Shown here: piece by piece, positions 1 to 64,000 of the stretch | How the letters are laid out: each line of letters opens with the position of its first letter | Numbering within the stretch: the stretch's first letter is position 1 | Assembly (NCBI GenBank): GCA_017441945.1 | Contig: JAFSBG010000165.1 | Location: 1,214 to 65,213 of the forward strand | Source: Clostridia bacterium | GTDB lineage: Bacteria; Bacillota; Clostridia; Oscillospirales; Butyricicoccaceae | Reading direction: 5' to 3' | Length of the DNA stretch: 64,000 bases | Made by a program: the position numbers and the translations under genes | Notes under the pieces: generated by a model | What the model saw: the letters and a program-made list of their open reading frames with translations, nothing else | What the model was told of the DNA's origin: nothing | Databases searched by the model: none

Positions 1-984
1 GAGCGACCAGTTGTTGTGTTTACCCGAACCGTTGACGCCTGCAAAAGGCTTTTCGTGGAGCAGGCACACCATGCCGCGGCGGAGCGCCACCTTTTTCATG
101 GTTTCCATTATGAGCTGATTATGGTCACAGGCTATATTGCAGGTGGCGTACACAGGGGCAAGCTCATGCTGACACGGAGCGGCCTCATTGTGCTCGGTCT
201 TGGCCGTGACACCAAGCTTCCAGAGCTGTTCGTCCAGCTCACGCATAAAGCCCATGACATTTTCCTTGATATTGCCGTAGTAATGGTCTCCCAGCTCCTG
301 ACCTTTCTGAGGCTTTGCGCCAAAAAGCGTACGTCCGCATATAAGGATATCACGGCGCTGGCGGGCATATTCCTTATCGACCAGAAAATATTCCTGCTCT
401 GCCCCTGCCATAGCCACAACACGCTCGCACTTTGCAATGCCGAGAGCGTTCACAACCCTTGTTGCCTGCTTTGAAAGCACTTCCATCGAGCGGAGAAGCG
501 GAGTTTTCTTATCAAGAACCTCGCCGTAGAAGGAACAGAAGCAGGTTGGTATATAGAGGGTATTTTCCTTTACAAAAACAGGAGATGTGCAATCCCACAT
601 GGTGTAGCCTCTCGCCTCGAATGTGACACGCAGACCTCCCGACGGGAAGGATGAGGCATCGGCTTCGCCCTTGATAAGCTCTTTGCCCGAAAAAGTCATT
701 ATTACATTGCCGTCATCTATGGGATTTATAAATGAATCGTGCTTTTCGGCTGTTGCACCAGTCATAGGCTGGAACCAGTGGGTGAAATGGGTAGCCCCCT
801 TGGAAAGCGCCCACTGTTTCATTCCCGTTGCAACGCTGTCGGCAATATTCGGATCGAGCTCATGCCCTAAATCTATGGCTTTTTTAAGCTGTTTATAGGT
901 ATCGCCCGGCAAATATTTCCGCATGGCGCTGTCATTGAATACATTTTCCGCAAAAATTTCAGCGATGTTGATGGCGTTTGTCAT
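1..984 (-). CDS. glnN: glutamine synthetase type III, N-terminal 328 codons (gene runs off the window start)
   Basis: Absent from the ORF track because it is truncated by the window edge. Hand translation of the minus strand from ATG 982-984 (AGGAGG RBS upstream) gives [17 protein letters not shown]...[23 protein letters not shown]...[19 protein letters not shown]...[18 protein letters not shown]. These are hallmark N-terminal blocks of GSIII. The frame is open to nt 1. Confidence 0.85.
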
Positions 985-1088
985 ATTACCTCCTGTTTTT
1001 TATATCGATTTTGCTCTTTTATATCGTTTAAAATACGTTTCCCTGAAACAGATCAAAAAACGTCCGGGGGTTTTGTCGACCGCTCAAG

Positions 1089-2354
1089 TTATTCGTAATC
1101 GTCGATGATTGAGTGTGGAATGCTTTCCTTGCCCTCCTTCATGACAAAGCCGCAGTCGAGCAGAGCCTTATCATCTGTCAGCAAATCACGCTTCCAGCCT
1201 GCGATGTCGGCATATTTGCCAGGCTCGATAGTGCCTATCTTATCGTCAAGTCCCATAATCTGCGCATTCACCGCTGTTGCCGCCTTGAGCGTGCGGAATG
1301 GGTCCATACCGTTACGGAGCCATGCGGAATATTCTCTGCCGCATTCGTAATTCTGGTAGCCTACAACAAGGTCCGTGCCGTAGCCGAGGCGAATCTTGCT
1401 GTTTTTGAGGATTTCACGGCTGTTTACGAGATTTTCTCTGTAATGACGAAGCTTTTTCTGGAATTCTGGGGATTTCTGAGCCAGTTTTTCCTCATCGAGA
1501 AGAACGATTTCATCGTAAGGGCAGAATGTAGGCACAACATAGACATCCTTTTCTTCGAGAAGGCGGGCAGTTTCCTCATTGATAAGGGAGGCGTGCTCGA
1601 TGCCGTCTATGCCCATATTTGCAAGAGTTGTACAAAGGTCGGTTGTATATGCGTGAGCCGTTACTGTTGTGTGGAGGGAATGAGCTGTATCGATGATGGC
1701 GCGGAGCTCATCGTCGGAAAGCTGTTTGTCCTCCGGAGAGTCGTTAGGTGTGAAGAAGCCGCCTGTCGCCATGATTTTGATGTAATCAGCGCCTATCTTA
1801 ACTTCGTGACGGACTGCATCGCGGAAAAACTCAGCGCCACTGCCCATTGTTGGGTACTGAGTTTCCATAAATCTTGAAAGGGCAGGATTTGTGGCAATTT
1901 TCTGCGTGGAGTCGCCGTGAGAGCCGGGCGCACAGATAAAGTGGGGAGCGGCAATCATGCGGGAGCCTTCGATATATCCCATATCGATAGCGCGTTTTAC
2001 ATCGAGAGAATAGTCCTCTCTGAACCAGCCGATGTGGCGGATTGTTGTGAAACCGCCTGCAAGAGCCTTTCTTGCACATTCAGCAGCCGCAAGAGCTCGC
2101 ATACCGTCGGAGTAGAAGATTGCGTCCTTGTCGATTTCACGCCAGTCGAAATAGCTTGCGTGGACGTGGGCATCGATCATACCCGGTGTGACTGTGAGAT
2201 GGGAAAGGTCGATGACCTTGCAGTTTTCAGGTGTTTCGAGATTTTCACCCACTGCTTCGATGTATTTGCCATTGATGAGAATTTCCTTGTTAAGCTGAAG
2301 CTCGTCCTTAATGCCGTCATAGAGCTTGCCGCAGATGATTTTTATGTAAGACAT
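1089..2354 (-). CDS. amidohydrolase family protein (metal-dependent hydrolase)
   Basis: 421-aa ORF with RBS. It has the HxH metal site IDAHVHAS, later HAYT / IEHAS blocks, and a C-terminal GTIEPGKYADI block typical of the amidohydrolase superfamily. Confidence 0.8.
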   Translation of the reverse strand: MSYIKIICGKLYDGIKDELQLNKEILINGKYIEAVGENLETPENCKVIDLSHLTVTPGMIDAHVHASYFDWREIDKDAIFYSDGMRALAAAECARKALAGGFTTIRHIGWFREDYSLDVKRAIDMGYIEGSRMIAAPHFICAPGSHGDSTQKIATNPALSRFMETQYPTMGSGAEFFRDAVRHEVKIGADYIKIMATGGFFTPNDSPEDKQLSDDELRAIIDTAHSLHTTVTAHAYTTDLCTTLANMGIDGIEHASLINEETARLLEEKDVYVVPTFCPYDEIVLLDEEKLAQKSPEFQKKLRHYRENLVNSREILKNSKIRLGYGTDLVVGYQNYECGREYSAWLRNGMDPFRTLKAATAVNAQIMGLDDKIGTIEPGKYADIAGWKRDLLTDDKALLDCGFVMKEGKESIPHSIIDDYE

Positions 2355-2403
2355 GATGTTTCCTTTCTGGTTGAATTTGGTGCGATATTTATTATCTTCC
2401 CGC

Positions 2404-2715
2404 GGACGTGCAATGCACGCCCCTACGGATTTTGATAAATGTAGTATGCCTGGGATGAGGATTAAATAAGGATTTACCTCTCCGTCACGCAGTAGCGTGC
2501 CACCTCTCCTGAAACAGGAGAGGCAAGTGAGATAGTACTAACCACAGGAGATCCATCACTGCGTTCAGGATGACATGGGCTTTTGTAGGGGCGGGTCTCT
2601 GCGCCCGCCCGCGGTCACGGCACGCCGTGACCCCACGGAGCTTGTGCGTTTGCGGAATGTCGAGGACGCCATTCCCTCAAAATCCCCCTTGCCTCCCTCT
2701 GAAGAGAGAGGCGAG
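2404..2715. repeat. intergenic hairpin mosaic A
   Basis: Contains a CCCTAC-tailed REP at 2404-2426 (GGACGTGCAATGCACGCCCCTAC) and a GTAG-headed REP at 2585-2612 (GTAGGGGCGGGTCTCTGCGCCCGCCCGC). Also a hairpin at 2613-2632, a degenerate REP at 2652-2678, and the CTCCGTCAC.. / CCTCTCCTGAAACAGGAGAGG / CCTCCCTCTGAAGAGAGAGG modules. All of these recur elsewhere in the window. Confidence 0.85.
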
Positions 2716-2784
2716 AAATGATTATATGTAGTCCGCAAAACAACAAAAGGACGGCGTTTTGATACGCTGTCCTCATGGTTTATC

Positions 2785-3345
2785 TTATTTTACGATTTCC
2801 TTCTTGTACTTTGCCTTGCCATCTCTGAAGATGTTGCCGCCGTGGCAGTCGATAGCGCAGATGAGAGGCATATCCTTAACTGTGAACTTCTTTACAGATT
2901 CGCAGCCGAGATCGTGATATGCTACAACTTCCAGTTCCTTAACTGCTTCAGCAACGACAGCCGCTGCACCGCCGATAGCGCAGAAGTATACAGAGCCGTT
3001 TCTGATGATAGCATCGACAGTAGCCTGATTTCTTTCGCCCTTACCGATCATTGCGCCGAGACCGAGGTCGAGAAGGCGTGGGGAGAATGGGTCCATACGG
3101 CTCGATGTTGTAGGACCGCAGGAGCCGACGACTTCGCCTGGCTTTGCTTCTGTTGGACCTGCATAGTAAATGATAGAGCCGTCGATAGGATATGGAGTCT
3201 GCTCGCCGTTGTCAAGAGCTGCCATAATGCGCTTATGAGCTGCGTCACGGGATGTGTAGATTGTACCTGTAAGCTCGATAGCGTCGCCTGCCTTGAGAGT
3301 CTTTGCTGCTTCTTTGATGTCCGCTGTGTTTATCTTGATAGCCAT
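2785..3345 (-). CDS. Fe-S type hydro-lyase beta subunit (class I fumarate hydratase / tartrate dehydratase beta-like)
   Basis: 186 aa with the blocks TGTIYTSRDAAHKRI, GPTTSSRMDPF and AIGGAAA, typical of the Fumerase_C/TtdB family. The start overlaps the upstream stop (TAATG). No alpha subunit is present in the window. Confidence 0.85.
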   Translation of the reverse strand: MAIKINTADIKEAAKTLKAGDAIELTGTIYTSRDAAHKRIMAALDNGEQTPYPIDGSIIYYAGPTEAKPGEVVGSCGPTTSSRMDPFSPRLLDLGLGAMIGKGERNQATVDAIIRNGSVYFCAIGGAAAVVAEAVKELEVVAYHDLGCESVKKFTVKDMPLICAIDCHGGNIFRDGKAKYKKEIVK

Positions 3346-4067
3346 TAGATCTTATCTCCTATTCTTTTTACTCTTTCTAATATATCTCTTATGGATATTT
3401 TTTTACTTTCATTTTCCCTTGTTTCCTCTGCTCTGACAGTATCCGCAAGATCATTGAAGTCTGTGGCAAGACCGTTTATCTTGTCCTTTAAGCTTTCCCA
3501 GACTTCTTCCGTGTTTTCCTCGATTTTTGACTGAGGAACAACAACAGTTTTTGTTTTTATCTGTGCCTCAAGCTGAGCATTTTTCGCTCTGAGACTTTCG
3601 ATTTCAGCCTGATATGAGCTGACGTCGATTTTGCCGATGCTCTTTTCACGCTCAAGGGCGAGGGCAAGGACTTTATTTTCATTTTCAAGCCCTTCAAACT
3701 TCTCTTTTACCGACTTTTCTTTTTCTATGTAGTCGTTGAGCTGAGCCTTTATGCTCTTGATGCTTTCAAAAAGCTCATTCTTCTCATTCTGAAGCTTTTC
3801 GTTAGCTTCGACAAGAGCGGCATTTTCATTCTTTATATCTTCATTCTGAGCGTTGATTTCATCCATTTCCGCCTGAAGGTCAGCCTTTGCCACTTCAACA
3901 GCGTTGTCTCGCTCATTTATAAGCTTTTCGTTTTCTTCCTGAAGCTGGGTATACTTTTCCTTTTCTTCCTCAAGGGCTGCCTTCTGCTTATCGACAAGAT
4001 TATCAATATAAGCGATGACCTGCTCCTTGCTGAAGCCCATCAGGGATTTTTTAAAAATCTTTCCCAA
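3345..4067 (-). CDS. DivIVA-like coiled-coil protein
   Basis: 240 aa, with a TTG start immediately after the upstream stop. The N-terminus GFSKEQVIAYIDNLVDKQ resembles the DivIVA N-domain. The rest is E/K/N/L-rich heptad coiled coil. Confidence 0.6.
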   Translation of the reverse strand: MGKIFKKSLMGFSKEQVIAYIDNLVDKQKAALEEEKEKYTQLQEENEKLINERDNAVEVAKADLQAEMDEINAQNEDIKNENAALVEANEKLQNEKNELFESIKSIKAQLNDYIEKEKSVKEKFEGLENENKVLALALEREKSIGKIDVSSYQAEIESLRAKNAQLEAQIKTKTVVVPQSKIEENTEEVWESLKDKINGLATDFNDLADTVRAEETRENESKKISIRDILERVKRIGDKI

Positions 4068-4403
4068 CTATATCACCTCATGCTTTCTGAGAATATCCAG
4101 CACTTCTTCCTCTGTTTTAAAACCGACAGAGCGTGTTTTTTCCACACCGTCAATATAGAGATTGATGCAAGGAATGCTGATGATATTGCTTTTTGCGGCA
4201 GCCAACGGGGTATCGTCAATATCGACACCGTATACCTTGACATTATCATAATACTGATGACCGATATTTTCAAGCCCCCACATCATATTTTTGCTGTTTT
4301 CGTCCCACTTTGCCATAAAAAACATGATGAACGGACGTTTTTCATTGCGGATTATGTAACCAAAATCATCGTTGGTCAGCATTTCAAGCCTTTTGTTATC
4401 CAT
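4068..4403 (-). CDS. thioredoxin-fold protein lacking the CxxC active site
   Basis: 111 aa, colinear with thioredoxin (FMFFMAKW...VKVYGVDIDDTPLAAAKSNIISIPCINLYIDG). WDENS stands where WCGPC is expected. Confidence 0.65.
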   Translation of the reverse strand: MDNKRLEMLTNDDFGYIIRNEKRPFIMFFMAKWDENSKNMMWGLENIGHQYYDNVKVYGVDIDDTPLAAAKSNIISIPCINLYIDGVEKTRSVGFKTEEEVLDILRKHEVI

Positions 4404-4596
4404 AGCGCACCTCTTTAAAACCTAAGTCGTTATGTTATATTTATATGTTTAACCTATCCCGGATGCTCATGCGCATAGGATTATCATTATATCTTACACT
4501 ATTATAACACATACTTGCAGAAAAACCAATGTTTTTTTCTTTACAATATCAAAAATTTTTGATATTATAATAAAGGTAAGTGGATTGATTTTTATT

Positions 4597-4906
4597 GCGC
4601 CGGGGACGGGATTTATTAAGCTTGATGCGGACCGTCGAGGACGCCGGTCCCTACATGGGCTTGTTCCATTGGGTATCCTCCGGGGTGAATATCAGAATGA
4701 CAGGCTATTTTAAGCCTCCTTCGGGTCGAGGGAGGTGTCACGCAGTGACGGAGGGAGCGAAATCTATACGATGCATCGCAGATACCGAAACTGTCAACTG
4801 TCCATTATCAACTTTCAACTGCTGACATCAGGTGTGGAAAGATTCTTCGGGTTTCACCCTCAGAATGACAGTAAGCAGACGGACGAGCAATGCTCGCCCC
4901 TACAAT
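4597..4906. repeat. intergenic hairpin mosaic B (upstream of tRNA-Arg)
   Basis: REP at 4627-4654 (GCGGACCGTCGAGGACGCCGGTCCCTAC) and REP at 4881-4903 (GGACGAGCAATGCTCGCCCCTAC). Also the GGGGTGAATATCAGAATGACAG module, the GAGGGAGGTGTCACGCAGTGACGGAGGGAG module, and GAAAGATTCTTCGGG..CAGAATGACAG at ~4838-4878. Confidence 0.85.
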
Positions 4907-4914
4907 TTAAATAT

Positions 4915-4991
4915 GTCTCCGTAGCTCAGCTGGATAGAGCGTCAGACTCCGACTCTGAAGGCCGTGCGTTCGAATCGCATCGGGGATGCCA
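4915..4991 (+). tRNA. tRNA-Arg (anticodon CCG)
   Basis: Hand-folded cloverleaf of 77 nt. Acceptor GTCTCCG/CGGGGAT, D arm GCTC-AGCTGGATA-GAGC, anticodon arm TCAGA-CTCCGAC-TCTGA (anticodon CCG), variable loop AGGCC, T arm GTGCG-TTCGAAT-CGCAT, discriminator G, encoded CCA. Confidence 0.9.
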
Positions 4992-4992
4992 G

Positions 4993-5024
4993 AAACCCAT
5001 TTCGTATGAAATGGGTTTTTTCTA
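4993..5024 (+). terminator. rho-independent terminator after tRNA-Arg
   Basis: AAACCCATTT-CGTATG-AAATGGGTTT hairpin followed by a T-run. Confidence 0.8.
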
Positions 5025-5242
5025 TAAAACCCACGCTATTTTATTGAGATTCGTAATATATTGTTGAATAGCCCCTTTTTCCATGCTACAATGACCGAAG
5101 AAATGCTGTTTTTCGCCGGCTGCAACCATTGGTTGACATATTTCAAGGTTCAGTTGGTAGCTTTTTTTCTGCATTTTTTATAAAATCAAATAGTAATCGG
5201 ACGGGCAAACATCATCTGTCTTTCCGATGAAAGGTCATTCTT

Positions 5243-6493
5243 ATGAATATACATCTTAAAATACAGGAGCTCCGCAAAAAGGCAGGGCTTTCTCAGGAGG
5301 GTTTTGCCGAGCGGCTTGGCGTTTCCCGTCAGGCTGTTTCCAAGTGGGAATCGGGCGCAAGCACTCCTGACATTGAAAAAATAATCGCCATTTCCAAAAT
5401 CTTTGAAATCTCCCTTTCCGAGCTTCTGACGGGCGAAAAGGATGAGGCACCTCTCTCCGCTGAGGCTCCGGCAGAAATCGCTGTAAACGATGAAAAATAC
5501 GAGGAGCTTTTGCAGGACCATCTCCTGCAGATAGATGAGATGCTCAAAAAGGGAAAGAAAAAGCGTCTTATATGGGGCATCGCCATTATTCTTGTTGCGG
5601 TCATTGTGATTTTCGGATATCTGATCCATCACAACAATGAGCTTCACGCTCTTGAAGCCAACATCAAAACACTGCAAAGCGATATGTCCGGCATTGCCAA
5701 TATACGCACCGACATAAACCACCAGATTTATTCCATCCGTCAGGAAATTTCCGACACTTTGAAGAAGGAATACGGCATGGTAAGCGATTTTGACATCGAA
5801 TACCGCGATATGAGTTTCCCTGACCGCACAGTTGTGCTTGATATTTACGCTTCACCAAGGCTGTGGAATAACGGCGACAGAATAAGCTTTATCATTGAAT
5901 CTGACGGAGAAAGGCTGACTGTCGACGGCATTTATGAAGACGGCACCGCAACGGCAACTGTGACTGTGCCGCTCACCGACAACATTCAGGTTTCCGCCTG
6001 CATTATAAGCGGCGGCACTACCGTGCAGGAAAGGCTTGACGACATTCGCTCGCTTCTCAGCCTTCATCTTTTAGATGTTGACGGACACGGCTCAATAAGC
6101 TCGACTCACACCGAAGGCAGCGACAGTTTTACCCTTGATGGCTCTGTCTCGGTTTTTGTAAGCACCAGGCTTTACGACGAAAACAAGTCGGCAAAATCCC
6201 AGATAAACTCCCTCACTCTTGAGTTTATCGAAAACGGAAAGGCAACTCAGACTGTCGATATGTTTGAGCTCAAGCCCGACTTCAATGCCGCCGAAATGTG
6301 CAATTTCAACTATTCGTTGGACACCATTGAGCGCTCGCTCAATGCGGGGGACACCTATGAATTCGTTGTCACTCTCACCGACCTTAACAATGTGACATAC
6401 CGCGGTGTGTTGGAGCGCATTGAAATAGGCGATAATCTCACCATCGGGCACGATAAGTCATACTACGGCAGTTTTGAGGCAATTCTGCCATAA
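5243..6493 (+). CDS. membrane-anchored XRE-family (HTH_3) transcriptional regulator, paralogue A
   Basis: N-terminal HTH LSQEGFAERLGVSRQAVSKWESG, one TM (LIWGIAIILVAVIVIFGYLI) and a ~270-aa extracytoplasmic C-domain. Colinear paralogue of 9178-10449. Confidence 0.8.
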   Translation: MNIHLKIQELRKKAGLSQEGFAERLGVSRQAVSKWESGASTPDIEKIIAISKIFEISLSELLTGEKDEAPLSAEAPAEIAVNDEKYEELLQDHLLQIDEMLKKGKKKRLIWGIAIILVAVIVIFGYLIHHNNELHALEANIKTLQSDMSGIANIRTDINHQIYSIRQEISDTLKKEYGMVSDFDIEYRDMSFPDRTVVLDIYASPRLWNNGDRISFIIESDGERLTVDGIYEDGTATATVTVPLTDNIQVSACIISGGTTVQERLDDIRSLLSLHLLDVDGHGSISSTHTEGSDSFTLDGSVSVFVSTRLYDENKSAKSQINSLTLEFIENGKATQTVDMFELKPDFNAAEMCNFNYSLDTIERSLNAGDTYEFVVTLTDLNNVTYRGVLERIEIGDNLTIGHDKSYYGSFEAILP

Positions 6494-6619
6494 AATACGG
6501 AACATACGGTTTCTCTCAACAGCGGATATCCCCGATAACAGCCATCGGGGATTTATCCCATTTTTAACCTGTGTTTCATTAAATACATTAAATAATATAC
6601 ATATTTCGGAGGCATCATT

Positions 6620-7003
6620 ATGAAACAAAAAATCACATCCATCGGTACACTAATTGTCGGTCTTCTGCTGGCATTTGGCCCACAGTTTATCTTCAAGCCA
6701 TGCCCGACAACAGAAAAGTTCATGAAGTGTTTCTGGAGCTGTAAGGCTCTCATCGTTGTCGGTGCTGTAGTTGCAATTATCGCTCTTCTTCAGCTTATGG
6801 CAAAGGAAAAGGAAAGCAAGAAGCTTCTCTCGGTAGCTGCTCTCGCTCTTCTCGTTTCTGCAATTCTCATTCCAACAGTCATCATCGGCGGATGTGCAAA
6901 GCCTGAAATGGCTTGTAAGATGCTCACATTCCCTGTGACACATTCCCTCTCCGTTGTCGGCATCGTGCTTCAGGGCATCGGTCTTGCAGGCAAAAACAAG
7001 TAA
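6620..7003 (+). CDS. small 4-TM membrane protein, DUF4418-like
   Basis: 127 aa with a Cys-rich first loop (FKPCPTTEKFMKCFWSCKA) and four hydrophobic helices. The family name is recalled from memory. Such proteins accompany FtsX-type ABC systems. Confidence 0.6.
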   Translation: MKQKITSIGTLIVGLLLAFGPQFIFKPCPTTEKFMKCFWSCKALIVVGAVVAIIALLQLMAKEKESKKLLSVAALALLVSAILIPTVIIGGCAKPEMACKMLTFPVTHSLSVVGIVLQGIGLAGKNK

Positions 7004-7091
7004 ACAACGCGCTTTTCGGGTATTTTCTGTTGCTAAATCGGGAATACCCATACTGCGTTTATGAAAATATAAAATATCAAAGGAATTAAAA

Positions 7092-8303
7092 ATGATTACC
7101 CAGACTATTGCGCTTAAAAATCTCGGCCGCAGACCTGTCCGTACATGGTGCATGATTTTCTTCGTTTTCATGCTGGCAGCTTCGCTTTTCCTCAGCTCTG
7201 TCCTTGTCGACAGTATGGAAAGCACAATCGAAAAGACAACAAACCGGATGGGCGCCGATGTTATCGTTGTGCCTAAGGAATTTGAACGCGAAATGGCAGA
7301 TTCTCTCTTCCTCGGCGAGCTTTGCAACTTCACATTTGACAAGAAGTGGGTTGAAAATATCTCAGCCGTTGAAGGCGTTGCAAAGGCTTCACCTCAGCTT
7401 TATATGGAAACTCTCGATGCAGCCTGCTGTGCCGCACCTGTTCAGCTTGTGGCTTATGACCCTGAAACAGACTTTATCATCACTTCCTGGCTTGAGGACG
7501 AAAATATCCCTGCGCCAAAGAAGGGCGAAGTTATCGTAGGCTCTCTTGTAACCGCTGATGCAGAAGGCGGCGACGGCATTCTTCTCTTCAATACATTATT
7601 CCCTGTAGTGGCACATCTTGAAAAGACAGACACAAACTACGATACCTGCGTATTTATGACATACGAAACAGCTCAGGAAATCATGAGCAGTGAAAAGTGG
7701 TATGAAACATTCCGCGAAGAGCCTGTTACAGACGAGCTTGCTTCGACAGTCATGATCAGAATTGAAAACGGTGTGGACAAGAAGGATGTTGCCCGCAACA
7801 TCAACTTCAAGATGGACAAGGAATCCCCTGTTTCCGCTTACACAACAAACACAATCATGAGTGAGGCTATGGACGCTTCCGAAAGCATGAAGGGCTATAC
7901 ATCTGTTCTTATCACACTTCTTCTCGTTCTCGTAATCGTTGCTCTTGTATGCGTATTCACAATTACAATCAATGAAAGAACAAAGGAATTCGGTATTCTC
8001 TCCTCTCTCGGCGCTTCCACAGGCAAGCTCTGCCAGATAGTGCTCGGCGAGGGCTTTATTATCGGCTTCACAGGCGGTCTTATCGGCTGCGCAGTTTCGG
8101 CTGTTGTTCTTATAATCTTCAAGGGCACTCTCACAGTCCTTCTTGAGCTTCCAAGACTCAATACAGGCTTTGGCTATCTTATGATGCTGGGTGCAAAGTG
8201 CCTCGGCATCGCTCTCATCGTTTCTGTTCTGGCTTCCCTTTATTCGGCATGGAAGGTCAGCCGCAGCGAGCTTCACACACTTATCAAAGGGGAGGAATTG
8301 TAA
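7092..8303 (+). CDS. ABC transporter permease, FtsX/MacB type
   Basis: 403 aa with an N-terminal TM, a ~250-aa extracytoplasmic domain and a C-terminal FtsX domain (INERTKEFGILSSLGAS plus 3 TM). The stop overlaps the ATPase start. Confidence 0.85.
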   Translation: MITQTIALKNLGRRPVRTWCMIFFVFMLAASLFLSSVLVDSMESTIEKTTNRMGADVIVVPKEFEREMADSLFLGELCNFTFDKKWVENISAVEGVAKASPQLYMETLDAACCAAPVQLVAYDPETDFIITSWLEDENIPAPKKGEVIVGSLVTADAEGGDGILLFNTLFPVVAHLEKTDTNYDTCVFMTYETAQEIMSSEKWYETFREEPVTDELASTVMIRIENGVDKKDVARNINFKMDKESPVSAYTTNTIMSEAMDASESMKGYTSVLITLLLVLVIVALVCVFTITINERTKEFGILSSLGASTGKLCQIVLGEGFIIGFTGGLIGCAVSAVVLIIFKGTLTVLLELPRLNTGFGYLMMLGAKCLGIALIVSVLASLYSAWKVSRSELHTLIKGEEL

Positions 8304-8965
8304 TGCTTATCACAAAACAGCTCACAAAGACATTTTCCCGCCAGAAGAATGACTTTGACGCAGTTCACGAAGTGGATTTTGAAATAAATCCGGGCGATTT
8401 CTGCGTGCTTACAGGTCCTTCCGGCTGCGGCAAGAGTACATTCTTCCATATGATATGCGGCATCACAAAGCCTGACTCAGGCGAGATTCTCTTTGACGGT
8501 CAGAACATTGAAAAGGACAGCGCTCAGAAATGGGCAGCCCGCAGAGCAACCGACATCAGCTATGTTCTTCAGGGCGACAGCCTGCTTGCCAACTTCACAG
8601 TTCTTGAAAACATCTGTCTGCCGCATCAGCTTTCTTCAAAGTCTGTCGACCTTAAAGATAAGGCTCTCGAAATCCTCCGCGAATTCGGTCTTGAAAATAT
8701 GGCTGACGAATACCCTGCAAATCTTTCGGGCGGTGAACGCAGACGTGTTGCCATTGCCCGCGCATTTGTTCACGACCCTAAGCTTGTTGTAGCCGACGAG
8801 CCTACAAGTGACCTTGACGAGGAAAACACAAAAATCATTCTCGATTATTTCACACGTCAGGCAAAAAACGGCAAGGCTATTCTCATCAGTACTCATGACC
8901 TTTCCTTTATCAACGATGAAATGAAGCATTATGTGATGAAGAAAGGCGTTATGACAAAAGTCTAA
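8303..8965 (+). CDS. ABC transporter ATP-binding protein
   Basis: Walker A GPSGCGKST, signature LSGGERRRV, Walker B LVVADEPTSDLD. ATG 8303 follows GGGGAGG and overlaps the permease stop (TAATG). The ORF-track start at 8198 lies inside the permease gene. Confidence 0.9.
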   Translation: MLITKQLTKTFSRQKNDFDAVHEVDFEINPGDFCVLTGPSGCGKSTFFHMICGITKPDSGEILFDGQNIEKDSAQKWAARRATDISYVLQGDSLLANFTVLENICLPHQLSSKSVDLKDKALEILREFGLENMADEYPANLSGGERRRVAIARAFVHDPKLVVADEPTSDLDEENTKIILDYFTRQAKNGKAILISTHDLSFINDEMKHYVMKKGVMTKV

Positions 8966-8980
8966 AATGCAATTTTGAAA

Positions 8981-9006
8981 GCACCTCGGATGAGGTGCTT
9001 TTTTAT
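8981..9006 (+). terminator. rho-independent terminator
   Basis: GCACCTC-GGAT-GAGGTGC followed by TTTTTTATT. Confidence 0.75.
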
Positions 9007-9177
9007 TGCCAGATGGCATAAAATATGCTAAAATTAAGAAAAATACCCCTCCGCAACCTGGGGTTGACAAAAATCGAGCGGAAGTTGGTGGTATTTTCAC
9101 CGGATTTTCACTAAAATCAAACCATAATAAATAAGGTTGTGCACACCTCACCATGTCCCAAGGAGGTAACTTTATCT

Positions 9178-10449
9178 ATGAATATTCATCTTAAAATACA
9201 GGAGCTTCGCAAGAATGCAGGGCTTTCTCAGGAGGCTCTTGCCGAGCAGCTTGGTGTTTCCCGTCAGGCGGTTTCCAAATGGGAGTCGGGCATAAATATT
9301 CCCGACATCGACAAGATCATCGCCATCTCAAAAATCTTCGGAGTTTCCCTTTCTGAGCTTCTCACGGGAGAAAAGGAGGAGACTTCGGCGGCTGAAACTG
9401 CACCTGAATCTGCCCCTGTCCCCGACGAAAAATATGAGGAGCTTTTGCAGCAGCATCTTATGCAGGTCGATGCCATGCTCAAAGAATCGGGCAGAAAAAA
9501 GCGCTCGGGCTGGAGCATTGCTTTCCGAATTATTGCGGCGGTCGTCGCCTGCTATCTGGTGCTTTTCTATGTCGACAAGCTTCAGCGTATGGAAAACAAT
9601 ATAAATAATCTCCAGAGCAATGTGGGCAATATCCGCACCGACATAAATCATCAGATTTATTCTATCCAGAAGGAGATTTCCGAAAGTTTAAAGAAGGAAT
9701 ACGGTCTTATCAGCGACTATACTCTCGACTACCGCGATATGGATTTCCCTCGCCGCACAGTTGTGCTTGATATTTCGGCTTCGCCGAGACTCTGGAATGA
9801 GGGGGACAGCATGGCTTTTATTGTTGAAACCGACGGCGAGCAGATTTCCTGCGAGGGAATTTACAACAACGGCACGGTTTATGCCGAGATTGAGGTGCCT
9901 CTCTCGGACAATATTCAGGTTTCGGCGCTTATCACCAATGGCGGCACTGTAAAGCAGGAGAAGATAGACGAACTTCACGAGCTTCTCAGTATGCATCTGC
10001 TTGAAGTGGACGGTCACGGCTCGATTCGCTCGTCACGCGTACTTGGTGATGACAAGCTGACGATGTCGGGCGATATTTCTGTTTATGTCCACAGCAGGCT
10101 TTATGACGAAAGTCAGCCTGTTTTGTCGCGCATAAAGTCGGCAACTTTTGAGCTTATTGAAAACGGCAAGGCGACACAGACTGTCGACCTGATGAAAGAT
10201 TGTCTAGACAATACTTTCGCCGGCGTTATTGACAATGTCCGCATTGATTTTGATTATACTGTAGGCACGATTGAACGCACCATGAAGGTGGGTGACACTT
10301 ATGAATTTGTGGCTACAATCGTCGACAGCAACGATGTCACTTACAAGGGCATTCTTGAAAGCATTATGGTGACAGATGACCTCTCTGTCGAGCACAACAA
10401 GCGCGACTACGGCGAATTTGAAGTGACTTTGCCGGAGAAAGTTGAGTAA
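9178..10449 (+). CDS. membrane-anchored XRE-family (HTH_3) transcriptional regulator, paralogue B
   Basis: ATG 9178 lies 8 nt after AAGGAGG. MNIHLKIQELRKNAGLSQEALAEQLGVSRQAVSKWESG, one TM and an extracytoplasmic domain colinear with 5243-6493. Confidence 0.8.
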   Translation: MNIHLKIQELRKNAGLSQEALAEQLGVSRQAVSKWESGINIPDIDKIIAISKIFGVSLSELLTGEKEETSAAETAPESAPVPDEKYEELLQQHLMQVDAMLKESGRKKRSGWSIAFRIIAAVVACYLVLFYVDKLQRMENNINNLQSNVGNIRTDINHQIYSIQKEISESLKKEYGLISDYTLDYRDMDFPRRTVVLDISASPRLWNEGDSMAFIVETDGEQISCEGIYNNGTVYAEIEVPLSDNIQVSALITNGGTVKQEKIDELHELLSMHLLEVDGHGSIRSSRVLGDDKLTMSGDISVYVHSRLYDESQPVLSRIKSATFELIENGKATQTVDLMKDCLDNTFAGVIDNVRIDFDYTVGTIERTMKVGDTYEFVATIVDSNDVTYKGILESIMVTDDLSVEHNKRDYGEFEVTLPEKVE

Positions 10450-10450
10450 T

Positions 10451-10945
10451 ATGACATTACCAAACCGAAAAAGCACAAGGCTGCCAGGATTTGATTACAG
10501 CAGCGCTAACACTTATTTCGTCACGCTGTGCACCAGAAACAAAGAAAAGATTTTATCTGAGATAACCGTAGGGAATGGCGTCCTCGACATTCCGCAGATA
10601 AAACTTTCTGCTTTCGGGAAAATTGCCGAAAAGTATATTTTACAGCTGAACGATTTTTATGGTCATATTTCGGTTGAAAATTATATTATAATGCCTAACC
10701 ATATTCATCTTCTTATACGGATAGATAATGCCTGCGGTGCGTCGGGGACGCCGCACCCTACAAATATGGAGCTTCCGAAGTTTATTTCCACATTCAAGCG
10801 TTTCTACAATAAAGAATATGGTTTTAATATCTGGCAGACTTCCTATCATGACCACATCGTCCGAAACGAAGATGATTACAATAAAATATGGCAATATATC
10901 GAAAATAATCATTTAAAATGGACTGACGATATTTATTTTGAATAG
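10451..10945 (+). CDS. REP-associated tyrosine transposase (RAYT; IS200-like Y1/HUH single-domain transposase)
   Basis: 164 aa: LPGFDYSSANTYFVTLCTRNK, HUH motif MPNHIHLLI, catalytic Tyr block WQTSYHDHIVRNEDDY. There is no TnpB or IS end. REP clusters follow immediately downstream. ATG 10451 is preferred over the overlapping TTG at 10442. Confidence 0.85.
   Translation: MTLPNRKSTRLPGFDYSSANTYFVTLCTRNKEKILSEITVGNGVLDIPQIKLSAFGKIAEKYILQLNDFYGHISVENYIIMPNHIHLLIRIDNACGASGTPHPTNMELPKFISTFKRFYNKEYGFNIWQTSYHDHIVRNEDDYNKIWQYIENNHLKWTDDIYFE
10568..10594 (+). repeat. REP hairpin embedded in frame in the RAYT CDS (GTAG head)
   Basis: GTAGGGAATGGCGTCCTCGACATTCCG, translated VGNGVLDIP. It differs at 1 position by eye from the intergenic copy at 44602-44628. 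Stem GGAATG/CATTCC, loop GCGTCCTCGA. Confidence 0.85.
10734..10761 (-). repeat. second, inverted REP hairpin embedded in frame in the RAYT CDS (CCCTAC tail)
   Basis: GCGGTGCGTCGGGGACGCCGCACCCTAC, translated (C)GASGTPHPT. It has the same loop TCGGGGACGC and CCCTAC tail as the copies at 57460 and 58471, but a private compensated stem GGTGCG/CGCACC. Confidence 0.85.
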
Positions 10946-10948
10946 CAA

Positions 10949-10978
10949 AAAGCACCCTGATGGGTGCTTTTTATTTTG
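10949..10978 (+). terminator. rho-independent terminator after RAYT
   Basis: AAGCACCC-TGAT-GGGTGCTT followed by TTTATTTT. Confidence 0.75.
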
Positions 10979-10984
10979 CGTTTG

Positions 10985-11245
10985 ATTTTGTGGGAGGGCA
11001 CAGAGACCCTCCCCTACGGATATTGACCACGAAAGAACAGTTGTAGGGGCGGTTGCTTTCCGCTCCCGTGAAATATCCCCCCTGTCCTGCGGACATCCCC
11101 CCTTTAGGCAAGGGGGGCTATTAAAGAGATGTCTCCGACGGATTAAATAGGAGTCACTCCCTCAGTCAGCCTTACGGCTGCCAGCTCCCTCGTCTGAGGG
11201 AGCCAAGCGTCTTGTACGTAGGGGCGAGCATTGCTCGTCTGCTTT
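10985..11245. repeat. intergenic hairpin mosaic C (REP cluster flanking RAYT)
   Basis: REP 10992-11017 (GGGAGGGCACAGAGACCCTCCCCTAC), linker TTGACCACGAAAGAACAGTT, then REP 11043-11069 (GTAGGGGCGGTTGCTTTCCGCTCCCG). Also the GTCTCCGACGGATTAAATAGG module, the CTCCCTCGTCTGAGGGAG module, and REP 11218-11240 (GTAGGGGCGAGCATTGCTCGTC). Confidence 0.85.
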
Positions 11246-11249
11246 TTTA

Positions 11250-11531
11250 TTACGCCAGTATGATTTCCTTTAGTTTCAGCAGGTTATTGCCGCTGATATT
11301 GAGGAAAAACGGGGTGTTTGCAGGGATTCCGCCGTCATAAGTGCCGCAATACTGGAGAAACTCCGCTGCCGAGCTTGTTTCATAGAACAAATCGGCGTCA
11401 GGCTCTGTAAACTGACGATTCCAGTCGACAAACTCGAAAACCGCACCCGAAACCTTGAGTGAAATGCTTTCCTCGGTTTCGTTGTGGATATAATATCCGC
11501 TCGGCAGGTCGAGCACAGGGTCGAGCTCAAG
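11250..11531 (-). pseudogene. 3' remnant of a resident gene truncated by island insertion
   Basis: The minus-strand frame is open from the stop at 11250 up to a TAA at ~11532-11534 with no ATG (the ORF track begins at a GTG). G+C is about 48%, like the core genome. G+C collapses immediately beyond 11531. Confidence 0.5.
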
Positions 11532-11569
11532 TTACCATATTTTTCATAAAAAGATCCATCATGATCTTC

Positions 11570-11598
11570 TTGACTTTTTTATATATTTGTGTTAATAT
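11570..11598 (+). promoter_or_regulatory. candidate sigma-70-type promoter of the radical SAM gene
   Basis: TTGACT-17 nt-TAATAT, about 50 nt upstream of ATG 11648. It is bracketed by the palindromes AAGATC-N6-GATCTT (11551-11568) and AAGAT-N7-ATCTT (~11605-11621). Confidence 0.45.
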
Positions 11599-11647
11599 CT
11601 AATCAAAAGATCGAACATATCTTCTAAATAAAAGTGGAGGTTTATTT

Positions 11648-12862
11648 ATGAAAATTGGTATTATCGATGCTGATCTTCTCGACAATGGCACCCGACATCC
11701 AAACTTGGCCTGTGAAAAAATCAGCGGCTTTTACAAGGATCAGGGTAATGATGTAAAACTTATTACAAACTATAATGAAGTAGATGATTACGATAAAGTC
11801 TTTATAAGTAAGGTATTTGATTTTACAAAAGTCCCTATTGATGTATTTGATAAAAAAAGATACCCTCATATAGAGCTTGGTGGTACAGGATTCTTTTGGA
11901 GAGATTCACCTGATCTTCCTTATGAAATCGAACATCATATGCCGGACTATCATTTATATGATGAGTTTATCGGACAAGAAATCGCTCGTGGCATTAAGCC
12001 ATTGAAGTTTAAAGATTACATAGATTATTCTATTGGATTTACAACTCGTGGCTGTTTCAGAAAATGCTCTTTCTGTGTAAACGAAAAGTTTGATCATGTT
12101 TTCAGACACGCACATGTTGAAGAATTTTTGGATAAAACACGTAAATGCATTTATCTTTGGGATGATAATGTTCTTGGATATGCAAAATGGCGTGAAGTTT
12201 TTGATGAACTTAACGAGACAGGAAAGCCTTTCCAGTTCAGACAAGGCTTGGATATGCGTTTAATGACAGAAGAAAAGGCAAAAGTTTTGTCTTCTTCAAA
12301 ATATCATGGCGACTATATTTTCGCTTTCGACCATATTGAAGAACGTGATATTATTGAAGAAAAACTTAAAATCTGGCAGAAACACAGTTCACAGATTGCA
12401 AAATTGTATGTTTTGTGTGGTTATGATTCACAGGACGAGGTAGATATCGCAAACACATTCGAACGTGTTAAGATCCTTATGAAACATCATTGTCTTCCAT
12501 ACATCATGCGTCACGAATACTATTTGAAATCCAAGTACCGTGGTATATATGTAACACTTGCAAGATGGTGCAATCAGCCAAGCTTCTTCAAGAAAAAATC
12601 TTTCCGTGAATACTGTGAAGCAAATCAGGAATATCATAAGAACCCTAACACATTGTGTGCAGCTCTTTCTACAATGCGTGAATTTGAACACGATCATCCG
12701 GATATTGCAGCTAAATATTTCGATATGAAATGGGATTATCTTGGCGAAACACCTACGCAGGAATCTGACGATTTTAATGATGAACGCGAATGGAAGGACG
12801 ATTGGCAGATGGACACACCTGCTAATAATTATATCCATAATGTTGAAGGTAAGGTAAAGTAA
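11648..12862 (+). CDS. radical SAM protein (COG1032-like, Rossmann/B12-binding-like N-domain)
   Basis: 404 aa with RBS GGAGG. The CxxxCxxC cluster motif is GFTTRGCFRKCSFCV (Cys136/140/143, nt 12053-12076). Downstream blocks LWDDNVLG, FRQGLDMRL and LCGYDSQDE. Low G+C. Confidence 0.75.
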   Translation: MKIGIIDADLLDNGTRHPNLACEKISGFYKDQGNDVKLITNYNEVDDYDKVFISKVFDFTKVPIDVFDKKRYPHIELGGTGFFWRDSPDLPYEIEHHMPDYHLYDEFIGQEIARGIKPLKFKDYIDYSIGFTTRGCFRKCSFCVNEKFDHVFRHAHVEEFLDKTRKCIYLWDDNVLGYAKWREVFDELNETGKPFQFRQGLDMRLMTEEKAKVLSSSKYHGDYIFAFDHIEERDIIEEKLKIWQKHSSQIAKLYVLCGYDSQDEVDIANTFERVKILMKHHCLPYIMRHEYYLKSKYRGIYVTLARWCNQPSFFKKKSFREYCEANQEYHKNPNTLCAALSTMREFEHDHPDIAAKYFDMKWDYLGETPTQESDDFNDEREWKDDWQMDTPANNYIHNVEGKVK

Positions 12863-12870
12863 AACAATTA

Positions 12871-12901
12871 AAAAGGACTTCCAATTAAGGAAGTCCTTTT
12901 T
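12871..12901. terminator. bidirectional terminator between convergent island genes
   Basis: AAAAGGACTTCC-AATTAA-GGAAGTCCTTTT, with an A-run on one side and a T-run on the other. Confidence 0.75.
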
Positions 12902-12902
12902 A

Positions 12903-14015
12903 CTATACATTTTTCAGAATCATTTGCAATTCTTCCTCTGTACAAATAGCACTGATATATGAAAATAGTTCTCTTAATGCACCTGCTTTCCTCTGTAATG
13001 TACTACGTGTTGCACCTGCACAATTAGCTACCAGAAATTCAAGCAAATCAAAGTCTGGATCTTCTATACTATGTCTCATTATAGATACAACAATAGACTT
13101 ATCAAAAAATACATCTTTTATAATTTTATTTCTATCCTCATTTTCCATTTTCAAATAAGTCTTACCCAATTTGCTTATTTTTATTAGTTTTCCACTATTA
13201 GAATCCTCAATACTAGCAAAATTAAGAAAAGCCGCAAACTTTCCTTTTTCCTCACCAAATTTACGATTTGCACCATCAGTTGTTGATTCGCTATTACTAA
13301 AAATTGTTCTCAGTTTTCTCCCTAAATCTAAATATGAAATTCCGTCCTCATATTCACTTATAATTTTCAAAGTAGAAGGCAAATGCACCAATGTACCAAC
13401 AGGAGGAATATCTTCTAGGCTGAATGTCTGTATTTTAGGAATATCACCCATTGTTTCATCGTCTGATCTTAATAAATAATTTAATAATCCGATTTCTTCA
13501 CAATCTGAGTTTTCATCCTGACTATCTTTAATTACACTTTCATCAAATATGGTTTTTTTACCAAATTTATATCTTTTTCTCGTAATTTTCTGCAAAGTGT
13601 CTTTATCTGAATATTCTGTCTCTATATAAGTTATGTATGCTAACTCTAATTCATCATAAAAATCTTCTAGATTCTCTCCTTGTTTCCAAATATGGGAAAA
13701 ATATTTAATAAATTGAGAGATTATATACGGGTCATTTGTAGAAATACCTCCCTCAAAGTTTTCTTTTCCAGAAATAACAAACATACCGTTATTAGTAAGA
13801 TTCCCACTTGTTATCAATAAATGTCTTTCATCAACAAGATATGCCTTCATATGAAGATTTGTAACTCTTTTAACATTGTTAATATCAAACTTCTTAATTG
13901 AAAGTAAGGAATCAAAAATGGAAATGTCCGAACTTTTTTGGTATGTAAACTCACCTACATTTCCTCTAATAAGAACTTTCAAGTCGAACTCGCTTCGCTC
14001 ATCAATATTGTACAA
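12903..14015 (-). CDS. single-HKD phospholipase D-family nuclease with C-terminal non-catalytic domain (BfiI/Nuc-like layout); N-terminus probably disrupted
   Basis: HKD motif HMKAYLVDERHLLITSGNLTNNG. The ORF-track start is a TTG. The same frame stays open and PLD-like (SLVICSPYVKKDALDKL) up to a TAA at 14118-14120. That TAA is preceded by an ATG-initiated 12-codon stub (see findings). Confidence 0.7.
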   Translation of the reverse strand: MYNIDERSEFDLKVLIRGNVGEFTYQKSSDISIFDSLLSIKKFDINNVKRVTNLHMKAYLVDERHLLITSGNLTNNGMFVISGKENFEGGISTNDPYIISQFIKYFSHIWKQGENLEDFYDELELAYITYIETEYSDKDTLQKITRKRYKFGKKTIFDESVIKDSQDENSDCEEIGLLNYLLRSDDETMGDIPKIQTFSLEDIPPVGTLVHLPSTLKIISEYEDGISYLDLGRKLRTIFSNSESTTDGANRKFGEEKGKFAAFLNFASIEDSNSGKLIKISKLGKTYLKMENEDRNKIIKDVFFDKSIVVSIMRHSIEDPDFDLLEFLVANCAGATRSTLQRKAGALRELFSYISAICTEEELQMILKNV

Positions 14016-14148
14016 AGAAATTAATTTATCAAGTGCATCTTTTTTTACATAAGGCGAACATATTACAAGACTTTTTTGAGGATAATGTTTCTTAAACCAA
14101 TTATCAAAAATTTGAGATTAAACAAATGTATAATTCAAATAAAAATAT

Positions 14149-14643
14149 TTATTCATGTACATATCCTAATTCTTTCAGTTGATCTGGAATTTTCTGTCCT
14201 GTTGCTATTGGGAACCAATTCAATCCCAATTCTATGTAGCAACGTTGTCTGAAAAGATTATTTGGGTCTTTAAGTACTCTCTTCTTATTTTCATCTTCAT
14301 CAAAAGTAAGTTCAATGCCATAACCTGACATCAAGAGTTTAGACTTCATATCATCTCTTATTTTTGGCCCTGCAAAGGCAATAATTGCAGGGATTGGCGC
14401 TGATATACAATCATCAAGTGCGTATGATAACTTTTCATACGCTGTACCATCAGTAAACTGTACTTTACATTCAACACCAATATATTTATTATTATCTTTA
14501 TTTCTAACTACTATATCAAGTCTGCGCGGAGTTCCCATAAATCTGGCTCCAACATTTACCTCTACCATAGCTTCAAGATTTTCACCCCAGCTATTTATGT
14601 AATTTACTATTTCGTTTTTGAAATCATCAGCTGCACCTGCCAT
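14149..14643 (-). CDS. PD-(D/E)XK-fold nuclease (restriction endonuclease-like)
   Basis: ATG 14643 lies 7 nt after AAGGAGG. The core is GTPRRLDIVVRNKDNNKYIGVECKVQ, giving D...E-x-K. 164 aa, low G+C, and upstream of and coupled to the PLD gene. Confidence 0.65.
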   Translation of the reverse strand: MAGAADDFKNEIVNYINSWGENLEAMVEVNVGARFMGTPRRLDIVVRNKDNNKYIGVECKVQFTDGTAYEKLSYALDDCISAPIPAIIAFAGPKIRDDMKSKLLMSGYGIELTFDEDENKKRVLKDPNNLFRQRCYIELGLNWFPIATGQKIPDQLKELGYVHE

Positions 14644-14722
14644 ATTTGAAACCTCCTTATAAACTATAATCACCTTATATCACAATGGTAGACATTTGTC
14701 AACTATATTTTCAGACAAAATT

Positions 14723-14750
14723 AAACCCCTGATTTTCTCAGGGGTTTTGT
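14723..14750 (-). terminator. terminator of the M24 peptidase operon
   Basis: AAACCCCTGA-TTTTC-TCAGGGGTTT. The T-run is on the minus strand. Confidence 0.7.
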
Positions 14751-14752
14751 TG

Positions 14753-15934
14753 TTATATAACGAGGATTTCTTTCTGTACAGGGCCATAGACCGCGAGTTT
14801 TTTGTCCTTTGTGATGTGGACGTCATATTCAAGGCGGACACCGATTTTTTCGGTATAGATTCCCGGCTCGACAGAGAACATCGTGCAAGGAAGAAGTGTG
14901 CGGACGTCGTGAGTTTCAAAATCGTCGAGATTTGCGCCGATGCCGTGACATTCGTGGCCGATATTGTGGCCTGTACGGTGCATAAGATACTTATCCACGC
15001 CTTTTTCAGCGAAAAACGCCTGCAGACACGCATCGACATCACAGCCGCGAATCGGCTTGTTTTCGTCAAGATGAGTCTGTATCATATCCCACGCAAGCTG
15101 GCGGGCTTCGTTGACCATATCGAATATGCGCTGATACTCAGGGTCGATTTCCTCGCCCACATTCATGCACCACGAAACATCGTAATAGACGGCATTTTCC
15201 TTTGGAAGTCTGCCCGAAATGTCGATAATAATGCGGCTGCCCTCTTTTATCTGATAAGAGCCATGCTCCTCAGGCTCATAGCCCGGGTCGCTTGCATGGT
15301 CGTCTACGCCGAAAAACGGAGGGTCCATGTGGATAGGCTCATTGGCGATAAGCTGATTCATCTTCTGAAGCATAGCCCATTCGTCGATATATTCGCCCTT
15401 GTCGACGCTTTCTCTTATCCACTTAAAGGTGTTGTCGAGGATGCGGTGAATGATAACGCCTGCCTGACGGTGGCTTTCTATCTGCTCGTCGGTGAGGACT
15501 GCGCCGAAATACTGCATAAGGTCTGCCGAGCAAATAAGCTCGACACCGAAAGATTTTATGTACTCGACGAGACCGCCGTCCATTGTGGAAACTGTCGGCA
15601 CATTGCCATTTGGCGAATACTGGCAAGCGATTTTCATGCCCGGTTTAAAGACCTGTGAAAGCACATTTTTCTGCCCTTTTATGCCTGTGTAGAGCAGTTT
15701 TTCCCCTGGAAGATGGTCTAAAAGAAGAGGCTCGATGGCCGAAAGGATTTTCTTCGGCTCGCCCTGCTTTGGAATGAGATAGAAAAGTCTGCGGGTGCAA
15801 GCTCTGCCGCGAAGGGCGAGAAAATCCTTGGTTATATGGTCGTGGCCGTGATAATCTGTGAAAAGCCAGCCGTCAAGGTCATACTCGGCGAGAAGCTGCT
15901 GTATTTTTGCGATTTTTTCTGTCATAATTGCCAC
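14753..15934 (-). CDS. M24 family metallopeptidase (Xaa-Pro aminopeptidase/dipeptidase-like)
   Basis: 393 aa with a creatinase-like N-domain and a pita-bread C-domain. Metal-ligand blocks: DISGR.., HRTGHNIGHECHG, FSVEPGIY, GVRLEYDV. Confidence 0.85.
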   Translation of the reverse strand: MAIMTEKIAKIQQLLAEYDLDGWLFTDYHGHDHITKDFLALRGRACTRRLFYLIPKQGEPKKILSAIEPLLLDHLPGEKLLYTGIKGQKNVLSQVFKPGMKIACQYSPNGNVPTVSTMDGGLVEYIKSFGVELICSADLMQYFGAVLTDEQIESHRQAGVIIHRILDNTFKWIRESVDKGEYIDEWAMLQKMNQLIANEPIHMDPPFFGVDDHASDPGYEPEEHGSYQIKEGSRIIIDISGRLPKENAVYYDVSWCMNVGEEIDPEYQRIFDMVNEARQLAWDMIQTHLDENKPIRGCDVDACLQAFFAEKGVDKYLMHRTGHNIGHECHGIGANLDDFETHDVRTLLPCTMFSVEPGIYTEKIGVRLEYDVHITKDKKLAVYGPVQKEILVI

Positions 15935-16498
15935 CTATTTTTTGATAATGCGGTGATAGGCATTCTTCACAGGCTTATAAAGCAGGGCGATGCCCACAAC
16001 TGTGAAGGCTGAATTGATGAATGTTGCAGGAATTGCTGTAAGCTCAGCCATGAATGCGGCGCCGAGAGCACTGCCCATGATTGTAAGCTCGATGGTATTC
16101 CACACAAAGTCGAGAAGTGTGTTGGCGATGCCGTAAATCACCGAGCAGATGATGGCGTAAATGTATTCCTTTTTTCTGTCGCCGTCTGCCTTTTTGCTGA
16201 GGGCGAGGAAGATATAGCCGACGAGAAGGCACTTGATTATAGTGCAGCAGAATACATTTGGAATTGCGTGTATGTAGCCGTTTGTAACGTCAAAAATCAC
16301 ATAGCCGATAACGCCTGCGATGGCTGCGCGGACGGGACCGAGGCACACGATTGCCAGCATTACGAAGATGTGTCCGAAGTGTACGAATGGTGTGCCCACA
16401 GCGGCAGGCAACGGGATTCGGAATGCCTGAATGCCCATGAATATGATTGCTGCAAAAAGAGCTGTTGCGGCGATGGATTTTGTGTTTGTCTGTTTCAT
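15935..16498 (-). CDS. ECF transporter S component-like membrane protein
   Basis: 187 aa with about 6 TM. The N-terminus (TKSIAATALFAAIIFMGIQAFRIPLP) is typical of ECF substrate-capture subunits. The substrate is not inferable. Abuts the peptidase gene. Confidence 0.6.
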   Translation of the reverse strand: MKQTNTKSIAATALFAAIIFMGIQAFRIPLPAAVGTPFVHFGHIFVMLAIVCLGPVRAAIAGVIGYVIFDVTNGYIHAIPNVFCCTIIKCLLVGYIFLALSKKADGDRKKEYIYAIICSVIYGIANTLLDFVWNTIELTIMGSALGAAFMAELTAIPATFINSAFTVVGIALLYKPVKNAYHRIIKK

Positions 16499-16610
16499 AG
16501 ATTCGCTCCTTTTTGGTGGTATAGTTTAATTATAGCCCTAAACTGATACCTTTTAAAGTGGCAGTTTTGAGGTTTTTGTGGGTATCAGTTTGTTTATGGG
16601 CAAAGTAAAA

Positions 16611-16648
16611 AGCCGCTTGCAAGGGGGAATGCAAACGGCTTTTTTGCA
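16611..16648 (-). terminator. clpB terminator
   Basis: AAGCCGCTTGCAAGGGGGAATGCAAACGGCTT hairpin flanked by A/T runs, 40 nt after the clpB stop. Confidence 0.7.
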
Positions 16649-16686
16649 GCTTACGCTGCTCTGTATAGTGTTTGAGAAAGGAAAGC

Positions 16687-19275
16687 TTAGTTGGATTTTA
16701 CGGCGAGGGCATCGTTTTCGACGACGACTTCGATGTGGCTGCCGTCTGTGACTGTGCCTTCGATGATTTTTCTGCCGATGAGGGTTTCGAGGTTGCTCTG
16801 GATATATCTCTTGAGTGGACGAGCGCCGTAAATCGGATCGTATGCGTTGTCGCAGATGTAATTTTTCGCCTCATCGGAGAGGGAAATTGTCATCTGTCTG
16901 CCTTCAAGGCGCTTACGCAGGCGGTTTACAAGGAGGTCGATAATCTGGTAAATCTCGCTCTTTGCCAGCGGCTTATAGAAGACGATTTCGTCCAATCTGT
17001 TGAGGAATTCAGGCTTGAAGGAACGCTTGAGAAGAGCTGTCATCTGTTCGCGTGTTTCCTCTTTTATCTCGCCGTTTTCACCGATACCGGAGAGGAGATA
17101 TTCCGAGCCCAAGTTAGATGTCAATATGATAATTGTATTCTTGAAGTCGACCGTCTTACCCTTGGAATCTGTGATTCTGCCGTCGTCAAGCACCTGAAGA
17201 AGTGTGTTGAAAACGTCAGGGTGAGCCTTTTCTATCTCATCGAAAAGAACGACGGAATAAGGCTTTGTGCGGACGGCTTCTGTAAGCTGACCGCCCTCCT
17301 CATAGCCCACATAGCCCGGAGGGGCGCCGATGAGACGGCTGACTGAAAACTTCTCCATATACTCCGACATATCAATGCGGACTATCGAATTTTCATCGTC
17401 GAAAAGCTGCTCGGCAAGAGCCTTTGCAAGCTCGGTTTTGCCCACGCCTGTCGGGCCTAAAAACAGGAAGGAGCCTATCGGGCGGTTAGGGTCGCCGATG
17501 CCTGCGCGGGAGCGGATTATGGCCTCTGTAACCTTATTTACAGCCTCATCCTGGCCGATTACACGGCTGTGGAGGGCTTTATCCAGATTCAGAAGCTTGT
17601 CACGCTCGGATTCAACAAGGCGTGTGACAGGGATGCCTGTCCAACGGCCGATGATTTTTGCAATCTCCTCCTCGGTGACATGGTCGCGGAGGATAGATGG
17701 AGAGGATGTGTCCTGGGCATCACGCAGTTTTTTCATAAGCTCAGGCAGCTTGCCATACTTGAGTTCAGCCAGCTTTGTAAGGTCATATTCACGCTCAAGG
17801 CGCTCGATTTCGGCGTTGACAGCCTCGATTTCCTCCTTGATTTTGTGGACAGAGCCGATATTTGCCTTTTCATTGTCCCATTTTGCCTTCATTTCGGCAT
17901 ATTCTTCCCGGAGGGAAGCCAGTTCCTTGCGGGTATTTTCAAGATTCTGCATCGCAACAGCATCGGTTTCACGCTTTAATGCCGCTTCTTCGATTTCATA
18001 CTGCATGATTTTGCGGGAGATTTCGTCAAGCTCACTTGGGAGGGAGTCGATCTCTGTGCGAATCATAGCACAGGCTTCATCTATAAGGTCGATTGCCTTG
18101 TCAGGAAGGAATCTGTCAGTTATATATCTATCAGACAAAGTTGCCGCCGCAATAATTGCGCTGTCTGTAATCTGCACACCGTGGAAAACCTCGTAACGCT
18201 CCTTAAGACCGCGGAGAATTGAGATTGTATCCTCGACAGTCGGCTCATCAGCCATGACAGGCTGGAAACGGCGCTCGAGGGCGGCATCCTTTTCGATGTA
18301 CTTGCGGTATTCGTCAATAGTTGTGGCGCCGATACAATGGAGCTCGCCTCTTGCAAGCATTGGCTTTAAAAGATTGCCTGCGTCCATTGCGCCGTCTGTC
18401 TTGCCTGCGCCGACGATGGTGTGAAGCTCGTCGATGAAGAGGATGATTCGTCCGTCCGACTCCTTGACTTCGGATAAAACAGCCTTGAGACGCTCTTCAA
18501 ATTCGCCGCGGTACTTGGCACCTGCGATGAGAGAGCCCATATCGAGGGCGAAAATAGTCTTATCTTTAAGTCCTTCCGGCACATCGCCCTTCATAATGCG
18601 GATTGCCAGACCTTCGACGATGGCTGTCTTGCCGACACCAGGCTCGCCGATGAGGACAGGATTGTTCTTGGTTTTGCGGGAAAGAATGCGGACAACGCTT
18701 CGGATTTCGCTGTCGCGGCCGATTACAGGGTCGATTTTCTGCTGACGAGCGCGCTCCACAAGGTCGTAGCCGTACTTTTTCAGCGCTTCGTAAGTTGCTT
18801 CAGGATTGTCGCTTGTGACACGGTTTGCGCTTCGCACTGTGCGGAGAGCATTTAAAAAGCCGTTTTTGTCAATGCCGAGACGGCGGAAAAAGTCCTTGAC
18901 ATTGGTTTCATTGGAGTCGATGAGAGTCATAAAGATATGCTCGACAGAAACATATTCGTCGTTCATATTTTTTGCGGCATCTTCCGAATCGGAGAGGATT
19001 TTTTCGGTTGTCGGGGAGATATAAATCTTGCCCTGCTCACGGGCTGTGCCCATTGCCTTAGGCAGTTTTGCCACATACTCGTCGGCCATTGTTTTGGCAA
19101 GATCGATATTGATGCCCATTTTTTCCAGGAGCGACGGAATAAGACCATTTTCCTGATGGACAAGGCTGCTCAGAATGTGGATAGGCTCTATCTGCGGATT
19201 GCCGTATTCGAGGACTTTTTTTTCGGCATTCTGAATTGCTTCGATGGATTTTTGTGTGAATTTCTGTGCGTTCAT
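16687..19275 (-). CDS. clpB: ATP-dependent chaperone ClpB
   Basis: 862 aa with a Clp_N domain, two AAA+ modules ([18 protein letters not shown]) and the long coiled-coil middle domain characteristic of ClpB. Confidence 0.95.
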
Positions 19276-19299
19276 TGTTTTTTACCTCCTTGAGGTTAT

Positions 19300-19505
19300 G
19301 TGGAAATGAATTGATGCTGTGCATCATGAATTGATTTAATCATGAATTGGCTGCGCCATGAATTGCATCAAAGATGCATTTAGGTGTGAGGCAAGCTCAC
19401 ATTTGATAGGCAACAACCCCTCCGTCTTGCTATCGCAAGCCACCTCCCCGATAATGGGGGTCCCCGCAAAGCCTGCTTTGTGGGGTGAATTCACAGGGGA
19501 GGCTT
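19300..19505. repeat. intergenic hairpin mosaic D
   Basis: ATGAATT-word array with four words at 19306, 19326, 19342 and 19358, each followed by a mini-hairpin. Then GTGTGAGGCAAGCTCACATTTGATAGG, CTCCGTCTTGCTATCGCAAGCCACCTCCCC, and GGGGTCCCCGCAAAGCCTGCTTTGTGGGGTGAATTCACAGGGGAGG. Confidence 0.85.
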
Positions 19506-19512
19506 TAAGGCG

Positions 19513-20172
19513 TTAGATTATATATTTATTCTTTTTAAGAGTATTGGCGTACATTTTCTGGAATTCGTCCGGGGACAAATCGTTGTAAAGATAGGTCTTT
19601 ATCGCGCTGTCAAAGCCGTTGATATACTCGCCGAGGGCTACAGAAAGGACGGAGCCGTCACTTAAATCGGTGTTGTTGCCAACAGGGAAGCTGCGCTTGA
19701 ATTTGCCTTCGCCTATCTCATATTCTATGGCATCCTTGCGGAAATATTTATGGATGTAATGGGCTTCCATCAGCATCCACAGACGGAAGAAACCGTCTAA
19801 TTTATCCAGCAATTCGCGGCTCTGGGTGCGGAAAACCACACGCAATTCGCCGAAATTGCCTTCCGGTGTGCGGTAAAGCTCGACAGAGTATTTGATAGTC
19901 GGGCGGTATTTATAGTTGAGGGGACTCTTTAAGGAGAGCATGAAGTCGGACGGCTCTTTCGAGACTGTCAGACCCTCCGAGCGGGAAAGCTCACGGATGA
20001 GACGGTCGAAAATGCCGCTTATCTTCTGCTCGGGAGTTTCAACGCCGAGATGCTCTGCAAGAATCTGATTTATAAGATTTGAACGGTTTGTGCCGTTTAG
20101 ATATGCCGCTCTGTCGACAGCTTCGACGACAGAGTCCATAAGCATTATGCTGTACATTGATTTTTTATCCAT
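19513..20172 (-). CDS. hypothetical protein with N-terminal ribbon-helix-helix (CopG/Arc-like) motif
   Basis: 219 aa. IMLMDSVVEAVDRAAYLNGTNRSNLINQILAEHLG fits the RHH beta-alpha-alpha pattern. I do not recognise the remainder. Confidence 0.5.
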   Translation of the reverse strand: MDKKSMYSIMLMDSVVEAVDRAAYLNGTNRSNLINQILAEHLGVETPEQKISGIFDRLIRELSRSEGLTVSKEPSDFMLSLKSPLNYKYRPTIKYSVELYRTPEGNFGELRVVFRTQSRELLDKLDGFFRLWMLMEAHYIHKYFRKDAIEYEIGEGKFKRSFPVGNNTDLSDGSVLSVALGEYINGFDSAIKTYLYNDLSPDEFQKMYANTLKKNKYII

Positions 20173-20263
20173 GATGAGATTCCTTTCGGAGTGTATTGGT
20201 GTTTTTGATGTGTTTTATTCTGTTTGTTTTACAGAGTAAAGTCTTTATAAAATCAAAAGCTTT

Positions 20264-20805
20264 CTCGCCACGCGCAAGGCGTGGAACGTCTTCGACGAGT
20301 TCTTTATGCTTGCACAAAAGAACCAAAATGCCCAAACTGATCCACGCAGTTTGATCACGGGACCAGAGGGCACTCTGGACTCCTTGTGTGTTCGTTCCTC
20401 ACATATGGACAGGTTGGGGTGGGTTACATTTCTGAGAAAACTTCAATTAAACCGTAAGGTTTCCGATTTTTTGTAGGGGCGAGCATTGCTCGTCAGCCTA
20501 TTCGATCCGTGACAAAGTCACACATTATATCCGCACAGCGGAATGTAATCACACGCAGTGTGTATGTAATCGCATGGCGTATGGCATCACCAAGAGTGTA
20601 TGTAATCGGTGCCTGCGGCGCATTTAATAGGGCGGGACGTCGAGGGCGCCGTCCCCTACAAGGATTGTGCAAAGTGCGGGAATAAGTTTTATGATTATAT
20701 TACAACCCCTCCACCACCATTCGGTGGTCCCCCTCCCCTTACACAGGGGAGGCTATGGAGGGAATAAGTTTCGTTGCGGGGCGGCGTTGCTTTCCGCCCC
20801 ATGGA
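20264..20805. repeat. intergenic hairpin mosaic E
   Basis: A ~100-nt element at 20264-20361 is a diverged reverse copy of 38075-38172. Also REP 20473-20494, the GTGACAAAGTCACAC module, a GTATGTAATC-word array at ~20525-20625, REP 20632-20659, the CCACCATTCGGTGG/CCTCCCCTTACACAGGGGAGG modules, and a degenerate REP at 20776-20800. Confidence 0.85.
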
Positions 20806-21062
20806 GGAATGAGGTATTTGCGATCTATTTCAATTTTGTCGTATGTCTTAACTTCGAGATTATTGTAGCGCATTTTATTAAACTTGTCAAGAGGTTTACA
20901 TAAATATTTTATACAAGTTTCATTTTGCCCACAATAAGAAAAATATGACAAAATCTTAAAATTTTGCATTTTGTAACCGTTTTGTGGTTGATATTATTAT
21001 TTATATAGTATATAATAAAGTGAAGTGGAAATTTTATATATTTTATTGATCAGGAGAATAAT

Positions 21063-22790
21063 ATGACACAAAACAATCAGACAACACCACGCTCCTCTTC
21101 TTCAAGAAAGGGCAAGCGTGTGAAAGCGCGCAGAAGACAGGCTTTGCTTGGCATCTCTGCCCTCGCGCTCATTGCGGTTTTATGTGCCGTTTATGTTTTC
21201 ACCACAGTAATCATGCCTAAGGGCATCTTCAAGGGCGTCACATTTATGGACAAGGACCTTGCTATGATGAGCCAGACTCAGGCCGAAGAAACTATCCGTC
21301 AGGCTGTAAACTCTCTCGGCATTTCGGAAAATATCGAGCTCAACCTCGGCAACGACAAGTTTGATATTTCTACAACTCTCAACGCGGCAAACATCGATGC
21401 AAAGGCTCTTGCTGAAGATGCTTACAACTACGGCAGAGAAGGCTCCTTCTCCGAACGTATGAAGGCTATCAAGGCTGCGAAGAAGGACGGCTACAAGCTT
21501 TCCTGCGATATCGCGCCTGACAGAGAAGCTCTTCTTTCCCAGATTGACGAAGCTATCAAGGCTGCAAGCGCAAACTCGGGCAACGAGCTTTATGAGCTTA
21601 AGGGCGAAGAGATTATTGTAAATCTTGACCACGGCATGAGCTTTGACAGAGAAAAGATTGCTGACCTTCTCGTTGAGAAGATTACAGCTCTCGATTTTGC
21701 TCCGATTTCCTATGAGCCTGACGAAGGCGAAATCAGCGCGGCAACTCTCAAGAGCATGGTAGACGTTGAAATGGCTGAGCCTACTATCGACGTCAATGAC
21801 CCTACATGCCAGACAATCATTCCTGGCGTTGTCGGCTACACACTCGATGCAAAGCAGGCTGAATATCTCATCGAAAATGCAGAAAGCGACACAGTTGCTA
21901 TCCCTGTTACAGTCACAAAGCCTACTTACACAGACGAACAGTACAAGTCGATGATTTTCCGTGATGTGCTTTCCAGCCAGTCCACATCCTTTAACGGCAA
22001 CCAGATCCAGCGTACAGCAAACATCCGCATTGCGGCAAGTGACTGCGAAACTGTCATTATGCCTGGCGAAGAGTTCTCCTACACAGAACAGGTAGGCAGA
22101 ATCACACGTGAAAAGGGCTATCAGGATGCTTTAGTCTTCAGCCAGGGCGAAGTTGTTGACGGTCTCGGCGGCGGCGTTTGCCAGGTTTCTTCCACAATTT
22201 ACATGGCTGCTATGTATGCTGACATGGAAATCACAGTAAGACGTAACCACAGCTTTGTTGTTTCCTACACACCTGTCGGTCAGGACGCTACATTCGTTTA
22301 CGGCGGTCAGGACTTCAAGTTCAGAAACAACACAAACTTCCCAATCAAGATAGACTGCTCTGTTGGCAAGAACTCCATCACAGTAAAAATTATCGGTACT
22401 CAGGAAACACTGGGCAAATCTGTCAAGGTTATTACTGAAATCCTTTCTACAAATCCGTTTGAAGAACAGCACGTTTATGACCCCACACTTGCGCCTGACG
22501 AAGTAAAGGTAAAGAATGTGGGCTACACAGGCTACAAGGCTAACACATACCGTATTATTTACATCGACGGCAAGGAAGTTTCCAGAAACTTTGAAGCTTC
22601 CAGCACATACAAGCGCCTTGACAAGGTGACACTTTACGGCACAGACCCTAATGCTCCTGTAGTCGAGCCTGTAGTGCCGCCAACAGAAGCTCCGACCGAA
22701 GCACCAACAGAGGCACCGACAACTGCACCTACAGAAGCTCCGACTGAAGCTCCTACAGAGGCAACCGAAGGCACAACTGCGGCGGAATAG
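21063..22790 (+). CDS. VanW family protein with N-terminal TM and C-terminal P/T/E/A repeat tail
   Basis: 575 aa with the VanW core GYQDALVFSQGEVVDGLGGGVCQVSSTIYMAA. A signal-anchor lies at residues ~27-50. The tail is PTEAPTEAPTEAPTTAPTEAPTEAPTEA. Confidence 0.85.
   Translation: MTQNNQTTPRSSSSRKGKRVKARRRQALLGISALALIAVLCAVYVFTTVIMPKGIFKGVTFMDKDLAMMSQTQAEETIRQAVNSLGISENIELNLGNDKFDISTTLNAANIDAKALAEDAYNYGREGSFSERMKAIKAAKKDGYKLSCDIAPDREALLSQIDEAIKAASANSGNELYELKGEEIIVNLDHGMSFDREKIADLLVEKITALDFAPISYEPDEGEISAATLKSMVDVEMAEPTIDVNDPTCQTIIPGVVGYTLDAKQAEYLIENAESDTVAIPVTVTKPTYTDEQYKSMIFRDVLSSQSTSFNGNQIQRTANIRIAASDCETVIMPGEEFSYTEQVGRITREKGYQDALVFSQGEVVDGLGGGVCQVSSTIYMAAMYADMEITVRRNHSFVVSYTPVGQDATFVYGGQDFKFRNNTNFPIKIDCSVGKNSITVKIIGTQETLGKSVKVITEILSTNPFEEQHVYDPTLAPDEVKVKNVGYTGYKANTYRIIYIDGKEVSRNFEASSTYKRLDKVTLYGTDPNAPVVEPVVPPTEAPTEAPTEAPTTAPTEAPTEAPTEATEGTTAAE
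22678..22768 (+). repeat. in-frame 12-nt tandem repeat encoding (PTEA)n
   Basis: About 7 imperfect copies of CCNACNGARGCN at the 3' end of the VanW gene. Confidence 0.8.
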
Positions 22791-22795
22791 CAGGT

Positions 22796-23045
22796 ATCAC
22801 CTGCGGTGATGCGATATGCACTTCGTGCGCGATATAATGCTTCGCATTGCGATATTCGCTTTTTACCCCACAATTGCGAGCGATATGTTTGCTTTGCAAA
22901 CGTTGTGGTGTGACAAGTCACATTGGATAAGTTCACTCCCTCCGTCACACTTCGTGTGCCACCTCCCTCGTCTGAGGGAGGCAAGAAAGCTTCGATTTAA
23001 TCAAAGCTTTTCATTACGGAACGTCGAGAACGCCGTTCCCTGCAT
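22796..23045. repeat. intergenic hairpin mosaic F (GCGATAT array copy 1)
   Basis: ATCACCTGCGGTGAT starts 6 nt after the stop, followed by GCGATAT + mini-hairpin units to 22910. Then GTGTGACAAGTCACATTGGATAAG, CTCCCTCCGTCACACTTCGTGTGCCACCTCCCTCGTCTGAGGGAGGCAAGA, and a degenerate REP at 23017-23043. Confidence 0.9.
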
Positions 23046-23092
23046 TCTTTTCTACACCATGCACATTCAACTAAAACTCCACAGAGGAAAAC

Positions 23093-24010
23093 ATGAAAAA
23101 TTTCAACACATCTTACATCAAAAAATCGGCAAAATCATTTATCAACGCCAACAAGGGCGAGGTGAGAAAGGCGGCTCTGCTCAGCCTTGTCATCGCTCTT
23201 ATCATTCATTTTGCTCTCAGCCTTATAGGCAGCAGCTCACTTTCCATCATTGGCATCGTGCTGCTCATCATCCTTCCTGCTCCTGCGCAGATTGGCTATC
23301 TCAATATGTGCCACCGCATGAACAAGGGCATGGACGCATCTTTCAAAAATGTTCTTGACTTCTATAAAAACGGTAAAAAGCTCAAGGACAGCCTTCTCAC
23401 TCAACTTTACTACTGGGGCAACCTTGCAATCTGGTTTATCGCCTATGTATTCTGCCCTATGGGTATTATGTATCTTATCTGGGGCGACACACTTGCAGGC
23501 GGCGACGCTCTTCTCAAGATGTCTGTTGCCTATGTGCTTTTCGGCGGCACACTTATCATTGCCGCTGTGCCTTATCTTTTCCATATGCTCAGATATTCGG
23601 GCGGTCTTTTCTACGCAGGCGAGGAAACACATCTCGGCATCAAGATGCGTTTCGACATCGGCAAGGATTTCATCAAGCCGCATATCTACCGCTATCTCAT
23701 TCTTTCGATTTCCTACGCTCCAAGCTGGATAATCTCTGTTGTGCCTGTTCTTGCGGCTATGCTTTTCGCAACATCGCTTCCTGCTGTTGTCACATACGCT
23801 CTCGGTATTTTCGGCTATACATATTATATTATGGTGTTTATGCCTCAGTTCAACATGGCTTCTATGCTTATGTTTGAGCGTATGCAGAAGCCTGACGAGG
23901 AAATGCCTTATAATATTAACGGCGAAATGGTTGAGTTTCATGTTGGCAGAAAGCAGAAGGACAAGAAGCCTATCTATCACGCAAAGCGTAAGGGTTCGGG
24001 TAAGAAGTAG
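23093..24010 (+). CDS. DUF975-like polytopic membrane protein, paralogue 1
   Basis: 305 aa with about 6 TM and a K-rich tail. It shares the (L/F)RY.G.L(F/Y) motif (LRYSGGLFYAGEE) and overall layout with 24375-25142 and 25180-26181. The family name is from memory. Confidence 0.6.
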   Translation: MKNFNTSYIKKSAKSFINANKGEVRKAALLSLVIALIIHFALSLIGSSSLSIIGIVLLIILPAPAQIGYLNMCHRMNKGMDASFKNVLDFYKNGKKLKDSLLTQLYYWGNLAIWFIAYVFCPMGIMYLIWGDTLAGGDALLKMSVAYVLFGGTLIIAAVPYLFHMLRYSGGLFYAGEETHLGIKMRFDIGKDFIKPHIYRYLILSISYAPSWIISVVPVLAAMLFATSLPAVVTYALGIFGYTYYIMVFMPQFNMASMLMFERMQKPDEEMPYNINGEMVEFHVGRKQKDKKPIYHAKRKGSGKK

Positions 24011-24015
24011 CACAT

Positions 24016-24335
24016 ATCACCTGCGGTGATGCGATATACACTTCGTTCGCGATATAATGCTTCGCATTGCGATATTCGCTTTTTACCCCAGGCGGCAGGC
24101 CACCCGGGGACCCCACAATTGCGAGCGATATGTTTGCTTTGCAAACGTTGTGGTGCCTGCGGCGCGTTTGATAAAACGAGCTACGCTCTGTGGGAGGGCA
24201 CAGAGACCCTCCCCTACATCTTCCTTGTTAAGAACAAGTTTGTAGGGGCGGCGGTTCCATCCCCGCCCGCTTATCAAATCCGTGCGAAGCACACCGCAGT
24301 TCTTCACTTTTAACTATTACTTATAACTTTGCAAT
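24016..24335. repeat. intergenic hairpin mosaic G (GCGATAT array copy 2)
   Basis: The array at 24016-24155 is near-identical to 22796-22910 apart from a 25-nt indel (24091-24115) and 2 substitutions. Also REP 24192-24217, hairpin CTTGTTAAGAACAAG, REP 24242-24270, and TTCACTTTTAACTATTACTTATAACTTT words. Confidence 0.9.
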
Positions 24336-24374
24336 CACACACCTGTACGCCCCCGTTTAATAAGGAGGTATAAT

Positions 24375-25142
24375 ATGGCATTAAACCCTAAAACCAACGT
24401 CTACACACAGCGCGCATCGGCAATTTACAAGGAAAATATAAAAATAATTTTCCTTCTGGCTGCTCTTACCGCAGTATTGGAAATCGTTTTCGATGCACTT
24501 GGCAATAACAGCGACGGCATTGTCGGTCTTATCATTATGATAGTACGCATAATTGTAACAGCTCCGCTGCTTATCTGCACATACCATGTATATACCCGCG
24601 CTATCAACGGCAAATCAACATCGGCGGATTTTGTTTTCACATGGCTTACCAATATAAGCCGTATTAAAAACGGCGCCGAAGCCGAAATCAGAATCACAAT
24701 CAAGGCTATCGGCTGGTATATCGTTTATGCAGTTATCGTTGTTTTCAGCGCATTTTTAGGTCCTCTTTCCTTTATCGGAATTGCAGGCGGCTTTATTTTC
24801 CTCACATATATGCTCCTCAGATACAACGGCGCACTTTATGAATGCGCCGCAAACCCTGACTGTGATGTAAAGCAGATGGTAGAATTCGGCATTGATAAGT
24901 TGAAGGTCTGCATGGGCGAATATGTAAACCTCTGGCTCGCTTCCGCTCTCCCTGCTATTCTTATCATCACAGTGCTTGAAATGTTTCTTGCACAGTCATG
25001 GATTGTCCATATTATCCGTATTTTAAGCTTTATAGTTATCGACCTTTTCATTCTTCCACGATTCCATATTGCAGGCATTATGCTCTATAATGACGGCTAT
25101 ATGGTGCCTGTCACACAGGCTCGTGAAGATTTTGAAATGTAA
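24375..25142 (+). CDS. DUF975-like polytopic membrane protein, paralogue 2
   Basis: 255 aa with RBS AAGGAGG and motif LRYNGALYECAANPD. Same topology as its neighbours. Confidence 0.6.
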   Translation: MALNPKTNVYTQRASAIYKENIKIIFLLAALTAVLEIVFDALGNNSDGIVGLIIMIVRIIVTAPLLICTYHVYTRAINGKSTSADFVFTWLTNISRIKNGAEAEIRITIKAIGWYIVYAVIVVFSAFLGPLSFIGIAGGFIFLTYMLLRYNGALYECAANPDCDVKQMVEFGIDKLKVCMGEYVNLWLASALPAILIITVLEMFLAQSWIVHIIRILSFIVIDLFILPRFHIAGIMLYNDGYMVPVTQAREDFEM

Positions 25143-25179
25143 TTTCCCCTTTATCTCACCCGAAAGGAGTGAATGTTAT

Positions 25180-26181
25180 ATGAAAAACAAAGAAATACGC
25201 AAAAAGGCGCTTCGCCTTTTTAACGATAACCTTTCCCTTATCGCCTTTATGGCGCTTATGCTGTCGCTTTTTCAGGTGGCGGTTTCTGTGGCGAGCGTTA
25301 TCACATTTGAAGCTGTCGGAGCAAACACAATCGTCAGCATGCTGAGCATGTTTGTGACAGCTCCTATCACAATCTGTATGTACAATGTCTACAGCCTGCT
25401 TATAAGGGGCGGTGTCAAGGTACACAAGGGCTACCTTTTTGAATGGCTTGGCGATTTCAAGCTTATCTGGCACAGCGTAAAGGTGCAGCTTATGTTTGCT
25501 TTCAAGCTTATTCCATGGGCTATGCTCGTTTCCATCGCTGGGAGCTTTGTTATGACAATGCTGACAGGCTATGCTGAAATCCTTGTTCTTCCCGAAACTG
25601 TGCAGATTATCGTAATGGCGGTTTTCTTCGTTATCGCCATGCTTTTCCTGCTTTATCAGTCTTTCAGATATCAGGGCGGTCTTTTTGAATGTGCCGCTGT
25701 GCCGATGAAGATTATCACCCCGATTTTCCACATCGGTATGGTCAAAATGAAGTACAACCTCAAGGATTACATCAAGCTTATGATGTCATATCTGCCGATT
25801 ATCATTCTTTTCTCGGCTCCTGTGCTGGCTTATGAGATAATCAAGGGCGAATATGATGCGATTTATTACGCTCTGCTGGTTTTTGAAACTGTGGGCACAA
25901 GCTTTGTTGTAAATCCGCTTATCGGCATTTCGGGTATGATCCGCTATAATGTAGGCGGCAAGATTCCGCCTGAGCATTTCTTCCAGTCTTTCGGCATGAA
26001 ACGCCCTAAGGAATACGGCGGCGAAGTGAACACAAGCGGCGAGGCTGAAAAGCCTGAAATCACAGACCCTGAGCCAATGCCAAGGGAAGAAAATCCTTCT
26101 CAGCCGGGCAATATCGGCGATATTCCTTTTGACAATGCGCCTTCTTCCGAGGATAATGCAGACGAGGAAGAACAGGAGTAA
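25180..26181 (+). CDS. DUF975-like polytopic membrane protein, paralogue 3
   Basis: ATG 25180 follows AAAGGAG. The ORF-track start at 25069 overlaps the previous gene. Motif FRYQGGLFECAAVP, with an acidic P/E-rich tail. Confidence 0.6.
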   Translation: MKNKEIRKKALRLFNDNLSLIAFMALMLSLFQVAVSVASVITFEAVGANTIVSMLSMFVTAPITICMYNVYSLLIRGGVKVHKGYLFEWLGDFKLIWHSVKVQLMFAFKLIPWAMLVSIAGSFVMTMLTGYAEILVLPETVQIIVMAVFFVIAMLFLLYQSFRYQGGLFECAAVPMKIITPIFHIGMVKMKYNLKDYIKLMMSYLPIIILFSAPVLAYEIIKGEYDAIYYALLVFETVGTSFVVNPLIGISGMIRYNVGGKIPPEHFFQSFGMKRPKEYGGEVNTSGEAEKPEITDPEPMPREENPSQPGNIGDIPFDNAPSSEDNADEEEQE

Positions 26182-26184
26182 ATG

Positions 26185-26560
26185 TATCACCTATGGTGAT
26201 GCGATATGCACTTTGTGCGCGATATGCACTTTGTGCGCGATATGCACTTTGTGCGCGATATGCGCTTCGCGCGCGATATTTTTGCTATGCAAAAGCGATA
26301 TGTTCCTTTGGAACGTAAAGGTGCCTGCGGCGCATCCGATAATTTTCTCTCCCTCCGTCACTTCGTGACACCTCCCTCGTCAGAGGGAGGCAAGAAAATT
26401 TGTCATTCTGAGGGTTAACCCCGAAGAATCTCCTTCGATTTGCACAATCACGGGATGCCTGGGCGTCATCCCTTACAATTAAATAGACGGGCTACGCCCT
26501 ACACCCCTCCGACGGCTTACTCCGCCACCTCCCCTTAACAATGGGAGGCAATAATCAGTC
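26185..26560. repeat. intergenic hairpin mosaic H (GCGATAT array copy 3)
   Basis: TATCACCTATGGTGAT, then six GCGATAT units to ~26314, then GTGCCTGCGGCGC. Next come CTCCCTCCGTCACTTCGTGACACCTCCCTCGTCAGAGGGAGGCAAGA (26347-26397), reversed GTCATTCTGAGGG..GAAGAATC, REP-like 26448-26476, ATTAAATAGACGGGCTACGCCCTAC, and CCTCCCCTTAACAATGGGAGG. Confidence 0.9.
26201..26272 (+). repeat. 18-nt perfect tandem repeat x3 plus one variant
   Basis: GCGATATGCACTTTGTGC occurs at 26201, 26219 and 26237, then GCGATATGCGCTTCGCGC at 26255. Each unit is the word GCGATAT plus an 11-nt hairpin. Confidence 0.9.
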
Positions 26561-26638
26561 TTTCCCACGGTTGGTAAAGCATCAATCAGTTAAAAATACA
26601 CATCAAATATATCAAAACAAGAAAGGAAAATAATAATC

Positions 26639-28225
26639 ATGGAAAACAAGAAAGGCGCTCCTTATTATATTTCCACAGCTATTGCCTACACATCCGGCCG
26701 CCCACACATCGGCAACTCCTATGAAATAGTTCTTGCCGACGCTATCGCACGTTTCAGACGCGAACAGGGCTACGATGTTTATTTCCAGACAGGTACTGAC
26801 GAACACGGTCAGAAGATTCAGGAAAAGGCAGAAGCAAGAGGCATTACACCTCAGCAGTTCGTTGACGAAACTGCAGCTAAGATAAAGGCTAACTGGGACT
26901 GCCTCAACACATCTTACGACAAGTTCATCAGAACAAGTGACCCAATGCACAAGGAAAAGGTCGCTAAAATCTTCAAGAAGCTCTATGACCAGGGCGACAT
27001 CTACAAGAGCGAATACGAAGGCCTTTACTGCGTGCCTTGCGAAAGCTTCTTTACAGAATCTCAGCTCGTTGACGGCAAGTGCCCTGACTGCGGCGCTGAA
27101 GTTCGTCCGATGAAGGAAGCTGCATACTTCCTCAAGCTCTCCAACTACGCTAAGCGTCTCGAAGAACATATCGAAAATAACCCAGACTTCATTCAGCCTC
27201 CTGCAAGAAAGAACGAAATGCTCAACAACTTCATCCGTCCAGGTCTCACAGACCTCTGCGTTTCCAGAAGCTCTTTCTCCTGGGGTGTTCCTGTTGAATT
27301 TGACCCGGGCAACGTAATCTATGTATGGATCGACGCTCTTTCCAACTATATCACATTCGCTGGCTACGACCCAGAAGGCAATCACGACGAACACTACAAG
27401 AAGTACTGGCCTGCTGATGTACATCTCATCGGTAAGGACATTCTCCGTTTCCACACAATTTACTGGCCAATCATTCTTATGGCTATCGGTGAACCACTTC
27501 CAAAGCAGGTATTCGGCCATCCTTGGCTCCTTATGGGCGACGGCAAGATGAGTAAGAGTAAGGGCAACGTAATTTACGCAGAAGACCTTATCGAGCTTTT
27601 CGGCGTTGACGCTGTTCGTTACTACCTCCTCCACGAAATGCCTTTTGCACAGGACGGCACACTGACATACGAACTTCTTATGGAACGTATCAATTCCGAC
27701 CTTGCAAACATCCTCGGCAACCTTGTAAACAGAACTATCGCTATGGTGCACAAGTACAACGGCGGCGTTATCTCCAAGGGCTTTGCTGACGGCGCTGTCG
27801 ACCATGAGCTCATCAACCTTGCTCTCGCAACTCCTGACATCGTTGAAAAGAAGATGGACGAGCTCCGCGTTGCTGACGCACTCGATGCTATCTGGGATCT
27901 TCTCAGACGCGCTAACAAGTACATCGACGAAACAACTCCATGGGCTCTTGCAAAGGACGAAGGCATGAAGTGGCGCCTTAACCGCGTACTCTATGTTCTC
28001 CTTGAAACAATCCGTTATGCTGCTGTTCTTCTCAAGCCTTTCCTCCCTGAAACTGCTGAAAAGATTTTCGCACAGCTTAACACAGACATCAAGGATTTCG
28101 ATTCTCTCAAGGAATTTGCTCAGCTCAAGGAAGGCGTTGAAGTAGGCAAGGCAGAGCCTCTCTTCGCTCGTATCGACATTCCAAAGAAGCTCGAAGAAAT
28201 CGCAAAGAAGAATGAACAGAATTAA
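26639..28225 (+). CDS. metG: methionine--tRNA ligase (short form)
   Basis: 528 aa with the HIGH-type motif (RPHIGNSYE), Zn knuckles CVPCESFF / CPDCG, and KMSKSKGN. Confidence 0.95.
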   Translation: MENKKGAPYYISTAIAYTSGRPHIGNSYEIVLADAIARFRREQGYDVYFQTGTDEHGQKIQEKAEARGITPQQFVDETAAKIKANWDCLNTSYDKFIRTSDPMHKEKVAKIFKKLYDQGDIYKSEYEGLYCVPCESFFTESQLVDGKCPDCGAEVRPMKEAAYFLKLSNYAKRLEEHIENNPDFIQPPARKNEMLNNFIRPGLTDLCVSRSSFSWGVPVEFDPGNVIYVWIDALSNYITFAGYDPEGNHDEHYKKYWPADVHLIGKDILRFHTIYWPIILMAIGEPLPKQVFGHPWLLMGDGKMSKSKGNVIYAEDLIELFGVDAVRYYLLHEMPFAQDGTLTYELLMERINSDLANILGNLVNRTIAMVHKYNGGVISKGFADGAVDHELINLALATPDIVEKKMDELRVADALDAIWDLLRRANKYIDETTPWALAKDEGMKWRLNRVLYVLLETIRYAAVLLKPFLPETAEKIFAQLNTDIKDFDSLKEFAQLKEGVEVGKAEPLFARIDIPKKLEEIAKKNEQN

Positions 28226-29006
28226 GCTTTTTGATACACACACCCACCTTCACGACGAATGGTTTGACGAAGACCGTGAACAGGTGATAGCTGACGCCCA
28301 CAATTCGGGCGTCGAGCTTATGGTGGACATCGGCACAGATTTGCAGTCATCGAGAGATGCTCTTGCCCTTGCCGAAAAATATGACTTTATCTATGCCGCT
28401 GTCGGCTTCCACCCTCACGATGCTTCCGATTACAATGAGGAGGCAGAAAAGGAGCTTATAAAGCTGTGGAATCATCCGAAAAATCTTGCCATCGGCGAAA
28501 TCGGCCTTGATTATCACTATGATTACTCTCCGAGAGAGGTGCAGAAAGCGGTTTTCATCCGCCAGATGGAGCTGGCTCGTCAGCTTGGCAAAAAGGTCAT
28601 TATCCATTCCCGTGAGGCGACTGAGGACACTTTAAACATTCTCAAAATGTTCCCTGATGTAAAGGGTGTGCTCCATTGTTACAGCGGAAGCCTTGAGACG
28701 GCTAAAATCTTAATCAAAATGGGCTATCATCTGTCTTTCACAGGGGTGGTAACCTATAAAAATGCGGCGAAATCCATCGAAGTTGTCGATTGGATGCCGA
28801 TTGAGATGCTTATGGCGGAGACAGACTCGCCGTATCTCACTCCTGTGCCATTCAGAGGCAAGCGCAACGACAGCAGTAAGGTAAATCTTGTTGTGGAAAA
28901 GCTTGCTGAAATCAAGGGATTATCCTATGAAGAAATGGCAAAAATAACTTTTGACAACGCAGTTAAATTTTTCGGTCTTGACAAGGAAATTACAGATGAG
29001 GAATAA
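28212..29006 (+). CDS. tatD: TatD family hydrolase (metal-dependent DNase)
   Basis: 264 aa with LFDTHTHLHD, IGEIGLDYHY, VIIHSREA and ETDSPYLTP. Overlaps metG by 14 nt. Confidence 0.9.
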   Translation: MNRIKLFDTHTHLHDEWFDEDREQVIADAHNSGVELMVDIGTDLQSSRDALALAEKYDFIYAAVGFHPHDASDYNEEAEKELIKLWNHPKNLAIGEIGLDYHYDYSPREVQKAVFIRQMELARQLGKKVIIHSREATEDTLNILKMFPDVKGVLHCYSGSLETAKILIKMGYHLSFTGVVTYKNAAKSIEVVDWMPIEMLMAETDSPYLTPVPFRGKRNDSSKVNLVVEKLAEIKGLSYEEMAKITFDNAVKFFGLDKEITDEE

Positions 29007-29820
29007 TTCGACACAACTGAAAATAGCGGCAGTTATTATTGTTTTGGTGGCTGTCATTGTTTCCTTTGTCAAAATCGGCTCAAGCTACAATCCGGTCAGC
29101 ACTGTCATCGGCACAGTGCTGACTCCTATACAGTCTTTTGTCAACTCGGCATCCGATTCTGTAAAGGGATTTTTCAGCTATTTCTATGAGTTTGACTCAC
29201 TCAAGGCGGAAAATGAACAGCTCAAGGACAGGATAGCCGAGCTGGAAAAGCTGGAGAGCAAGTACAACAAGGCGATTTCCGAAAACCAGTATCTCCGTGT
29301 GCTTGCCCGTCTTTCGATAGAAAATCCGACCTATGAATATGAGTTTGCTTCGGTCACCGCCATTGAAACAGGCGATTACCATAAAATCGTCACCATTGAC
29401 AAGGGGCAGGCTCACGGTATCGAGCTTTATGACTGCGCCATAGTCCGCGAGGGCTTGGTTGGTTATGTTTCCAAGGTCGGCCCTAATTTTGCTGAAATCA
29501 CAACTGTGCTCGACCCTTCCATGAAAATCGGCGCTCTTATTTCCCGCACACAGGAAATCGGCGTTGCCGAAGGTATGGCTGAGTACATCCACGAAAACAA
29601 GCTCAAACTGTCCTATCTGGACAATGAGACGACAGCGAAGTACAACGATGTCGTTGAGACTTCCGGCTACGGAGATATTTATCCGAAGGGGCTTGTCATC
29701 GGCTATGTGGACGATGTCGTCCCTGAAGGTCACGGACTTTCGACTTACGCTACAGTCCGTCCTGCCGTTGAATTGTCACAGCTCAAGAAATTATATATTA
29801 TCAAGGAATTTTCGGAATAG
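28996..29820 (+). CDS. mreC: rod shape-determining protein MreC
   Basis: ATG 28996 follows AAGGAAA. N-terminal TM, coiled coil (LKAENEQLKDRIAELEKLE) and beta-rich C-domain (GLVGYVSKVGPNFAEITTVLD). Overlaps the tatD end. Confidence 0.85.
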   Translation: MRNNSTQLKIAAVIIVLVAVIVSFVKIGSSYNPVSTVIGTVLTPIQSFVNSASDSVKGFFSYFYEFDSLKAENEQLKDRIAELEKLESKYNKAISENQYLRVLARLSIENPTYEYEFASVTAIETGDYHKIVTIDKGQAHGIELYDCAIVREGLVGYVSKVGPNFAEITTVLDPSMKIGALISRTQEIGVAEGMAEYIHENKLKLSYLDNETTAKYNDVVETSGYGDIYPKGLVIGYVDDVVPEGHGLSTYATVRPAVELSQLKKLYIIKEFSE

Positions 29821-29824
29821 ACTT

Positions 29825-30055
29825 CGGATTTTTGCGGGCGGGCACAGAGGCACCGCCCCTACAGCTATTCTTTCGTAGTAACCCCTCGTAGGGGAGGGTC
29901 TCCGCGCCCTCCCGCCCTATCAAATGCGCCGCAGGCATCGCAATTTTCAACTTTCAACTTTCAATTTTCAACTTATAACTTTCCTTATTGGAGCGGAAAG
30001 CATCTCCAGTACACCATCTCGACATCGGACGAGCAATGCTCGCCCCTGCACTATT
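29825..30055. repeat. intergenic hairpin mosaic I
   Basis: REP 29834-29862 (CCCTAC tail), reversed linker CTATTCTTTCGTAGT, REP 29888-29915 (GTAG head), GCGCCGCAGGCATCGC, TTTCAACTTTCAACTTTCAATTTTCAACTTATAACTTT words, and REP 30027-30050. Confidence 0.85.
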
Positions 30056-30060
30056 TAACT

Positions 30061-31206
30061 ATGGAATTTAACAAGAAAAATATAAAAGCTGTCATGTTCC
30101 TCACGGTTTTTGCCGGTGTGGTGCTGACATTATCCCAGAATATCGAAGGAATTATTGCTGTATTTGGAAACATATGCGGTATGTTCACCCCTGTCTTTAT
30201 CGGCCTTGCCCTTGCCTTTGTTCTGAATATTTTCATGAAAATATTCGAAGAAAGGCTTTTTGTAAATTTAAAGAAAGCTAAAAACAAAAAGCTTCACACT
30301 CTTGTGCGCCCTCTTTCTCTCATCGCAACGATCGCTCTCGTGCCGCTTATCATTTCGATAGTAGCACTCGTTATCGTGCCTGAAATCGGCAAGCTTTTCA
30401 TGATGCTGAAAGATTCCCTCCCTGGCTGGCTCAACTATGTTTTCAACAAGGTTGAAATGCTGCTTATTCAGTACAATATCGACATTTCCATTATCGAAAA
30501 CTTCGATATCGACTGGAAGAGCACCATCGACAAAGTGTTCTCCTCTGCTATGAAGGGCTCGGAAACTGTTCTCAACACAGCCATAACCACCATGGGCGGC
30601 GTTATCAGCTTCGGCAGCAATCTGCTCATCGGCTTTGTCATCGCAATTTATGTGCTGGCTCAGAAGGAAAAGATATGCGCATTTTTCGTCAGCCTTACAA
30701 AGGCTGTTTTCCCTAAGAAAATCTATGAGGAGGCTCTGCGAATCACACGCCTTGCTTCCAGCATTTTCTCCAAATACATTCTCGGTCAGCTTACAGAGGC
30801 CATCGTACTTTCCACATTGTGCTTTGTCGGTATGCTGATTTTCGGTTTCCCTCAGCCGCTGGTCATTTCTGTGCTTGTTGCAGTTACAGCTTTAGTCCCT
30901 ATCGTGGGCGCATTCCTTGCGGCATTCATAGGCGCTGTGCTCATTTTCATTGAAGAAGGGCTTATCAAAGGCTTGCTTTTCGCCCTTTTCCTCACAGTGC
31001 TTCAGCAGATTGAGGGCAACCTTATTTATCCTAAGGTGGTCGGCAAAACTGTCGGCCTGCCGAGCATTCTCGTGCTTGTCGCCATCGTCGTGGGCGGCAA
31101 TATGAGTGGTGTACTTGGCATTCTCCTTGCTGTGCCTGTGGCGGCGCTGGCTTACACACTCATCAAGGAATTCATTGCAAAACGCAATAAGTGGAAGAAG
31201 AATTAG
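30061..31206 (+). CDS. AI-2E family transporter (PerM/UPF0118)
   Basis: 381 aa with about 8 TM and the signature LQQIEGNLIYPKVVGKTVGLP. Confidence 0.85.
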   Translation: MEFNKKNIKAVMFLTVFAGVVLTLSQNIEGIIAVFGNICGMFTPVFIGLALAFVLNIFMKIFEERLFVNLKKAKNKKLHTLVRPLSLIATIALVPLIISIVALVIVPEIGKLFMMLKDSLPGWLNYVFNKVEMLLIQYNIDISIIENFDIDWKSTIDKVFSSAMKGSETVLNTAITTMGGVISFGSNLLIGFVIAIYVLAQKEKICAFFVSLTKAVFPKKIYEEALRITRLASSIFSKYILGQLTEAIVLSTLCFVGMLIFGFPQPLVISVLVAVTALVPIVGAFLAAFIGAVLIFIEEGLIKGLLFALFLTVLQQIEGNLIYPKVVGKTVGLPSILVLVAIVVGGNMSGVLGILLAVPVAALAYTLIKEFIAKRNKWKKN

Positions 31207-31440
31207 AAATGAATTGCACAAAATGTGCGTGAATTGATGCAAGCATCATGAATTGCGCTACGCGCATGAATTGAATTGCTTTGCAATTCATTGCGGTGCC
31301 TGCGGCGCTATCAGATAAAACGCCCTTTGGGCTACACCTCATCCACCGCAAGCGGTCCCCCTTCCCCTCAAGGGGAAGGCATTGAGATTGTTCGTAGGGA
31401 CCGGCGTCCCCGACGGTCCGCTTATTCAATCGTGCACAGC
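31207..31440. repeat. intergenic hairpin mosaic J
   Basis: ATGAATT-word array (31207-~31290) ending in GGTGCCTGCGGCGC. Then CACCTCATCCACCGCAAGCGGTCCCCCTTCCCCTCAAGGGGAAGG and REP 31394-31421 (GTAGGGACCGGCGTCCCCGACGGTCCGC). Confidence 0.85.
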
Positions 31441-31474
31441 ACACATCAATTTTACCCCCCTAAAAGGAAAAACT

Positions 31475-31981
31475 ATGCAGAGAAAAACGGTATTTTTCAA
31501 ATATGCGGCCTATGTGCTTTTAGCTTTAGGCCTTTTTGTTCTGCAGTTTTCACGCGGTGTTTCGGTCAGCCTTTTCGGCTTCCGCTGCGACTATTTTATA
31601 ATGTACACCGTGGCTGTCGCCATGTTTGAGGGAATGACGGCAGGCACATTTGCAGGCTTTATAGCCGCCTTCTGTGTCTGCACCGCAAAGGGCGGTTTCC
31701 CTCTGGGATATCTGCTTTTCTATCCGTTTTTAGGCATGATTACAGGCTTTATCGTCGATATCGACTTCCGTAAGCACCTGCTGACAGCCCTTTTGTTCAC
31801 GATAGCAGGCTCTCTTATCTACGACATCACCGCCCATCTTCTGAACGGTGTTTTCATCGGTATTCCGTGGGGCGAATTTGTCAAAGACCTGTTTTTATCC
31901 CTGCCTGTGACGATAATTTTTTCAACTTTAGTTTACTATGCAGTCCTTCTCGTCAGAAAAATCTACGATTCCGTTGATTAA
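31475..31981 (+). CDS. mreD: rod shape-determining protein MreD
   Basis: 168 aa with 5 TM, positioned immediately upstream of PBP2. ATG 31475 follows AAAAGGAAAA. The ORF-track N-terminal extension (31382) translates repeat sequence. Confidence 0.7.
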   Translation: MQRKTVFFKYAAYVLLALGLFVLQFSRGVSVSLFGFRCDYFIMYTVAVAMFEGMTAGTFAGFIAAFCVCTAKGGFPLGYLLFYPFLGMITGFIVDIDFRKHLLTALLFTIAGSLIYDITAHLLNGVFIGIPWGEFVKDLFLSLPVTIIFSTLVYYAVLLVRKIYDSVD

Positions 31982-32003
31982 CGGCTGCTCAAGAGGATAA
32001 TTT

Positions 32004-34031
32004 ATGATAAATAAGTTCACCAAGTTTAAAATTTTTCTCATCTTCCTCGTTTTCGTCGTATGCATTTACGGCATCTGCGTCCGTCTTTATAATTATCAGA
32101 TTGTGGAGCACGAGGAAATCGTTGAGTCATCCATGCGTAAAACCATGCTGACCTACACCCAGAATGCCTCACGCGGTACGATTTACGACCGCAACGGCGT
32201 GCCGCTTGTCTCCAATGAAATGTCCTTTCAGGTGGTTTTTGACTATTATTTCTGGGAAAAAGACCGCCAGAATGAAGTGATTCTTCAGCTTTGCGCCATT
32301 ATGGCGGAGACCGAGCACAGCTTCACAGACACTCTGCCGATTACTCTCACTGCGCCTTACTCTTTCACGGTGGCTGATGCCAACAACAAGTATTACAGCC
32401 AGCTTATGGACTTTGTAAGCGAGCAGAAGGATTGGGGCGAAAACTTAAATGCCAATGAGATTATGAAGAAGCTCATCGAAAAGTACGACATTGCCGACAC
32501 TTATACCAACGCTGAAAAACGCACCATCGTCGGCGTGCGTTACGATATGGAAAACAAGGGTTTTTCCAGCTATTCACCTTACATTTTTGCCGAGAATGTT
32601 CCGATTGAGACGATCAGCAAGATAAGTGAGGCAAGTATGTTCTTCCCCGGCGTGACGATAAATGAAGTCGAAACAAGAGCATACCGCACCATTCACGCCG
32701 CCCATATTTTAGGACGTGTTGGCTCTATCTGGAAGGAAGAATGGGACGAATACAAGGAAAAAGGCTATTCGATGAACGATATTGTCGGCAAGGACGGAGC
32801 TGAAAAGGCTTTTGAAGAGTATCTTCGTCCAATTGACGGTACTTTGGGCATCGAAACCGATATTGACGGCTTTTCCACAGGTATGACAACTCTCGATGAC
32901 CCTCAGCCGGGCAAGGATGTCTATCTCACAATCGACATCGGTATGCAGGCTGTTGCCGAAAAGGCACTTGTCGACGTCACCGAGCAGATAAAAGAAAAAT
33001 CCAAATTCAATAAAAACGGCGCAGGTCACGATGCGGCAGGCGGCGCCTGTGTTGTAATCGACATTGACACAGGCGAGGTTTTAGCGATGGCATCCTCACC
33101 GACATATAATCTTGAAACCTTCAATGCCGACTATAACGACCTTTACAACGACCCTCTCACCCCTATGCTCAACCGCACGATAGGCGGTCTTTATCCGCCG
33201 GGATCGATTTTCAAGATGGTTTCGGCGCTTGCCTCTCTCGAAGAGGGCATAGTAAGTCCGTACACTGAAATCAAGGACGAGGGCGTTTACCGCTACTATG
33301 CTCCGAGCTACACCCCTGCCTGCTGGGTATGGAATGACTACCGCCGCACCCACGGCTCTATCAATGTTTCGGAAGCTATCAAATATTCCTGCAACTACTT
33401 TTTCTATGAAACAAGCCGAATTATGGGCATTGACACCCTTAATTCCTATGCTAAAAAGCTGGGCTTAGGTCAGAAAACCAACATTGAGCTTTCGGGCGAG
33501 CTGAAAGGACGTCTTGCCGGCCCTGAAAACCGTGATGAATCCAACCCATGGCAGCCTGGTGAAACAATTCAGGCGGCTATCGGTCAGTCTGAGCATCAGT
33601 TTACACCGATTCAGCTTGCAAGCTACATTTCAACCCTTATCAACGGCGGCACACGCTATCAGACTCATCTTCTGAAGAGCGTAAAGAGCTATGACGGTAA
33701 GGAAACCTATGTTGACAACAACGTTTCTGTCATCGACACTGTTGAAGTCAGCGAGGAAAGCTTGGAGGCCATCAAGCGCGGTATGCTTGGCGCGACGACC
33801 GATGACGGTACTGCATCTTCTGTTTTCGCCGATTATCCTATCAAGGTGGGCGGCAAGACAGGCTCGGCGCAGACAAAGCGCGGCTCTTCGGCTCACGGCA
33901 CATTCCTTTCTTTCGCACCTTATGACGACCCTGAAATCGCTGTCTGCGTTATTATTGAGCATGCAGGCTCGGGCGGTGCTGTTGCCCCTGTTGTAAGGGA
34001 AGTTTACGATTATTACTTTGGTCTGGAGTAA
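32004..34031 (+). CDS. mrdA: penicillin-binding protein 2 (elongation transpeptidase)
   Basis: 675 aa with an N-terminal TM and a PBP dimerisation domain. Transpeptidase motifs SIFK (SxxK), SCN (SxN) and KTGSA (KTG). Confidence 0.9.
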   Translation: MINKFTKFKIFLIFLVFVVCIYGICVRLYNYQIVEHEEIVESSMRKTMLTYTQNASRGTIYDRNGVPLVSNEMSFQVVFDYYFWEKDRQNEVILQLCAIMAETEHSFTDTLPITLTAPYSFTVADANNKYYSQLMDFVSEQKDWGENLNANEIMKKLIEKYDIADTYTNAEKRTIVGVRYDMENKGFSSYSPYIFAENVPIETISKISEASMFFPGVTINEVETRAYRTIHAAHILGRVGSIWKEEWDEYKEKGYSMNDIVGKDGAEKAFEEYLRPIDGTLGIETDIDGFSTGMTTLDDPQPGKDVYLTIDIGMQAVAEKALVDVTEQIKEKSKFNKNGAGHDAAGGACVVIDIDTGEVLAMASSPTYNLETFNADYNDLYNDPLTPMLNRTIGGLYPPGSIFKMVSALASLEEGIVSPYTEIKDEGVYRYYAPSYTPACWVWNDYRRTHGSINVSEAIKYSCNYFFYETSRIMGIDTLNSYAKKLGLGQKTNIELSGELKGRLAGPENRDESNPWQPGETIQAAIGQSEHQFTPIQLASYISTLINGGTRYQTHLLKSVKSYDGKETYVDNNVSVIDTVEVSEESLEAIKRGMLGATTDDGTASSVFADYPIKVGGKTGSAQTKRGSSAHGTFLSFAPYDDPEIAVCVIIEHAGSGGAVAPVVREVYDYYFGLE

Positions 34032-34037
34032 AAAACT

Positions 34038-34847
34038 ATGGGATTTATCTGTCCTAAATGCAAAAAACCGCTGAAAATTGTGGATAATTCCATGAAATGC
34101 GGCGAAAATCATTCCTATGATATATCGAAATTCGGCTATGTGAATCTGCTTCTTTCGCAGAAATCCTCGAAAAAGCGTCACGGTGACGACAAGCTGATGG
34201 CGAGAAGCCGCAGAGATTTTCTCGACAAGGGCTATTATTCCCATCTGCTTGAAAAGCTCAAAGAGCTTTCGCTGAAATACGGCGCAAAAGGCGGCGATTT
34301 TCTCGATTTAGGCTGTGGCGAGTGCTATTATTCATCAAATATTCAGCATTTTCTCAAGGAAAAGGGCATCGAAATGGGCTTTTACGGCATTGATATTTCA
34401 AAGGACATTCTTGCTGTCGGCTCAAAGCGAGGCGGCATAAATCTTGCCGTTGCCAGCGCATCTGAATTGCCATTTGCCGACGAAAGCCTTGACATTGTGA
34501 TGAGCGTTTTCGCGCCGAGCTTTGATGATACTGTAAGAGTTCTGAAAAAAGGCGGCACTTACATCAAGGTAATTCCTCTTGAGCGCCATCTTATCGAGCT
34601 GAAAGAGGCGGTTTACGATGAGGTTTACCTCAACAAGGGCGAAAACGAGGCTCTTTCGGGGCTTGAGCTTACCGAAAAGTATGACCTTGAGCAAATGATT
34701 CATCTTGAAAACAACGCCGACATCGACGCGCTTTTCAAAATGACACCTTATTATTATAAAACGTCGCAGAGAGACCAGGAAAAACTGACTAAGCTGGATA
34801 CACTTGATGTGCTGACACAATTCAGAGTGCTGGTTTATAAGAAATAA
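34038..34847 (+). CDS. rlmA: 23S rRNA (guanine-N1)-methyltransferase RlmA-like (Zn-ribbon + class I SAM MTase)
   Basis: 269 aa with CPKCKKPL....CGENHSYDISKFGYVNLL at the N-terminus and the SAM motif FLDLGCGECYY. Confidence 0.8.
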   Translation: MGFICPKCKKPLKIVDNSMKCGENHSYDISKFGYVNLLLSQKSSKKRHGDDKLMARSRRDFLDKGYYSHLLEKLKELSLKYGAKGGDFLDLGCGECYYSSNIQHFLKEKGIEMGFYGIDISKDILAVGSKRGGINLAVASASELPFADESLDIVMSVFAPSFDDTVRVLKKGGTYIKVIPLERHLIELKEAVYDEVYLNKGENEALSGLELTEKYDLEQMIHLENNADIDALFKMTPYYYKTSQRDQEKLTKLDTLDVLTQFRVLVYKK

Positions 34848-34850
34848 AAA

Positions 34851-35125
34851 TATCACCTGCGGTGATGCGATATAACGCTTTGCGTTGCGATATATAAATG
34901 CGATATGTCCTTTGGACGCGATATATTTGCTTCGCAAATGATGCGGTGCCTGCGGCGCCATTAAATACTTATCAGGTCGGCTCTGAGCGGGAGTCAAGCA
35001 GTAAATCTGTCATTCCGAAGCGCAGCGAGGAATCTCCTCCCCTTACGCACACTCTGCAGGGTGCATTCACGAATGCACCTCGGGATGCCGGGGCGTCGTC
35101 TCCTACAATACACCCGCCCTGCACA
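34851..35125. repeat. intergenic hairpin mosaic K (GCGATAT array copy 4)
   Basis: TATCACCTGCGGTGAT starts 4 nt after the stop, followed by GCGATAT units to 34958 (..GGTGCCTGCGGCGCC). Then reversed GTCATTCCGAAG..GAGGAATC, hairpin GGTGCATTCACGAATGCACC, and REP-like 35081-35106. Confidence 0.9.
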
Positions 35126-35159
35126 TCAACAAACATCAACTTAAAAGGAGTATAAAATT

Positions 35160-35345
35160 ATGACACAGGAAAGAATTGACAGAATCAACGAGCTCGCTCG
35201 TCTTGCAAAGCAGAGAGCTCTCACAGAAGAAGAAATCAAGGAACGCGATATTCTCAGAAGAGAATACATTGACTCTGTTACAGCAAGTCTCAAGGCTAAC
35301 CTTGACAGAATCGAATTTGTCGACGTAGACAAGAAGAAGCAGTAA
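35160..35345 (+). CDS. DUF896 (UPF0291, YnzC-like) small protein
   Basis: 61 aa: ERIDRINELARLAKQRALTEEEIKERDILRREYIDSV, typical of this family. Confidence 0.8.
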   Translation: MTQERIDRINELARLAKQRALTEEEIKERDILRREYIDSVTASLKANLDRIEFVDVDKKKQ

Positions 35346-35348
35346 ACT

Positions 35349-36788
35349 ATGGAAGGTAACAGCAGCCTTAAAATCGGCAAAAAAGCCTTTATAACCTCGG
35401 TCGTTATCCTTGCTGTCCTTATGGCGCTGGCAGGCGTGCTGGTGTACACAATTCCATCCGGGCAGTATGACCGAGTCATCGAAAACGGACGCGAAGTTCT
35501 CGTGCCCGACTCATTCACCCTCATCGACAAGCCTGATTACCCTGTCTGGCGCGTGCTTACTGCGCCGTTTGAGGTGCTTGTGTCCGATGATGCCGCAACT
35601 GTAATCGTTATCATCGCCTTCATAATCATCGTGGGCGGTGTGTTTGCTCTGCTCGAAAAAAGCGGCATCTTAAATCAGCTTCTCACCAATATCGTCGGAC
35701 GCTTTGCAGGCAGAAAATACAAGCTGCTCGCCATGATAACGGCGGTTTTCATGGTTTTCGGCTCATCTTTCGGGCTTTTTGAAGAGCTTGTTGTGCTTGT
35801 GCCTCTCGCTATTGCGCTGGCTTACAGCCTTAAATGGGACAGCTTTGTTGGTCTCGGCTGCACAGTGCTTGCCGCCTGCTTCGGCTTTTCGGCGACAACT
35901 CTCAACCCATTCACCCTTGCCACAGCCCAGAGCATTGCAGTTCTGCCGCTCTATTCGGGCTTGTGGTTCAGAGCCATCGTGCTTGTGCTGTCCTACCTCA
36001 TCCTCATCACATTCCTTACAAAATACGCGAAAAAGATTGAAAACGAGCCGAAAAAGTCCCTCTGTTTCGGCATTGACGGCGATTTGCGCCTGAAATATGA
36101 CAGCATTCTCAACCTCGATTTAGAGGCGACAAACGAGCGCGCGATGCTGGCTTTTTACATCACCCTCGGCATAATGGGCGGCTTTATCGTCCTTTCCATG
36201 TTTATTTCGGCGCTTTCGGGCGTGCTGCTGCCTGTTATTGCTGTAATTTTCCTCATCGGCAGTGTTGTGGCGGCTATTCTTTCACAGAAATTAAAGAATG
36301 TAGGCAAGACTCTCGTAAACGGTATGACAAGCACTCTGCCCGGCTCGATTCTCATTCTTATGGCAATGAGTGTTAAACTTATCATCGAAAACGGACAGGT
36401 GATGGACACTATTTTAAACTATGCGGCGGGGTATATTTCCCAGAGCTCGCCTTTTGTTTCGGTGCTTCTCATTTACGCGCTGGTGCTTGTACTCAACTTT
36501 TTCATCGGCTCAGGCTCGGCGAAGGCATTCCTCATTATGCCGCTTCTTGCGCCTCTCTGCGACCTTATCGGCATCACACGCCAGACGGCTGTAACAGCTT
36601 TCTGCCTCGGTGACGGGCTGACAAATGTGCTTTATCCGACCAACGCAATGCTGATGATTACGCTGGGACTTACTGTGATTTCTTATCCCAAATGGTTTAA
36701 ATTCACAATAAAATTACAGATAGTATACGCAATTTTCTCTTGCGCTGTGCTTCTTGCGGCGCAGTATATAGGATTAGGGCCGTTTTAG
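35349..36788 (+). CDS. YfcC-family transporter (DcuC/C4-dicarboxylate anaerobic carrier superfamily)
   Basis: 479 aa with about 12 TM. N-terminus KIGKKAFITSVVILAVLMALAGVLVYTIPSGQYDRV. Confidence 0.75.
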   Translation: MEGNSSLKIGKKAFITSVVILAVLMALAGVLVYTIPSGQYDRVIENGREVLVPDSFTLIDKPDYPVWRVLTAPFEVLVSDDAATVIVIIAFIIIVGGVFALLEKSGILNQLLTNIVGRFAGRKYKLLAMITAVFMVFGSSFGLFEELVVLVPLAIALAYSLKWDSFVGLGCTVLAACFGFSATTLNPFTLATAQSIAVLPLYSGLWFRAIVLVLSYLILITFLTKYAKKIENEPKKSLCFGIDGDLRLKYDSILNLDLEATNERAMLAFYITLGIMGGFIVLSMFISALSGVLLPVIAVIFLIGSVVAAILSQKLKNVGKTLVNGMTSTLPGSILILMAMSVKLIIENGQVMDTILNYAAGYISQSSPFVSVLLIYALVLVLNFFIGSGSAKAFLIMPLLAPLCDLIGITRQTAVTAFCLGDGLTNVLYPTNAMLMITLGLTVISYPKWFKFTIKLQIVYAIFSCAVLLAAQYIGLGPF

Positions 36789-37012
36789 ATGAAGTTTCAC
36801 TTCATCAGCTAAATTCGCTCCGCGAGTTAAATTGCCTTCGGCAGTTAAATTCATTACGAGCTAAATTGCACTATATGCAGATAAAGTATCTGCGATGCAT
36901 TTAATAAAAGTTCTCTCCCCCCGCCCTTTGGGCACTCCCCTCGTCAGAGGGAGGCAAGAAAAGATTGTGCCATTGGGCTTGAAAGATTCTTCGGCGTTTC
37001 CTCAGAATGACA
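36789..37012. repeat. intergenic hairpin mosaic L
   Basis: GATGAAGTTTCACTTCATC, then a TAAATT-word array with mini-hairpins (CGCTCCGCG, GCCTTCGGC, ...). Then CTGCGATGCATTTAATAA, CTCCCCTCGTCAGAGGGAGGCAAGA, and GGGCTTGAAAGATTCTTCGGCG..CAGAATGACAG. Confidence 0.85.
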
Positions 37013-37059
37013 GCATATTACGGCATTGATTTTATTGAAATAACACAAGGAGTGTTTTT

Positions 37060-37914
37060 ATGTTTATCAACAAAGGACTTGTTCTTGAAGGCGGCGGAAT
37101 GCGCGGGCTTTACACCTGCGGTGTTCTCGACAGACTTCTCGAAGAAGATTTTGAATTCCGCTCGGTTTACGGTGTTTCGGCAGGCGCCTGCCATGCCTGC
37201 AGCTATGTTTCCAAGCAGCACGGCAGAGCTTTCCGCGCCGGCACCAAATACCTGAACGAAAAGGATTACTGCAGTATCCATTCGCTCATCACAACGGGTG
37301 ACCTTTTCGGCGTGGATATGCTTTACAATAAAATCCCAAATGAGCTTGAGCCTTTCGATTTTGAAACTTTTGACAAGCGAAAGGGCAAGCTCTGGGTTGT
37401 TGTTCAGAATGTGGAAACAGGCAAGGCTGAGTACAAGGAGCTTACCGAGATGCGCAGGGACATTATCTGGGTGCGCGCTTCGGCTTCCCTGCCTTTGCTT
37501 TCCCGAATGGTGGAGGCTGACGGCAAGAAATATCTTGACGGCGGCACGGCAGACTCCATTCCTCTTGCTCAGTCCATCAAGGAGGGCAACGGGAAAAATC
37601 TTGTGATACTCACCCAGCACCGCCAGTACAGAAAGCAGCCAAGCTCAAGCTACAAGCTTGCCAGGTTAAAATACCGCAAGTATCCACACCTTGTGGAAGC
37701 TTTGCGTGACCGTCATATTATGTATAACGCTCAGCTTGATTTTGTGGCTGAAGAGGAGGAAAAGGGCAACTGCCTTGTCATCGCTCCGAAGGAGCCTATG
37801 GTGGTAAAACGCATCGAAAAGGATGTAGAAAAGCTGACAAAGCTTTATGAGCAAGGATATGCCGACTGCGATGAAATGATGGGCGAGATCAAGAAGTTTC
37901 TTATGAACGATTAA
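37060..37914 (+). CDS. patatin-like phospholipase family protein
   Basis: 284 aa with the oxyanion GGGMRG, the nucleophile elbow GVSAGA, and a DGG catalytic Asp block (YLDGGTAD). Confidence 0.9.
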   Translation: MFINKGLVLEGGGMRGLYTCGVLDRLLEEDFEFRSVYGVSAGACHACSYVSKQHGRAFRAGTKYLNEKDYCSIHSLITTGDLFGVDMLYNKIPNELEPFDFETFDKRKGKLWVVVQNVETGKAEYKELTEMRRDIIWVRASASLPLLSRMVEADGKKYLDGGTADSIPLAQSIKEGNGKNLVILTQHRQYRKQPSSSYKLARLKYRKYPHLVEALRDRHIMYNAQLDFVAEEEEKGNCLVIAPKEPMVVKRIEKDVEKLTKLYEQGYADCDEMMGEIKKFLMND

Positions 37915-37954
37915 ATTATCAACAGAGTGTGCAGGAAACGCCTGTGAATTAAGG

Positions 37955-38232
37955 AGACTATTTAATCCGTCGGAGACACCTCGATTGCTTTAAAGCAATC
38001 ACCCGCTCACAGAGCGAATATTGAATGTGACTTGTCACACACAAGGGGTCCAGGGGGCTCCGCCCCTTGGTCATCGTGATCAAACTGCGTGACCAGTTTG
38101 CAGTTTTTGCAACTTTTGGGCGGCCAAAAGTTGACGTCGTAGACGTACCGAGCTTTGCGCTCGGCGTGGGAGCTGTTGTTTTAACCAAAGCCTTGATTTA
38201 TGCGGACTGTCGAGGACGCCAGTCCCTACCTG
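37955..38232. repeat. intergenic hairpin mosaic M
   Basis: TATTTAATCCGTCGGAGAC, GATTGCTTTAAAGCAATC, GTGACTTGTCACAC, a ~100-nt element at 38075-38172 (a relative of 20264-20361), and REP 38202-38229. Confidence 0.85.
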
Positions 38233-38270
38233 ATTATGCGTATAGAAATACTCTTTTGAAAGGAGTTTTT

Positions 38271-39107
38271 ATGAATCTGGAAAAATTTTCGAAAAAATCG
38301 GGGAAAGCTATTGCCAAAAGCTACCTTAATGTAGTAAAATTTTCTAAAGCTTTCCGCATTTTTGTGCTGGCATTTCTCATGCTCATGTGCTGGTGGATTT
38401 TCACAACTTCCATAAAGGCAACAACTGTGCTTGCTGTCTGCGTCATTCTCATCGTCTGCAACCATCTTGTTGTGCAGAATCAGGTGCGTCAGTACAACAA
38501 ACTGCCATATATCCTCACCGCGCTTCTCGATGCCGAAAAATATCTTGAGCTTTGCCAGATGCTCAATGAAAAAATCAAGCGTACGAGCGGTATGTCCGCC
38601 CTCAACCTTGCCAACGCCTATTACTGGACCGGTCACTTTGACAAGGCGAAGGAGACTCTTGAAAAGGCTGTCATCAACGGCAACAAGCAGGCGACTACTG
38701 TTATGGATGTCCAGTATGACATGGTAAACTTCAATATTCTGGCTGAACTTGGGGACATTACCTCCTGCGAAATGCTGATTGCCCGTATGGAAAAGCGAAT
38801 TTACGACAATCAGAACAAGCCTAAGTTTACCGAGGTCTTGGAGCAGTTTCTGCTCAATATGAAGGCGGGGCTTGCCTTTGCAAAGGGCGATTTTGAGGAG
38901 TACATAAGTTTAGATGCCCAGCATCCCGAGGCTCCCAGCAAGCTCAAGCACATCAGCCGCCAGTATCGTCTTGCCCTGTGTTATGAAGCTCTCGGCAGCA
39001 GAAACATGGCGGAGACCTATCTTGAAAACACACTGTCGGAAAACGGCAGTCTGTATATACAAAAACTTGCAAAAGACAAATTAAATAAGTTAAAAGGAGA
39101 AAAATAA
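38271..39107 (+). CDS. membrane protein with TPR-like C-terminal repeats
   Basis: ATG 38271 follows AAAGGAG. Two TM segments, then helical repeats (NLANAYYWTGHFDKAKETLEKAV; RLALCYEALGSRNMAETYLENTL). The ORF-track extension to 38067 translates repeats. Confidence 0.55.
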   Translation: MNLEKFSKKSGKAIAKSYLNVVKFSKAFRIFVLAFLMLMCWWIFTTSIKATTVLAVCVILIVCNHLVVQNQVRQYNKLPYILTALLDAEKYLELCQMLNEKIKRTSGMSALNLANAYYWTGHFDKAKETLEKAVINGNKQATTVMDVQYDMVNFNILAELGDITSCEMLIARMEKRIYDNQNKPKFTEVLEQFLLNMKAGLAFAKGDFEEYISLDAQHPEAPSKLKHISRQYRLALCYEALGSRNMAETYLENTLSENGSLYIQKLAKDKLNKLKGEK

Positions 39108-39109
39108 TT

Positions 39110-39406
39110 ATGAATCACATCGATAATAATAAGGTTATCAAGGGCTTTATTGCCGGCGCTTTAGTGTTTTTCATTCTCATTCCTATCATTATGATCGCTA
39201 TCAGCTATCTTCCAAACTGGATGATCGAATCTGAGCTTACAGGCTCTGAATATTTCAAGGCTAACGTGCTCAACGATTTCGGCATCAAGCTTATCATTTC
39301 CACCTTCGTTTCGCCGATTTTCACAGTTCTTGTCATCTTCGTTGTATTCAAGATCATGGATATGAAGGAAGGCAAGAAGGAAGAAAAGGACGAGTGGAGA
39401 AGATAG
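39110..39406 (+). CDS. small 2-TM membrane protein
   Basis: 98 aa with a strong RBS, two hydrophobic helices and a K/E-rich tail. Starts 3 nt after the previous gene. Confidence 0.5.
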   Translation: MNHIDNNKVIKGFIAGALVFFILIPIIMIAISYLPNWMIESELTGSEYFKANVLNDFGIKLIISTFVSPIFTVLVIFVVFKIMDMKEGKKEEKDEWRR

Positions 39407-39439
39407 CCGAGCTGCATCTGCGATACAAATATTGATGCG

Positions 39440-39770
39440 ATGCCATTATATGTGGCAAGAGGGCTATTTGGTAGGGACAATTCACGAATTGTCCGATTAA
39501 ATATGCCTTTGGCACCACCTCATCCACCATTCTCCGAATGGTCCCCCTTCCCCTCAAGTGGAAGGCAAGAGGACTGTGCGTAGGGGCGAGCATTGCTCGT
39601 CCGCGTTATTTAATCCGTTGCGGAGCAACACCGTATATCTGCACAGCAGTATGTAATCACCGCAGGTGTATGTAATCGTCTTGCTTATGGTATCAACTTT
39701 GTTGTATGCAATCAATGCATGCGGCGCATTGAATAGAGAACTTCCCCTCAAGGGGAAGGCAAGAGATTTT
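39440..39770. repeat. intergenic hairpin mosaic N
   Basis: REP 39471-39495 (GTAGGGACAATTCACGAATTGTCCG), the CACCTCATCCACCATTCTCCGAATGGTCCCCCTTCCCCTCAAGTGGAAGG module, REP 39570-39592, TTATTTAATCCGTTGCGGAG, a GTATGTAATC-word array at ~39625-39735, and CTTCCCCTCAAGGGGAAGGCAAGAG. Confidence 0.85.
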
Positions 39771-39795
39771 TAATTCCCCAATACAGGAGAACTAT

Positions 39796-41055
39796 ATGAC
39801 AACACGTCTGTCACAACTTAAACCACGACAGCATATTTTCAATCTTTTCATTTTTACAATAGCGGGACTTTTGCTGACCGCTTTTATAACCGCTTCGCCG
39901 ATGGAGATAATAAACGGCATGATCGCCATTATTGAAACCCGCGATGTGCTCATAACCGACTACATGAGTGTGGGCGGTGTGGGCGCTGCCCTTTTCAATT
40001 CGGCTCTCGTTATGTCCATGTCGCTTTTCATCGTTATGCGGCTCAAGCTCAACTTTACAGGCACGACGATTGCCGCGATTTTCATAACGGCAGGCTTTGC
40101 CCTTTTCGGCAAAAATCCTCTCAACATTCTGCCGATTCTTTTCGGCTCATGGCTCTATTCAAAGGCGCAGGGCGTGGCTTTTTCCCGTTATGTTTACATT
40201 GCCCTTTTCGCAACAGGACTTTCGCCTTTAGTTACCGAAATGAGCAGACTTCTGCCATTTTCAAACTTTGTAAATCTGCTTTGCGCCGTGCTTATCGGCG
40301 TTATCGCAGGCTTTGTTATCCCTGCTCTGGCTGCTCACACAGTTTCCATGCATCAGGGTTATTCACTCTTTAACGTAGGCTTTGCGGCAGGTATTATTGC
40401 CCTGTGTATCGTTTCCTTCCTCCGCTCTCTCGGCTATACAATAAGCACAACTCTTGTCTGGCACGGAGCGCGCAGCAGGATGTGGTTTTTCACTCTGACG
40501 CTCTATTTCGTCATAGTATTCATCTACGGATATATCATCAGCGGCTGCAAAATCAAGCCGTTTATCCATCTTTTCCGCCATCCGGGCCGTGCGGTTGCCG
40601 ACTTTATCATCATGGACGGCGTTGGCCCTACATTTATGAATATGGGCGCCTGCGGTCTTCTCTGCCTTGTATACATATACCTCATCGGCGGACAGCTTTC
40701 CGGACCTGTAATCGGGGCAATACTGACGATTTTCGGCTTTGCTTCCTTTGGTATCCACTGCATTAACTTTCCGCCTGTGGTGCTCGGTGTGTATCTTTTC
40801 ACGCTTATGGGCTCATTCCGCGCTTCCGACCCTTCAATGCAGCTTGCAGCTATATTCTCCGCCTGTCTGGCTCCGATTTCCGGTCAGTACACGGCGATTG
40901 CAGGCATTGTGGCGGGCATTCTTCACGGCTCTGTTGTTGCCTACATCGGCAGTATCTACGGCGGTATGAATCTTTACAACAACGGCTTTGCGGCAGGCTT
41001 TGTTGCCATTATTATGGTGCCTGTCATCGAAAGCTTTATCAAACGATATAAATAG
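39796..41055 (+). CDS. polytopic membrane protein (DUF1576-like)
   Basis: 419 aa with about 11 TM. The block VLITDYMSVGGVGAALFNSALV matches my recollection of DUF1576 proteins. The family assignment is tentative. Confidence 0.5.
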   Translation: MTTRLSQLKPRQHIFNLFIFTIAGLLLTAFITASPMEIINGMIAIIETRDVLITDYMSVGGVGAALFNSALVMSMSLFIVMRLKLNFTGTTIAAIFITAGFALFGKNPLNILPILFGSWLYSKAQGVAFSRYVYIALFATGLSPLVTEMSRLLPFSNFVNLLCAVLIGVIAGFVIPALAAHTVSMHQGYSLFNVGFAAGIIALCIVSFLRSLGYTISTTLVWHGARSRMWFFTLTLYFVIVFIYGYIISGCKIKPFIHLFRHPGRAVADFIIMDGVGPTFMNMGACGLLCLVYIYLIGGQLSGPVIGAILTIFGFASFGIHCINFPPVVLGVYLFTLMGSFRASDPSMQLAAIFSACLAPISGQYTAIAGIVAGILHGSVVAYIGSIYGGMNLYNNGFAAGFVAIIMVPVIESFIKRYK

Positions 41056-41066
41056 GGGTATGTTTT

Positions 41067-41423
41067 ATGACACACGAAAGAAAGAAGTTATCTAAAATCA
41101 CTGAAGAGCTGATGCTTTTCTTCTACGGCATCGGCGGCAACGACATTACTTTCAATGTCAAGCTCAAGGGGGACGACGCTGTTATCACATTTGAAAGTAA
41201 TTTTGACCCGAAGCACAGACATGCTGTTGAGGATATGGACAGACTTCTCCACAGCGGCCATGACTACGGTGTTGAGGACATTTACTGGGAGCTTATGGGC
41301 TCCGGTGAGCCTGGCGAAACAAGCCAGCTTCTTCTCGTCGGTATGCTTGTCGACAAGGTCGATGTGACGGTAAACGACGACAGAGTAAAGGTCGTTATGT
41401 ATAAGAAGGATCTGCATAAATAA
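41067..41423 (+). CDS. hypothetical cytoplasmic protein
   Basis: 118-aa ORF starting 12 nt after the membrane protein gene. No motif recognised. Confidence 0.45.
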   Translation: MTHERKKLSKITEELMLFFYGIGGNDITFNVKLKGDDAVITFESNFDPKHRHAVEDMDRLLHSGHDYGVEDIYWELMGSGEPGETSQLLLVGMLVDKVDVTVNDDRVKVVMYKKDLHK

Positions 41424-41477
41424 TCGCTTCGCTCTCCCCATTGAGCAGGAAGTGCTATTATATAGAAAACAAAAATA

Positions 41478-41506
41478 AAGCCTCGTCGTGCGACGGGGCT
41501 TTTGTT
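41478..41506. terminator. bidirectional terminator
   Basis: AGCCTCGTCG-TG-CGACGGGGCT, with an A-run before and a T-run after, between convergent genes. Confidence 0.7.
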
Positions 41507-41512
41507 GTGGGA

Positions 41513-42037
41513 TTATTTAAGTTCGTTCAGCTTTTTCAGTATTTTTGAAAGTTTTTCTGTAAGCAAGGCATCATCACAGTTACGTTCAAATTTCAATTGC
41601 CGCATGGTATGCAGAGCGCCGCCTATGGCGAATGTCAACACGATATCCTCTTCATCGGTCAGTTCTTTACGGCTATAACAACATTTGAGCCGTTTTTCCA
41701 GTATAACGAACAACTTATCAAAATTATCGTGAAAGAGTGGGTAGAGCATCCCGTGGTTTGCATTGAGAGCCTTTGGCAGTTCGGTAATAAACCGTGAAGG
41801 ATTGGTGAATATTTCTCCCTTTGCCGTCAAATTGGCTATAACCATATCAACGACCTCTTTCTCAAGCTCATCAGAAAGGGCATATATATCTTCGTAATGC
41901 TTGTAAAAGGTCGTCTTATTTATCATTGCCAGCGCACAGATGTCTTTCACCTTCACCTTATCGAGTGTACTATTTCTCCTGAGACTAAAAAACGCCTCTC
42001 TTATCGCCTTTTTCGTTTTTATAATACGCAGATCCAT
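41513..42037 (-). CDS. TetR/AcrR family transcriptional regulator
   Basis: HTH KVKDICALAMINKTTFYKHYEDIYAL. ATG 42037 (MDLRIIKTKK) follows GGAGA. The ORF-track TTG at 42055 is less likely. Confidence 0.85.
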   Translation of the reverse strand: MDLRIIKTKKAIREAFFSLRRNSTLDKVKVKDICALAMINKTTFYKHYEDIYALSDELEKEVVDMVIANLTAKGEIFTNPSRFITELPKALNANHGMLYPLFHDNFDKLFVILEKRLKCCYSRKELTDEEDIVLTFAIGGALHTMRQLKFERNCDDALLTEKLSKILKKLNELK

Positions 42038-42178
42038 ATTTTCTCCATTATTCAACCAATTATAGTTTGCGTTGCTTATGCTACCTATTGAGCAGATTGC
42101 TGATTGAAAATAAACAACTATAGTTGTATAATATTATATAACAAGATCCAATCTGAGTCAATATTTCGGAGGTATGCA

Positions 42179-42607
42179 ATGAAAGCTTCTGTAAAAAAGT
42201 TTATTTTTGCCGGTTTTGCCGCTACTATCACAGTCCTCGCCATCACTATAGCGACTTATGCGGCATTTTTCCATGAATTCCTCGGTCAGTTTCTTGAGCT
42301 TTCGCCTGAAATAATTGAAATAATCTCACGCAATCCTGTAAACGTATGCACTATGCTGATGGCAAATCTTGCTCACGGCTTTCTCATGGCAACCGTCATA
42401 AAATGGGGCGGGTTTTACAAGCCGTCAGATGGAGCAAAAGCTGCTGCGATTATCGCCTTTCTCACCGAGATATATTTCTGCTTCTCCCAGTACTCCATCA
42501 TGAAAACAATGTCGCTTGTGTCGGCTATCGTCGATACGATTATGTGGACAGTGATAAATTTGGCAGTCGGCGCTGTTACAGCAAAGATTTTAGGCAGTGA
42601 AAAGTAA
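42179..42607 (+). CDS. 4-TM membrane protein, divergent from TetR gene
   Basis: ATG 42179 follows CGGAGG. 142 aa and hydrophobic throughout. Confidence 0.5.
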   Translation: MKASVKKFIFAGFAATITVLAITIATYAAFFHEFLGQFLELSPEIIEIISRNPVNVCTMLMANLAHGFLMATVIKWGGFYKPSDGAKAAAIIAFLTEIYFCFSQYSIMKTMSLVSAIVDTIMWTVINLAVGAVTAKILGSEK

Positions 42608-42618
42608 TTACATAAACA

Positions 42619-42647
42619 AAAAAGCCATCCGTGTGGATGGCTTTTGA
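42619..42647. terminator. bidirectional terminator
   Basis: AAAAGCCATCC-GTGT-GGATGGCTTTT. Confidence 0.8.
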
Positions 42648-42657
42648 TTTGCTTGAA

Positions 42658-42930
42658 TTAGTCCTTGAATACGCTGATGTCTTCTGGCATAAGAACATAG
42701 ATGTCCTTATCGTCAACTACGAAGCATGGGATGCCCATGTGTTCTCTTGCGATTTCAGACTGGAACTTATCCTGGTTAGCGTCTCTGAGAGTGATGAACT
42801 TCTTGAGGTGTGGAAGACCTGCGAGAACGTCTACATAGCCGTATCTGATGCCTTCTGCGTCGAGAACTGCCTTAGCTGCTACACAGTCCTTACAATTTTC
42901 ATTGCCGTACATAATGATTTTCTTTGCCAT
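42658..42930 (-). CDS. glutaredoxin-like protein (NrdH/YruB-like)
   Basis: 90 aa from ATG 42930. KIIMYGNENCKDCVAAKAVLDAEGIRYGYVDV carries the CxxC motif, and GIPCFVV follows later. Confidence 0.75.
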   Translation of the reverse strand: MAKKIIMYGNENCKDCVAAKAVLDAEGIRYGYVDVLAGLPHLKKFITLRDANQDKFQSEIAREHMGIPCFVVDDKDIYVLMPEDISVFKD

Positions 42931-43042
42931 AATTATACACGCTCCTTGTTTTTTCTTAATTATACAACAATGGGGATGCATTTGTCAATTATTGTCAAAG
43001 TTTTTCGATAGACTATCGCAATTTTATCACAGAAAAACAATA

Positions 43043-43068
43043 AACCCGAACACTTTCGTGCTCGGGTT
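43043..43068 (-). terminator. rpsU terminator
   Basis: AACCCGAACAC-TTTC-GTGCTCGGGTT, with an A-run upstream on the plus strand (a T-run on the minus strand). Confidence 0.65.
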
Positions 43069-43087
43069 AGTTTGTAATTCTGATGAC

Positions 43088-43270
43088 TTATCTGTACATC
43101 TTCTTCTTAGCTCTTGCAGCTTCGGACTTCTTACGACGCTTTACGCTTGGGCTTTCGTAGTGTTCACGCTTACGGAGCTCGGAAAGAACACCTGACTTTG
43201 CACAGGAACGCTTAAAGCGACGAAGTGCGCTATCAAGAGATTCGTTTTCCTTGATACGGATTTCTGACAT
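43088..43270 (-). CDS. rpsU: 30S ribosomal protein S21
   Basis: 60 aa: [48 protein letters not shown]. The ORF-track upstream extension was not used. Confidence 0.95.
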
Positions 43271-43399
43271 TTTATTCACCCCTCTCCGTACTTGTCTCGG
43301 GCATAATTTATGCCTCATGTAAAAGATATTATATACTATTACATTGCTTTTGTCAATAGATTTTTTACAAAAAATGTGTTTTTTTTATGGGGTATTTAT

Positions 43400-43580
43400 C
43401 GATGCGGGCGGGCATGGAAACCCGCCCCTACAAGAGATAGCCAAAGGCTTCTCCTTGAGGAGAGGCTCCGCATAAGCGGTGGTGAGGTGGTGCCGCAAGG
43501 CATATTAAATAAACGCTGCAAAGCAGCTACACCTCATCCGTCAGCTTCGCTGACACCTGTCTCGCTGCGGCTCGGGTGCA
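43400..43580. repeat. intergenic hairpin mosaic O
   Basis: REP 43404-43431 (GCGGGCGGGCATGGAAACCCGCCCCTAC), the reversed CTCCTTGAGGAGAGG..GCGGTGGTGAGGTGG module, ATTAAATAAACGCTGCAAAGCAGC, and CACCTCATCCGTCAGCTTCGCTGACACC. Confidence 0.8.
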
Positions 43581-43583
43581 TGC

Positions 43584-44411
43584 TTACTTGGTATTTACTA
43601 CTGCGATGCCGACTGCGCCCGGGCCTGCGTGTGTGCCGACGACAGAGCCGATGAAATATCGGCTGCCCGTCCGTGACATCTGCGCCATAAGGATTTCCAT
43701 GCCGCTTTCATTGTTGGAATGGCCGTATGTGATAGGAAAATCGTTTTCCAGATAGTCTGTATTTTTCTCAACAAGGGCTTTCATTTTAGCGACAGCCTTC
43801 GCCATGCCCCGCTCTTTGGATACATTTTCAATGACGCCGTCTTTGACTCTGAGAATAGGCTTGATGCCGAGAAGTGAGCCGACTGCCCCCGATGCCTTGC
43901 CCAATCTGCCGCCTTTGACCAGATATTTAAGGGTATCGACAGCGGCATAAAGCTCGATTTTCGGCGCGATTTCACTGAGTTTTGCACCGATATCAGCGGC
44001 TTTTTCACCATTTTCAATCATTTTTGCCGCATATTCGACGAGAATACCTGCGCCGAGAGAAACGCTGCAGCTATCGATGATGTGGATATTATTTCGCCCT
44101 GTTTCTTCCTTTGCAATGACTGCCGACTGATATGTGCCGCTCAGCTTTGAGGAAACTGTGATGCAGATGATGTCATCGTCAGGGTGTTCATCGAATTTGT
44201 CAATAAAATCATGAGGGCTGGCGAGAGTTGTGACAGGGATATCCTCTGCTTTAGCCATTTTTTCGTAAAACTCCTCATTTGTAAGCTCAAACTTATCAAG
44301 ATAAGTCTTGCCGTCTATCGTGACCTTGAGTGGAATGAGCTCGACGCCCATTCTCTCGCAGTCTTTTATTGTGATGTCGCATGTACTGTCTGCTATAAGT
44401 CTGATTGCCAT
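43584..44411 (-). CDS. DegV family fatty-acid-binding protein
   Basis: 275 aa with IRLIADSTCDI at the N-terminus, SSKLSGTYQSA, and GPGAVGIAV at the C-terminus. Confidence 0.9.
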   Translation of the reverse strand: MAIRLIADSTCDITIKDCERMGVELIPLKVTIDGKTYLDKFELTNEEFYEKMAKAEDIPVTTLASPHDFIDKFDEHPDDDIICITVSSKLSGTYQSAVIAKEETGRNNIHIIDSCSVSLGAGILVEYAAKMIENGEKAADIGAKLSEIAPKIELYAAVDTLKYLVKGGRLGKASGAVGSLLGIKPILRVKDGVIENVSKERGMAKAVAKMKALVEKNTDYLENDFPITYGHSNNESGMEILMAQMSRTGSRYFIGSVVGTHAGPGAVGIAVVNTK

Positions 44412-44439
44412 GATTTTCTCCTGAAATGTGTGTTGTATT

Positions 44440-44895
44440 TTTGATGTGTTGGGTGAAGGTGTGGTGAGTGCGCATCAGATGAGTAACGCCTACGGCTACA
44501 CCTCATCCACCGCAAGCGGTCCCCCTTCCCCTCAAGGGGAAGGCTTATGGCTTTGCAAAATCCATAGGCTCCCTTAACAAGGGGAGGCAAGAGACTTTCT
44601 TGTAGGGAATGGCGCCCTCGACATTCCGTTTATTAAATATGATGAAGTCACACCACACCTTTTCACTATTCACTTTTATCTATTACTTTGTCTGCGGGAC
44701 GCCGAGGGCGTCGTCCCCTACAATTGAATAGACGGGCTACGCAATCCACCCTCTCCGTCACATTACACCCCAAGCAGCAAGCTGCTCGGGGACCCCACAA
44801 AATTAAATAGGTGCGGTGGCACTCGCCACCGGTCGCGCACTTGCGCTCCTCTGACACCTCCCCTTAACAAGGGGAGGCAAGAATATGATTTTGCC
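44440..44895. repeat. intergenic hairpin mosaic P
   Basis: CACCTCATCCACCGCAAGCGGTCCCCCTTCCCCTCAAGGGGAAGG, CTCCCTTAACAAGGGGAGGCAAGAG, REP 44602-44628 (GTAGGGAATGGCGCCCTCGACATTCCG), TTTTCACTATTCACTTTTATCTATTAC words, REP 44694-44721, AATTGAATAGACGGGCTACGC.., GGGGACCCCACAAAATTAAATAGG.., and CCTCCCCTTAACAAGGGGAGGCAAGA. Confidence 0.85.
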
Positions 44896-45284
44896 ATTGG
44901 GCGGAAAATAATTCTCGTTTACTGTCCTATGTATGGGATATTTAATTTGATGTTCAAAGTATTTTACTGTCACAGTATATCACATATTTCTTTGAATGTC
45001 AAACTATTTTTGCCGCAAATATGGGAAAAAATAGTTACTGGGCGATAAATAGGACATGAATATCAATGCAGGAGATTTTATAAATATACATTTTATTCAC
45101 CTTTTTAAACGGAATGTGAACTTATATACTTTTTCGTGTTAGACAGGTATTTTACAGCTTTAGCCCTGCATTTCCGTTGGGATTTTCATTTATCACTATC
45201 GTTATTCCGAATTAACTATATGAATAGTTATTCACATTTTACAGATGGTATGCATAGATTTTTTACATTTTTTCACTTTTTTCA

Positions 45285-45313
45285 TTGACATGAATATCAA
45301 AATATGATATCAT
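45285..45313 (+). promoter_or_regulatory. candidate promoter of the GntR gene
   Basis: TTGACA-17 nt-TATCAT. It overlaps the palindrome TATGATATCATA. The word GACATGAATATCAA also occurs at ~45053. Confidence 0.4.
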
Positions 45314-45369
45314 AATAATATTAAAGGTCATATTGACTACAAAGAACAATAAAGTGGAGGATAATAGTT

Positions 45370-46101
45370 ATGATTAACAAAAATTCATCCGTCCCAATGT
45401 ATGAGCAGATTGTTCAGATACTTAAGAAGGAGATCTTGGAACACAAGTATCCTGAGGGCGGTTCTATCGGCACACATGAAGATTTGGTCAAGAGATTTGG
45501 TGTAAGCCTTATTACCGTTCGTCGCGCTGTTTTGATCTTGCAGAAAGAAGGTCTTGTCGTGATCCGTCAGGGCAAGGGTACCTTTGTCAAAACTAAGGCA
45601 GTAAGTGATGACCTTTCCACCCTCACAGTAGTTAACAATATTCTCAAGCATAAGGACCCTGCACCAAAGGTCGTTGTCAAGAGCATCGGTCTCATCAAGA
45701 CACCTCCTTATTTTGATGCTTCTCTCAAGAAGGAACTTGGCGACGAATGTGTACGCATCGTTCGCGCTCACATGCTGGATGGCGTTGTCTACGGCTACGC
45801 TAAGATGTATCTCCCTGAAGAATACGGCAGCCTTATCACACAGTCCGACGTTGAAAATCATTCCATTTATGAGATCTACCAGAACAAGTTCGGCGTAAAG
45901 CTGGGCAAGGGCATCCAGAAGATCTCTGCTGACAAGGCTACAAAGACTCTTGCTGACGCTATGGATATCGCTCCTAACACACCTGTTATGTGCATTGAAC
46001 GTAAGTCCTACAGCGCTGACAAGGAACTCATCGAATACATGGAACTTTACTATGAACATTCACAGTATTACTTCCAGGTCGAAATGGACCTCACTGTTTA
46101 A
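45370..46101 (+). CDS. GntR family transcriptional regulator (HutC/UTRA subfamily)
   Basis: 243 aa with the wHTH SIGTHEDLVKRFGVSLITVRRAVLILQKEGLVVIRQGKGTFV and a UTRA-like C-domain. Confidence 0.9.
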   Translation: MINKNSSVPMYEQIVQILKKEILEHKYPEGGSIGTHEDLVKRFGVSLITVRRAVLILQKEGLVVIRQGKGTFVKTKAVSDDLSTLTVVNNILKHKDPAPKVVVKSIGLIKTPPYFDASLKKELGDECVRIVRAHMLDGVVYGYAKMYLPEEYGSLITQSDVENHSIYEIYQNKFGVKLGKGIQKISADKATKTLADAMDIAPNTPVMCIERKSYSADKELIEYMELYYEHSQYYFQVEMDLTV

Positions 46102-46112
46102 TCTATACAATC

Positions 46113-46140
46113 AAAGCCGCTTGTAATAAGCGGCTTTTTT
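46113..46140 (+). terminator. rho-independent terminator of GntR gene (first of two identical copies)
   Basis: AAAGCCGCTT-GTAATA-AGCGGCTTTTTT. The same 28 nt recur at 46377-46407. Confidence 0.8.
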
Positions 46141-46560
46141 GTGTGTCGAAAAAGTATTTTCGACACTTCAAACGAGGCAGGCCTCGTTTGAGTTTGCATC
46201 GGTCTGCGCGCACGCCTTGCGTACACTTGCCCGATAGAGGTGCAAAAATCCATGCGCATGTCCCGGATTTTTGCGGATTAAATAGGTTTTGCGCCTGCGG
46301 GCGCTGAAAACATATATTTACAGACATTCGTATAACTTTATATCCCAATATTCAGTTTTACGTTTTTCAACAGTCTAAAAGCCGCTTGTAATAAGCGGCT
46401 TTTTTTGGTGATTGGGGTGCAACAAGACGGAAGGCAAGGGATATGTGTAGGGGCGGTGCTTCCACGCCCGCCCGCAGGAGTAATGAATAATTAAGGTGTG
46501 ACAAGTCACATTTGATAGGGCGGACCGCCGGGGACGTCGGTCCCTACAAATGGATTGTGT
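46141..46560. repeat. intergenic hairpin mosaic Q
   Basis: Hairpins GTGTCGAAAAAGTATTTTCGACAC, CAAACGAGGCAGGCCTCGTTTG, TTTGCA..TGCAAA and AAATCC..GGATTT. Also GCGCCTGCGGGCGC, AT-rich TATAACTTT/TTTTCAAC words, a duplicated terminator at 46377-46407, REP 46447-46475, GTGTGACAAGTCACATTTGATAGG, and REP 46520-46547. Confidence 0.85.
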
Positions 46561-46601
46561 GTAAGTGTGATTGTCATTCCCGATTAAATACCTTTTTCCG
46601 G

Positions 46602-46630
46602 TTGCAATGGCAGAGTATTTGTGCTATAAT
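46602..46630 (+). promoter_or_regulatory. sigma-70-type promoter of the riboswitch-controlled gene
   Basis: TTGCAA (46602-46607), 17 nt, then TATAAT (46625-46630). Confidence 0.6.
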
Positions 46631-46639
46631 ATAGTCACA

Positions 46640-46885
46640 AAAGAATGAACGCAGGTCATTATGATTTATCGTAATTGTCGGTATTTTATCGGCAGATGAG
46701 GGAATGCGGTGCAAGTCCGCAGCAACAGCCATTACCGTGATTCTGAAATTTTCAGTTAAGTCGGGATGCTCATCGGTCTGTGACACATAAAAGTCTCTTG
46801 GGCGGCGGTATTTATACCGCATGAGGGGATGTGTGTTCATAGCGAATGCAGTACCCTCAATGAAGGGTACTTTTATTTTTGGTTT
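46640..46885 (+). promoter_or_regulatory. cobalamin (B12) riboswitch with terminator expression platform
   Basis: The core GAGGGAATGCGGTGCAAGTCCGCAGCAACAGCC...ACCGTGA and the B12-box-like AAGTCGGGATGCTCATCGG lie at 46697-46780. The terminator AGTACCCTC-AATGA-AGGGTACT plus T-run lies at 46849-46882. The downstream gene is a typical B12-regulon member. Confidence 0.7.
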
Positions 46886-46953
46886 TTTGACCGGACAGCG
46901 GCCTTTTTGTTTCACTGCTGTCTGGGAAAATAAAAAACGAAAGGAAAATCACT

Positions 46954-47382
46954 ATGAAACAGGCAAAAACACTTCTCTCAATAATTCTTATCCTCGCTAT
47001 GGCATTTATGCTTTGCGGCTGTGCCAACGAGGAAAAGTCCGACCTCTGGGCTGACGCTCTCCACACAAAGGATGCCGAATTCGGCGAAGGGGCAAAGACT
47101 TTCGTCATCGAAGTCAAGGCTGAGGAAAAATCTGTCAAGTTCACACTCCACACCGATGCAGAAACTGTGGGCGATGCCCTTATCGAAAATAAGCTTCTTG
47201 AAGGCGAGCCGGGCAGCATGGGTATCTACATCACTTCCATCAACGGAATCGTGGCTGATTACGATGAAAATATGAGCTACTGGGCATTCTATATCGACGG
47301 TGAGTACGCAAACACAGGTGTTGACAGCACACCGATCGACGAAAATGCCGCCTATAAAATGGAATACACAATTATGGAATAG
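46954..47382 (+). CDS. DUF4430 (transcobalamin-like) lipoprotein, probable surface cobalamin-binding protein
   Basis: 142 aa with the lipobox LILAMAFMLCGC. The C-terminal block ADYDENMSYWAFYIDGEYANTGVD is typical of DUF4430. Confidence 0.75.
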   Translation: MKQAKTLLSIILILAMAFMLCGCANEEKSDLWADALHTKDAEFGEGAKTFVIEVKAEEKSVKFTLHTDAETVGDALIENKLLEGEPGSMGIYITSINGIVADYDENMSYWAFYIDGEYANTGVDSTPIDENAAYKMEYTIME

Positions 47383-47396
47383 GCGTATAAAGATAA

Positions 47397-47425
47397 AAGA
47401 CCATCCGAAAGGGTGGTCTTTTGTT
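47397..47425 (+). terminator. rho-independent terminator
   Basis: AGACCATCC-GAAA-GGGTGGTCT followed by TTTGTTG. Confidence 0.7.
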
Positions 47426-47429
47426 GTGT

Positions 47430-47560
47430 AATAAATAAGAGTGAAAAGTGAAAAAGTGCGGTGTGATAAATCACATTTGATAGGTTTACAACCTCTCCAC
47501 CATTCTGTGAATGGTCCCCCTCCCCTTGCACAGGGGAGGCAAGAATAAGACTGTACTGTT
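47430..47560. repeat. intergenic hairpin mosaic R
   Basis: Reversed GTAATAAATAAGAGTGAAAAGTGAAAAAG words, GTGTGATAAATCACATTTGATAGG, and CTCTCCACCATTCTGTGAATGGTCCCCCTCCCCTTGCACAGGGGAGGCAAGA. Confidence 0.85.
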
Positions 47561-47591
47561 TGGGGTATGAACTACTGGAAAAGGCTTAATA

Positions 47592-48482
47592 CTATTCCTC
47601 CTGCAGGGATACGAAGCGTTTGCCGTCTGGGGCATATACCGAAAGCATACGGGATACTTCCACGAAGGAATTCGGCGAATGCTCAGCAAGATATCTTCTT
47701 ATGATTGCCGACTGGGTAGGCGAGCAGATGCAGGAAAGCTTGATGCGCTTTTCGTTGGTGTATGCACCTGTGACCGAATAAATCGTCACGCCGCGGCCAA
47801 GCTCTTTCATAATATATTCGCTGATTTTTTCATGGTCATCGGTGATGATTTCCACCTTATAAAGCTTGTAGCCCATGCTGTACATAATATAATCCATGAT
47901 GCTGTTGCTGACAAAATGGTTTATAAAGGCATAGATTGCAACGCTTCTCTCGAAAGTAATTGCCGAGCCGAGGAGAATGAGGGCATCGACACCCATCATA
48001 ACCTTGACCATATTCATATTTTTGAAGATTTTCTTCTGCAGAATAGCGGAAATTGTGTCTGTGCCGCCGAATGTGAAGCCGCAGCGAAGCACAAGACCGA
48101 TGCCTATGCCATAGAAAACGCAGAAGCATACTGCGGCGAGAAAATCATCGCCCTGTATAAGTACAAAGTTGCTGTTTTCGAAGAAAAGCAGAATATTAGG
48201 GTATAAAAGTGTGACAAAAACCGTCTTTACAACAGCCTGCTTGCCCAGAATGAAGAAGGCGAGGACGAGAATACCGACGCTCATTCCATAATAGAGATAG
48301 GAATAACTGAGCCCCGTAAGCTGCTCGATGATTTTTGAAACACCAAGCAGACCGCTTGTCGTCATGCCGTTTGGCGTGAGAATGCAGGCTACCGAAAAGG
48401 CTGTGCAGATACAGCCTGCAAGAAGCATTACGATATCCAAGAAAAGTCGTTTTGTTTTAGGGTTTTTAAAAAGCTGTGCCAT
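47592..48482 (-). CDS. YitT family membrane protein (DUF2179 C-domain)
   Basis: 296 aa with 5 TM, then the C-terminal domain GVTIYSVTGAYTNEKRIKLSCICSPTQ. Confidence 0.85.
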   Translation of the reverse strand: MAQLFKNPKTKRLFLDIVMLLAGCICTAFSVACILTPNGMTTSGLLGVSKIIEQLTGLSYSYLYYGMSVGILVLAFFILGKQAVVKTVFVTLLYPNILLFFENSNFVLIQGDDFLAAVCFCVFYGIGIGLVLRCGFTFGGTDTISAILQKKIFKNMNMVKVMMGVDALILLGSAITFERSVAIYAFINHFVSNSIMDYIMYSMGYKLYKVEIITDDHEKISEYIMKELGRGVTIYSVTGAYTNEKRIKLSCICSPTQSAIIRRYLAEHSPNSFVEVSRMLSVYAPDGKRFVSLQEE

Positions 48483-48733
48483 CGGCTCCTCCTTGATTAT
48501 ATGAACTCTTTAAGGGACAGTAATTTTGTCCCCTGCGAGCGATATTATAGCACAAGTTTTCCCCTTTTGCAATATGTATTTTAAATAAATTATTGTTAGT
48601 TATAAATCAAACAAGTATATGATTTTCAGATGATATGCATAGCTGTTATTGTATTTATCTATAAAGCTTGATTTGACAAAACTAATCAATTATAATTATA
48701 ATATCAAAAAATGCGAAAAAGGAGATAATTATT

Positions 48734-49384
48734 ATGTATATGTGTTCCAAGTGCGGCCAGGTAGGCTGCTCCAAGCGTGACCTTGAAAAGACACTTCCTG
48801 ACTGCCCATCCAAGAATGAAGAGCTGGTTGCGAAGGCTAAGGCTGTTTACGAAAATGACGAAGAAGTACGCATGATTGCCAATGCTGCTGCATGCACAGA
48901 GCACGGCGGTTACTGCGTTGACACACGCCTTGTTGAAATTATGAAGTTTGCAAAGCACTGCGGCTACAAGAAGCTGGGTCTTGCTTTCTGCGGCGGCTTT
49001 ATGAACGAAGCACGCACAGTTGTTGACATTCTTGAATACAATGGTTTTGAAGTTGCTTCCGTTATGTGCAAGAATGGCGCTATGCCAAAGGCAACTATCG
49101 GTGTTACTGATGAGCACACAATGAGAGGCGATGCTTCCACAGAAGTTATGTGCAATCCTGTCGGTCAGGCTATGGCTCTCAACGAACAGGATGTTGATTT
49201 CTGCATCGTTATGGGGCTTTGCGTCGGTCACGACACATTGTTCCTCAAGCACATCGAAAAGCCTGCTACAATTCTTGCTGTTAAGGACAGAGTTACAGCT
49301 CACAACCCAATGGCTGCTATTTACTGCGCCAAGAGCTACTACAAGAAGAAGTTCTATCCGGAAGGCGGCATCCAGATCGACTAA
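48734..49384 (+). CDS. DUF1847-like Cys-rich metal-binding protein
   Basis: 216 aa with the N-terminal Cys cluster CSKCGQVGC...DCP, then GLAFCGG, CKNG and GLCVGHD blocks. The family name is from memory. Confidence 0.55.
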   Translation: MYMCSKCGQVGCSKRDLEKTLPDCPSKNEELVAKAKAVYENDEEVRMIANAAACTEHGGYCVDTRLVEIMKFAKHCGYKKLGLAFCGGFMNEARTVVDILEYNGFEVASVMCKNGAMPKATIGVTDEHTMRGDASTEVMCNPVGQAMALNEQDVDFCIVMGLCVGHDTLFLKHIEKPATILAVKDRVTAHNPMAAIYCAKSYYKKKFYPEGGIQID

Positions 49385-49394
49385 TGATACTCCA

Positions 49395-49426
49395 AAATCC
49401 TCGTCAGATGGCGGGGATTTTTTGTT
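49395..49426 (+). terminator. rho-independent terminator
   Basis: AATCCTCG-TCAGATGG-CGGGGATT followed by TTTTGTTG. Confidence 0.6.
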
Positions 49427-50110
49427 GCGGGGGATGTGGAGGACGATTAAATAGACGGGCCGCGCCCTACACCTCTCCGTCACACTATCGTGTGCCACCT
49501 CCCCTTAACAAGGGGAGGCTTTTTTGTTGTGTCTCCGACGGATTAAATAAGGCAGGCGGGGATGGAACCACCGCCCCTACAGAAAATCTCTCGCCTCCCT
49601 CTGACGAGGGGGGTGTCACGAAGTGACGGGGGGAGAGACCTCCATTTAATCCGCCCATGACGCCGATTACATACATTTTCAATGATGCCATACGCTATGC
49701 GATTACATACACCTGCGGTGACTACATACCGCTGCGCGGATATAAGGTATGACTTCGTCACGATTGAATAACTTCTCTCCCTCAGTCTCGCATATGCTCG
49801 ACAGCTCCGCCGGGGTCCCCGCAAAGCCTGCTTTGTGGGGTGGCTCTAAGAGGGAGCCATGGGATTGTGCTATCATTAGCCTCCCCTGTACAAGGGGAGG
49901 CTTTTTTGTTGTGTCTCCGACGGATTAAATAAGGCGGTACGTCGTTGAATCCCTCCACCATCGTTCCGATGGTCCCCCTCCCGATAAACGGGGTCCCCGC
50001 AAAGCCTGCTTTGTGGGGTAAATTCACAAGGGAGGCAGCCGTACCCTACATTGATTGTGCTATTGGGTTGGAAAGATTCTTCATATTCGTTCAGAATGAC
50101 AGGGTTGGGG
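49427..50110. repeat. intergenic hairpin mosaic S (largest, ~0.7 kb)
   Basis: ATTAAATAGACGGGCCGCGCCCTAC, CTCTCCGTCACACTATCGTGTGCCACCTCCCC, CCTCCCCTTAACAAGGGGAGG + T-run (49498-49526), GTCTCCGACGGATTAAATAAGG x2 (49530, 49911), and REP 49555-49580. Also reversed CCTCCCTCTGACGAGGGGGG/GTCACGAAGTGAC, a reversed GTATGTAATC array at ~49655-49760, GGGGTCCCCGCAAAGCCTGCTTTGTGGGG x2, and GAAAGATTCTTC..CAGAATGACAG. Confidence 0.85.
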
Positions 50111-50226
50111 TTTATGCAAATGGGGCTTCTTTTGCCATTTTAATACAATTTTAAGATTTTGACCATTGATTTTTTGTGCCATATAAACTATAATATTTTT
50201 TACACCCTACAGAAAGGAGTTTTGGC

Positions 50227-51000
50227 ATGAACGAGAAAAAAACTTCTGTGATTTATCGCATTCTCAAATGGATTTTATGGCTTTTCTATCCGAAACTGAA
50301 GGTTGTGGGCGCAGAAAACATTCCTGACGAAGGCACTGTCATCGTCGGCAACCACACCCAGATGAACGGACCTATTGCCGCAGAATTATACTGCCCCGGC
50401 AGACATTACACATGGTGCGCAGGTCAGATGATGCACCTTAAAGATGTCCCCGAATATGCCTTTCAGGATTTCTGGTCGCAAAAACCAAAGTGGACACATC
50501 CATTCTATAAAGTTTTGTCCTATATAATTGCGCCTTTGTCTGTCTTTGTATTCAATAATGCCAACACCATTGGCGTATACCACGATGCGCGCATATTATC
50601 CACTTTCAAGGAAACCATCAGGCTTCTCAAAGAGGGAAATCATGTTGTTATTTTCCCCGAGCACGATGTGAAATACAACCACATTCTCTACGATTTTCAT
50701 GATCGCTTTATCGATGTGGCAAAGTTCCACTACAAGAAAACCGGCGTTGCCCTTTCCTTTGTTCCGCTGTATATTGCGCCTAATCTGAAGGCAATGTATT
50801 TCGGCAAGCCTGTCCGTTTCAATCCCGATGCGCCTATTGATGAGGAACGCAGACGCATCTGCCAGTATCTTATGGACGAAATCACAGACATTGCCTGCAA
50901 TTTGCCTGAGCACACCGTTGTGCCATACCGCAACATTCCGAAAAAACTCTACCCCAGCAATAAAATAAAGGAGGGCTCACATGAAAACTCCAAAAGTTGA
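50227..51000 (+). CDS. lysophospholipid (PlsC-like) acyltransferase family protein
   Basis: 257 aa with an N-terminal TM, VGNHTQMNGP in place of the HX4D block (no Asp at +5), and VIFPEHDV in place of the FPEGT block. Confidence 0.6.
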   Translation: MNEKKTSVIYRILKWILWLFYPKLKVVGAENIPDEGTVIVGNHTQMNGPIAAELYCPGRHYTWCAGQMMHLKDVPEYAFQDFWSQKPKWTHPFYKVLSYIIAPLSVFVFNNANTIGVYHDARILSTFKETIRLLKEGNHVVIFPEHDVKYNHILYDFHDRFIDVAKFHYKKTGVALSFVPLYIAPNLKAMYFGKPVRFNPDAPIDEERRRICQYLMDEITDIACNLPEHTVVPYRNIPKKLYPSNKIKEGSHENSKS

Positions 51001-51649
51001 TTACCGCAAGCTGACACTTTCCAACATCACATCTCCCCAATACAGGCATCTTCTGCTTCTTGGCGGCTGGATAGTCTATTTTGCCATGTATTTCCTGACG
51101 GAAAACCTCATTCCAATCGAAAAATGCCATCTTATCCACATAAGGCTTGACGATATTGTGCCTTTCTGCGAATGGTTTGTCATACCTTATGTGAGCTGGT
51201 ATCTGCTTATTATCGGCTCTCTGCTGTATTTTCTGCTCTACAATGTCAAAGGGTTTAAAAATTTGCAGACCTATATCATAATCACCCAGGTCATCGCCAT
51301 GATTGTGTATATCGTGTACCCCAATTATCAGGACCTGCGCCCCGATGTTTTTCCCCGCGAGAATATTGCCACATGGATTCTCGGGCTTATCTATGCCTTT
51401 GACACCTGCACAGGGGTTTTCCCTTCCCTGCACGTGGGCTATTCTCTCGGCATTGCCTCTACATGGCTCCGCGAAAAAAGCGTGCCTTTATGGGTGCGGC
51501 TGGCTATCGCCCTCTGGTGCGGTGTGATTTGTATTTCGGTTGCTTTCGTCAAGCAGCATTCGGTGGCAGATATTTTCGGGGCAATTCCGATGTGTCTTTT
51601 TGCCGAATGGTTTGTATTTTTCCGTAAGAAAAAGGAGGAAAAAATATGA
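50981..51649 (+). CDS. PAP2-superfamily membrane protein (sphingomyelin-synthase/PAP2_C-like)
   Basis: 222 aa with about 6 TM and motifs FPSLHVGYS (C2-like) and KQHSVADIF (HxxxD, C3). Overlaps the previous gene by 20 nt. Confidence 0.65.
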   Translation: MKTPKVDYRKLTLSNITSPQYRHLLLLGGWIVYFAMYFLTENLIPIEKCHLIHIRLDDIVPFCEWFVIPYVSWYLLIIGSLLYFLLYNVKGFKNLQTYIIITQVIAMIVYIVYPNYQDLRPDVFPRENIATWILGLIYAFDTCTGVFPSLHVGYSLGIASTWLREKSVPLWVRLAIALWCGVICISVAFVKQHSVADIFGAIPMCLFAEWFVFFRKKKEEKI

Positions 51650-52965
51650 AACGGGAACATCTCTATGTAAATAAAAACCACCCTTGCCTGTGGCTTATGC
51701 TTCTGTGCATGACGGCATCGGCGGTGTCATCTGTAATTTACCATGCAGGCTTCGGCATTTTATGGGGCACCATACTCCCCTGCGTATCTGCAATTTTGTT
51801 TGGGCTGACGGCGCTTGCGGCCGGAAGCGAAATGCTTTACCGCACTTCCCTTGCCGTATGGCTGTGGGGGCTTGGCTTTGCAGTAAGGTCTGGCTCGGTC
51901 ATAATCTGGGCAGGCTGTATACTGTTCTGCATTTTATACACCCTCATAATCGACGGCAAAATCAAAAAAATATGGCTGTCTGCCCTGTGCATTTTTGGGC
52001 TTGCTGTCTGTATTTATATGAAAAGCGTGGCAGACTGCCTTTTCCTCGGCGGAATTATCCTGCTTTTCTTTGGCATAAAGGTACATAACGACGGCAAGTG
52101 GCATCCTTTCAGGGGTGACCGCATTGACGGGCGCAGAGTGCGTACCGCACAGGTTATGGAGCAGATAACGGCTTATTTTATGCCCGACCGCACGGGGGCG
52201 AGCAATCTTTTTTCCGAAGCCGTTGAAATCACCGAGCTTGAGCGCTATATCCGCAGAAAACGCAAGGAGGGGCTGAGCGGATTTGGCATAACCCATGTTG
52301 TGCCTGCGGTTTATGCCCGTACTGTTGCAAAATATCCTGCCATCAACCGCTTTATTGCGGGGCAGAAGATTTATTCTCACGGCGACGACATCGTCACCTG
52401 CATGACTATCAAAAAGGAGCTGACGGCAGAGTCGCCCGACTCTCTTATCAAGGTGCATCTCAGCCCTCGCGACACGGCGGAAGATGTATACCGCAAGTTC
52501 AACCAGAAGGTTGAGGAGGCAAAAAATGAAATGGAAACTACGGCTGATGCCGCCGTTTCCGGCTTTATGATGATTCCGGGGCTGATTCTGAAGTTTGCCA
52601 TCTGGCTTCTGAAATGTATGGATTATTTCGGTCTGGTGCCTGCATTTTTACTGGAAATAAGTCCATTCCACGGCAGTATTTATTTTACAAATCTCGGCTC
52701 GCTGGGCATAAAGCCTGTTTTCCACCATCTTTACGATTTCGGCACTGTGCCTAATTTCTGCGCCTTTGGCAGAAAGCGCAGGGAGGAAGAGCTGAAGAAT
52801 GGCGAAATCGTCGAGCGAAAGTATCTTGACATCACTTTCAATCTTGACGAGCGCATCTGCGACGGCTTTTACTATGCCAGCGCTATCAAGTATTTTGTAC
52901 GACTTTTCAAAAATCCTGAGCTTCTCGATGAACCGCCTGAGGTTATCGGACAGGATATTCCGTAG
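51646..52965 (+). CDS. membrane-anchored 2-oxoacid dehydrogenase E2/CAT-fold acyltransferase-like protein
   Basis: 439 aa with about 5 N-terminal TM. The C-domain ends in FNLDERICDGFYYASAIKYF, aligned by eye to the DHRxxDG / HHAVCDG active-site block. The start overlaps the previous stop (ATGA). Confidence 0.6.
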   Translation: MKREHLYVNKNHPCLWLMLLCMTASAVSSVIYHAGFGILWGTILPCVSAILFGLTALAAGSEMLYRTSLAVWLWGLGFAVRSGSVIIWAGCILFCILYTLIIDGKIKKIWLSALCIFGLAVCIYMKSVADCLFLGGIILLFFGIKVHNDGKWHPFRGDRIDGRRVRTAQVMEQITAYFMPDRTGASNLFSEAVEITELERYIRRKRKEGLSGFGITHVVPAVYARTVAKYPAINRFIAGQKIYSHGDDIVTCMTIKKELTAESPDSLIKVHLSPRDTAEDVYRKFNQKVEEAKNEMETTADAAVSGFMMIPGLILKFAIWLLKCMDYFGLVPAFLLEISPFHGSIYFTNLGSLGIKPVFHHLYDFGTVPNFCAFGRKRREEELKNGEIVERKYLDITFNLDERICDGFYYASAIKYFVRLFKNPELLDEPPEVIGQDIP

Positions 52966-52980
52966 TTTTATGATATTTTT

Positions 52981-53400
52981 AAAGCCTTCCCTGCATAAGG
53001 GGAGGCTTTTTTGTTGTGCGGGGTGTGGAGGACGATTACATACATTTTCAATGATGCCATACGCTTCACAATTACATACACCTGCGGTGATTACATACCG
53101 CTGTGCGGATATAAGGTGTTGCTATGCAACTGATTTATTAAGCGGGCGGGCATGGAAACCCGCCCCTACGGATTGACTACGAAAGAACGGTTGTAGGGGC
53201 GGTGGTTCCATCCCCGTCCGCAGGAGATGTAATAAGTAAAAGTGAATAGTGAAGAAGTGCGGTGTGATACCCCAAGGGCACTTACGCAAGTCACATTTGG
53301 TAGGTTTCTCTCCCTCCGTCACTTCGTGACACCTCCCCGATAATGGGGTCCCCGCAAAGCCTGCTTTGTGGGGTGAATTCACAGGGGAGGCAAGAGTATG
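52981..53400. repeat. intergenic hairpin mosaic T
   Basis: AGCCTTCCCTGCATAAGGGGAGGCT + T-run, a reversed GTATGTAATC array at ~53033-53135, and REP 53142-53169, linker, REP 53193-53221. Also reversed TTCACT words, GTGTGATA..GTCACATTTGGTAGG, CTCCCTCCGTCACTTCGTGACACCTCCCC, and GGGGTCCCCGCAAAGCCTGCTTTGTGGGGTGAATTCACAGGGGAGGCAAGAG. Confidence 0.85.
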
Positions 53401-53403
53401 CAA

Positions 53404-53432
53404 AAAGCCCTCGGAACGAGTCCGAGGGCTTT
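53404..53432 (-). terminator. nifJ terminator
   Basis: AAGCCCTCGGA-ACGA-GTCCGAGGGCTT, with an A-run on the plus strand upstream (a T-run on the minus strand). Confidence 0.75.
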
Positions 53433-53462
53433 CTTTATTTAAGTTTAAGTATTACTTAACTA

Positions 53463-56400
53463 TTAAACACCGTGTTCAGCGCGGCGCTTCATGAGTTCAT
53501 ACTTTTCCTTAGCTGCCTTTTCAGCCTTAGCGAAGAGAACTTCAGCACGTTCTGGGAACTGACGTACGAGACCTGTGTAACGTACTTCGTTCATGAGGAA
53601 CTTTCTGTAGTTTTCAAGAGTTGGTTCCTTAGAGTCGAGCTGGAAGCCGTTCTTGCCTTCAGCAACAAGACGTGGGTCGTAGCGGAAGAGGTGCCAGTAA
53701 CCGGATTCAACAGCGAACTTGATTTCGGACTGGGAGTTTGTCATACCGCCCTTAAGGCCGTGCATTTCACATGGAGCATAACCAACGATGAGGGATGGGC
53801 CGTTGTAGCTTTCAGCTTCAACGAGAGCCTTAACTGTCTGAGGCATGTTAGCGCCCATACCAACCTGTGCTACGTATACGTAGTGGTAAGCCATAGCGAT
53901 ACCTGTGAGGTCCTTCTTAGCGATTGCCTTACCTGCTGCAGCGAACTGAGCTGTCTGGCCGATCTGTGTGGACTTGGAAGCCTGACCACCTGTGTTGGAG
54001 TAAACTTCTGTGTCGAATACGAAGATGTTGATGTCTTCGCCGGATGCGATTACATGGTCGAGACCGCCGTAACCGATATCGTATGCCCAACCGTCACCAC
54101 CGAAGATCCAGATAGACTTCTTGGAGAGGAAGTCCTTATATTCGAGGATATCCTTAGCAGCCTGTGTATCGAGCTTTTCGAGGAGAGCTACGAGAGCTTC
54201 TGTTGCCTTGCCGTTCTTCTGGCCGTCTGTCATTGTATCGAGCCAGTTCTGGCAGATAGCCTTGCATTCGTCGCATTCAAGAGTATCCTTGAGGTCTGCG
54301 ATCTTAGCAGCCATTCTTTCACGGATCTGACGAACACCTGTTGCCATACCGAGACCAAATTCAGCATTGTCTTCGAAGAGGGAGTTAGCCCATGCTGGAC
54401 CCTTGCCGAGCTTGTTTACTGTGTATGGAGTTGTAGGTGCGGAACCGCCCCAGATGGAGGAACAGCCTGTTGCGTTAGCAATGTACATTCTGTCGCCGAA
54501 GAGCTGAGTTACGAGACGAGCATAAGCTGTTTCTACGCAACCTGCGCAAGCGCCGGAGAATTCGAGCATTGGCTGACGGAACTGGGAGCCCTTAACTGTG
54601 GAAGCTGGGAATGCTGGGAATTCCTTGTATTCTACGTTTTCAACTGCGTAATCGAATACAGCCTGCTGATCGTGCTGAGATGCCTGTGGCTTCATTTCGA
54701 TAGCCTTTACTGGGCAGATCTTTTCGCAGAGGCCGCAGCCCATACAGTCGAGAACGGAAACTGCCATTGTGAACTGGTATTCACCGAGGTCCTTACCGAT
54801 CATTGCCTTGGACTTGATGGAAGCTGGAGCAGCAGCCATTTCATCCTTGTTGAGAGCGAATGGACGGATAGCAGCGTGGGAACAAACCATTGCACACTGG
54901 TTACACTGGATACACTTCTGAGCGTCCCAAGCTGGAACGTCAACAGCAACGCCGCGCTTTTCATAAGCAGCTGCGCCAACTGGGAATGTACCGTCAGGCA
55001 TAGATGTGAATGTGGAAACTGGGAGCTTGTCGCCCTGCTGTGCGGATACTGGGTTGAGGATTTCCTTAACGAACTTTACGAGTTCTGGACGGTTGCCCTT
55101 AACTTCTGCTTCAACAGAGTCGTCAACGAGGTTAGCCCAGTCAGCTGGTACTTCGATCTTGTTGAGAGCCTTGTAACCAGCGTCGATAGCTGCGTAGTTC
55201 ATGTTAACGATATCTTCACCCTTCTTACCGTAGGACTTGAGAGCAGCTGCCTTCATGTATTCAACAGCTTCTTCGATTGGAAGAATGCCGGAGAGTGCGA
55301 AGAATGCAGACTGGAGAATTGTGTTAGTTCTCTTGCCCATACCGATTTCGCGAGCGAGGTCGATAGCGTTTACTGTATAGAAGTTGATGTTGTTCTTAGC
55401 GATGAATGCCTTAACCTTGTTAGGGAGGTATTCAGCGATTTCTTCTGGCTTCCACTGGCAGTTGAGAAGGAATGTGCCGCCTGGCTTTACGTCCTGAACC
55501 ATGTCATACTTTGTGATGTAGGATGGGTTGTGGCAAGCAACGAAGTCAGCCTTTGTTACGAAGTATGTGGAACGGATTGGGGAATCACCGAAGCGGAGGT
55601 GGGAAACTGTGATACCACCTGTCTTCTTGGAGTCGTATGCGAAGTAAGCCTGTGCATACTTATCTGTGTGGTCACCGATGATCTTGATGGAGTTCTTGTT
55701 AGCACCAACAGTACCGTCGCCGCCGAGACCCCAGAACTTGCAGGAAACTGTGCCAGCAGCTGTTGTGTCTGGGCAGTTTGGATCGAGATCGAGGGAGAGG
55801 TTTGTAACGTCGTCTGTGATACCAAGTGTGAACTGACGCTTTGGCTCAGCAGCCTTCATGTTTTCGTATGTAGCGAAGATAACTGCTGGTGGAACGTCCT
55901 TGGAGCCGAGACCGTAACGGCCGCCTGTTACGTTAGCCTGGATGCCTTCGTGAGCAAGAGCTGTTACAACGTCGAGGTAAAGTGGTTCGCCGATTGCGCC
56001 TGGTTCCTTTGTTCTGTCGAGAACAGCGATGTTCTTAACTGTCTTAGGAAGAACTGCAGCGAACTTTTCTGTTACGAATGGACGGTAAAGGCGAACCTTA
56101 ACGAGACCAACCTTTTCGCCCTGAGCGAGCTTATAGTCGATAACTTCTTCGATTGTGTCACAAACGGAACCCATAGCAACGATAACATCTGTTGCATCTT
56201 CAGCACCGTAGTAGTTGAAGAGGCCGTAGTTTGTGCCGATCTTTTCGTTAACCTTGCCCATGTATTCTTCAACAACTGCTGGAAGAGCGTTGTAGAATGG
56301 GTTGGAAGCTTCACGAGCCTGGAAGAAGATATCTGGGTTCTGAGCTGTACCGCGGAGAACTGGGTGTTCTGGGTTGAGGGCACGAGCACGGAATTCCTTG

Positions 56401-57002
56401 ATAGCGTCAAAGTCTACCATTTCCTTAAGATCTTCGTAATCCCAAACAGCGATCTTCTGGATTTCGTGGGATGTACGGAAACCATCGAAGAAGTGAAGGA
56501 ATGGAACACGACCCTTGATAGCTGCGAGATGAGCTACAGCACCGAGGTCCATAACTTCCTGCTGGTTGGAAGAAGCGAGCATTGCGAAACCTGTCTGACG
56601 GCAAGCCATAACGTCGGAATGATCGCCGAAGATGGAGAGAGCATGAGAAGCAAGAGCACGAGCGGAACAGTGGATAACACCTGGGAGAAGTTCGCCTGCG
56701 ATCTTGTACATGTTAGGGATCATGAGGAGAAGGCCCTGAGATGCAGTGTAAGTTGTTGTCAAAGCACCAGCTGTGAGGGAGCCGTGAACAGCACCAGCAG
56801 CACCAGCTTCGGACTGCATTTCGATAACCTTAACTTCCTGACCAAAAATGTTCTTCTGGCCTACAGCACTCCAGGAGTCTGTAAGTTCTGCCATAACGGA
56901 AGATGGAGTAATAGGGAAGATACCCGCAACTTCTGTGAAAGCATAGGACACATGAGCGGCAGCGTTGTTACCGTCCATGGTCTTCATTTTTCTTGTTACC
57001 AT
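53463..57002 (-). CDS. nifJ: pyruvate:ferredoxin (flavodoxin) oxidoreductase
   Basis: 1179 aa, single-chain PFOR. Two 4Fe-4S ferredoxin motifs (CIQCNQCAMVCSHAA; CMGCGLCEKICP), a TPP-binding block (GGDGWAYDIGYGGLDH) and a strong RBS. Confidence 0.97.
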   Translation of the reverse strand: MVTRKMKTMDGNNAAAHVSYAFTEVAGIFPITPSSVMAELTDSWSAVGQKNIFGQEVKVIEMQSEAGAAGAVHGSLTAGALTTTYTASQGLLLMIPNMYKIAGELLPGVIHCSARALASHALSIFGDHSDVMACRQTGFAMLASSNQQEVMDLGAVAHLAAIKGRVPFLHFFDGFRTSHEIQKIAVWDYEDLKEMVDFDAIKEFRARALNPEHPVLRGTAQNPDIFFQAREASNPFYNALPAVVEEYMGKVNEKIGTNYGLFNYYGAEDATDVIVAMGSVCDTIEEVIDYKLAQGEKVGLVKVRLYRPFVTEKFAAVLPKTVKNIAVLDRTKEPGAIGEPLYLDVVTALAHEGIQANVTGGRYGLGSKDVPPAVIFATYENMKAAEPKRQFTLGITDDVTNLSLDLDPNCPDTTAAGTVSCKFWGLGGDGTVGANKNSIKIIGDHTDKYAQAYFAYDSKKTGGITVSHLRFGDSPIRSTYFVTKADFVACHNPSYITKYDMVQDVKPGGTFLLNCQWKPEEIAEYLPNKVKAFIAKNNINFYTVNAIDLAREIGMGKRTNTILQSAFFALSGILPIEEAVEYMKAAALKSYGKKGEDIVNMNYAAIDAGYKALNKIEVPADWANLVDDSVEAEVKGNRPELVKFVKEILNPVSAQQGDKLPVSTFTSMPDGTFPVGAAAYEKRGVAVDVPAWDAQKCIQCNQCAMVCSHAAIRPFALNKDEMAAAPASIKSKAMIGKDLGEYQFTMAVSVLDCMGCGLCEKICPVKAIEMKPQASQHDQQAVFDYAVENVEYKEFPAFPASTVKGSQFRQPMLEFSGACAGCVETAYARLVTQLFGDRMYIANATGCSSIWGGSAPTTPYTVNKLGKGPAWANSLFEDNAEFGLGMATGVRQIRERMAAKIADLKDTLECDECKAICQNWLDTMTDGQKNGKATEALVALLEKLDTQAAKDILEYKDFLSKKSIWIFGGDGWAYDIGYGGLDHVIASGEDINIFVFDTEVYSNTGGQASKSTQIGQTAQFAAAGKAIAKKDLTGIAMAYHYVYVAQVGMGANMPQTVKALVEAESYNGPSLIVGYAPCEMHGLKGGMTNSQSEIKFAVESGYWHLFRYDPRLVAEGKNGFQLDSKEPTLENYRKFLMNEVRYTGLVRQFPERAEVLFAKAEKAAKEKYELMKRRAEHGV

Positions 57003-57167
57003 TTGAGTTTTCCTCCATAATTTATTTTATAGGGTTTTTCTTATTATCTCACCTTATATGATAACAAATAAACTGAAAATAATCAAGCCCTTTTTCATTG
57101 AAAATATTAAATTTACTTTTATAACAGGGATAAATAATTGGATATTTTGGATGAGAATGGTGGAGGA

Positions 57168-57718
57168 TATGTCACCATAGGTGACGCGATATGTGTGTTG
57201 CACACGATATGTTCCTGCGGAACGCGATATTCGGCTTCGCCGAGCGATATGTTTTCCTGCGGAAAACATTAAGATATCTGCGGCGCGATTTAATAAGCGG
57301 GAGGGCGCACAGAGACCCTCCCCTACGCACAATCCCCTTGCCTCTCCTGTTTCAGGAGAGGTGGCACACGAAGTGTGACGGAGAGGTAAATCTTATTCAA
57401 TCCGTGACGGAGTCACACCGTACTTTTTCACTTTTCACTTTTACTTATTACTTTCTATTGCGGACCGTCGGGGACGCCGGTCCCTACAATATCTCTTGCC
57501 TCCCCTGCATACACTCCCCTTGCCTCCCTCAGACGAGGGAGGTGGCTGAGCATAGCGAAGTCGGAGGGAGTGAATCTTATTGAATGTGATTTATCACACC
57601 GTACTTCTTCAATATTGAACGGCGAGAGCAAGCCCCCGCCCTACGTTCTCTGCGGGACGCCCTCAGCACCGTCCCTTGCATAATTTAAATGGGCGGGTTT
57701 CCATGCCCGCCCGCAATT
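57168..57718. repeat. intergenic hairpin mosaic U (GCGATAT array copy 5)
   Basis: The array GTCACCATAGGTGAC + GCGATAT units spans 57171-57287. REPs lie at 57297-57326, 57460-57487 and 57652-57679, with a headless REP at 57691-57714. Also reversed CTCCGTCAC../CCTCTCCTGTTTCAGGAGAGG, TTTTCACTTTTCACTTTTACTTATTAC words, CCTCCCTCAGACGAGGGAGG, GTGATTTATCACAC, and a 47-nt unit at 57604-57650. Confidence 0.9.
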
Positions 57719-58213
57719 TTACATCTTTCTCATTTTCGCCAGCTCTCTGGCTTCCTTGCCGGAGATATGCTCAGGTGTGATTTCCACGATACAGAGGGCA
57801 GGCATTTCCTTATTCACCTCGGCGTTATGACTTTCAATGCTCATATCAGGGCAGTATTTCCGGGAAATGGCATATATTGCTCTGAGCATAAGCTCCTTGT
57901 CTGTGACTATTTTCGCCCTGCCGAAAACAACGGCGCTGCGGAAATATGTTGTAAACTCATCCTGCACGATTTCGTCCTTATCGACCACTGTGAAACAGGC
58001 CTTGTCGCAGTTTGTAATGGCGTCGATTTTATGTCCCATTTTGGCGCAATGGAAATAGATTTTGCCATCAAGCATTGCATAGCTGACAGGCACGCTGTAA
58101 GGGTAGCCGTCGTCGCCGATGACCGAAAGAATGCCGTTTGAGCCTCTTTCAAGCACTTCATTTGTGATATTTTCAGGCAAAACCTGATTTTTTCTTCTCA
58201 TTTCTCTGAACAT
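57719..58213 (-). CDS. pyridoxamine 5'-phosphate oxidase-family (flavin-binding split-barrel, NimA-like) protein
   Basis: 164 aa from ATG 58213. MRRKNQVLPENITNEVLERGSNGILSVIGDDGYPYSVPVSYAMLDGKIYFHCAKMGHK is typical of this family. Confidence 0.8.
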   Translation of the reverse strand: MFREMRRKNQVLPENITNEVLERGSNGILSVIGDDGYPYSVPVSYAMLDGKIYFHCAKMGHKIDAITNCDKACFTVVDKDEIVQDEFTTYFRSAVVFGRAKIVTDKELMLRAIYAISRKYCPDMSIESHNAEVNKEMPALCIVEITPEHISGKEARELAKMRKM

Positions 58214-58273
58214 TGTTGTACTCTTTTTTTGAATGAATTGTCCCGATGGGACATTGTGGTATCTGCGATGCAT

Positions 58274-58545
58274 TTAATAAATGGGAGGGCGCAGAGACCC
58301 TCCCCTACGGAATTTTTTTGCAGACTATTTTGTAGGGGCGGGTTTCCATGCCCGCCCGCCTTATTCAATCCGTGACGAAGTCACACCGCACTTCTTCAAT
58401 ATTGAACGGCGAGAGCAAGCCCCCGCCCTACGTTCTCCACGGGAGCAGCAAGCGGCTCCCCTACAATTTTCGGACCGTCGGGGACGCCGGTCCCTACATT
58501 TTTCGGGAGGGCACAGAGACCCTCCCCTACGGCTGTTTGTGAGTG
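58274..58545. repeat. intergenic hairpin mosaic V
   Basis: CTGCGATGCATTTAATAA, REPs 58283-58308 and 58332-58359, GTGACGAAGTCACAC, a 47-nt unit at 58391-58437, and REPs 58441-58464, 58471-58497 and 58505-58530. Confidence 0.9.
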
Positions 58546-58554
58546 TTGATTACC

Positions 58555-59106
58555 CTATCTATAAACCTTTTTCACCCATTCTTTCCTGATTTCCCATATA
58601 TTGCCGTAGTAATTTTTATTTCCTGTGATGGTGATATCATCATCGAAAAGCCGCTGCCAGCTTTGCTCGATTTCCCGCTTTATCTGGGGGTAAAAGGCTG
58701 TCGAAAAGGCTTTTATATCGTTTGTGCCGTATTCACTGAGCATTTCGCCATGGCGTTTTTTGTCCTTTTCGTCAAGGGGGATATAGCTGTAATTTGTGAT
58801 GGAGGTCCACTTTTCGATATTGATTTTCGTGATGATTTCCTGGTCGATTTCAAGCTCAAGCATTACAAAGCCGGGCTGAAGCATCATCGTGGCTTCCTTC
58901 TCCATCGAAACCCAGACAGGATAGTCGGCATCCCGAGGCTTATCGGGAAGATATTTTACCAGCCAGTCGTAGCATTTCAGTACAAGACCTTCGTGGTCGT
59001 CGGCAGTTTTTGCAATAATGTGCCGTTTTGCCGTGTATCTGCCCTCTTTTTCAATTATTTCAGCCACATTTTCGTTCTGTTTTGTCCAGACTGTGATTTT
59101 TGACAT
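58555..59106 (-). CDS. DUF3841-like hypothetical protein
   Basis: 183 aa from ATG 59106 (RBS AAGAGG), beginning MSKITVWTKQNENVAEIIEKEGRYTAKRHII. The family name is tentative. The ORF-track extension translates the repeat array. Confidence 0.5.
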   Translation of the reverse strand: MSKITVWTKQNENVAEIIEKEGRYTAKRHIIAKTADDHEGLVLKCYDWLVKYLPDKPRDADYPVWVSMEKEATMMLQPGFVMLELEIDQEIITKINIEKWTSITNYSYIPLDEKDKKRHGEMLSEYGTNDIKAFSTAFYPQIKREIEQSWQRLFDDDITITGNKNYYGNIWEIRKEWVKKVYR

Positions 59107-59120
59107 GATTGTTGTACCTC

Positions 59121-59445
59121 TTTTATCACCTGCGGTGATGCGATATGCGCATAGCGCGCGATATATAAATGCGATATATCCTGCAGATGCGATATGTTTT
59201 CCGTGAAAACACAAATGTATCTGCGATGCGATTTAATAAGCGGGACGTCGGGGGCGCCGTCCCCTACAAGAAAGTTCTATAGCCTCCCCTGTGCAAGGGG
59301 AGGGGGACCGTTGGAACAACGGTGGAGGGGTTGTTACCTATAAAAATGTGATTTATCACACATTGCTTTTTCAATATTGAGCGGCGAGAGCAAGCCCCCG
59401 CCCTACGTTCTCCACGGGAGGGCGCAGAGACCCTCCCCTACGATG
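59121..59445. repeat. intergenic hairpin mosaic W (GCGATAT array copy 6)
   Basis: Array at 59124-59230, REP 59240-59267, CCTCCCCTGTGCAAGGGGAGG + reversed CCACCGTTGTTCCAACGGTCCCCC, GTGATTTATCACAC, a 47-nt unit at 59365-59411, and REP 59416-59441 ending 6 nt before the pnuC stop. Confidence 0.9.
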
Positions 59446-59447
59446 GA

Positions 59448-60143
59448 TTATTCTCCGATTATTTCTCTTACGCGTTTTTTCTGCATTTTCATCATGCGTT
59501 TCCAGCTTACGAAGCCATAGATATCGTTGGCGAGAAAGACCATAAAGCAGACCGCCATCGGGATATATCCCGGATTTGTTACGCTTGCCATAAGCCACAT
59601 TATTATAAGCACCACATCATTCGATGCGTAGGCAAGGGCATAGTAGGGCGAGCGGAGGACAGACAAGCCTGCGGCGAAAAAGCTTGTTGTGACCGAAATC
59701 GTGCTTATGATGAGATTTGCTGTGTTGAAATATTTCAGTATGAAATAAAATACCGCTGTGACGATGGCTGTCAGTATGCCGAGACCGATGATTTTCACAG
59801 GTGTCAGCTTTGCGACGGCGACCTGTGATTTGCCCTGCTCAAAGGGGTGACGAATCCATTCGATGGCGGCTATGGCGGCTGTCGGCGCTGTCATGCCGAC
59901 ATAGGTCAGCATTTCGCCGTAATAGGCAAAGCCGAAGGAGATATAGCCGTAAACAAGGCTGAAAATTATCATTAAAACCTGGCCGATTACTTCCCCTCTT
60001 GCAATGAAAATCAGCGATGTGACGCCGATTAGGGAGGCTATCAGGGTCAGAGGATTTTTGTCTGTGCCGAAGAAAAAGCTGACGGTTATCAGCAGTGACG
60101 AGGTCAGCCAGAGTGCTTTTTCGAATTTTGTGAGATTTTTCAT
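59448..60143 (-). CDS. pnuC: nicotinamide riboside transporter PnuC
   Basis: 231 aa from ATG 60143 with 7-8 TM. WLTSSLLITVSFFFG...LIASLIGVTSLIFIARGEVIGQVLMIIFSLVYGYISF and a C-terminal SWKRM block are typical of PnuC. Confidence 0.75.
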   Translation of the reverse strand: MKNLTKFEKALWLTSSLLITVSFFFGTDKNPLTLIASLIGVTSLIFIARGEVIGQVLMIIFSLVYGYISFGFAYYGEMLTYVGMTAPTAAIAAIEWIRHPFEQGKSQVAVAKLTPVKIIGLGILTAIVTAVFYFILKYFNTANLIISTISVTTSFFAAGLSVLRSPYYALAYASNDVVLIIMWLMASVTNPGYIPMAVCFMVFLANDIYGFVSWKRMMKMQKKRVREIIGE

Positions 60144-60429
60144 TGTGCGCGTCCTTATTTTTATTTGCGCAGGCGGCAAAACGGTGATCACGCTCCGCAT
60201 CACAGCCTGCGCATCAAGAAAGAATAGGCGTATGAATAAAAAAAGGCATCCACACGCTCATCTTCAAAGACCTAACGATGAACACATGAATGCTTCCATT
60301 CGTTGCCCGGTGGCAACACTTTATTATGCTTTGCTATGATATTATAGCATATTTTTTGGCGAAAATCAAGAGCTTTCATGGCAAAAGAACAGTCTATAAC
60401 CAATATTTCATTCTGAACGAAGTGGTGTC

Positions 60430-61010
60430 TGCGATGCATTGGATAGGGCGGGAGCGGCAAGCGGCTCCCCCACGCACACATCCTTTGCCTCTCCTGTGAA
60501 TTCACCCCACAAAGCAGGCTTTGCGGGGACCCCATTATCGGGGAGGTGCCCCAACGGGGCGGAGGGGTTGTTCCCTATTTAATTGCCTAATATGCCGTAG
60601 GCACACCTTGTAAAATGGGGTTTCCAAAGGGGCGTAATTTACCCCAAACGACAGGTCGTTCGGGGACCCCGCAAAATTAAATAAATGCGGCGACACTCGT
60701 CGCCGGTCGCACCCCGGTGCTCCTGTGGTCAGGTGGTCAAACTGCCTGACTTTCACCCCAGACAGCAGGCTGTCTGGGGTGTGAATCAAGGGGATGCTTT
60801 ATTCGGGAGGGCGCGGAGACCCTCCCCTACGATTTGACCACGAAAGAATAGTTGTAGGGGCGGGTTTCCATGCCCGCCCGCGGGACGTCGGGGGCGCCGT
60901 CTCCTACAATGGGATTGTGCCATTGGGGTGGAAAGATTCTTCGCGAGCAACGGGGTCCCCGGGCGACCTGTCGTCTGGGGTGAATATCAGAATGACATTG
61001 CATTGCGCGG
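60430..61010. repeat. intergenic hairpin mosaic X
   Basis: CTGCGATGCATTGGATAGG, REP 60450-60473, reversed GGGGTCCCC..TGAATTCACAGGAGAGG, GGGGACCCCGCAAAATTAAATAAATGCGGCGACACTCGTCGCC.., GGTCAAACTGCCTGAC, and CACCCCAGACAGCAGGCTGTCTGGGGTG. Then REP 60805-60830, linker, REP 60854-60881, REP 60882-60907, and GAAAGATTCTTCGCG. Confidence 0.85.
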
Positions 61011-61139
61011 CAATTCATTATATAACATTATACACCATATTTCTTTCTCTGTGAATAGCATTTTGCTTATTTCCCTCTTGTAATTGCATTCGTTTCGCGG
61101 TATAATTTAAACATAACAAATACATAAAGGAGAAACACT

Positions 61140-62147
61140 ATGGAAAAAGTACGTCTCGGCCGCACAGAGATTATCGTCGGCAAAAACTCTTTCGGCGCTC
61201 TCCCTATCCAGCGAATTTCCAAGGAAGATGCTGCTAAATTACTCCGCAAGGCTTATGAAAGCGGTTTCAACTATTTTGATACAGCAAGAATGTACACAGA
61301 CTCGGAAGAAAAAATCGGCTATGCCCTTTCCGATGTCCGTGACAACATCATTATTTCCACAAAGACAGGCGCAAAGACTGTTGAAGGCTTCTGGGCTGAC
61401 CTTAACAAGAGCTTAGAGCTTCTCAAGACAGATCACATCGACATTTATCAGTTCCACAACCCTGATTTCTGCCCAAAGCCAGGTGACGGCTCCGGTCTTT
61501 ACGAAGCTATGGTAGAAGCTAAGGAAAAAGGTCTTATCAAGCACATCGGTATCACAAACCACCGTCTTGCTATCGCTGAAGAAGCTGTCAAGAGCGGTCT
61601 TTACGAAACACTTCAGTTCCCATTCTCCTATCTTGCAAGTGAGAAGGACGTTGCTCTCGTAAAGCTCTGCGAAGAACACGATGTTGGCTTCATCTGCATG
61701 AAGGCGCTTTCCGGCGGTCTTATCACACATTCCGACGTTGCTTACGCATATCTTGCACAGTTCCCTGTTGCTCCTATCTGGGGTATTCAGCGTGAAAGCG
61801 AGCTTGATGAGTTTATCTCCTACATCGACAACCCACCTGCAATGACTCCTGAACGCGAAGAGTTCATCAAGAAGGAAAAGGTTGAGCTTGCAGGCGAATT
61901 CTGCCGTGGCTGCGGATACTGTATGCCTTGCCCAATGGGTATCCAGATCAACACCTGCGCAAGAATGTCTCTCCTTCTCCGCCGTTCTCCAACAGCAGGT
62001 CATCTCTCTGAAAAGGGTCAGGCTATGATGAAGAAGATCGACGACTGCATTAACTGCGGCAAGTGTAAGGCTGCTTGTCCATACGGTCTCGACACACCAA
62101 ACCTCCTCAAGAGAAACTACGAGGACTATAAGACATTTTTAAAGTAA
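61140..62147 (+). CDS. aldo/keto reductase with C-terminal 4Fe-4S ferredoxin-type domain
   Basis: 335 aa with the AKR N-terminus (LGRTEIIVGKNSFGALPIQR..AYESGFNYFDTARMY) and C-terminal Cys clusters CRGCGYCMPCP and CINCGKCKAACP. Confidence 0.85.
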   Translation: MEKVRLGRTEIIVGKNSFGALPIQRISKEDAAKLLRKAYESGFNYFDTARMYTDSEEKIGYALSDVRDNIIISTKTGAKTVEGFWADLNKSLELLKTDHIDIYQFHNPDFCPKPGDGSGLYEAMVEAKEKGLIKHIGITNHRLAIAEEAVKSGLYETLQFPFSYLASEKDVALVKLCEEHDVGFICMKALSGGLITHSDVAYAYLAQFPVAPIWGIQRESELDEFISYIDNPPAMTPEREEFIKKEKVELAGEFCRGCGYCMPCPMGIQINTCARMSLLLRRSPTAGHLSEKGQAMMKKIDDCINCGKCKAACPYGLDTPNLLKRNYEDYKTFLK

Positions 62148-62157
62148 GATAATATGA

Positions 62158-62190
62158 GAAAGACCGTCCCTCCGTGGGCGGTCTTTTTTG
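62158..62190 (+). terminator. rho-independent terminator
   Basis: AGACCGTCCC-TCCGT-GGGCGGTCT followed by TTTTTTG. Confidence 0.7.
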
Positions 62191-62194
62191 TTTG

Positions 62195-62470
62195 CACTTT
62201 GTGCAAGTGAAGTGTTTGCATGACAAACGATAATGTGTGACAAGTCACATTGAATAGGCTCTCTCCCCCCGTCACTGCGTGACACCCCCCTCCTCAGAGG
62301 GAGGCAAGAGGCTTGTGCATTTGCGGGACGTCGAAGGCGCCGTCCCCTACAAAACGGTTTTTCGTGGATTGTTTTGTAGGGGCGGGTTTCCATGCCCGCC
62401 CGCGGGATGTTGATAAGCACACCCCATAAAAAGGGGTTGCCCCCGACAGCAGGGTACGGCTGTCGGGGGC
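62195..62470. repeat. intergenic hairpin mosaic Y
   Basis: Mini-hairpins TTGCACTTTGTGCAA and GTTTGCATGACAAAC, then GTGTGACAAGTCACATTGAATAGG and CTCCCCCCGTCACTGCGTGACACCCCCCTCCTCAGAGGGAGGCAAGAG. Also REP 62323-62350, REP 62376-62403, and hairpin GCCCCCGACAGC-AGGGTACG-GCTGTCGGGGGC. Confidence 0.85.
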
Positions 62471-62574
62471 ATCTGAAGAAAAAATTATGTTATGAAAGGA
62501 GTTACCTTTGGAAACGTAATTTTCAGTTTATATTTTTAGAGGTCAATGAAAAGATTTATCTTATTTACAATAAT

Positions 62575-63321
62575 TTATGTGTGTGCCATGCCGTCGACAC
62601 TGAGCACAACGCCTGTGATATAGGATGCATCGTCGGATGCTAAGAATACGAAAGCGTTTGCGATGTCCTCTGGCTGGCCGAGTCTGCGGAGAGGAATATT
62701 TTTGATGAGAGGCTCGATGACTTCCTTTGGCACAGCCTTCATCATATCTGTTTCGATGATGCCCGGAGCAACTGCGTTGACGCGGATGCCCTTTGGACCG
62801 AGCTCACGAGCGAGAGAAACTGTGAGACCGTTTACTGCAAACTTGGAAACAGGGTATGCAAGACCGGATGGCTGACCGTGCTTGCTGACCATTGAAGATG
62901 TGGAAAGAATAACGCCTGTGCCGCGTGCCAGCATACATTCGGAAGCTGCGCGGATAGAATTGAAAACGCCCTTTACATTGAGGTCCATGACCTTATCGAA
63001 CATTTCCTCTGTATATTCTGTAAACGGTGTGCTTTCCGAAACGCCTGCGTTATTGACGAGAATGTCAACACAGCCGAAAGTTTTGCGGATATGGCTGAAA
63101 GCCTGGCGTACAGATTCAAGACTTGCAAGGTCAGGCGCGATGCCTGCGATTTTGCTTTCAGGATATTTTTCACGAAGCTGATTTACCGCCTTATCTGCCG
63201 AAGCCTGTGAACTTGCTGCGATGATTACCGTTGCGCCTTCACGAAGGAATGCGTCTGCTGTTGCATAGCCGATACCACGGCTGCCGCCTGTTATGAGAGC
63301 TATCTTACCCTTGAGTTTCAT
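62575..63321 (-). CDS. SDR family oxidoreductase (FabG-like)
   Basis: 248 aa with TGGSRGIG cofactor motif, NNAG, and a catalytic YPVSK (YxxxK). Confidence 0.9.
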   Translation of the reverse strand: MKLKGKIALITGGSRGIGYATADAFLREGATVIIAASSQASADKAVNQLREKYPESKIAGIAPDLASLESVRQAFSHIRKTFGCVDILVNNAGVSESTPFTEYTEEMFDKVMDLNVKGVFNSIRAASECMLARGTGVILSTSSMVSKHGQPSGLAYPVSKFAVNGLTVSLARELGPKGIRVNAVAPGIIETDMMKAVPKEVIEPLIKNIPLRRLGQPEDIANAFVFLASDDASYITGVVLSVDGMAHT

Positions 63322-63424
63322 AATTTTTCCTCCTGTATAACTTTAATTTTATCTTGGCTAAAGTATACCATAATAGTGTACTATTGTCAATAGGCAAATT
63401 ACACTTTTTTAGTAAAAATTAAAA

Positions 63425-63830
63425 TATTTTTTTACCTCCCGGAAAAAGGGGCCCCGCAAAGCTTGCTTTGTGGGGTGGCTCTAAGAGGGAGGCGGGAAAA
63501 GATGTACCTGCGATGCATCAGATAAGGCGTGACGAGTAATGCTCGCCCCTACAAGAAAGCCAATGTAGGGGAGGCGTTCCGCCTCCCCTACATGGGATTG
63601 TGCGTAGGGTACGGCTGCCTCCCTTGCCTAAAGGGAGGGGGACCATCGGAACGATGGTGGAGGGATTCATGACGTACCGCTTGTCACACATTATATCCGC
63701 ATCACACGCAGTGTGTATATAATCGGTGTCTGCGACGCATTAAATAAAATTCTCTCCCTCCGTCTTGCTACGCAAGCCACCTCCCTCCTCAGAGGGAGGC
63801 AAGAATAAGATTGTGCAAACGGGACGGATT
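63425..63830. repeat. intergenic hairpin mosaic Z
   Basis: GGGGCCCCGCAAAGCTTGCTTTGTGGGG.., CTGCGATGCATCAGATAAGG, REP 63531-63552, and the double-headed palindromic REP 63565-63591 (GTAGGGGAGGCGTTCCGCCTCCCCTAC). Also GTAGGGTACGGCTGCCTCCC, reversed GGGGGACCATCGGAACGATGGTGGAGGG, a GTGTATATAATC array remnant, and CTCCCTCCGTCTTGCTACGCAAGCCACCTCCCTCCTCAGAGGGAGGCAAGA. Confidence 0.85.
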
Positions 63831-64000
63831 TTACACCAACTGATAAAACAGTCCGTGGTTTGTGCAGTACCAGACAAGCTTGCCGTGGCCACGCTTCTGT
63901 ATGCGGACATTCATATCCCATTCGGGATAGGTTTTCACCATGACGAGCTTCTCCCCCGTTGCGAAAGCGACGAAAGAAATATAGTGCTCCTTTGTCATCG
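63831..64000 (-). CDS. desulfoferrodoxin/superoxide reductase-like protein, C-terminal 55 codons (gene continues past the window end)
   Basis: Hand translation gives ..MTKEHYISFVAFATGEKLVMVKTYPEWDMNVRIQKRGHGKLVWYCTNHGLFYQLV*. The EHYI..F and YCN.HGL blocks resemble SOR C-termini. It is truncated by the window, so the call is tentative. Confidence 0.45.
   Translation of the reverse strand, partial: MTKEHYISFVAFATGEKLVMVKTYPEWDMNVRIQKRGHGKLVWYCTNHGLFYQLV

Follow-up and report, generated by a model that had tools for sequence, protein, structure and literature searches.

The window, by which we mean the whole 64,000-nt stretch of DNA analysed here, holds a gene for a RAYT (TnpAREP) protein and a catalogue of about 55 REP-like copies in some ten families. 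The REPs are extragenic throughout, the sole exceptions being two inside the RAYT gene, and they are arranged as singles, heads-inward doublets and small arrays. All the copies listed in the first-pass annotation were recovered, either where it had placed them or a few bases away; that two of them lie in frame within the RAYT coding sequence had not been recorded there. The features are as follows.

2404..2426, minus: REP family b variant, GGGCGTGC-att-GCACGTCC
2585..2610, plus: REP family c variant, GGGCGGG-tctctgcg-CCCGCCC
2654..2679, minus: REP family a (AAT), degenerate head TGAG
4629..4654, minus: REP family a (ACC)
4881..4903, minus: REP family b, 12 nt upstream of tRNA-Arg
10442..10945, plus: RAYT/TnpAREP gene, TnpAY1 subclass 2.4; probable start ATG 10451, 164 aa
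10568..10593, plus: in-gene REP site 1, family a, AAT/ATT; encodes VGNGVLDIP, a beta-hairpin loop in the AF2 model
10736..10761, minus: in-gene REP site 2, family a, TGC/GCA; disordered loop (residues 98-107) in the AF2 model
10978..11250, unstranded: REP mosaic block, ~273 bp, present in the window and lacking at the orthologous site of related contig L162
10992..11017, minus: REP family d, heads-inward doublet, left side
11043..11067, plus: REP family c variant, right partner of that doublet
11218..11239, plus: REP family b, closing on the right the mosaic block specific to the window
20473..20494, plus: REP family b, left side of a heads-outward pair that encloses 139 nt
20634..20659, minus: REP family a (GAC), right side of the same pair
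23018..23043, minus: REP family a (AAC), head GCAG
24192..24217, minus: REP family d, doublet
24242..24268, plus: REP family c variant, doublet
26489..26502, minus: short GTAGGGCGTAGCCC element, family j, tail TCTATTTAAT
29836..29862, minus: REP family c variant, doublet in reversed order
29888..29913, plus: REP family d, doublet
30027..30049, minus: REP family b, head GCAG
31394..31419, plus: REP family a (ACC); the next gene's real start lies downstream
38204..38229, minus: REP family a (ACT); the next gene's real start lies downstream
39471..39494, plus: REP family h, GGACAATT-cacg-AATTGTCC
39580..39602, plus: REP family b
43406..43431, minus: REP family c
44602..44627, plus: REP family a (AAT)
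44696..44721, minus: REP family a (GAC), mismatch flipped to A.G
46447..46473, plus: REP family c variant
46522..46547, minus: REP family a (ACC), mismatch flipped to A.G
49457..49470, minus: short GTAGGGCGCGGCCC element, family j
49555..49580, minus: REP family c variant
50027..50049, minus: GTAGGGTACGGCTGCCTCCCTTG element, family i
53144..53169, minus: REP family c, doublet
53193..53219, plus: REP family c variant, doublet
57299..57326, minus: REP family d
57462..57487, minus: REP family a (ACC)
57621..57644, minus: REP family e, GGCGGGGG-cttg-CTCTCGCC, weak stem
57691..57712, plus: REP family c body without GTAG head
58283..58308, minus: REP family d, doublet
58332..58357, plus: REP family c, doublet
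58408..58530, minus: four REP types head-to-tail (families e, f, a, d), head spacing exactly 33 nt
59242..59267, minus: REP family a (GAC)
59383..59441, minus: head-to-tail pair, REP families e and d
60450..60473, minus: REP family f, head GTGG
60805..60830, minus: REP family d, doublet
60854..60879, plus: REP family c, doublet
60882..60907, minus: REP family a (GAC), one foot mismatch
62325..62350, minus: REP family a (GAC), doublet partner of family c
62376..62401, plus: REP family c, doublet
63529..63552, minus: REP family b variant
63565..63591, unstranded: double-foot REP GTAGGGGAGGCG-ttc-CGCCTCCCCTAC, a perfect 12-bp palindrome
63604..63626, plus: GTAGGGTACGGCTGCCTCCCTTG element, family i

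Judging from sequence and modelled fold, the open reading frame at 10442-10945 is a RAYT of TnpAY1 subclass 2.4. Its product carries the HuH motif NHIH, a WQ, and the Y motif YIENNH. It matches Pfam Y1_Tnp at 24.4 bits (cut-off 23) and, in NCBIfam, REP_Tyr_transpos at 51 bits and IS200 at 11.5, the score of 51 lying under the equivalog cut-off of 80. A profile search of the PDB gave E. coli TnpAREP (4ER8) as the best match (E = 1.8e-8), and the same structure was the top Foldseek match of the AF2 model (rmsd 3.4 A); 485 homologues were found. The window RAYT agrees with the published definition of the subclass in NHIH, WQ, YIxNN(P), in-gene REPs and the double-foot REP, the last being a described type of subclass 2.4 (PMC6006769).

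The repeats are classical GTAG-type REPs in BIME-like mosaics. GTAGGG/CCCTAC occurs 54 times in the window, against a dinucleotide-shuffle mean of 12.45 and maximum of 20, and the head is coupled to hairpins: at 38 of the 248 GTAG sites a hairpin of at least 6 bp begins 0-1 nt past the GTAG, a count that ran from 0 to 5 in 20 first-order Markov simulations and compares with 1-3% for other tetranucleotides. Among 4-mers immediately 5' of 6-bp hairpins GTAG ranks second, and in predicted DNA folds it stays unpaired. Together with the profile and fold matches of the RAYT, these results bear out the proposal of GTAG REPs accompanied by a RAYT.

Family a (16 copies in the window) has the layout GTAGG-G/A-NNN-GRCG-YCCY-CGRC-NNN-CC. 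Its triplets are ACC (5 copies), GAC (5, of which one has a degenerate foot), AAT (3), and TGC, AAC and ACT once each; degenerate heads or feet occur at 2654, 23018 and 60882. Across the 14 distinct window sequences, 99.1% of cells are paired, with 15 double-sided changes and no wobble intermediates, and the covariation score was matched by none of 500 shuffles. When 80 related loci are added, the triplets are perfectly complementary in 154 of 160 copies and comprise 17 types; the 65 distinct sequences show 77 double-sided changes at the three pairs and one wobble, while the mismatch column is never paired. The three varying, compensated stem pairs described in the first-pass annotation are hence confirmed, as is stem covariation far beyond chance beside a fixed head and fixed unpaired features. 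Its "invariant 10-nt loop" is indeed conserved, but in the fold it comprises a YCCY tetraloop together with two G-C pairs and a 1x1 purine-purine mismatch. The combination agrees with what has been published on TnpAREP, a model in which GTAG and unpaired irregularities are read and stem swaps tolerated (PMC8266576).

The other families were also much as first described. The double compensated change at 2404 is real, an A-T to T-A swap that sets GGGCGTGC/GCACGTCC apart from GGGCGAGC/GCTCGTCC, and the family counts agree (GGGCGGG five times exactly and 13 times with variants, GGGAGGG eight times). The reported orientation bias persists, with minus-strand heads in 13 of 16 family a and seven of eight family d copies, and is the opposite in family c (nine plus, four minus); in part it is a product of fixed-polarity doublets, where family c is the usual partner of d.

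Two copies lie within coding sequence conserved in relatives, a placement that had been named as counting against a REP reading; in-frame REPs are, however, a subclass 2.4 trait published in 2018 (PMC6006769), and the reading stands. Among 80 homologous loci, 79 have at least one in-gene REP and 57 exactly two, at two fixed sites, with heads outward in 55 of 56 two-REP genes. The pairs span a median of 206 nt, and triplets are complementary in 105 of 107 copies. Even at their synonymous sites, the codons of the head are frozen (GTA 99%, GGG 100%, CCT 94%), whereas at other conserved four-fold residues the top codon reaches only 33-48%.

REP type, moreover, follows RAYT clade, the nearest neighbour bearing the same type in 46 of 57 cases. 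In related genomes the same triplet stands at both in-gene sites in 34 of 43 genes, one MAG has three RAYT paralogues with ACC, GAC and GTC respectively, and dispersed copies near a RAYT gene agree with that gene's variant in 18 of 28 cases, where permutation gave 5.2 on average. With one variant per paralogue and local matching of this kind, the stem variants look like lineage-linked subfamilies; the stems called "freely co-varying" are compensated but probably not free. The first-pass annotation also thought one RAYT beside five or more families unusual, which probably reflects the edges of the window: for each of families a, b, c, d, e and h, a distinct RAYT lineage elsewhere has an embedded counterpart, and several paralogues per genome are frequent in the clade. 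A point on the other side is that the window RAYT carries AAT and TGC, while ACC and GAC are the variants most often met among dispersed copies. Since type and variant track RAYT lineage, the window families are most likely served by several paralogues, others of which lie beyond the window. No cognate gene for families b, c, d, e or h was found in the window, so their pairing with further paralogues in the source genome, which we infer, is a prediction. For comparison, a single E. coli TnpAREP handles three REP types, requiring GTAG and unpaired features (PMC8266576).

It is conceivable, though unlikely, that the hairpins are chiefly RNA elements (3'-end stabilisers, terminators or regulatory stem-loops), their covariation reflecting RNA structure and the RAYT being incidental. 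RNA roles have been proposed for many REPs (Di Nocera et al., PMC3733652), many copies here sit close past stop codons (16 nt at 29836, 7 nt at 59416), ~20 of 26 copies in co-directional intergenic regions have their head on the sense strand, clustered copies being non-independent, and some copies, if few, pass a permissive terminator scan. Yet most copies lack a U-tract, no Rfam family matches the hairpins, and the copies point either way, some of them in divergent regions on the promoter side, of which there are four or five. The purine-purine mismatch is conserved, and the unpaired GTAG is the RAYT signature, retained at synonymous sites within RAYT genes. A single G-U against 77 double-sided changes fits a DNA constraint better than an RNA constraint. 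Far more remote is the idea that the conserved sequences are RAYT protein motifs (VGxGVLDxP, GxSGTPxPT) and the dispersed copies decayed RAYT fragments, not structured DNA. Both peptides are nearly invariant across 28 aligned homologues, and the heads-outward pair at 20473-20659 nearly equals the in-gene cassette in size (187 vs 194 nt). However, the two variable residues switch as reverse-complement codons (N/I, D/V, T/G, T/C, G/A), which means that pairing is conserved, not amino-acid identity, and the synonymous positions of the head are frozen. Both peptides fall in loops of the AF2 model, one of them disordered; other RAYT lineages bear entirely different REP types, hence different peptides, at the same sites; and a tblastn search of the window turned up no further RAYT-like remnant of coding sequence.

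The mobile units might instead be larger, MITE-like mosaic blocks moved by another enzyme or by replication slippage, with the REPs as passive passengers, and the sole presence/absence difference does concern a block. The ~273 bp lacking in L162 hold three REPs and other modules between 11-12 nt direct repeats, TGCTTTTT(T)ATT; L162 in turn carries ~190 nt of non-REP modules opposite 7 nt in the window, and REPs repeatedly adjoin one tail motif and the same modules. A close relative of the source genome was looked for and not found, and the one indel seen is this whole mosaic block. It is unlike an IS200-like peel-and-paste trace and could be a slippage deletion, with which the junction repeat also agrees. 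Individual REP types, by contrast, recur in many contexts, combinations and genomes, REP type tracks RAYT lineage, and the blocks showed neither terminal inverted repeats nor a DDE transposase; we regard block mobility as improbable.

We therefore favour, at a probability of roughly 85%, the reading that the GTAG REPs belong with TnpAY1 subclass 2.4 RAYTs, one of them encoded at 10442-10945. By analogy with E. coli TnpAREP and IS200/IS605 TnpA, from which catalysis, cleavage site, mobilisation and a single-stranded DNA substrate are all extrapolated, the head strand would fold as a hairpin while the DNA is transiently single-stranded, and the HuH/Tyr enzyme would read the unpaired 5' GTAG(GG) and unpaired hairpin features, which in family a would be the purine-purine mismatch and YCCY tetraloop. 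It would then cleave and rejoin nearby, such that over time REPs may spread, vanish or rearrange. As only pairing would be needed along most of the stem, stem variants could arise by compensated changes, each travelling as a subfamily. In this Clostridia clade the RAYT gene itself carries two of its cognate REPs, which are in frame, occupy fixed loop positions on either side of the HuH motif and point their heads outward.

Repeat systems that pair REPs with a RAYT are already known from bacteria; the one described here comes from a gut-type Clostridia lineage that is uncultured. What the present analysis adds is the near-universal in-gene REPs at fixed sites, the tracking of RAYT lineage by REP type, the frozen head codons, and counterparts elsewhere for the families of the window.

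We are confident, at a probability of about 0.85, that the hairpins scattered through the window are GTAG-headed REPs (repetitive extragenic palindromes) belonging to RAYTs (REP-associated tyrosine transposases) of subclass 2.4. The 64-kb window contains GTAGGG or its complement 54 times, where dinucleotide-preserving shuffles average 12.45 and reach 20 at most, and a listing of the 45 nt 3' of each head shows that in most of them a G-C-rich inverted repeat comes at once. Under a detector that calls a stem of at least 6 bp with at most one mismatch, a loop of 3-11 nt and a stem start 0-1 nt after GTAG, a hairpin follows 38 of the 248 GTAG sites, compared with 0-5 in 20 first-order Markov simulations and with 1-3% for other tetranucleotides; among the 4-mers directly 5' of a perfect 6-bp hairpin, GTAG ranks second, behind AAAA. 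With degenerate heads or stems counted in, about 55 REP-like copies can be catalogued. The coordinates and copy numbers of the first-pass annotation are borne out.

REP families in the window
Family a, GTAGG-G-NNN-GRCG-YCCY-CGRC-NNN-CC, 16 copies
Family b, GGGCGAGC-att-GCTCGTCC, 7 copies
Family c, GGGCGGG-tttccatg-CCCGCCC and variants, 13 copies
Family d, GGGAGGG-tctcYgYg-CCCTCCC, 8 copies
Family e, cttg loop, 3 copies
Family f, 2 copies
Family g, "double foot" palindrome GTAGGGGAGGCG-ttc-CGCCTCCCCTAC, 63565-63591, 1 copy
Family h, cacg loop, 1 copy
Families i and j, short types, 2 copies each

These are short imperfect palindromes within the 20-40 nt expected of REPs, with stems of 6-12 bp (-6 to -14 kcal/mol as DNA), hairpin z-scores of -2.3 to -7 in all families but e, and a GTAG that remains single-stranded in the folds, in keeping with the unpaired GT[AG]G expected of a REP within 2 nt on the 5' side of its stem. 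A three-G-C-pair foot (GGG...CCC) supports families b, c and d and the GAC form of family a, and two G-C pairs only the ACC and AAT forms of family a. The copies are dispersed between tandem, convergent and divergent genes alike, all extragenic except two within the RAYT gene, and the window types recur in other genomes. Their density, about 0.6-0.9 copies per kb overall, is 0.58 per kb by the strict detector, against 0.26 per kb in other loci with RAYT homologues (in-gene copies counted) and 0.03 per kb in 80 loci of other Clostridia anchored on the PFOR gene. In the 3' flanks, GC follows the hairpin in 24 of 37 copies, whatever the family, TAAAT is present in 11 of 37 (about one expected), and a TTATTWAAT-like motif lies 2-5 nt past the hairpin in about a third of copies; it may belong to the element itself, or else mark a site of cleavage or a target.

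The stems of family a vary in three pairs between the constant head and the loop, and their compensation was claimed at the outset. Six triplets (ACC, GAC, AAT, TGC, AAC and ACT) are distributed over the 16 window copies, perfectly paired in all but one. Among the 14 distinct sequences, 99.1% of cells are standard pairs, with 15 double-sided changes and no one-sided change; the covariation score was equalled by none of 500 shuffles, and sliding the 3' partner by 1-3 columns lowers pairing to 19-54%. When the window is joined with 80 related loci, 154 of 160 copies carry perfectly complementary triplets, of 17 types, and in 65 distinct sequences the three variable pairs count 77 double-sided changes, a single wobble and seven cells left unpaired. 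The stem differences are thus compensated beyond chance, and the A-T to T-A swap proposed at 2404 is likewise a compensated one. What had been described as an invariant 10-nt loop is better described as a 1x1 mismatch, two invariant G-C pairs and a YCCY tetraloop; the mismatch forms a standard pair in none of the 65 sequences, purine opposing purine each time (G.A, A.G or A.A). Family b retains a G.T mismatch in its stem, and an eighth pair in the window copies of family d would be a T.G wobble.

The candidate enzyme is encoded in the window itself, in a gene that holds two REPs and is followed by three more just downstream.

10442-10945, plus strand, RAYT gene; probable start ATG 10451, 164 aa
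10568-10593, in-gene REP site 1, head on the coding strand, family a, encoding VGNGVLDIP
10736-10761, in-gene REP site 2, head on the other strand, family a, encoding GASGTPHPT

The protein passes the threshold of Pfam Y1_Tnp only barely, and scores 51 bits with NCBIfam NF047646 (REP_Tyr_transpos) against 11.5 for the IS200 model; although this family is the best by far, 51 bits fall short of the 80-bit equivalog cut-off, and the protein is thus only distantly related to the set behind the model. A profile built from 28 homologues retrieves E. coli TnpAREP (4ER8, E = 1.8e-8) at the top of the PDB, followed by the ISDra2 and IS608 transposases, and the AlphaFold model (pLDDT 79) has 4ER8 as its top Foldseek match (TM 0.57, rmsd 3.4 A, against 6-12 A for IS transposases), so that a TnpAREP-like HuH/Tyr fold is predicted by both routes. 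Its motifs are NHIH (HuH), IWQ (W) and YIENNH (Y, with P replaced by H); in the alignment of the 28 homologues, N-P is the consensus and YIENNP appears in individual rows. Subclass 2.4 of TnpAY1, which corresponds to group 4 of Bertels 2017, is defined by NH[IFV]H, WQ and YIxNNP in Quentin et al. (2018, PMC6006769, Table 1). A tblastn search with 57 RAYT proteins detected no second RAYT or remnant in the window; a match at 23000 is merely a REP-encoded stretch. The gene upstream, 9139-10449, overlaps the RAYT gene by 8 nt and encodes about 420-436 aa with an N-terminal HTH_3 domain like that of phage CI repressors. An HTH_3 neighbor also precedes the RAYT on contig L162, from a related genome, and on L081, and between the window and L162 it is far more diverged than the RAYT.

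Both in-gene REPs are in frame. That REPs lie within such genes is not new, since in-frame REPs, three-G-C-pair feet and "double foot" REPs are hallmarks of subclass 2.4 in the published description (PMC6006769). Their regularity was assessed in 80 loci with RAYT homologues, 39-58% identical by tblastn (one, L076, 33% on re-scoring), mostly from Oscillospirales-type MAGs, with Ruminococcus flavefaciens and Gemmiger formicilis. At least one in-gene GTAG hairpin is present in 79 of the 80 and exactly two in 57, with heads outward in 55 of 56 single-gene cases; the median outer span of the pair is 206 nt, and hence the pair brackets the HuH motif. In the structural model, site 2 maps to a loop predicted to be disordered, between the HuH strand and the next helix. 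The REP type varies by RAYT lineage, and within a gene the two sites agree in type in 55 of 57 cases, the range encountered being family a, a perfect-stem variant (GATG-cccW-CATC), families d and c, and cttg-, cacg- and att-loop forms. With the REP-encoded residues removed, the nearest protein neighbor still has the same type in 46 of 57 cases, and the types cluster. One triplet occupies both sites in 34 of 43 family-a genes, and three RAYT paralogues of a single MAG carry ACC, GAC and GTC respectively. Family-a copies in the flanks share their triplet with the gene of their own locus in 18 of 28 instances (permutation mean 5.2, maximum 16), and 27 of 106 whole flank hairpins lie within two mismatches of the local in-gene REP (permutation mean 5.9, maximum 18).

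These figures change the meaning of two earlier remarks. The stems had been called freely co-varying; they are better seen as lineage-linked subfamilies, given the triplets shared between sites and with the flanks. It had also been thought unusual that one RAYT should accompany five or more families. The window does hold only one RAYT, yet the oddity is softened by the in-gene types found elsewhere, as families a, b, c, d, e and h of the window match the set of in-gene types across RAYT lineages, and by the three REP types of E. coli TnpAREP. Several of the loci contain two to four RAYT paralogues inside a few kb, and the economical reading, which is also a prediction, is that further paralogues lie outside the window, each with its own REP family.

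Two kinds of derivative deserve mention. At 8051-8365 of locus L008, a shortened RAYT-like ORF stands beside full-length paralogues; the segment from site 1 through site 2, HuH motif included, is missing exactly, and only GTAGGGGCG remains where the two ends meet, as though the cassette between the REPs had dropped out. Five homologues (P0100, P0037, P0119, P0117 and P0031) contain two to six extra tandem in-frame site-2 peptides, e.g., DGQSGTPVT, which points to REP arrays within coding sequence and agrees with the "short repeats" mentioned for subclass 2.4 in PMC6006769.

Outside genes, the REPs are often grouped, as doublets, head-to-tail series or a heads-outward pair, and other repeat modules accompany them.

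Seven heads-inward doublets, heads 23-25 nt apart, most with a family d or a member at left and a family c member at right
58408-58530, head-to-tail array in one orientation, families e, f, a and d, heads exactly 33 nt apart
59383-59441, head-to-tail pair resembling that array
20473-20659, heads-outward REP pair with a 139-nt interior
20700-20770, 31335-31385, 39515-39570, 44500-44545, 49810-50020, 53340-53380, 60500-60540, 63445-63480 and elsewhere, non-REP modules
20495-20633, 39603-39740, 49640-49790, 53040-53143 and 63680-63760, module of about 140 nt

Different REP types, alternating orientation and recurrent spacers (three of the seven doublets have the spacer GGATWTTGACYACGAAAGAAYRGTT in common) are all found here, as in the BIMEs (bacterial interspersed mosaic elements) known from E. 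coli, but the array at 58408-58530 and the pair at 59383-59441 are head-to-tail. The 33-nt period of the array does not make it a CRISPR: its four units are different REP types, and its AT-rich spacers measure 7-9 nt. The doublets resemble REPINs, reportedly described by Bertels and Rainey in 2011, in being inverted REP pairs at a fixed short distance; they are nevertheless not REPINs, being mostly of different types (d/c, a/c) with unrelated spacers, and cannot zip into one long hairpin. The family-biased orientation reported in the first-pass annotation is real (13 of 16 copies of family a, 7 of 8 of family d), although it partly reflects the fixed polarity of the doublets, because the bias is the other way round (9 plus, 4 minus) in family c, with which d is usually paired in them; across the window GC skew is flat and genes point both ways. 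The non-REP modules comprise GCCTCCCC-loop-GGGGAGGC hairpins, the related CCCCTTCCCCTCAAGGGGAAGGC hairpins, often preceded by CACCTCATCCACCGCAAGCGGTCCC, GGGGTCCCCGCAAAGCCTGCTTTGTGGGGT hairpins and the motif TGTCTCCGACGGATTAAATAGG; they keep a fixed order beside REPs, so that the REPs seem to be parts of larger mosaics. The module of about 140 nt has three GTATGTAATC-like repeats and ends like TTATTYAATCCGTGAC...GTCACAC and CTGCGGCGCATTTAATAGGGC, adjoining REP tails. Where it lies between the heads-outward REPs at 20473-20659, the unit nearly equals the in-gene REP cassette in size; tblastn and inspection found no detectable homology between this 139-nt interior and the inter-REP coding segment of the RAYT.

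Three other readings of the hairpins, each with some support, are weaker. The hairpins might primarily be RNA elements; in the window, an Rfam scan has tRNA as its sole match, and intrinsic terminators can be set aside, as a T-tract is absent from most REPs and it is another module that supplies the true terminator-like hairpins. It might also be supposed that the repeats are protein motifs or gene fragments. Two copies do encode peptides, and in the aligned homologues these are near-invariant save for two residues each; those residues swap as reverse-complement codons (N/I, D/V, T/G, T/C, G/A). In 68 homologues the head codons are GTA in 99%, GGG in 100% and CCT in 94%, while the top codon of other conserved four-fold-degenerate residues reaches just 33-48%. 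The synonymous sites of the head are thus frozen, and the constraint, or homogenization, acts on DNA and not on protein. ORFs 4735-5067, 57191-57583 and 58281-58589, which seemingly hold REPs, were rejected as spurious, repeat-made or upstream extensions, and the N-termini of ORFs 31382-31981 and 38067-39107 are REP-bearing extensions upstream of the real gene start.

The remaining alternative, that composite blocks are mobile by another route, bears on turnover between relatives. L081 is the same strain as the window (99.9% identical), and L162, whose RAYT is 93% identical in protein with both in-gene REPs unchanged, is the only useful close relative for single-REP gain or loss, a PFOR metagenome scan giving at most 68% amino-acid identity. 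L162 is without the block of about 273 bp at 10978-11250, just after the RAYT terminator, which contains three REPs and other modules and is flanked by the direct repeat TGCTTTTT(T)ATT; conversely, some 190 nt of repeat modules other than REPs stand in L162 in place of 7 nt of the window (8954-8960). The mosaic is therefore turning over between close relatives, but what was observed is the indel of a whole block and not the clean insertion of one REP. The best RAYT match in species-representative genomes is 58% identical, and the source seems to lie in a Clostridia lineage that has been little sampled. We continue to favor REPs of a subclass 2.4 RAYT. By analogy with E. coli TnpAREP and IS200/IS605, the head strand would be recognized as a single-stranded DNA hairpin through GTAG and unpaired features, an HuH/Tyr enzyme would cleave and rejoin REP DNA, and REPs could thereby be propagated or rearranged.

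E. coli TnpAREP provides a parallel, being the best match in both sequence and fold. The E. coli work is reportedly that of Ton-Hoang in 2012 and of Messing in 2012, the latter with PDB 4ER8, and was carried on by Corneloup in 2021 (PMC8266576). In the two systems a 5' GTAG guide precedes an imperfect palindrome with a conserved unpaired irregularity, and REPs form alternating-orientation mosaics with recurrent spacers. The E. coli enzyme serves three REP types (y, z1 and z2), as several types occur in the window; it needs GTAG and an unpaired irregularity whose sequence does not matter, accepts swapped upper stems and is sensitive to a few lower-stem bases (PMC8266576), requirements that match the constant head, constant mismatch and loop and compensated stems seen here. 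On the other hand, it belongs to subclass 2.2, acts on a longer bulged stem, is flanked by REPs and does not contain them, and is about 18% identical to the window protein, whose REP head is extended to GTAGGG. Likeness to subclass 2.4, as described in PMC6006769, extends to the NH[IFV]H, WQ and YIxNNP motifs, a length of roughly 165-195 aa, a G-C-rich stem with GTAG immediately at its foot, the double-foot REP (63565-63591), in-frame REPs between HuH and Y and several REP subfamilies per locus. That account stresses Cyanobacteria and Bacteroidetes and variable HuH-Y insertions, in contrast to the Clostridia (Oscillospirales-type MAGs), two fixed sites, constant heads-outward layout and type co-diversifying with the gene that we describe. 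The GTAG palindrome superfamily (Di Nocera, De Gregorio, Rocco 2013, PMC3733652) shares the GTAG terminus, palindromes of 20-40 bp, head-head, tail-tail and head-tail dimers, occasional in-gene REPs and RAYT association; Firmicutes and Clostridia are unmentioned in its text, and the window lineage would widen its taxonomic range. The HuH/Tyr fold is shared with IS200/IS605 TnpA, as is the recognition of single-stranded DNA hairpins that carry an unpaired base, but the window has one RAYT copy, no TnpB and no same-strand end hairpins, and its Y motif is Y---NP-like (class 2 type) and not Y---Q. With one copy, 11.5 bits for the IS200 model and inverted hairpins, it is not an IS200/IS605 insertion sequence.

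REPs, GTAG heads, multiple families, BIME-like mosaics, compensated stems and in-gene REPs are already in the literature. We found no report of the Clostridia/Oscillospirales setting, of the strict two-site heads-outward architecture with a site upstream of HuH, of frozen synonymous head positions or of in-gene REP type co-diversifying with RAYT lineage, with the proviso that the figures of PMC6006769 may already show part of this; a literature search for RAYTs in Firmicutes returned noise only. What emerges is a stretch of DNA from an uncultured Clostridia lineage set very densely with REPs. The associated RAYT family is widespread in gut and rumen Oscillospirales, and each of its genes seems to hold, within its reading frame, the REP type cognate to it. 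To our knowledge, REP/RAYT studies have been nearly all on Proteobacteria, with some on Cyanobacteria and Bacteroidetes.

There are practical corollaries for MAGs, in which REPs are likely assembly break points and yield many spurious small ORFs, betrayed by peptides such as VGxGVLDxP and GxSGTPxPT. An artefact of another kind is ORF 53472-57020 (plus strand, 1182 codons, no Pfam match), antisense to the pyruvate:ferredoxin oxidoreductase (PFOR) gene 53463-57002 (minus strand): the PFOR gene is without TTA, CTA and TCA codons, which leaves the complementary frame stop-free, and we reject the ORF as a product of codon bias. Several other window genes have similar long antisense ORFs.

It is tempting to go further and to regard the two in-gene REPs, as a heads-outward pair bracketing HuH, as a functional, obligatory part of the RAYT gene across this Clostridia clade and not as tolerated insertions, but we hold this to be rather unlikely as matters stand. 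It is hinted at by the retention of the heads at synonymous sites, by the concerted sites, by the switching of REP type together with RAYT lineage and by the L008 derivative that has lost exactly the inter-REP segment. Were the pair obligatory, it would be a protected master copy or a specificity barcode of the enzyme's REP family, and could also be a cis-site for self-regulation or self-deletion. The system provides a simple computational rule for matching RAYT paralogues with REP families, and a natural experiment on what the enzyme reads, with at least 80 lineages, many REP types, stems that are compensated and a mismatch and head that are conserved. If the pair is indeed obligatory, RAYT paralogues could be matched to REP families straight from sequence, and the copying of REPs could be approached through the in-gene pair.

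Follow-up and report, generated by a model that had tools for sequence, protein, structure and literature searches.

Why would the gene of an enzyme predicted to act on REP hairpins carry two such hairpins, in frame, inside its own coding sequence? The question is raised by a locus in a 64,000-nt stretch of DNA from a Clostridia bacterium, all of which was analyzed and which we call the window. A 164-aa open reading frame there holds an inverted pair of REPs around the codons of its HUH motif. The locus has the following features:

10451-10945, + strand: putative RAYT / TnpA_REP-like Y1 HUH endonuclease gene, 164 aa, from the list of open reading frames
10568-10595, + strand: in-CDS REP site 1, with the GTAG head at 10568-10571 and the hairpin GGAATG.CG....CG.CATTCC, coding for V40-G-N-G-V-L-D-I-P48
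10596-10733, + strand: segment between the REPs, coding for helix 54-69 and strands 73-80 and 84-91, including the HUH motif
10734-10761, - strand: in-CDS REP site 2, with CTAC at 10758-10761 on the + strand and the stem GGTGCG/CGCACC, coding for approximately C95-G-A-S-G-T-P-H-P-T104
10895-10897, + strand: predicted catalytic Tyr codon, Y149 (QYIENN; Y---N motif YIENN), aligned with Y115 of 4ER8
10947-10972, + strand: intrinsic-terminator-like hairpin and T-run, immediately 3' of the gene

The 164-aa protein matches the Pfam family Y1_Tnp (E 3.7e-5; 24.3 bits, above the cut-off of 23) and, over residues 72-156 only, the NCBIfam model REP_Tyr_transpos (E 1.5e-13), where its 50.8 bits fall below the curated equivalog cut-off of 80. 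Judged by its sequence, it is a divergent relative of the proteobacterial RAYTs described by that model. E. coli TnpA_REP (PDB 4ER8), to which it is 18% identical, is both the top sequence match (E 1.5e-8) and the top fold match of the AF2 model (E 3.7e-7, TM 0.62). The HUH motif is H84-I85-H86 (nt 10700-10708). The first-pass annotation had already read the gene as a RAYT, and the matches to 4ER8 bear this out, as do the neighboring genes, for which no TnpB-type Pfam match is recorded. It had placed the catalytic Tyr at Y132 in WQTSYHDH, a residue that varies among homologs; the placement needs correcting to Y149, which aligns with Y115, the catalytic residue in E. coli TnpA_REP (PMC3479197), and which is invariant in alignment A1 together with I150 and N153. 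The two signatures that separate class 2 RAYTs from IS200 TnpA, Y---NP and WQ..[FY].[DE]H.IRN, are both present, the former with P replaced by H (YIENNH; orthologs have YIENNP or YIDTNV) and the latter as IWQTSYHDHIVRN, aligned to IWQPRFWEHAIRN in 4ER8.

A tblastn search finds one RAYT copy in the 64 kb window. RAYT paralogs inside one genome are divergent, the exception being a single tandem duplicate (L065), and the low copy number, with no TnpB and no identical copies, is that of RAYTs and not of an IS. The start ATG lies 1 nt past the stop codon of an upstream HTH_3 gene (9139-10449), and the synteny of the two genes is preserved at two further loci (L083, L084). Together, homology and the structural model indicate that the gene product is a RAYT / TnpA_REP, a class 2 Y1 HUH endonuclease, for which REP binding and cleavage are predicted.

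Both in-CDS sites fold well as DNA: site 1 (GTAG plus hairpin) at -7.9 kcal/mol (z -2.83) and the - strand of site 2 at -10.2 kcal/mol (z -2.5). In the AlphaFold model, the site 1 peptide is the tip that joins strands 36-39 and 49-52, and the block containing it has a mean pLDDT of 63. The site 2 peptide (aa 95-104) directly follows the HUH strand 84-91 and precedes helix 107-123; pLDDT is below 50 for residues 95-103, and the peptide falls at a gap position relative to E. coli TnpA_REP. Coordinates and strands agree with the description first given of the pair: the two sites are inverted, with their GTAG heads outward, and flank the HUH codons across a spacer of 139 nt. The predicted RNA fold of 10551-10780 pairs site 1 with site 2 around the HUH segment (-72.3 kcal/mol, z -4.85). 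Between the two arms, 7/26 positions differ, and the window's own sites have two consecutive G-C stem pairs where most families have three. A known structured RNA was ruled out by an Rfam search of the window, which yields a tRNA at 4915-4988 alone and no family for the region of the REP pair.

The two sites belong to a larger population of repeats, represented in the window by these extragenic copies:

2653-2679, - strand: REP with the stem and loop of site 1 and a degenerate head, TGAG
44602-44629, + strand: REP with the same AAT/ATT stem as site 1, from which it differs by 1 mismatch
57460-57487, - strand: REP with the loop of site 2 (GGCGTCCCCGAC) and an ACC/GGT stem
63565-63591, detected on both strands: double-foot REP (GTAG 5' and CTAC 3' of one hairpin)

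The intragenic segments read exactly as quoted by the first-pass annotation. The site 1 segment, GTAGGGAATGGCGTCCTCGACATTCCG (10568-10594), has one mismatch to 44602-44628, as claimed, and two mismatches to each of 2653-2679 and 38203-38229 on the - strand; no matches of either kind are expected by chance. The site 2 segment, GCGGTGCGTCGGGGACGCCGCACCCTAC (10734-10761), has no further copy in the window at up to three mismatches, and its loop and CCCTAC tail are common to 57468-57487, 58478-58497 and 31394-31413, in keeping with the earlier remark that a shared loop and tail are joined here to a unique stem. The copy at 57460-57487 is one of about 12 extragenic members of this loop family, the others lying at 4627, 20632, 23017, 31394, 38202, 44694, 46520, 58470, 59240, 60881 and 62323. 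The pattern GTAGGG-NNN-GGCGYCCYCGA has 17 matches in the window versus 0.22 expected, and there are 37 GTAGG-headed hairpins, all families taken together, versus 1-6 in shuffles, which rules out a chance or low-complexity origin of the repeat matches.

The commonest variants in the window, with ACC/GGT and GAC/GTC stems, are unlike either in-CDS site; only 2-3 extragenic copies carry the site 1 stem and none the site 2 stem. For the remaining families of REPs in the window (B, C, D, E and F), matching internal sites exist in the RAYT paralogs of other genomes. The REPs are not fragments of the RAYT gene: extragenic similarity ends at the ~28-nt unit, and tblastn of the window finds no other RAYT-like coding sequence. 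Dispersed cognate GTAG-headed REPs, by which association with a RAYT is recognized, are present in the window, with the difference that the gene has REPs inside it and not flanking it.

The arrangement is conserved well beyond this gene. Of 84 homologs of the gene, drawn from 80 Clostridia genomes, 70 place a + REP before the HUH codons and a - REP after them, in the same pair of loops; in the remaining 14/84, one or both sites are lost and the ORF is not obviously lost. Related Firmicute proteins contain VG.G...P and G.S.TP.PT peptides, a conservation that the first-pass annotation had suggested and that now stands. Two outgroup loci (L073, L080) lack internal REPs and have + and - REPs of the same polarity flanking the gene, and one locus (L053) has the internal pair plus flanking REPs of head-outward polarity. 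A cognate REP lies within 500 nt outside the CDS in only 14/86 genes. A phase switch by inversion of the HUH segment was also considered and set aside, the tblastn matches in 80 loci, from a search not aimed at inversions, including no inverted copy.

As the encoded peptides drift, both hairpins are preserved in the nucleotide sequence itself. The mean 30-nt folding energy is about -1 kcal/mol along the gene and peaks at -8.8 at aa 45 and -7.5 at aa 100. All segments (77/77 for site 1, 71/71 for site 2) fold better than synonymous recodings, with means of -9.4 and -7.7 kcal/mol, respectively, versus -2.9 kcal/mol after recoding, and nearly all of the 54 distinct site 1 sequences share the GTAG-plus-hairpin fold. 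Among 60 distinct 26-mers, paired cells make up 99.2% and 89 changes are double-sided, a result matched by 0/500 shuffles; these sequences had been chosen out of 84 because they share one hairpin geometry, so that the percentage paired is inflated and the compensatory changes are not. Covariation of the stem positions follows reverse-complement codons: the x/y residues can be encoded by such codons in 117/117 motif-bearing proteins versus 42 in shuffles. A close ortholog has none of its ~33 substitutions inside the 55 REP nucleotides, and the hairpins, the compensatory changes and the identity between sites are kept across proteins that are 40-60% identical. Conservation of the peptides is ruled out as the cause, since the peptides vary while pairing is retained. 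The suggestion that hairpin potential is conserved among orthologs is in this way upheld, with compensatory changes keeping the pairing of sequences whose peptides are not conserved.

The two sites also evolve in concert. Within a gene, site 1 and the reverse complement of site 2 are separated by a median of 2 mismatches; between genes the median is 8 (0/10000 permutations). Extragenic REPs that differ from a site of the resident gene by at most 3/24 mismatches number 28/190, against 9.5 in permutations (maximum 22), and 26/155 against 6.3 when the window is excluded; L076 and L060 provide family-specific examples of such matches. REPs and proteins co-diverge (rho 0.35, 0/999 permutations). 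Extragenic REPs of a genome match its in-CDS REPs, which diverge together with the protein, and the relation between intragenic hairpins and host REP families on which the first-pass annotation had staked its reading exceeds permutation. The genome-wide link is less firmly shown than the local one because many of the matching extragenic copies sit less than 500 nt from the gene. In 29/81 loci, no extragenic GTAG hairpin occurs in their 2-64 kb. Processes besides the enzyme's own activity could account for the concerted evolution.

At site 2, in-frame tandem REP expansions produce variable lengths. Short genes are recurrent, mainly in the VGALHEAP-type subfamily: their HUH module is deleted and one double-foot REP remains, as in L081 and L082, where the deletions are independent. 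These natural products of deletion and amplification show that the sites are recombinationally active. From its sequence, the window's REP at 63565-63591 has the form left in RAYT short genes by deletion between site 1 and site 2. In the window's own gene, by arithmetic, an arm-to-arm deletion would remove 164 nt and shift the frame, and in-frame short forms are therefore unexpected for its REP geometry. That the REPs might lie in surface loops able to tolerate them had been one of the meanings first proposed, and it is directly supported by the low pLDDT and the tandem in-frame expansions.

What, then, keeps the hairpins in place? We think it probable that the enzyme, whose activity is predicted, treats the in-CDS REPs as cognate members of its REP family and that they are kept for this reason. 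The gene holds two REPs, cognate on this reading, in two surface loops around the HUH module, with the head-outward polarity of the REPs that flank the gene in a canonical REPtron, and the enzyme would act on GTAG-headed ssDNA hairpins, formed by the coding strand at site 1 and by the template strand at site 2. Because the enzyme would see them as ordinary family members, they would be copied, replaced or homogenized with genomic REPs. The enzyme would be permanently and physically linked to its own recognition sites, and the protein would tolerate any 9-10 residues that a REP encodes. Recombinogenic palindromes in the gene would yield both the tandem amplification of site 2 and the arm-to-arm deletion of the HUH module, the latter leaving a single double-foot REP. 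That the pair is a working cis-element, the gene the master copy of the REP family and the HUH module an excisable cassette is doubtful. If true, enzyme and target would be inseparable and diversify together, removal of the HUH module would be enzyme-driven or regulated and a natural source of double-foot REPs, and the HUH-less short proteins could modulate the remaining RAYTs.

Alternatively, the REPs may be passive passengers that entered an ancestral RAYT gene once, at two permissive loops, have merely been tolerated since and contribute nothing to how the enzyme works. This is how subclass 2.4 is viewed by Quentin et al. (2018; PMC6006769), and for the present gene we hold it possible though rather unlikely. 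Both peptides are low-confidence surface loops in the predicted model, site 2 aligns as an insertion when compared with E. coli TnpA_REP, lengths vary and copies occur in tandem, one or both sites are missing in 14/84 genes and wholly absent from the outgroups, and published modeling puts the variable region off the DNA-binding surface. A neutral insert should decay, however, whereas here the hairpins, their compensation, and the identity between sites and with host REPs persist at 40-60% protein identity, and the position and orientation of the REPs are essentially invariant. Since such maintenance needs a continuing nucleotide-level process, passengers that persisted would come close to the explanation that we prefer, retention as cognate family members.

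Two further explanations place the function in the transcript or in the protein loops. Hairpins or long-range pairing in the mRNA might throttle translation, stabilize or truncate the transcript, or bind protein, and so limit the amount of a nuclease that could do harm. The predicted pairing of site 1 with site 2 in RNA would suit this, as would an influence of REPs on mRNA turnover, reported in PMC3479197, and a role as 3'UTR regulators in E. coli, reported in a bioRxiv study. We nevertheless find it very unlikely: RNA structure alone does not require invariant GTAG/CTAC heads, loop identity between the sites or identity with extragenic REPs, known TnpA_REP enzymes work on ssDNA, and the region has no Rfam match. 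It is more improbable still that the x/y loop residues encoded by a REP help to read that REP's own hairpin, with target and reader changing in step. Stem triplet and loop residue are indeed coupled by the genetic code in 117/117 proteins, and RAYT and REP co-diverge, but base pairing fully accounts for the coupling, disorder or a peripheral position is predicted for both loops, published models set the beta3-alphaC insertion apart from the DNA-binding and catalytic sites, and tandem copies and losses are tolerated. We favor the reading in which the hairpins are kept as cognate members of the enzyme's own REP family.

How REPs spread and how a RAYT is matched to its own REPs are standing questions in the field; to our knowledge, REP movement driven by a RAYT has never been shown in vivo. 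The Clostridia clade constitutes a natural experiment in which the recognition hairpins are fused into the enzyme's reading frame: hairpins can be destroyed synonymously with the protein untouched, and loops can be changed with the pairing untouched. The arrangement also offers a concrete origin for double-foot REPs, and explains the recurrent hypervariable peptides (VGxGVLDxP, GxSxTPxPT, VGAHIVRP and others) and the short HUH-less ORFs found in annotations of gut Clostridia. Its value lies in extension and testability; the basic phenomenon is already published, and no new category is created.

Several known systems are reminiscent of this one. A REPIN consists of inverted REPs that, across a short spacer, form one long hairpin and a mobile repeated unit (Bertels and Rainey, 2011). 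The pair had at first been called a REPIN-like doublet, which holds insofar as an inverted REP pair is present in the gene and fails on the formal definition: the 139-nt spacer is unique coding sequence far longer than in a typical REPIN, the 194-nt unit is unrepeated in the window and the arms have diverged, yet long-range pairing of the arms is predicted. The TnpA of IS200/IS605 is likewise a Y1 HUH enzyme: the ssDNA hairpins that it recognizes flank its gene, and a tetranucleotide guide precedes the hairpin on its 5' side. IS200/IS605 elements have their ends on one strand and are multi-copy and mobile as a whole, whereas here the hairpins are on opposite strands inside a single-copy gene with conserved synteny and without TnpB. 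In-frame translation of REPs as short inserts in presumed loops was described by Di Nocera et al. (2013; PMC3733652), as here; their cases are sporadic, in unrelated genes and at mostly differing sites in related genes, in contrast to two fixed family-wide sites in the gene of the cognate enzyme. The E. coli REPtron (yafM/rayT, 4ER8) shares with the window gene a small protein, the HUH and Y---N motifs, the WQ..[FY].[DE]H.IRN block and GTAG-headed hairpins. Its two nearest REPs are inverted around the gene, as in outgroups L073 and L080; E. coli REPs lie outside the CDS and have a bulged stem, while those of the window are in the reading frame and bracket the HUH module only.

The gene most resembles TnpA_REP subclass 2.4, a comparison made by published description and REP list. 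In this subclass, which is RAYT group 4 of Bertels et al. (2017), REPs occur inside the tnpAREP gene with the frame intact (Quentin et al., 2018, BMC Genomics 19:475, PMC6006769). Common to both are a GTAG head, a stem opening with G-C pairs, double-foot REPs, a REP in the variable beta3-alphaC loop past the HUH strand, length variation accounted for by short repeats and the lack of a C-terminal extension (PMC6006769). REPs are canonical and long throughout, with GTAGGG...CC(C) hairpins, and site 2 places one in frame between HuH and Y, both being features of the subclass. REPs in the part of the published 2.4 list compared here, e.g. GTAGGGGCAATTCATGAATTGCCCCTAC, nearly match the window copy at 39471 and site 1 of L001_8903 (PMC6006769). 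Subclass 2.4 is described as abundant in Cyanobacteria and Bacteroidetes, with insertions "generally between HuH and Y" plus flanking REPs, and the corresponding portion of the table of Quentin et al. has no Clostridia member (PMC6006769). Unlike that description, the Clostridia clade has a fixed pair, with a second REP upstream of HUH, inverted and with the heads outward. Codon-level covariation, concerted evolution of two sites and deletion-derived short genes were not found in the text of Quentin et al. (PMC6006769). The novelty claimed at first pass was thus overestimated: since in-frame REPs in tnpAREP genes of subclass 2.4 had already been published (PMC6006769), the window presents a known phenomenon with new details.

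A single RAYT gene lies in the 64-kb window, with no second copy found there, and its coding sequence carries two GTAG-headed REP hairpins in frame, site 1 upstream and site 2 downstream of the HUH codons:

10451-10945, + strand: RAYT ORF, 164 aa
10568-10594, + strand: site 1, in-CDS REP, GTAGGGAATGGCGTCCTCGACATTCCG
10734-10761, head on - strand: site 2, in-CDS REP, GCGGTGCGTCGGGGACGCCGCACCCTAC
10947-10972: terminator-like hairpin 3' of the RAYT ORF
63565-63591: double-foot REP, a single hairpin with GTAG at its 5' end and CTAC at its 3' end

The protein barely exceeds the Pfam Y1_Tnp cut-off and matches NCBIfam REP_Tyr_transpos at E 1.5e-13, with a score below the curated cut-off. Searches for the nearest solved protein by profile (E 1.5e-8) and by the fold of its AlphaFold model (mean pLDDT 79; E 3.7e-7, TM 0.62) both return 4ER8, E. 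coli TnpA_REP in complex with a REP hairpin, as best match. The first-pass annotation had placed the catalytic tyrosine at Y132 (WQTSYHDH), a position unconserved among homologues and occupied by Phe in the E. coli protein; by alignment it is instead Y149 (QYIENN), the counterpart of Y115 in 4ER8, the residue named as catalytic in E. coli TnpA_REP (PMC3479197). The absence of TnpB was correctly noted, a TnpB-type domain being found in none of the neighboring genes. The stop codon of an HTH_3-family gene lies 1 base before the RAYT ATG. This membrane-protein gene (9139-10449) has a paralogue ~3.9 kb upstream (5242-5946 matches 9177-9875 at 76-85% nucleotide identity), which has no adjoining RAYT.

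Both in-CDS segments read exactly as first quoted and fold into an unpaired GTAG followed by a hairpin of 6+2 bp, with energies of -7.9 kcal/mol (site 1) and -10.2 kcal/mol (site 2, minus strand). They do form the proposed inverted pair with heads outward, bracketing the H84-I-H86 codons (10700-10708). Site 1 has relatives at 44602 (one mismatch, as claimed), 2653(-) and 38203(-) (two mismatches each), where none are expected by chance. Site 2 has no other copy in the window at ≤3 mismatches; its loop and CCCTAC tail are shared by the copies first listed at 57460 and 58471, where they lie at 57468 and 58478, and also by one at 31394. The pattern GTAGGG-NNN-GGCGYCCYCGA occurs 17 times in the window versus 0.22 expected, and a broader scan, for any hairpin preceded by GTAGG, yields 37 elements versus 1-6 in shuffles, forming at least six families and lying nearly all outside long ORFs.

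Other repeats populate this intergenic DNA. Three REPs of different families (F, A and B) stand head-to-tail in one orientation at 58439-58530, in a BIME-like array with 31-33 nt spacing and AAAAT/AAATT linkers, which suggests that new REPs land beside existing ones irrespective of family. REP dimers with inward GTAG heads recur at 10990-11070 (directly 3' of the RAYT gene), 53142-53202, 58281-58359 and 60803-60881, each composed of a family-B or -C REP, a 22-25-nt spacer (kept, GGATTGACCACGAAAGAACAGTT-like, in three of four copies) and a family-C REP; the same B and C sequences make up sites 1 and 2 in VGEGLCALP-type RAYT paralogues of other genomes, such as that of locus L078. Intergenic repeats are unusually dense at 57000-63800, and also at 19415, 22929, 26338, 49470-50040 and 53300-53400, and include several more short families unrelated to GTAG REPs, among them CCTCCCTCGTCTGAGGGAGGCAAGAA hairpins, GGGGTCCCCGCAAAGCCTGCTTTGTGGGG hairpins and 'TTATTAAATCGCATCGCAGATA'-type modules that adjoin REPs. 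A family starting TATCACCTGCGGTGATGCGATATGCAC occupies 22795-22870, 24015-24090, 26185-26280, 34851, 57170 and 59124, with an 18-nt tandem array (GATATGCACTTTGTGCGC) at 26203-26280, and a coding 12-nt tandem repeat (22668-22775) encodes a Pro/Thr/Glu/Ala-rich linker (PTEAPTEA...).

The in-CDS arrangement is a property of the family and is not peculiar to the window. Relatives of this RAYT number >1300 in public data, chiefly in MAGs of Oscillospiraceae, Acutalibacteraceae and other Clostridia, and >472 species-representative genomes encode such a protein. We sampled 85 homologous genes from 80 loci (86 with the window's gene): GTAGGG stands at the site-1 position in 77/86 and CCCTAC at the site-2 position in 71/86. 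A hairpin-based detector applied to 84 genes found a plus-head REP upstream of HUH together with a minus-head REP downstream in 70, an upstream REP only in 4, a downstream REP only in 7 and neither in 3, other orientations within genes being almost absent.

What is conserved is the hairpins and not the encoded peptides, which differ wholly among subfamilies (VGNGVLDIP, VGEGLCALP, VGDDAHIVP, VGATFGRP, VGAHIVRP and others): the in-CDS REPs persist as REPs in the DNA sequence. Along the aligned genes, mean 30-nt folding energy is about -1 kcal/mol, with two sharp peaks of -8.8 at aa 45 and -7.5 at aa 100. All 77 site-1 and all 71 site-2 segments are more stable than their own synonymous recodings (means of -9.4 and -7.7 versus -2.9), and nearly all of the 54 distinct site-1 sequences fold as GTAG plus hairpin. 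Among 60 distinct 26-mers preselected for common geometry, 99.2% of pair cells hold standard pairs, double-sided changes number 78 at three variable stem positions (89 over all pairs) with no broken pair at these three, and 0/500 shuffles reach the observed covariation. Because site 1 is in frame with its stem triplets as whole codons, this covariation is visible in the protein as residue pairs N/I, D/V, T/C, T/G, A/R, G/A and L/E; reverse-complement codons are available for the residue pair in 117/117 proteins with the motif, versus 42 in shuffles. A 97%-identical orthologue carries ~33 substitutions, 0 of them within the 55 REP nucleotides.

The RAYT gene carries its cognate REPs in frame, and the two evolve together, in step with the protein and with extragenic REPs nearby. 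The median difference between site 1 and reverse-complemented site 2 is 2/26 positions within a gene versus 8/26 between genes, a likeness reached in 0/10000 permutations; where the two sites differ, each is internally compensated (AAT/ATT versus TGC/GCA in the window). REP distance rises with protein distance computed with both sites left out (rho 0.35, 0/999). Over all loci, 28/190 extragenic GTAG hairpins differ from a site of the resident gene at no more than 3 of 24 positions (permutation expectation 9.5, maximum 22), and 26/155 versus 6.3 with the window left out. Many matching copies lie near the gene, and 14/86 genes have a cognate REP outside the CDS within 500 nt. Locus L076 has two distinct sites, each with identical extragenic copies, and L060 and L025 have REP families absent from all other sampled loci. 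Other REP families of a locus, including B, C and E in the window, usually match sites inside RAYT paralogues that other genomes carry. This fits several paralogue/REP-family pairs per genome, as in one MAG (loci L050 and L076) that holds three RAYT paralogues with three REP types.

In-CDS REPs are also sites of amplification and deletion. In-frame tandem REP copies occur at site 2 in six loci (L011, L016, L044, L046, L047 and L054), and some homologous genes have extra hairpins at site 1. A paralogue in L008 lacks aa 42-107, and a search with it returned ten proteins of 103-121 aa (P0122, P0134, P0136, P0138, P0142, P0148, P0164, P0169, P0178 and P0211) that keep the frame and the Tyr half and miss the HUH module. 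What the short ORFs have lost corresponds precisely to the HUH module delimited by the pair of in-CDS REPs:

L008:8051-8368: short RAYT-derived ORF
L081:2448-2807: short RAYT-derived ORF; junction is a single double-foot REP, GTAGGGGCGCTTCACGAAGCGCCCCTAC, with the site-1 loop
L082:1555-1914: short RAYT-derived ORF; junction is a single double-foot REP, GTAGGGGCGCTTCGTGAAGCGCCCCTAC, with the site-2 loop

The different loops at the latter two junctions indicate independent arm-to-arm deletions. By arithmetic from the sequence, the same deletion in the window's REP geometry would excise 164 nt and cause a frameshift. A RAYT pseudogene (L050:8640-8790) starts exactly at its site-1 REP, which marks an in-CDS REP as the breakpoint of a rearrangement; upstream of the pseudogene lie ~3 tandem units, each a REP plus CAACCCTAAAATCAGTTCTGATTGTATATAAAGCC. 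In a Bacillota MAG, L065:10001-11268 holds two tandem RAYT copies, 789 nt start to start, with identical tblastn statistics and REP sites, the only near-identical RAYT duplication among the 80 loci.

The in-frame REP pair is genuine and conserved, and a RAYT with internalized cognate REPs explains it well. In biochemical work (PMC8266576), TnpA_REP recognizes GTAG-headed ssDNA hairpins and cuts at a CT or CA to either side. The enzyme probably treats in-CDS REPs on ssDNA as members of its own substrate family, an action that would homogenize them with the genomic REP population, and internalization would fix the linkage of enzyme and target. The gene might alternatively tolerate REPs passively, though some homogenizing process would be required even so. 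In the AlphaFold model, aa 40-48 form a tip between two short strands (block mean pLDDT 63) and aa 95-103 (pLDDT <50) connect the HUH strand to the helix that follows; site 2 is a gap position relative to E. coli TnpA_REP. Both REP-encoded segments are therefore permissive loops. Their residues are unlikely to read the hairpin. Control at the mRNA level by the hairpins is a further alternative, in line with a predicted long-range pairing.

Two distant homologues, from Coriobacteriia (L073) and Leptolinea (L080), have no internal REPs; instead, a plus-head REP precedes each gene and a minus-head REP follows it, as in a canonical REPtron and with a polarity equal to that of the internal pair in the Clostridia genes. 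Other RAYT papers describe REPs only as flanking the gene or overlapping its ends. Quentin et al. (2018; PMC6006769) describe in-frame REPs in tnpAREP subclass 2.4, and the REPs that they list for it resemble ours in form; in their text we came across neither a fixed second REP upstream of HUH nor codon-level covariation, concerted evolution of both sites or HUH-less deletion genes. The RAYT with in-frame REPs is an instance of this already published kind, to which our findings add new detail that opens the RAYT-REP relation to experiment.

Follow-up and report, generated by a model that had tools for sequence, protein, structure and literature searches.

An island of low G+C content in the analyzed DNA (the window, 64,000 nucleotides from a Clostridia bacterium, GCA_017441945.1 JAFSBG010000165.1:1214-65213) carries a three-gene cassette that, judging from its genomic context, is probably an R-M-like defense system in which a radical SAM enzyme (hereafter R) writes the self mark. 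R is a constant partner of restriction machineries in bacteria and stands alone beside methylases in phages, and it therefore probably marks self DNA. The idea of a methyltransferase-less R-M-like module, put forward in an initial annotation, gains from the occurrence of R beside at least five types of restriction module, from its solitary position beside phage methylases and from the recurrence of the trio, although the function is still one read from context. The features of the island are as follows (coordinates in the window; strand; description; basis).

11531-14722; no strand; low-G+C island with the three-gene cassette; G+C content and the same cassette in other genomic contexts
11551-11568; no strand; GATC palindrome 1, AAGATCCATCATGATCTT, immediately adjacent to the -35 hexamer for R; motif class seen upstream of R elsewhere
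11570-11598; plus; promoter-like TTGACT-17-TAATAT, its -10 element preceded by TG; consensus match only
11607-11623; no strand; GATC palindrome 2 (imperfect), AAGATCGAACATATCTT, located after the -10 element and before the ribosome-binding site of R; sequence
11648-12862; plus; R, 404-aa radical SAM enzyme, candidate DNA-modifying (self-marking) enzyme; ORF, motif, fold and context
12869-12902; no strand; bidirectional intrinsic-terminator hairpin common to the convergent genes, 14-bp stem; terminator scan
12903-14162; minus; single-HKD PLD nuclease gene fused to C-dom, interrupted in the window; profile, homologues and near-identical contigs
12906-13502; minus; C-dom, winged-helix and helical domain with motifs LPPVG, RKFGEEKGK and STLQRK; homology
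13785-13853; minus; HKD active-site motif HMKAYLVDERHLLITSGNLTNNG; H, K, D, S, G and N invariant in 42 homologues
14118-14120; minus; premature TAA in the PLD gene, GAA in relatives; comparison with near-identical contigs
14149-14643; minus; 164-aa PD-(D/E)XK nuclease (Pfam PDDEXK_11; D43, E58, K60); ORF and profile
14674-14702; minus; promoter-like TTGACA-17-TATAAG 5' of the two nuclease genes; read directly from the sequence
14723-14747; no strand; hairpin terminator 3' of the M24 peptidase gene, right edge of the island; terminator scan

The island and its genes

The G+C content of the island was 0.324, compared with 0.465 in the left flank, 0.488 in the right flank, and 0.461 in the whole window; the spot counts of the initial annotation were reproduced exactly (0.383 at 11641-11700 and 0.200 at 13081-13140). 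The layout that it had described, with R convergent with the PD-(D/E)XK and PLD nuclease genes, was recovered as three ORFs, and the terminator scan returned both the hairpin shared by the convergent genes and the hairpin of the M24 gene at the right edge. The left edge had been thought to truncate a resident ORF, but this was not confirmed: the 88-aa ORF at 11250-11516 had no detectable relatives or domains. That the island is an insertion is supported by the recurrence of the cassette, at 40-76% protein identity, in unrelated neighborhoods of other genomes. By contrast, no flanking repeats indicating a mode of insertion were found around the island, nor was there an empty site among contigs with an identical M24 gene, the island being present in all of those extending beyond M24. 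No methyltransferase domain was detected in any island ORF, as the initial annotation had stated, and classical R-M was rejected on this ground.

The PD-(D/E)XK gene encodes 164 aa from an ATG behind AAGGAGG, or 174 aa from an upstream GTG. The protein exceeded the 23.7-bit cutoff of PDDEXK_11 (PF20472) with a score of 44.1 bits (E 2e-11), and together with the catalytic core D43...E58-C-K60 this bears out its assignment as a nuclease. The stop codon of the gene falls within the 5' end of the PLD gene, in keeping with the coupled operon proposed. The promoter-like sequence upstream of them was missing from the scan list because the sixth base of its -10 element is G.

R carries the motif CFRKCSFC (Cys136/140/143), of which CxxxCxxC is invariant in 42 homologues, and C282, C308, and C323 in the C-terminal part are also conserved. 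The AlphaFold model (pLDDT 86.9) consists of a Rossmann-like N-domain, a partial (βα)6 TIM barrel, and a helical C-terminal part, with residues 365-404 forming a disordered acidic tail. The top Foldseek matches were MtaB, MiaB, AprD4, TsrM, HemN, and RimO, the first five with a probability of 1.0; for MiaB/MtaB/RimO, the E value was ~1e-6 and the probability 1.0, with a TM-score of only ~0.45 and a sequence identity of 13-14%. Pfam PF04055 scored 15.4 bits, below the gathering cutoff of 29.5, in a match confined to the cluster-binding loop (residues 132-167), indicating that the family of R is too divergent for this profile and that its radical SAM membership rests on motif and fold. The radical SAM fold of R is genuine and most like that of MiaB/MtaB, and R would be expected to cleave SAM reductively to a 5'-deoxyadenosyl radical. 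Of the B12-binding-like architecture suggested earlier, the cluster motif and the Rossmann-like N-domain held, but the nearest structures were MiaB/MtaB, ahead of B12-type enzymes. No B12-binding Pfam family matched R at E 0.1 or better; TsrM and AprD4 were among the structural matches, and AprD4 itself is not known to be cobalamin-dependent.

The methylthiotransferases MiaB, MtaB, and RimO, which act on nucleic acid or protein, resemble R in placing a Rossmann-like domain at the N terminus, ahead of the radical SAM barrel. By contrast, R has its extra C-terminal cysteines and lacks both the TRAM domain and the N-terminal Cys triad (UPF0004); neither gave a Pfam match, and residues 1-130 contain no conserved Cys. 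R was therefore rejected as a methylthiotransferase of this group. QueE was likewise rejected, as apart from the cluster loop neither NCBIfam nor Pfam gave a match. None of Pfam, NCBIfam, and PADLOC has a family model for R, and a literature search found no paper on it.

The PLD nuclease gene and its interruption

The PLD protein scored 35.1 bits with PLDc_2, above the cutoff of 27 (E 1e-8), and its motif reads HMKAYLVD...TSGN. In Foldseek, the PLD half matched Zucchini, Nuc, NucT, SauUSI, and BfiI. Having a single HKD domain, the enzyme is presumably dimeric. C-dom, with the fold helix-helix-helix-hairpin, shares homology with the C-terminal extension of long-form R and with independent proteins whose genes adjoin R; it occurs fused to the PLD nuclease (window), fused to R (long forms), or as a separate gene adjoining R, and it is also found in fusion with S24 peptidase domains of the LexA type and with sigma-like domains. 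Its sequence changes faster than that of the R core (mean identity of 42% versus 71%). C-dom is lacking where R occurs with PD-(D/E)XK and in part of the Pbe-type loci, and it is therefore not obligatory. DNA-binding domains of other kinds are present in some R homologues, and short-form R has no recognizable one.

The PLD gene is intact (419 aa) in near-identical contigs, which an exact-protein lookup retrieved and which encode an R of identical sequence. In the window, the reading frame starts at ATG 14162/14156 and meets an in-frame TAA at 14118-14120, and the stop suspected in the initial annotation is thus real. It is codon 15, replaces a conserved Glu, and belongs to five clustered non-synonymous substitutions (14113, 14120, 14132, 14155, and 14159), none of which is present in three 99.9%-identical contigs. 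The PLD ORF in the window spans 12903-14015 (minus strand, 370 aa), and the next canonical start costs 49 residues of the PLD domain; the NCBI annotation gives a 402-aa product beginning just downstream of the stop. Because of this interruption, the copy in the window may be partly inactive and would at best comprise R and the PD-(D/E)XK nuclease.

The stop, the changes around it, and the loss of the 49 residues would fit a decaying remnant without current defense, with the PLD gene as a pseudogene and the other two genes retained only because loss of R would be harmful or because the change is recent. We regard this reading as possible but somewhat doubtful, given that R is identical to its copies in the near-identical contigs, that the PD-(D/E)XK frame is intact and the two-gene form of PD-(D/E)XK and R stands alone in other genomes, and that NCBI annotates the 402-aa product. 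In addition, the source is a metagenome-assembled genome, and the clustered substitutions could therefore be assembly errors.

Partners of R in cellular genomes and phages

The cellular set of R comprised 80 genome loci from many phyla, and in about 62 of them R homologues adjoin interchangeable restriction modules. R is followed by PbeA (E 1e-219) and PbeC (E 8.5e-103) in 31 loci, by a ParB-like/SNF2 module in 14, by a GmrSD_N protein in 5, and by DndF (E 3.6e-144), DndG (E 2.5e-116), and a 1315-aa protein in 4. The co-occurrence of R homologues with nucleases across genomes, which the initial annotation had proposed to check, was found as PD-(D/E)XK and/or PLD genes in about 8 loci; PLD with R, PD-(D/E)XK with R, and the trio all occur, the trio as a unit in unrelated sites. 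A nuclease or helicase is broken while R is intact in the window and in L012, L050, L071, and L074; R is broken only in L062, where the partners are already gone. The R loci checked contained neither a methylase gene nor a dnd modification gene, and the R-linked module types normally partner DNA-modification genes (PMC10853773). The partners of DndFGH/Pbe modules in that paper are phosphorothioate genes and cytosine methylases, with no radical SAM enzyme among them. DndFGH and Pbe-type modules have also been argued to act independently of modification in many genomes (PMC10853773), and their linkage to R is therefore no proof of a modification role.

R was also encoded by 205 IMG/VR contigs, of which the best 80 were examined. 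In 77 of these 80, R is solitary, without any of its partners. Among the 142 ORFs flanking viral R in the best 80 of 205 contigs, 46 are DNA methylases or Mom (30 N6/N4, 13 C5, 1 Mom, 1 D12, and 1 Eco57I-type), and ParB_N was found in 11. Such a solitary occurrence of viral R beside DNA methylases matches what is seen for orphan modification genes with an anti-restriction role.

Prokaryotic viperins are radical SAM defense effectors without partners. Ophion is a radical SAM defense effector with PHP and PRTase as partners (bioRxiv 10.1101/2025.09.30.679545). Both resemble R as a radical SAM enzyme in an anti-phage context, whereas R pairs with nucleases or helicases and is an orphan beside phage DNA methylases. 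With such effectors known, with short-form R devoid of a DNA-binding domain, and with the DNA mark deduced from context, R could be an effector or signal generator (producing, upon infection, a toxic or signaling nucleotide in a viperin-like manner, or causing radical damage to nucleic acid) and the nucleases co-effectors in abortive infection, the alternative that the initial annotation had offered. This is unlikely: the solitary position of R among orphan DNA methylases in 77 of the best 80 viral loci would be difficult to reconcile with an abortive-infection role, winged-helix and other DNA-binding domains are fused to R or paired with it, its partners are modules that usually read modification state, and R stays intact while they decay.

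Modification of RNA (e.g., tRNA) or of a small molecule by R, its adjacency to nucleases merely reflecting shared mobility on defense islands, is a very improbable explanation. Although the best structural matches are tRNA methylthiotransferases and Pfam recognizes only the cluster-binding loop, the Cys triad and TRAM domain of MiaB are missing, the gene adjoins restriction modules in most cellular loci across phyla (about 62 of 80) and is often fused to a partner domain, and phage R lies beside DNA methylases, not RNA-modification genes.

Known systems, proposed mechanism, and GATC palindromes

Type II R-M of the BfiI type consists of a metal-independent PLD restriction enzyme plus methylases. 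The cassette resembles it as a compact mobile unit of linked convergent protector and nuclease genes, and its PLD enzyme, like BfiI, joins an N-terminal single-HKD PLD domain to a C-terminal DNA-binding domain. It differs in having no SAM-dependent methyltransferase, with the radical SAM enzyme as candidate modifier, and in its second, co-transcribed PD-(D/E)XK nuclease. The BfiI-type label was thus right as to layout and the PLD half, but the C-terminal domain is a winged-helix domain confined to R systems, not the DNA-binding domain of BfiI; with no methylase in the island either, identity as a BfiI-type enzyme was rejected.

Phosphorothioate systems (DndABCDE or SspABCD with DndFGH, with PbeABCD, a CxC-ABC ATPase system, or with SspE) likewise combine one modification unit with interchangeable restriction modules, and R homologues lie directly upstream of PbeA/PbeC, DndF/DndG, or a GmrSD-like protein. 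By contrast, the R loci checked have a single radical SAM gene and no DndA-E or SspA-D. Membership in Dnd, Pbe, or Ssp was rejected for the window: its island has none of these genes, the linkage to PbeA/PbeC and DndF/DndG being confined to R homologues elsewhere. The Dpd 7-deazaguanine system is also a multi-gene modification and restriction island with ParB-like and SNF2 helicase components, and the SNF2 protein of the R-linked ParB/SNF2 module matches DpdE models (E 5e-35), but the R system has no DpdA transglycosylase or queuosine-precursor pathway. The PLD domain weakly matched DrmC, the PLD-family accessory nuclease of DISARM (PADLOC best E 2e-11); DISARM was rejected, as the NCBIfam score was 26.9 bits against a cutoff of 133, DrmA, DrmB, and a methylase are absent, and the layout differs. 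Consistent with the initial annotation, the trio is not a named defense system: R and the PD-(D/E)XK protein had no PADLOC match, DrmC was the only and weak match of the PLD protein, and the literature search found no paper on the combination.

In the mechanism that we propose, the island would be a mobile three-gene R-M-like defense cassette. With SAM and its [4Fe-4S] cluster, R would give the DNA of the host a non-classical mark, perhaps at or near GATC-containing sites, and the PD-(D/E)XK and PLD nucleases would form the restriction component, cutting DNA without the mark; the PLD enzyme would act as a dimer carrying the winged-helix DNA-binding domain of the R system. We infer from gene context that R acts on DNA and that its mark protects against the nucleases, as well as the target site and the role of the palindromes. 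More tentatively, though quite possibly, R represents a large unrecognized class of DNA-modifying radical SAM enzymes that would write a chemically new epigenetic or backbone mark, perhaps at GATC-containing sites, and through this one enzyme at least five restriction machineries (PD-(D/E)XK/PLD, Pbe-type, DndFGH, GmrSD-like, and ParB/SNF2) would recognize self; phage orphans would counterfeit the mark, and the palindromes would make expression follow modification state.

The R promoter was located by the scan where the initial annotation had placed it. The paired GATC palindromes that it had read as operators are real and conserved across the R family, but a repressor operator is only one reading, because their spacing varies and they are present also in loci without a candidate repressor. 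They could instead bind a host factor; under the proposed mechanism, expression of R is probably coupled through them to the binding of R or to modification state. GATC occurred 119 times in the 150 bp upstream of R against 28 expected (4.2-fold, Poisson P 5e-37, with related loci counted as independent), and no other palindromic tetramer exceeded 1.84-fold. The motif class of palindrome 1 was found upstream of R in many loci.

R and its neighbors in cells

The 404-aa radical SAM protein of the island (hereafter R) has homologs in 6331 matches, many at 60 to 86% identity, all of them without a precomputed Pfam assignment or an informative name, and an exhaustive profile search with R returned 397 clusters (50% identity) at E ≤ 1e-30. 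In Pfam, the match to R is limited to its cluster loop and, with 15.4 bits, falls short of the cutoff. No family for R was found in PADLOC, NCBIfam, or Pfam, PHROGs labels it 'radical SAM domain protein' and nothing more, and an R profile gave nothing significant against PDB sequences. The AlphaFold model of R (pLDDT 86.9) has a Rossmann-like N-domain, a (βα)6 barrel that begins with the Cys motif, and a C-terminal part made up of helices, and Foldseek matched it to MtaB, MiaB, AprD4, TsrM, HemN, and RimO. By its Cys motif and predicted fold, R is a true radical SAM enzyme that falls into no described family. Compared with the methylthiotransferases, R lacks both the N-terminal cysteine triad and the TRAM domain, and it has extra conserved cysteines of its own (C282, C308, and C323), which could hold a second cluster. 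QueE and NrdG were considered as identities for R and rejected; NCBIfam NrdG2 scored 13.8 bits against a cutoff of 131.

Members of the R family are widespread among Bacillota, Bacteroidota, and Actinomycetota of the gut and rumen, and a plasmid search with R gave distant matches only (27–37% identity). A LAGLIDADG or intein-like insertion interrupts some R homologs, as in P0338 and in the plasmid match H18 (LC711081, uncultured archaeon), the latter annotated as 'radical SAM superfamily enzyme with an N-terminal intein homing...'; inteins are typically located in conserved DNA-metabolism enzymes.

For the cellular survey, 80 R loci were taken from Bacillota, Bacteroidota, Actinomycetota, Chloroflexota, Verrucomicrobiota, and others, with one genome per species; neighboring ORFs were clustered, and Pfam and PADLOC were run on the representatives. 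The initial annotation had linked R to nucleases in one genome, and the association extends across genomes: R is immediately followed by one restriction-type module in about 62 of the 80 loci (overlaps counted), and most of the remaining loci are short contigs or prophages.

Modules adjoining R in the 80 cellular loci
PbeA (HKD and SF2 helicase, E = 1e-219), PbeC (CxC-type ABC ATPase, E = 8.5e-103), and a protein of approximately 145 aa: 31 loci
ParB-like protein, 137-aa protein, SNF2 helicase, and 330-aa protein: 14 loci
DndF (E = 3.6e-144), DndG (E = 2.5e-116), and a 1315-aa protein: 4 loci, Clostridium
GmrSD_N/DUF262 protein: 5 loci
Homolog of the PD-(D/E)XK gene of the window: 6 loci
Homolog of the PLD gene of the window: 4 loci

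Such module types are partners of phosphorothioate or methylation genes (PMC10853773), and no such modification genes were seen in the R loci inspected. DndFGH and Pbe-type modules often occur without dnd genes, a puzzle posed in the same paper, whose supplement does not mention a radical SAM partner (PMC10853773).

The island and its nuclease genes

A sliding-window profile shows that G+C drops from 0.45–0.53 to 0.28–0.38 at about 11500–14700 of the window; the value for the island (11531–14715) is 0.324, compared with 0.461 for the whole window. The initial annotation had proposed a low-G+C island from two 60-base spot counts, both of which were reproduced exactly (0.383 and 0.200), and its three-gene content agrees with the ORF list, both nucleases passing their Pfam cutoffs.

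11648–12862, (+) strand: R, 404 aa, with the motif CFRKCSFC
12869–12902: terminator hairpin, found by scan
12903–14015, (−) strand: PLD ORF, from the ORF list
14149–14673, (−) strand: PD-(D/E)XK ORF; a likely start ATG at 14643 behind AAGGAGG gives 164 aa
14723–14747: terminator hairpin, found by scan

The length of 164 aa is also that called for the PD-(D/E)XK protein in related contigs. This protein matches Pfam PDDEXK_11 with 44.1 bits, above the curated cutoff; it hit no defense model in PADLOC, NCBIfam, or Pfam and nothing significant among PDB sequences. The PLD protein matches Pfam PLDc_2 with 35.1 bits, also above the curated cutoff, and the N-terminal half of its predicted model matches Zucchini, Nuc, NucT, SauUSI, and BfiI in Foldseek. 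The label of a BfiI-type restriction enzyme, which this protein had been given, was considered and rejected, the BfiI match being confined to the PLD half.

A suspected stop codon in the PLD gene proved real. From the ATG, located in the overlap with the end of the PD-(D/E)XK gene, translation gives MNKYFYLNYTFV, a stop, and then SQIFDNWF, and a Glu codon conserved in the relatives is TAA in the window. The annotated product in the NCBI metagenome-assembled genome 'Clostridia bacterium', which the window matches (protein IJN37_09765), is 402 aa long and starts just past this stop. An intact 419-aa PLD gene is present in three metagenome contigs, retrieved by exact-protein lookup, that are 99.85 to 99.93% identical to window 1648–22855; the intact allele corresponds to L001 3707–6702. 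A base-by-base comparison with two of them gave 7 and 10 differences from the window, five of which are common to both and lie within 47 bp, at 14113, 14120, 14132, 14155, and 14159 (G>T, C>A, C>A, T>A, and C>A, respectively, on the + strand relative to the near-identical contigs). All five alter the PLD protein, one of them by turning the Glu codon into TAA, and two of them also alter C-terminal residues of the PD-(D/E)XK protein, from GYGQE to GYVHE. Possible causes are a mutational cluster, selection against a toxic nuclease, and a metagenome assembly error. A rival explanation is that the window copy is simply decaying, a view with which the interrupted PLD gene would agree and against which stands R, identical in the near-identical contigs.

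The PLD protein has 47 homologs in all, and its gene adjoins R in every examined locus that extends past the PLD gene; L086 stops at that gene, leaving the PD-(D/E)XK–PLD pair alone visible. The trio including PD-(D/E)XK lies beside a DDE transposase in L084, beside an integrase and a relaxase in L085, and between opp and HAD genes in L102 and L103. PLD and R occur without PD-(D/E)XK in L101, and PD-(D/E)XK and R occur without PLD in L007, L008, L013, and L060, among which L007, from the cultured Flavonifractor plautii ATCC 29863, has both genes intact and a host-like G+C content. Since trio, PLD–R, and PD-(D/E)XK–R loci are all found, each nuclease can pair with R singly, which is to be expected if R plus one nuclease is the minimal working unit.

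A lookup of the 390-aa M24 ORF, the right neighbor of the island, for an empty site returned only island-bearing contigs or contigs stopping at the M24 gene, and no direct or inverted repeats common to the island edges were found beyond chance 8-mers. At the left edge lies an 88-aa ORF (11250–11516, − strand), which is conserved in the near-identical contigs and has no match in Pfam or NCBIfam; it may be the truncated resident gene proposed in the initial annotation. Just left of the island, at 10442–10945 and 10990–11240, are a RAYT/IS200-like (REP-associated tyrosine transposase) gene (NCBIfam E = 1.4e-13, below the cutoff) and, after it, G+C-rich palindromic noncoding DNA. A 63-bp G+C-rich repeat has at least three copies in the window (19441–19503, 53330–53391, and 60487–60548); these may be REP elements matching the RAYT gene.

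C-dom and the GATC sites upstream of R

The C-terminal 200 residues of the PLD protein (hereafter C-dom) align with the C-terminal extension of a long form of R of approximately 630 aa (BLASTP E = 3e-9 and 8e-9) and with proteins of approximately 230 aa encoded directly after short-form R. Their common motifs are IPQ[FY]S/LPPVG, [RK]K[YF]GE[NE][HK]xK, and ST..R[RK], and a C-dom HMM matched in 51 of the 80 loci. In the model of the PLD protein (pLDDT 85.9), a disordered acidic linker is followed by three helices and a β-hairpin and then by more helices; a Foldseek search with the whole model was dominated by the PLD half, and C-dom is predicted to have winged-helix-like secondary structure only. 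A C-dom profile gave nothing significant against PDB sequences. In profile searches, C-dom also occurred in fusions with LexA-type S24 peptidase and with sigma-70-like domains; the genes for these fusion proteins come last in R–ParB-like–SNF2 operons. Sequence divergence is faster in C-dom than in the R core (mean pairwise identity of 42% versus 71%), and we infer that C-dom is a DNA-binding or specificity module of R systems.

In the Bacteroidota-type loci L094–L100, ordered R–ParB-like–137 aa–SNF2–330 aa–large sigma-like protein, C-dom is joined to an S24 autopeptidase (approximately 395 aa), to sigma-70 region 2 (371–403 aa), or to an unassigned N-terminal part (approximately 355 aa), which hints at a damage- or signal-responsive switch. 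In long-form R (for example, P0096 and P0089), the linker that joins the core to C-dom (residues ~365 to 430) has four conserved cysteines (CxxC ... C-x7-9-C), which possibly form a zinc-binding module; the short-form R of the window has a disordered acidic tail in place of this linker.

The promoter of R and its two bracketing GATC palindromes, which had been picked out in the initial annotation, were borne out, and the palindromes recur upstream of R elsewhere.

11551–11568: GATC palindrome 1
11570–11598: promoter-like TTGACT-17-TAATAT, found by scan
11607–11623: GATC palindrome 2

Window-type cassettes have AAGATCC-N4-GGATCTT and AAAGATCA-N3-ATGATCTTT upstream of R; DndFGH-, Pbe-, and GmrSD-type loci have GATCGAA-N6-TTCGATC between the −10 element and the ribosome-binding site; Flavonifractor has GATCA-N7-TGATC; and GATCTTG recurs at the −35 element. 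In 83 nonidentical upstream regions, 119 GATC sites were counted where the same loci would lead one to expect 28.2, a 4.2-fold excess (Poisson P = 5e-37, with related loci counted though they are not independent), compared with 0.4- to 1.84-fold for the remaining 15 palindromic tetramers. GATC was absent upstream of R in the phage and prophage copies inspected (e.g., L070, L077, L080, L087, and L088). Because the spacing of the half-sites varies and the motif is present in loci without C-dom, we prefer, speculatively, binding by R or a response to its own mark over a dedicated repressor.

The observed/expected ratio of GATC is 0.32 across the window, and those of CTAG (0.08), GGCC (0.25), and CCGG (0.41) are also low, which suggests that restriction at such sites has acted on the lineage for a long time. 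Within the island, GATC is about three times as frequent as on average in the window (1 per 265 bp versus 1 per 842 bp). Genome-wide GATC avoidance was uninformative as a clue to the target, since GATC is depleted in the window and in R-bearing viral loci alike: the ratio is 0.66 in host loci and 0.54 in R-bearing viral loci, with other sites depleted too.

Phage copies of R and the proposed mechanism

R-like proteins occur in 17 GenBank phage records, the copy in PV036431 adjoining a DNA methyltransferase, and in the prophages L070, L077, and L080 R lies within the replication region, adjoining a ParB-methylase in L080. IMG/VR contained 205 R-encoding contigs; among the best 80 of these 205, C-dom or Pbe-type genes were found in 3, and the other 77 had neither. 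The 142 ORFs flanking these 77 viral copies include 30 N6/N4 DNA methylases, 13 C5 methylases, 11 proteins with ParB_N, and one each of Mom, a D12 methylase, and an Eco57I-type methylase. This context is the signature of orphan anti-restriction modification genes, and solitary phage R among methylases is the strongest single argument for R modifying DNA. Two less likely rival readings must be weighed against it: R may be an effector with an abortive-infection role, or it may act on RNA or a small molecule; the methylase company of the phage copies argues for DNA instead. The R flanks of viral loci L105–L183 also include four thioredoxins, two PAPS-reductase-domain proteins, one SAM decarboxylase, and one 4Fe-4S single-cluster protein, possible helpers for redox or sulfur chemistry of phage-borne R.

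The best-supported model is restriction–modification logic with R as the marker. R would mark host DNA, the PD-(D/E)XK and PLD–C-dom nucleases would attack unmarked DNA, and the promoter palindromes would tune the level of R. With this fold, R could conceivably methylate or methylthiolate an unactivated carbon or alter the backbone. The window, L012, L050, L071, and L074 combine an intact R with broken partner genes, and the one broken R, in L062, is in a locus that has already lost its partners; this asymmetry, though anecdotal, is consistent with the model.

The trio resembles a Type II restriction–modification cassette in its working logic but has no methyltransferase. It would share modification plus swappable restriction with Dnd, Ssp, and Dpd but lacks Dnd or Ssp genes and DpdA. 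Membership in DISARM was rejected, the DISARM core being absent from the trio, and Ophion was rejected as a different system. The view in the initial annotation that the trio is not a named system agrees with the searches of PADLOC 2.0, NCBIfam 20.0, and Pfam, which held no model for R, C-dom, or the trio, the PHROG label being the sole one. A full-text literature search found no publication on R, C-dom, or the trio and no link between a radical SAM enzyme and Pbe, DndFGH, or PLD nucleases; its scope did not extend to the 2020 ABC-ATPase classification, which reportedly gave the first description of the CxC system.

Self and non-self are known to be discriminated by DNA marks such as methylation, phosphorothioation, and 7-deazaguanine. 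A radical SAM enzyme as direct DNA marker would, if confirmed, add new chemistry to this short list, account for what some 'orphan' restriction modules read, and give a function to a phage family now annotated just as 'radical SAM domain protein'. An unknown mark in gut and rumen carriers could affect the interpretation of long-read base-modification signals, phage therapy, and the genetic tractability of anaerobes. The question is open to direct testing because cultured carriers exist, among them F. plautii ATCC 29863 (R with PD-(D/E)XK), Clostridium cavendishii DSM 21758 and C. hydrogeniformans DSM 21757 (both R with DndFGH), Mitsuokella jalaludinii DSM 13811 (R with a Pbe-type module), and Anaerovibrio lipolyticus LB2005. 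In the C. cavendishii locus (L020), a gene for a 500-aa Ser/Thr protein kinase (6008–7510) lies just upstream of R–DndFGH.
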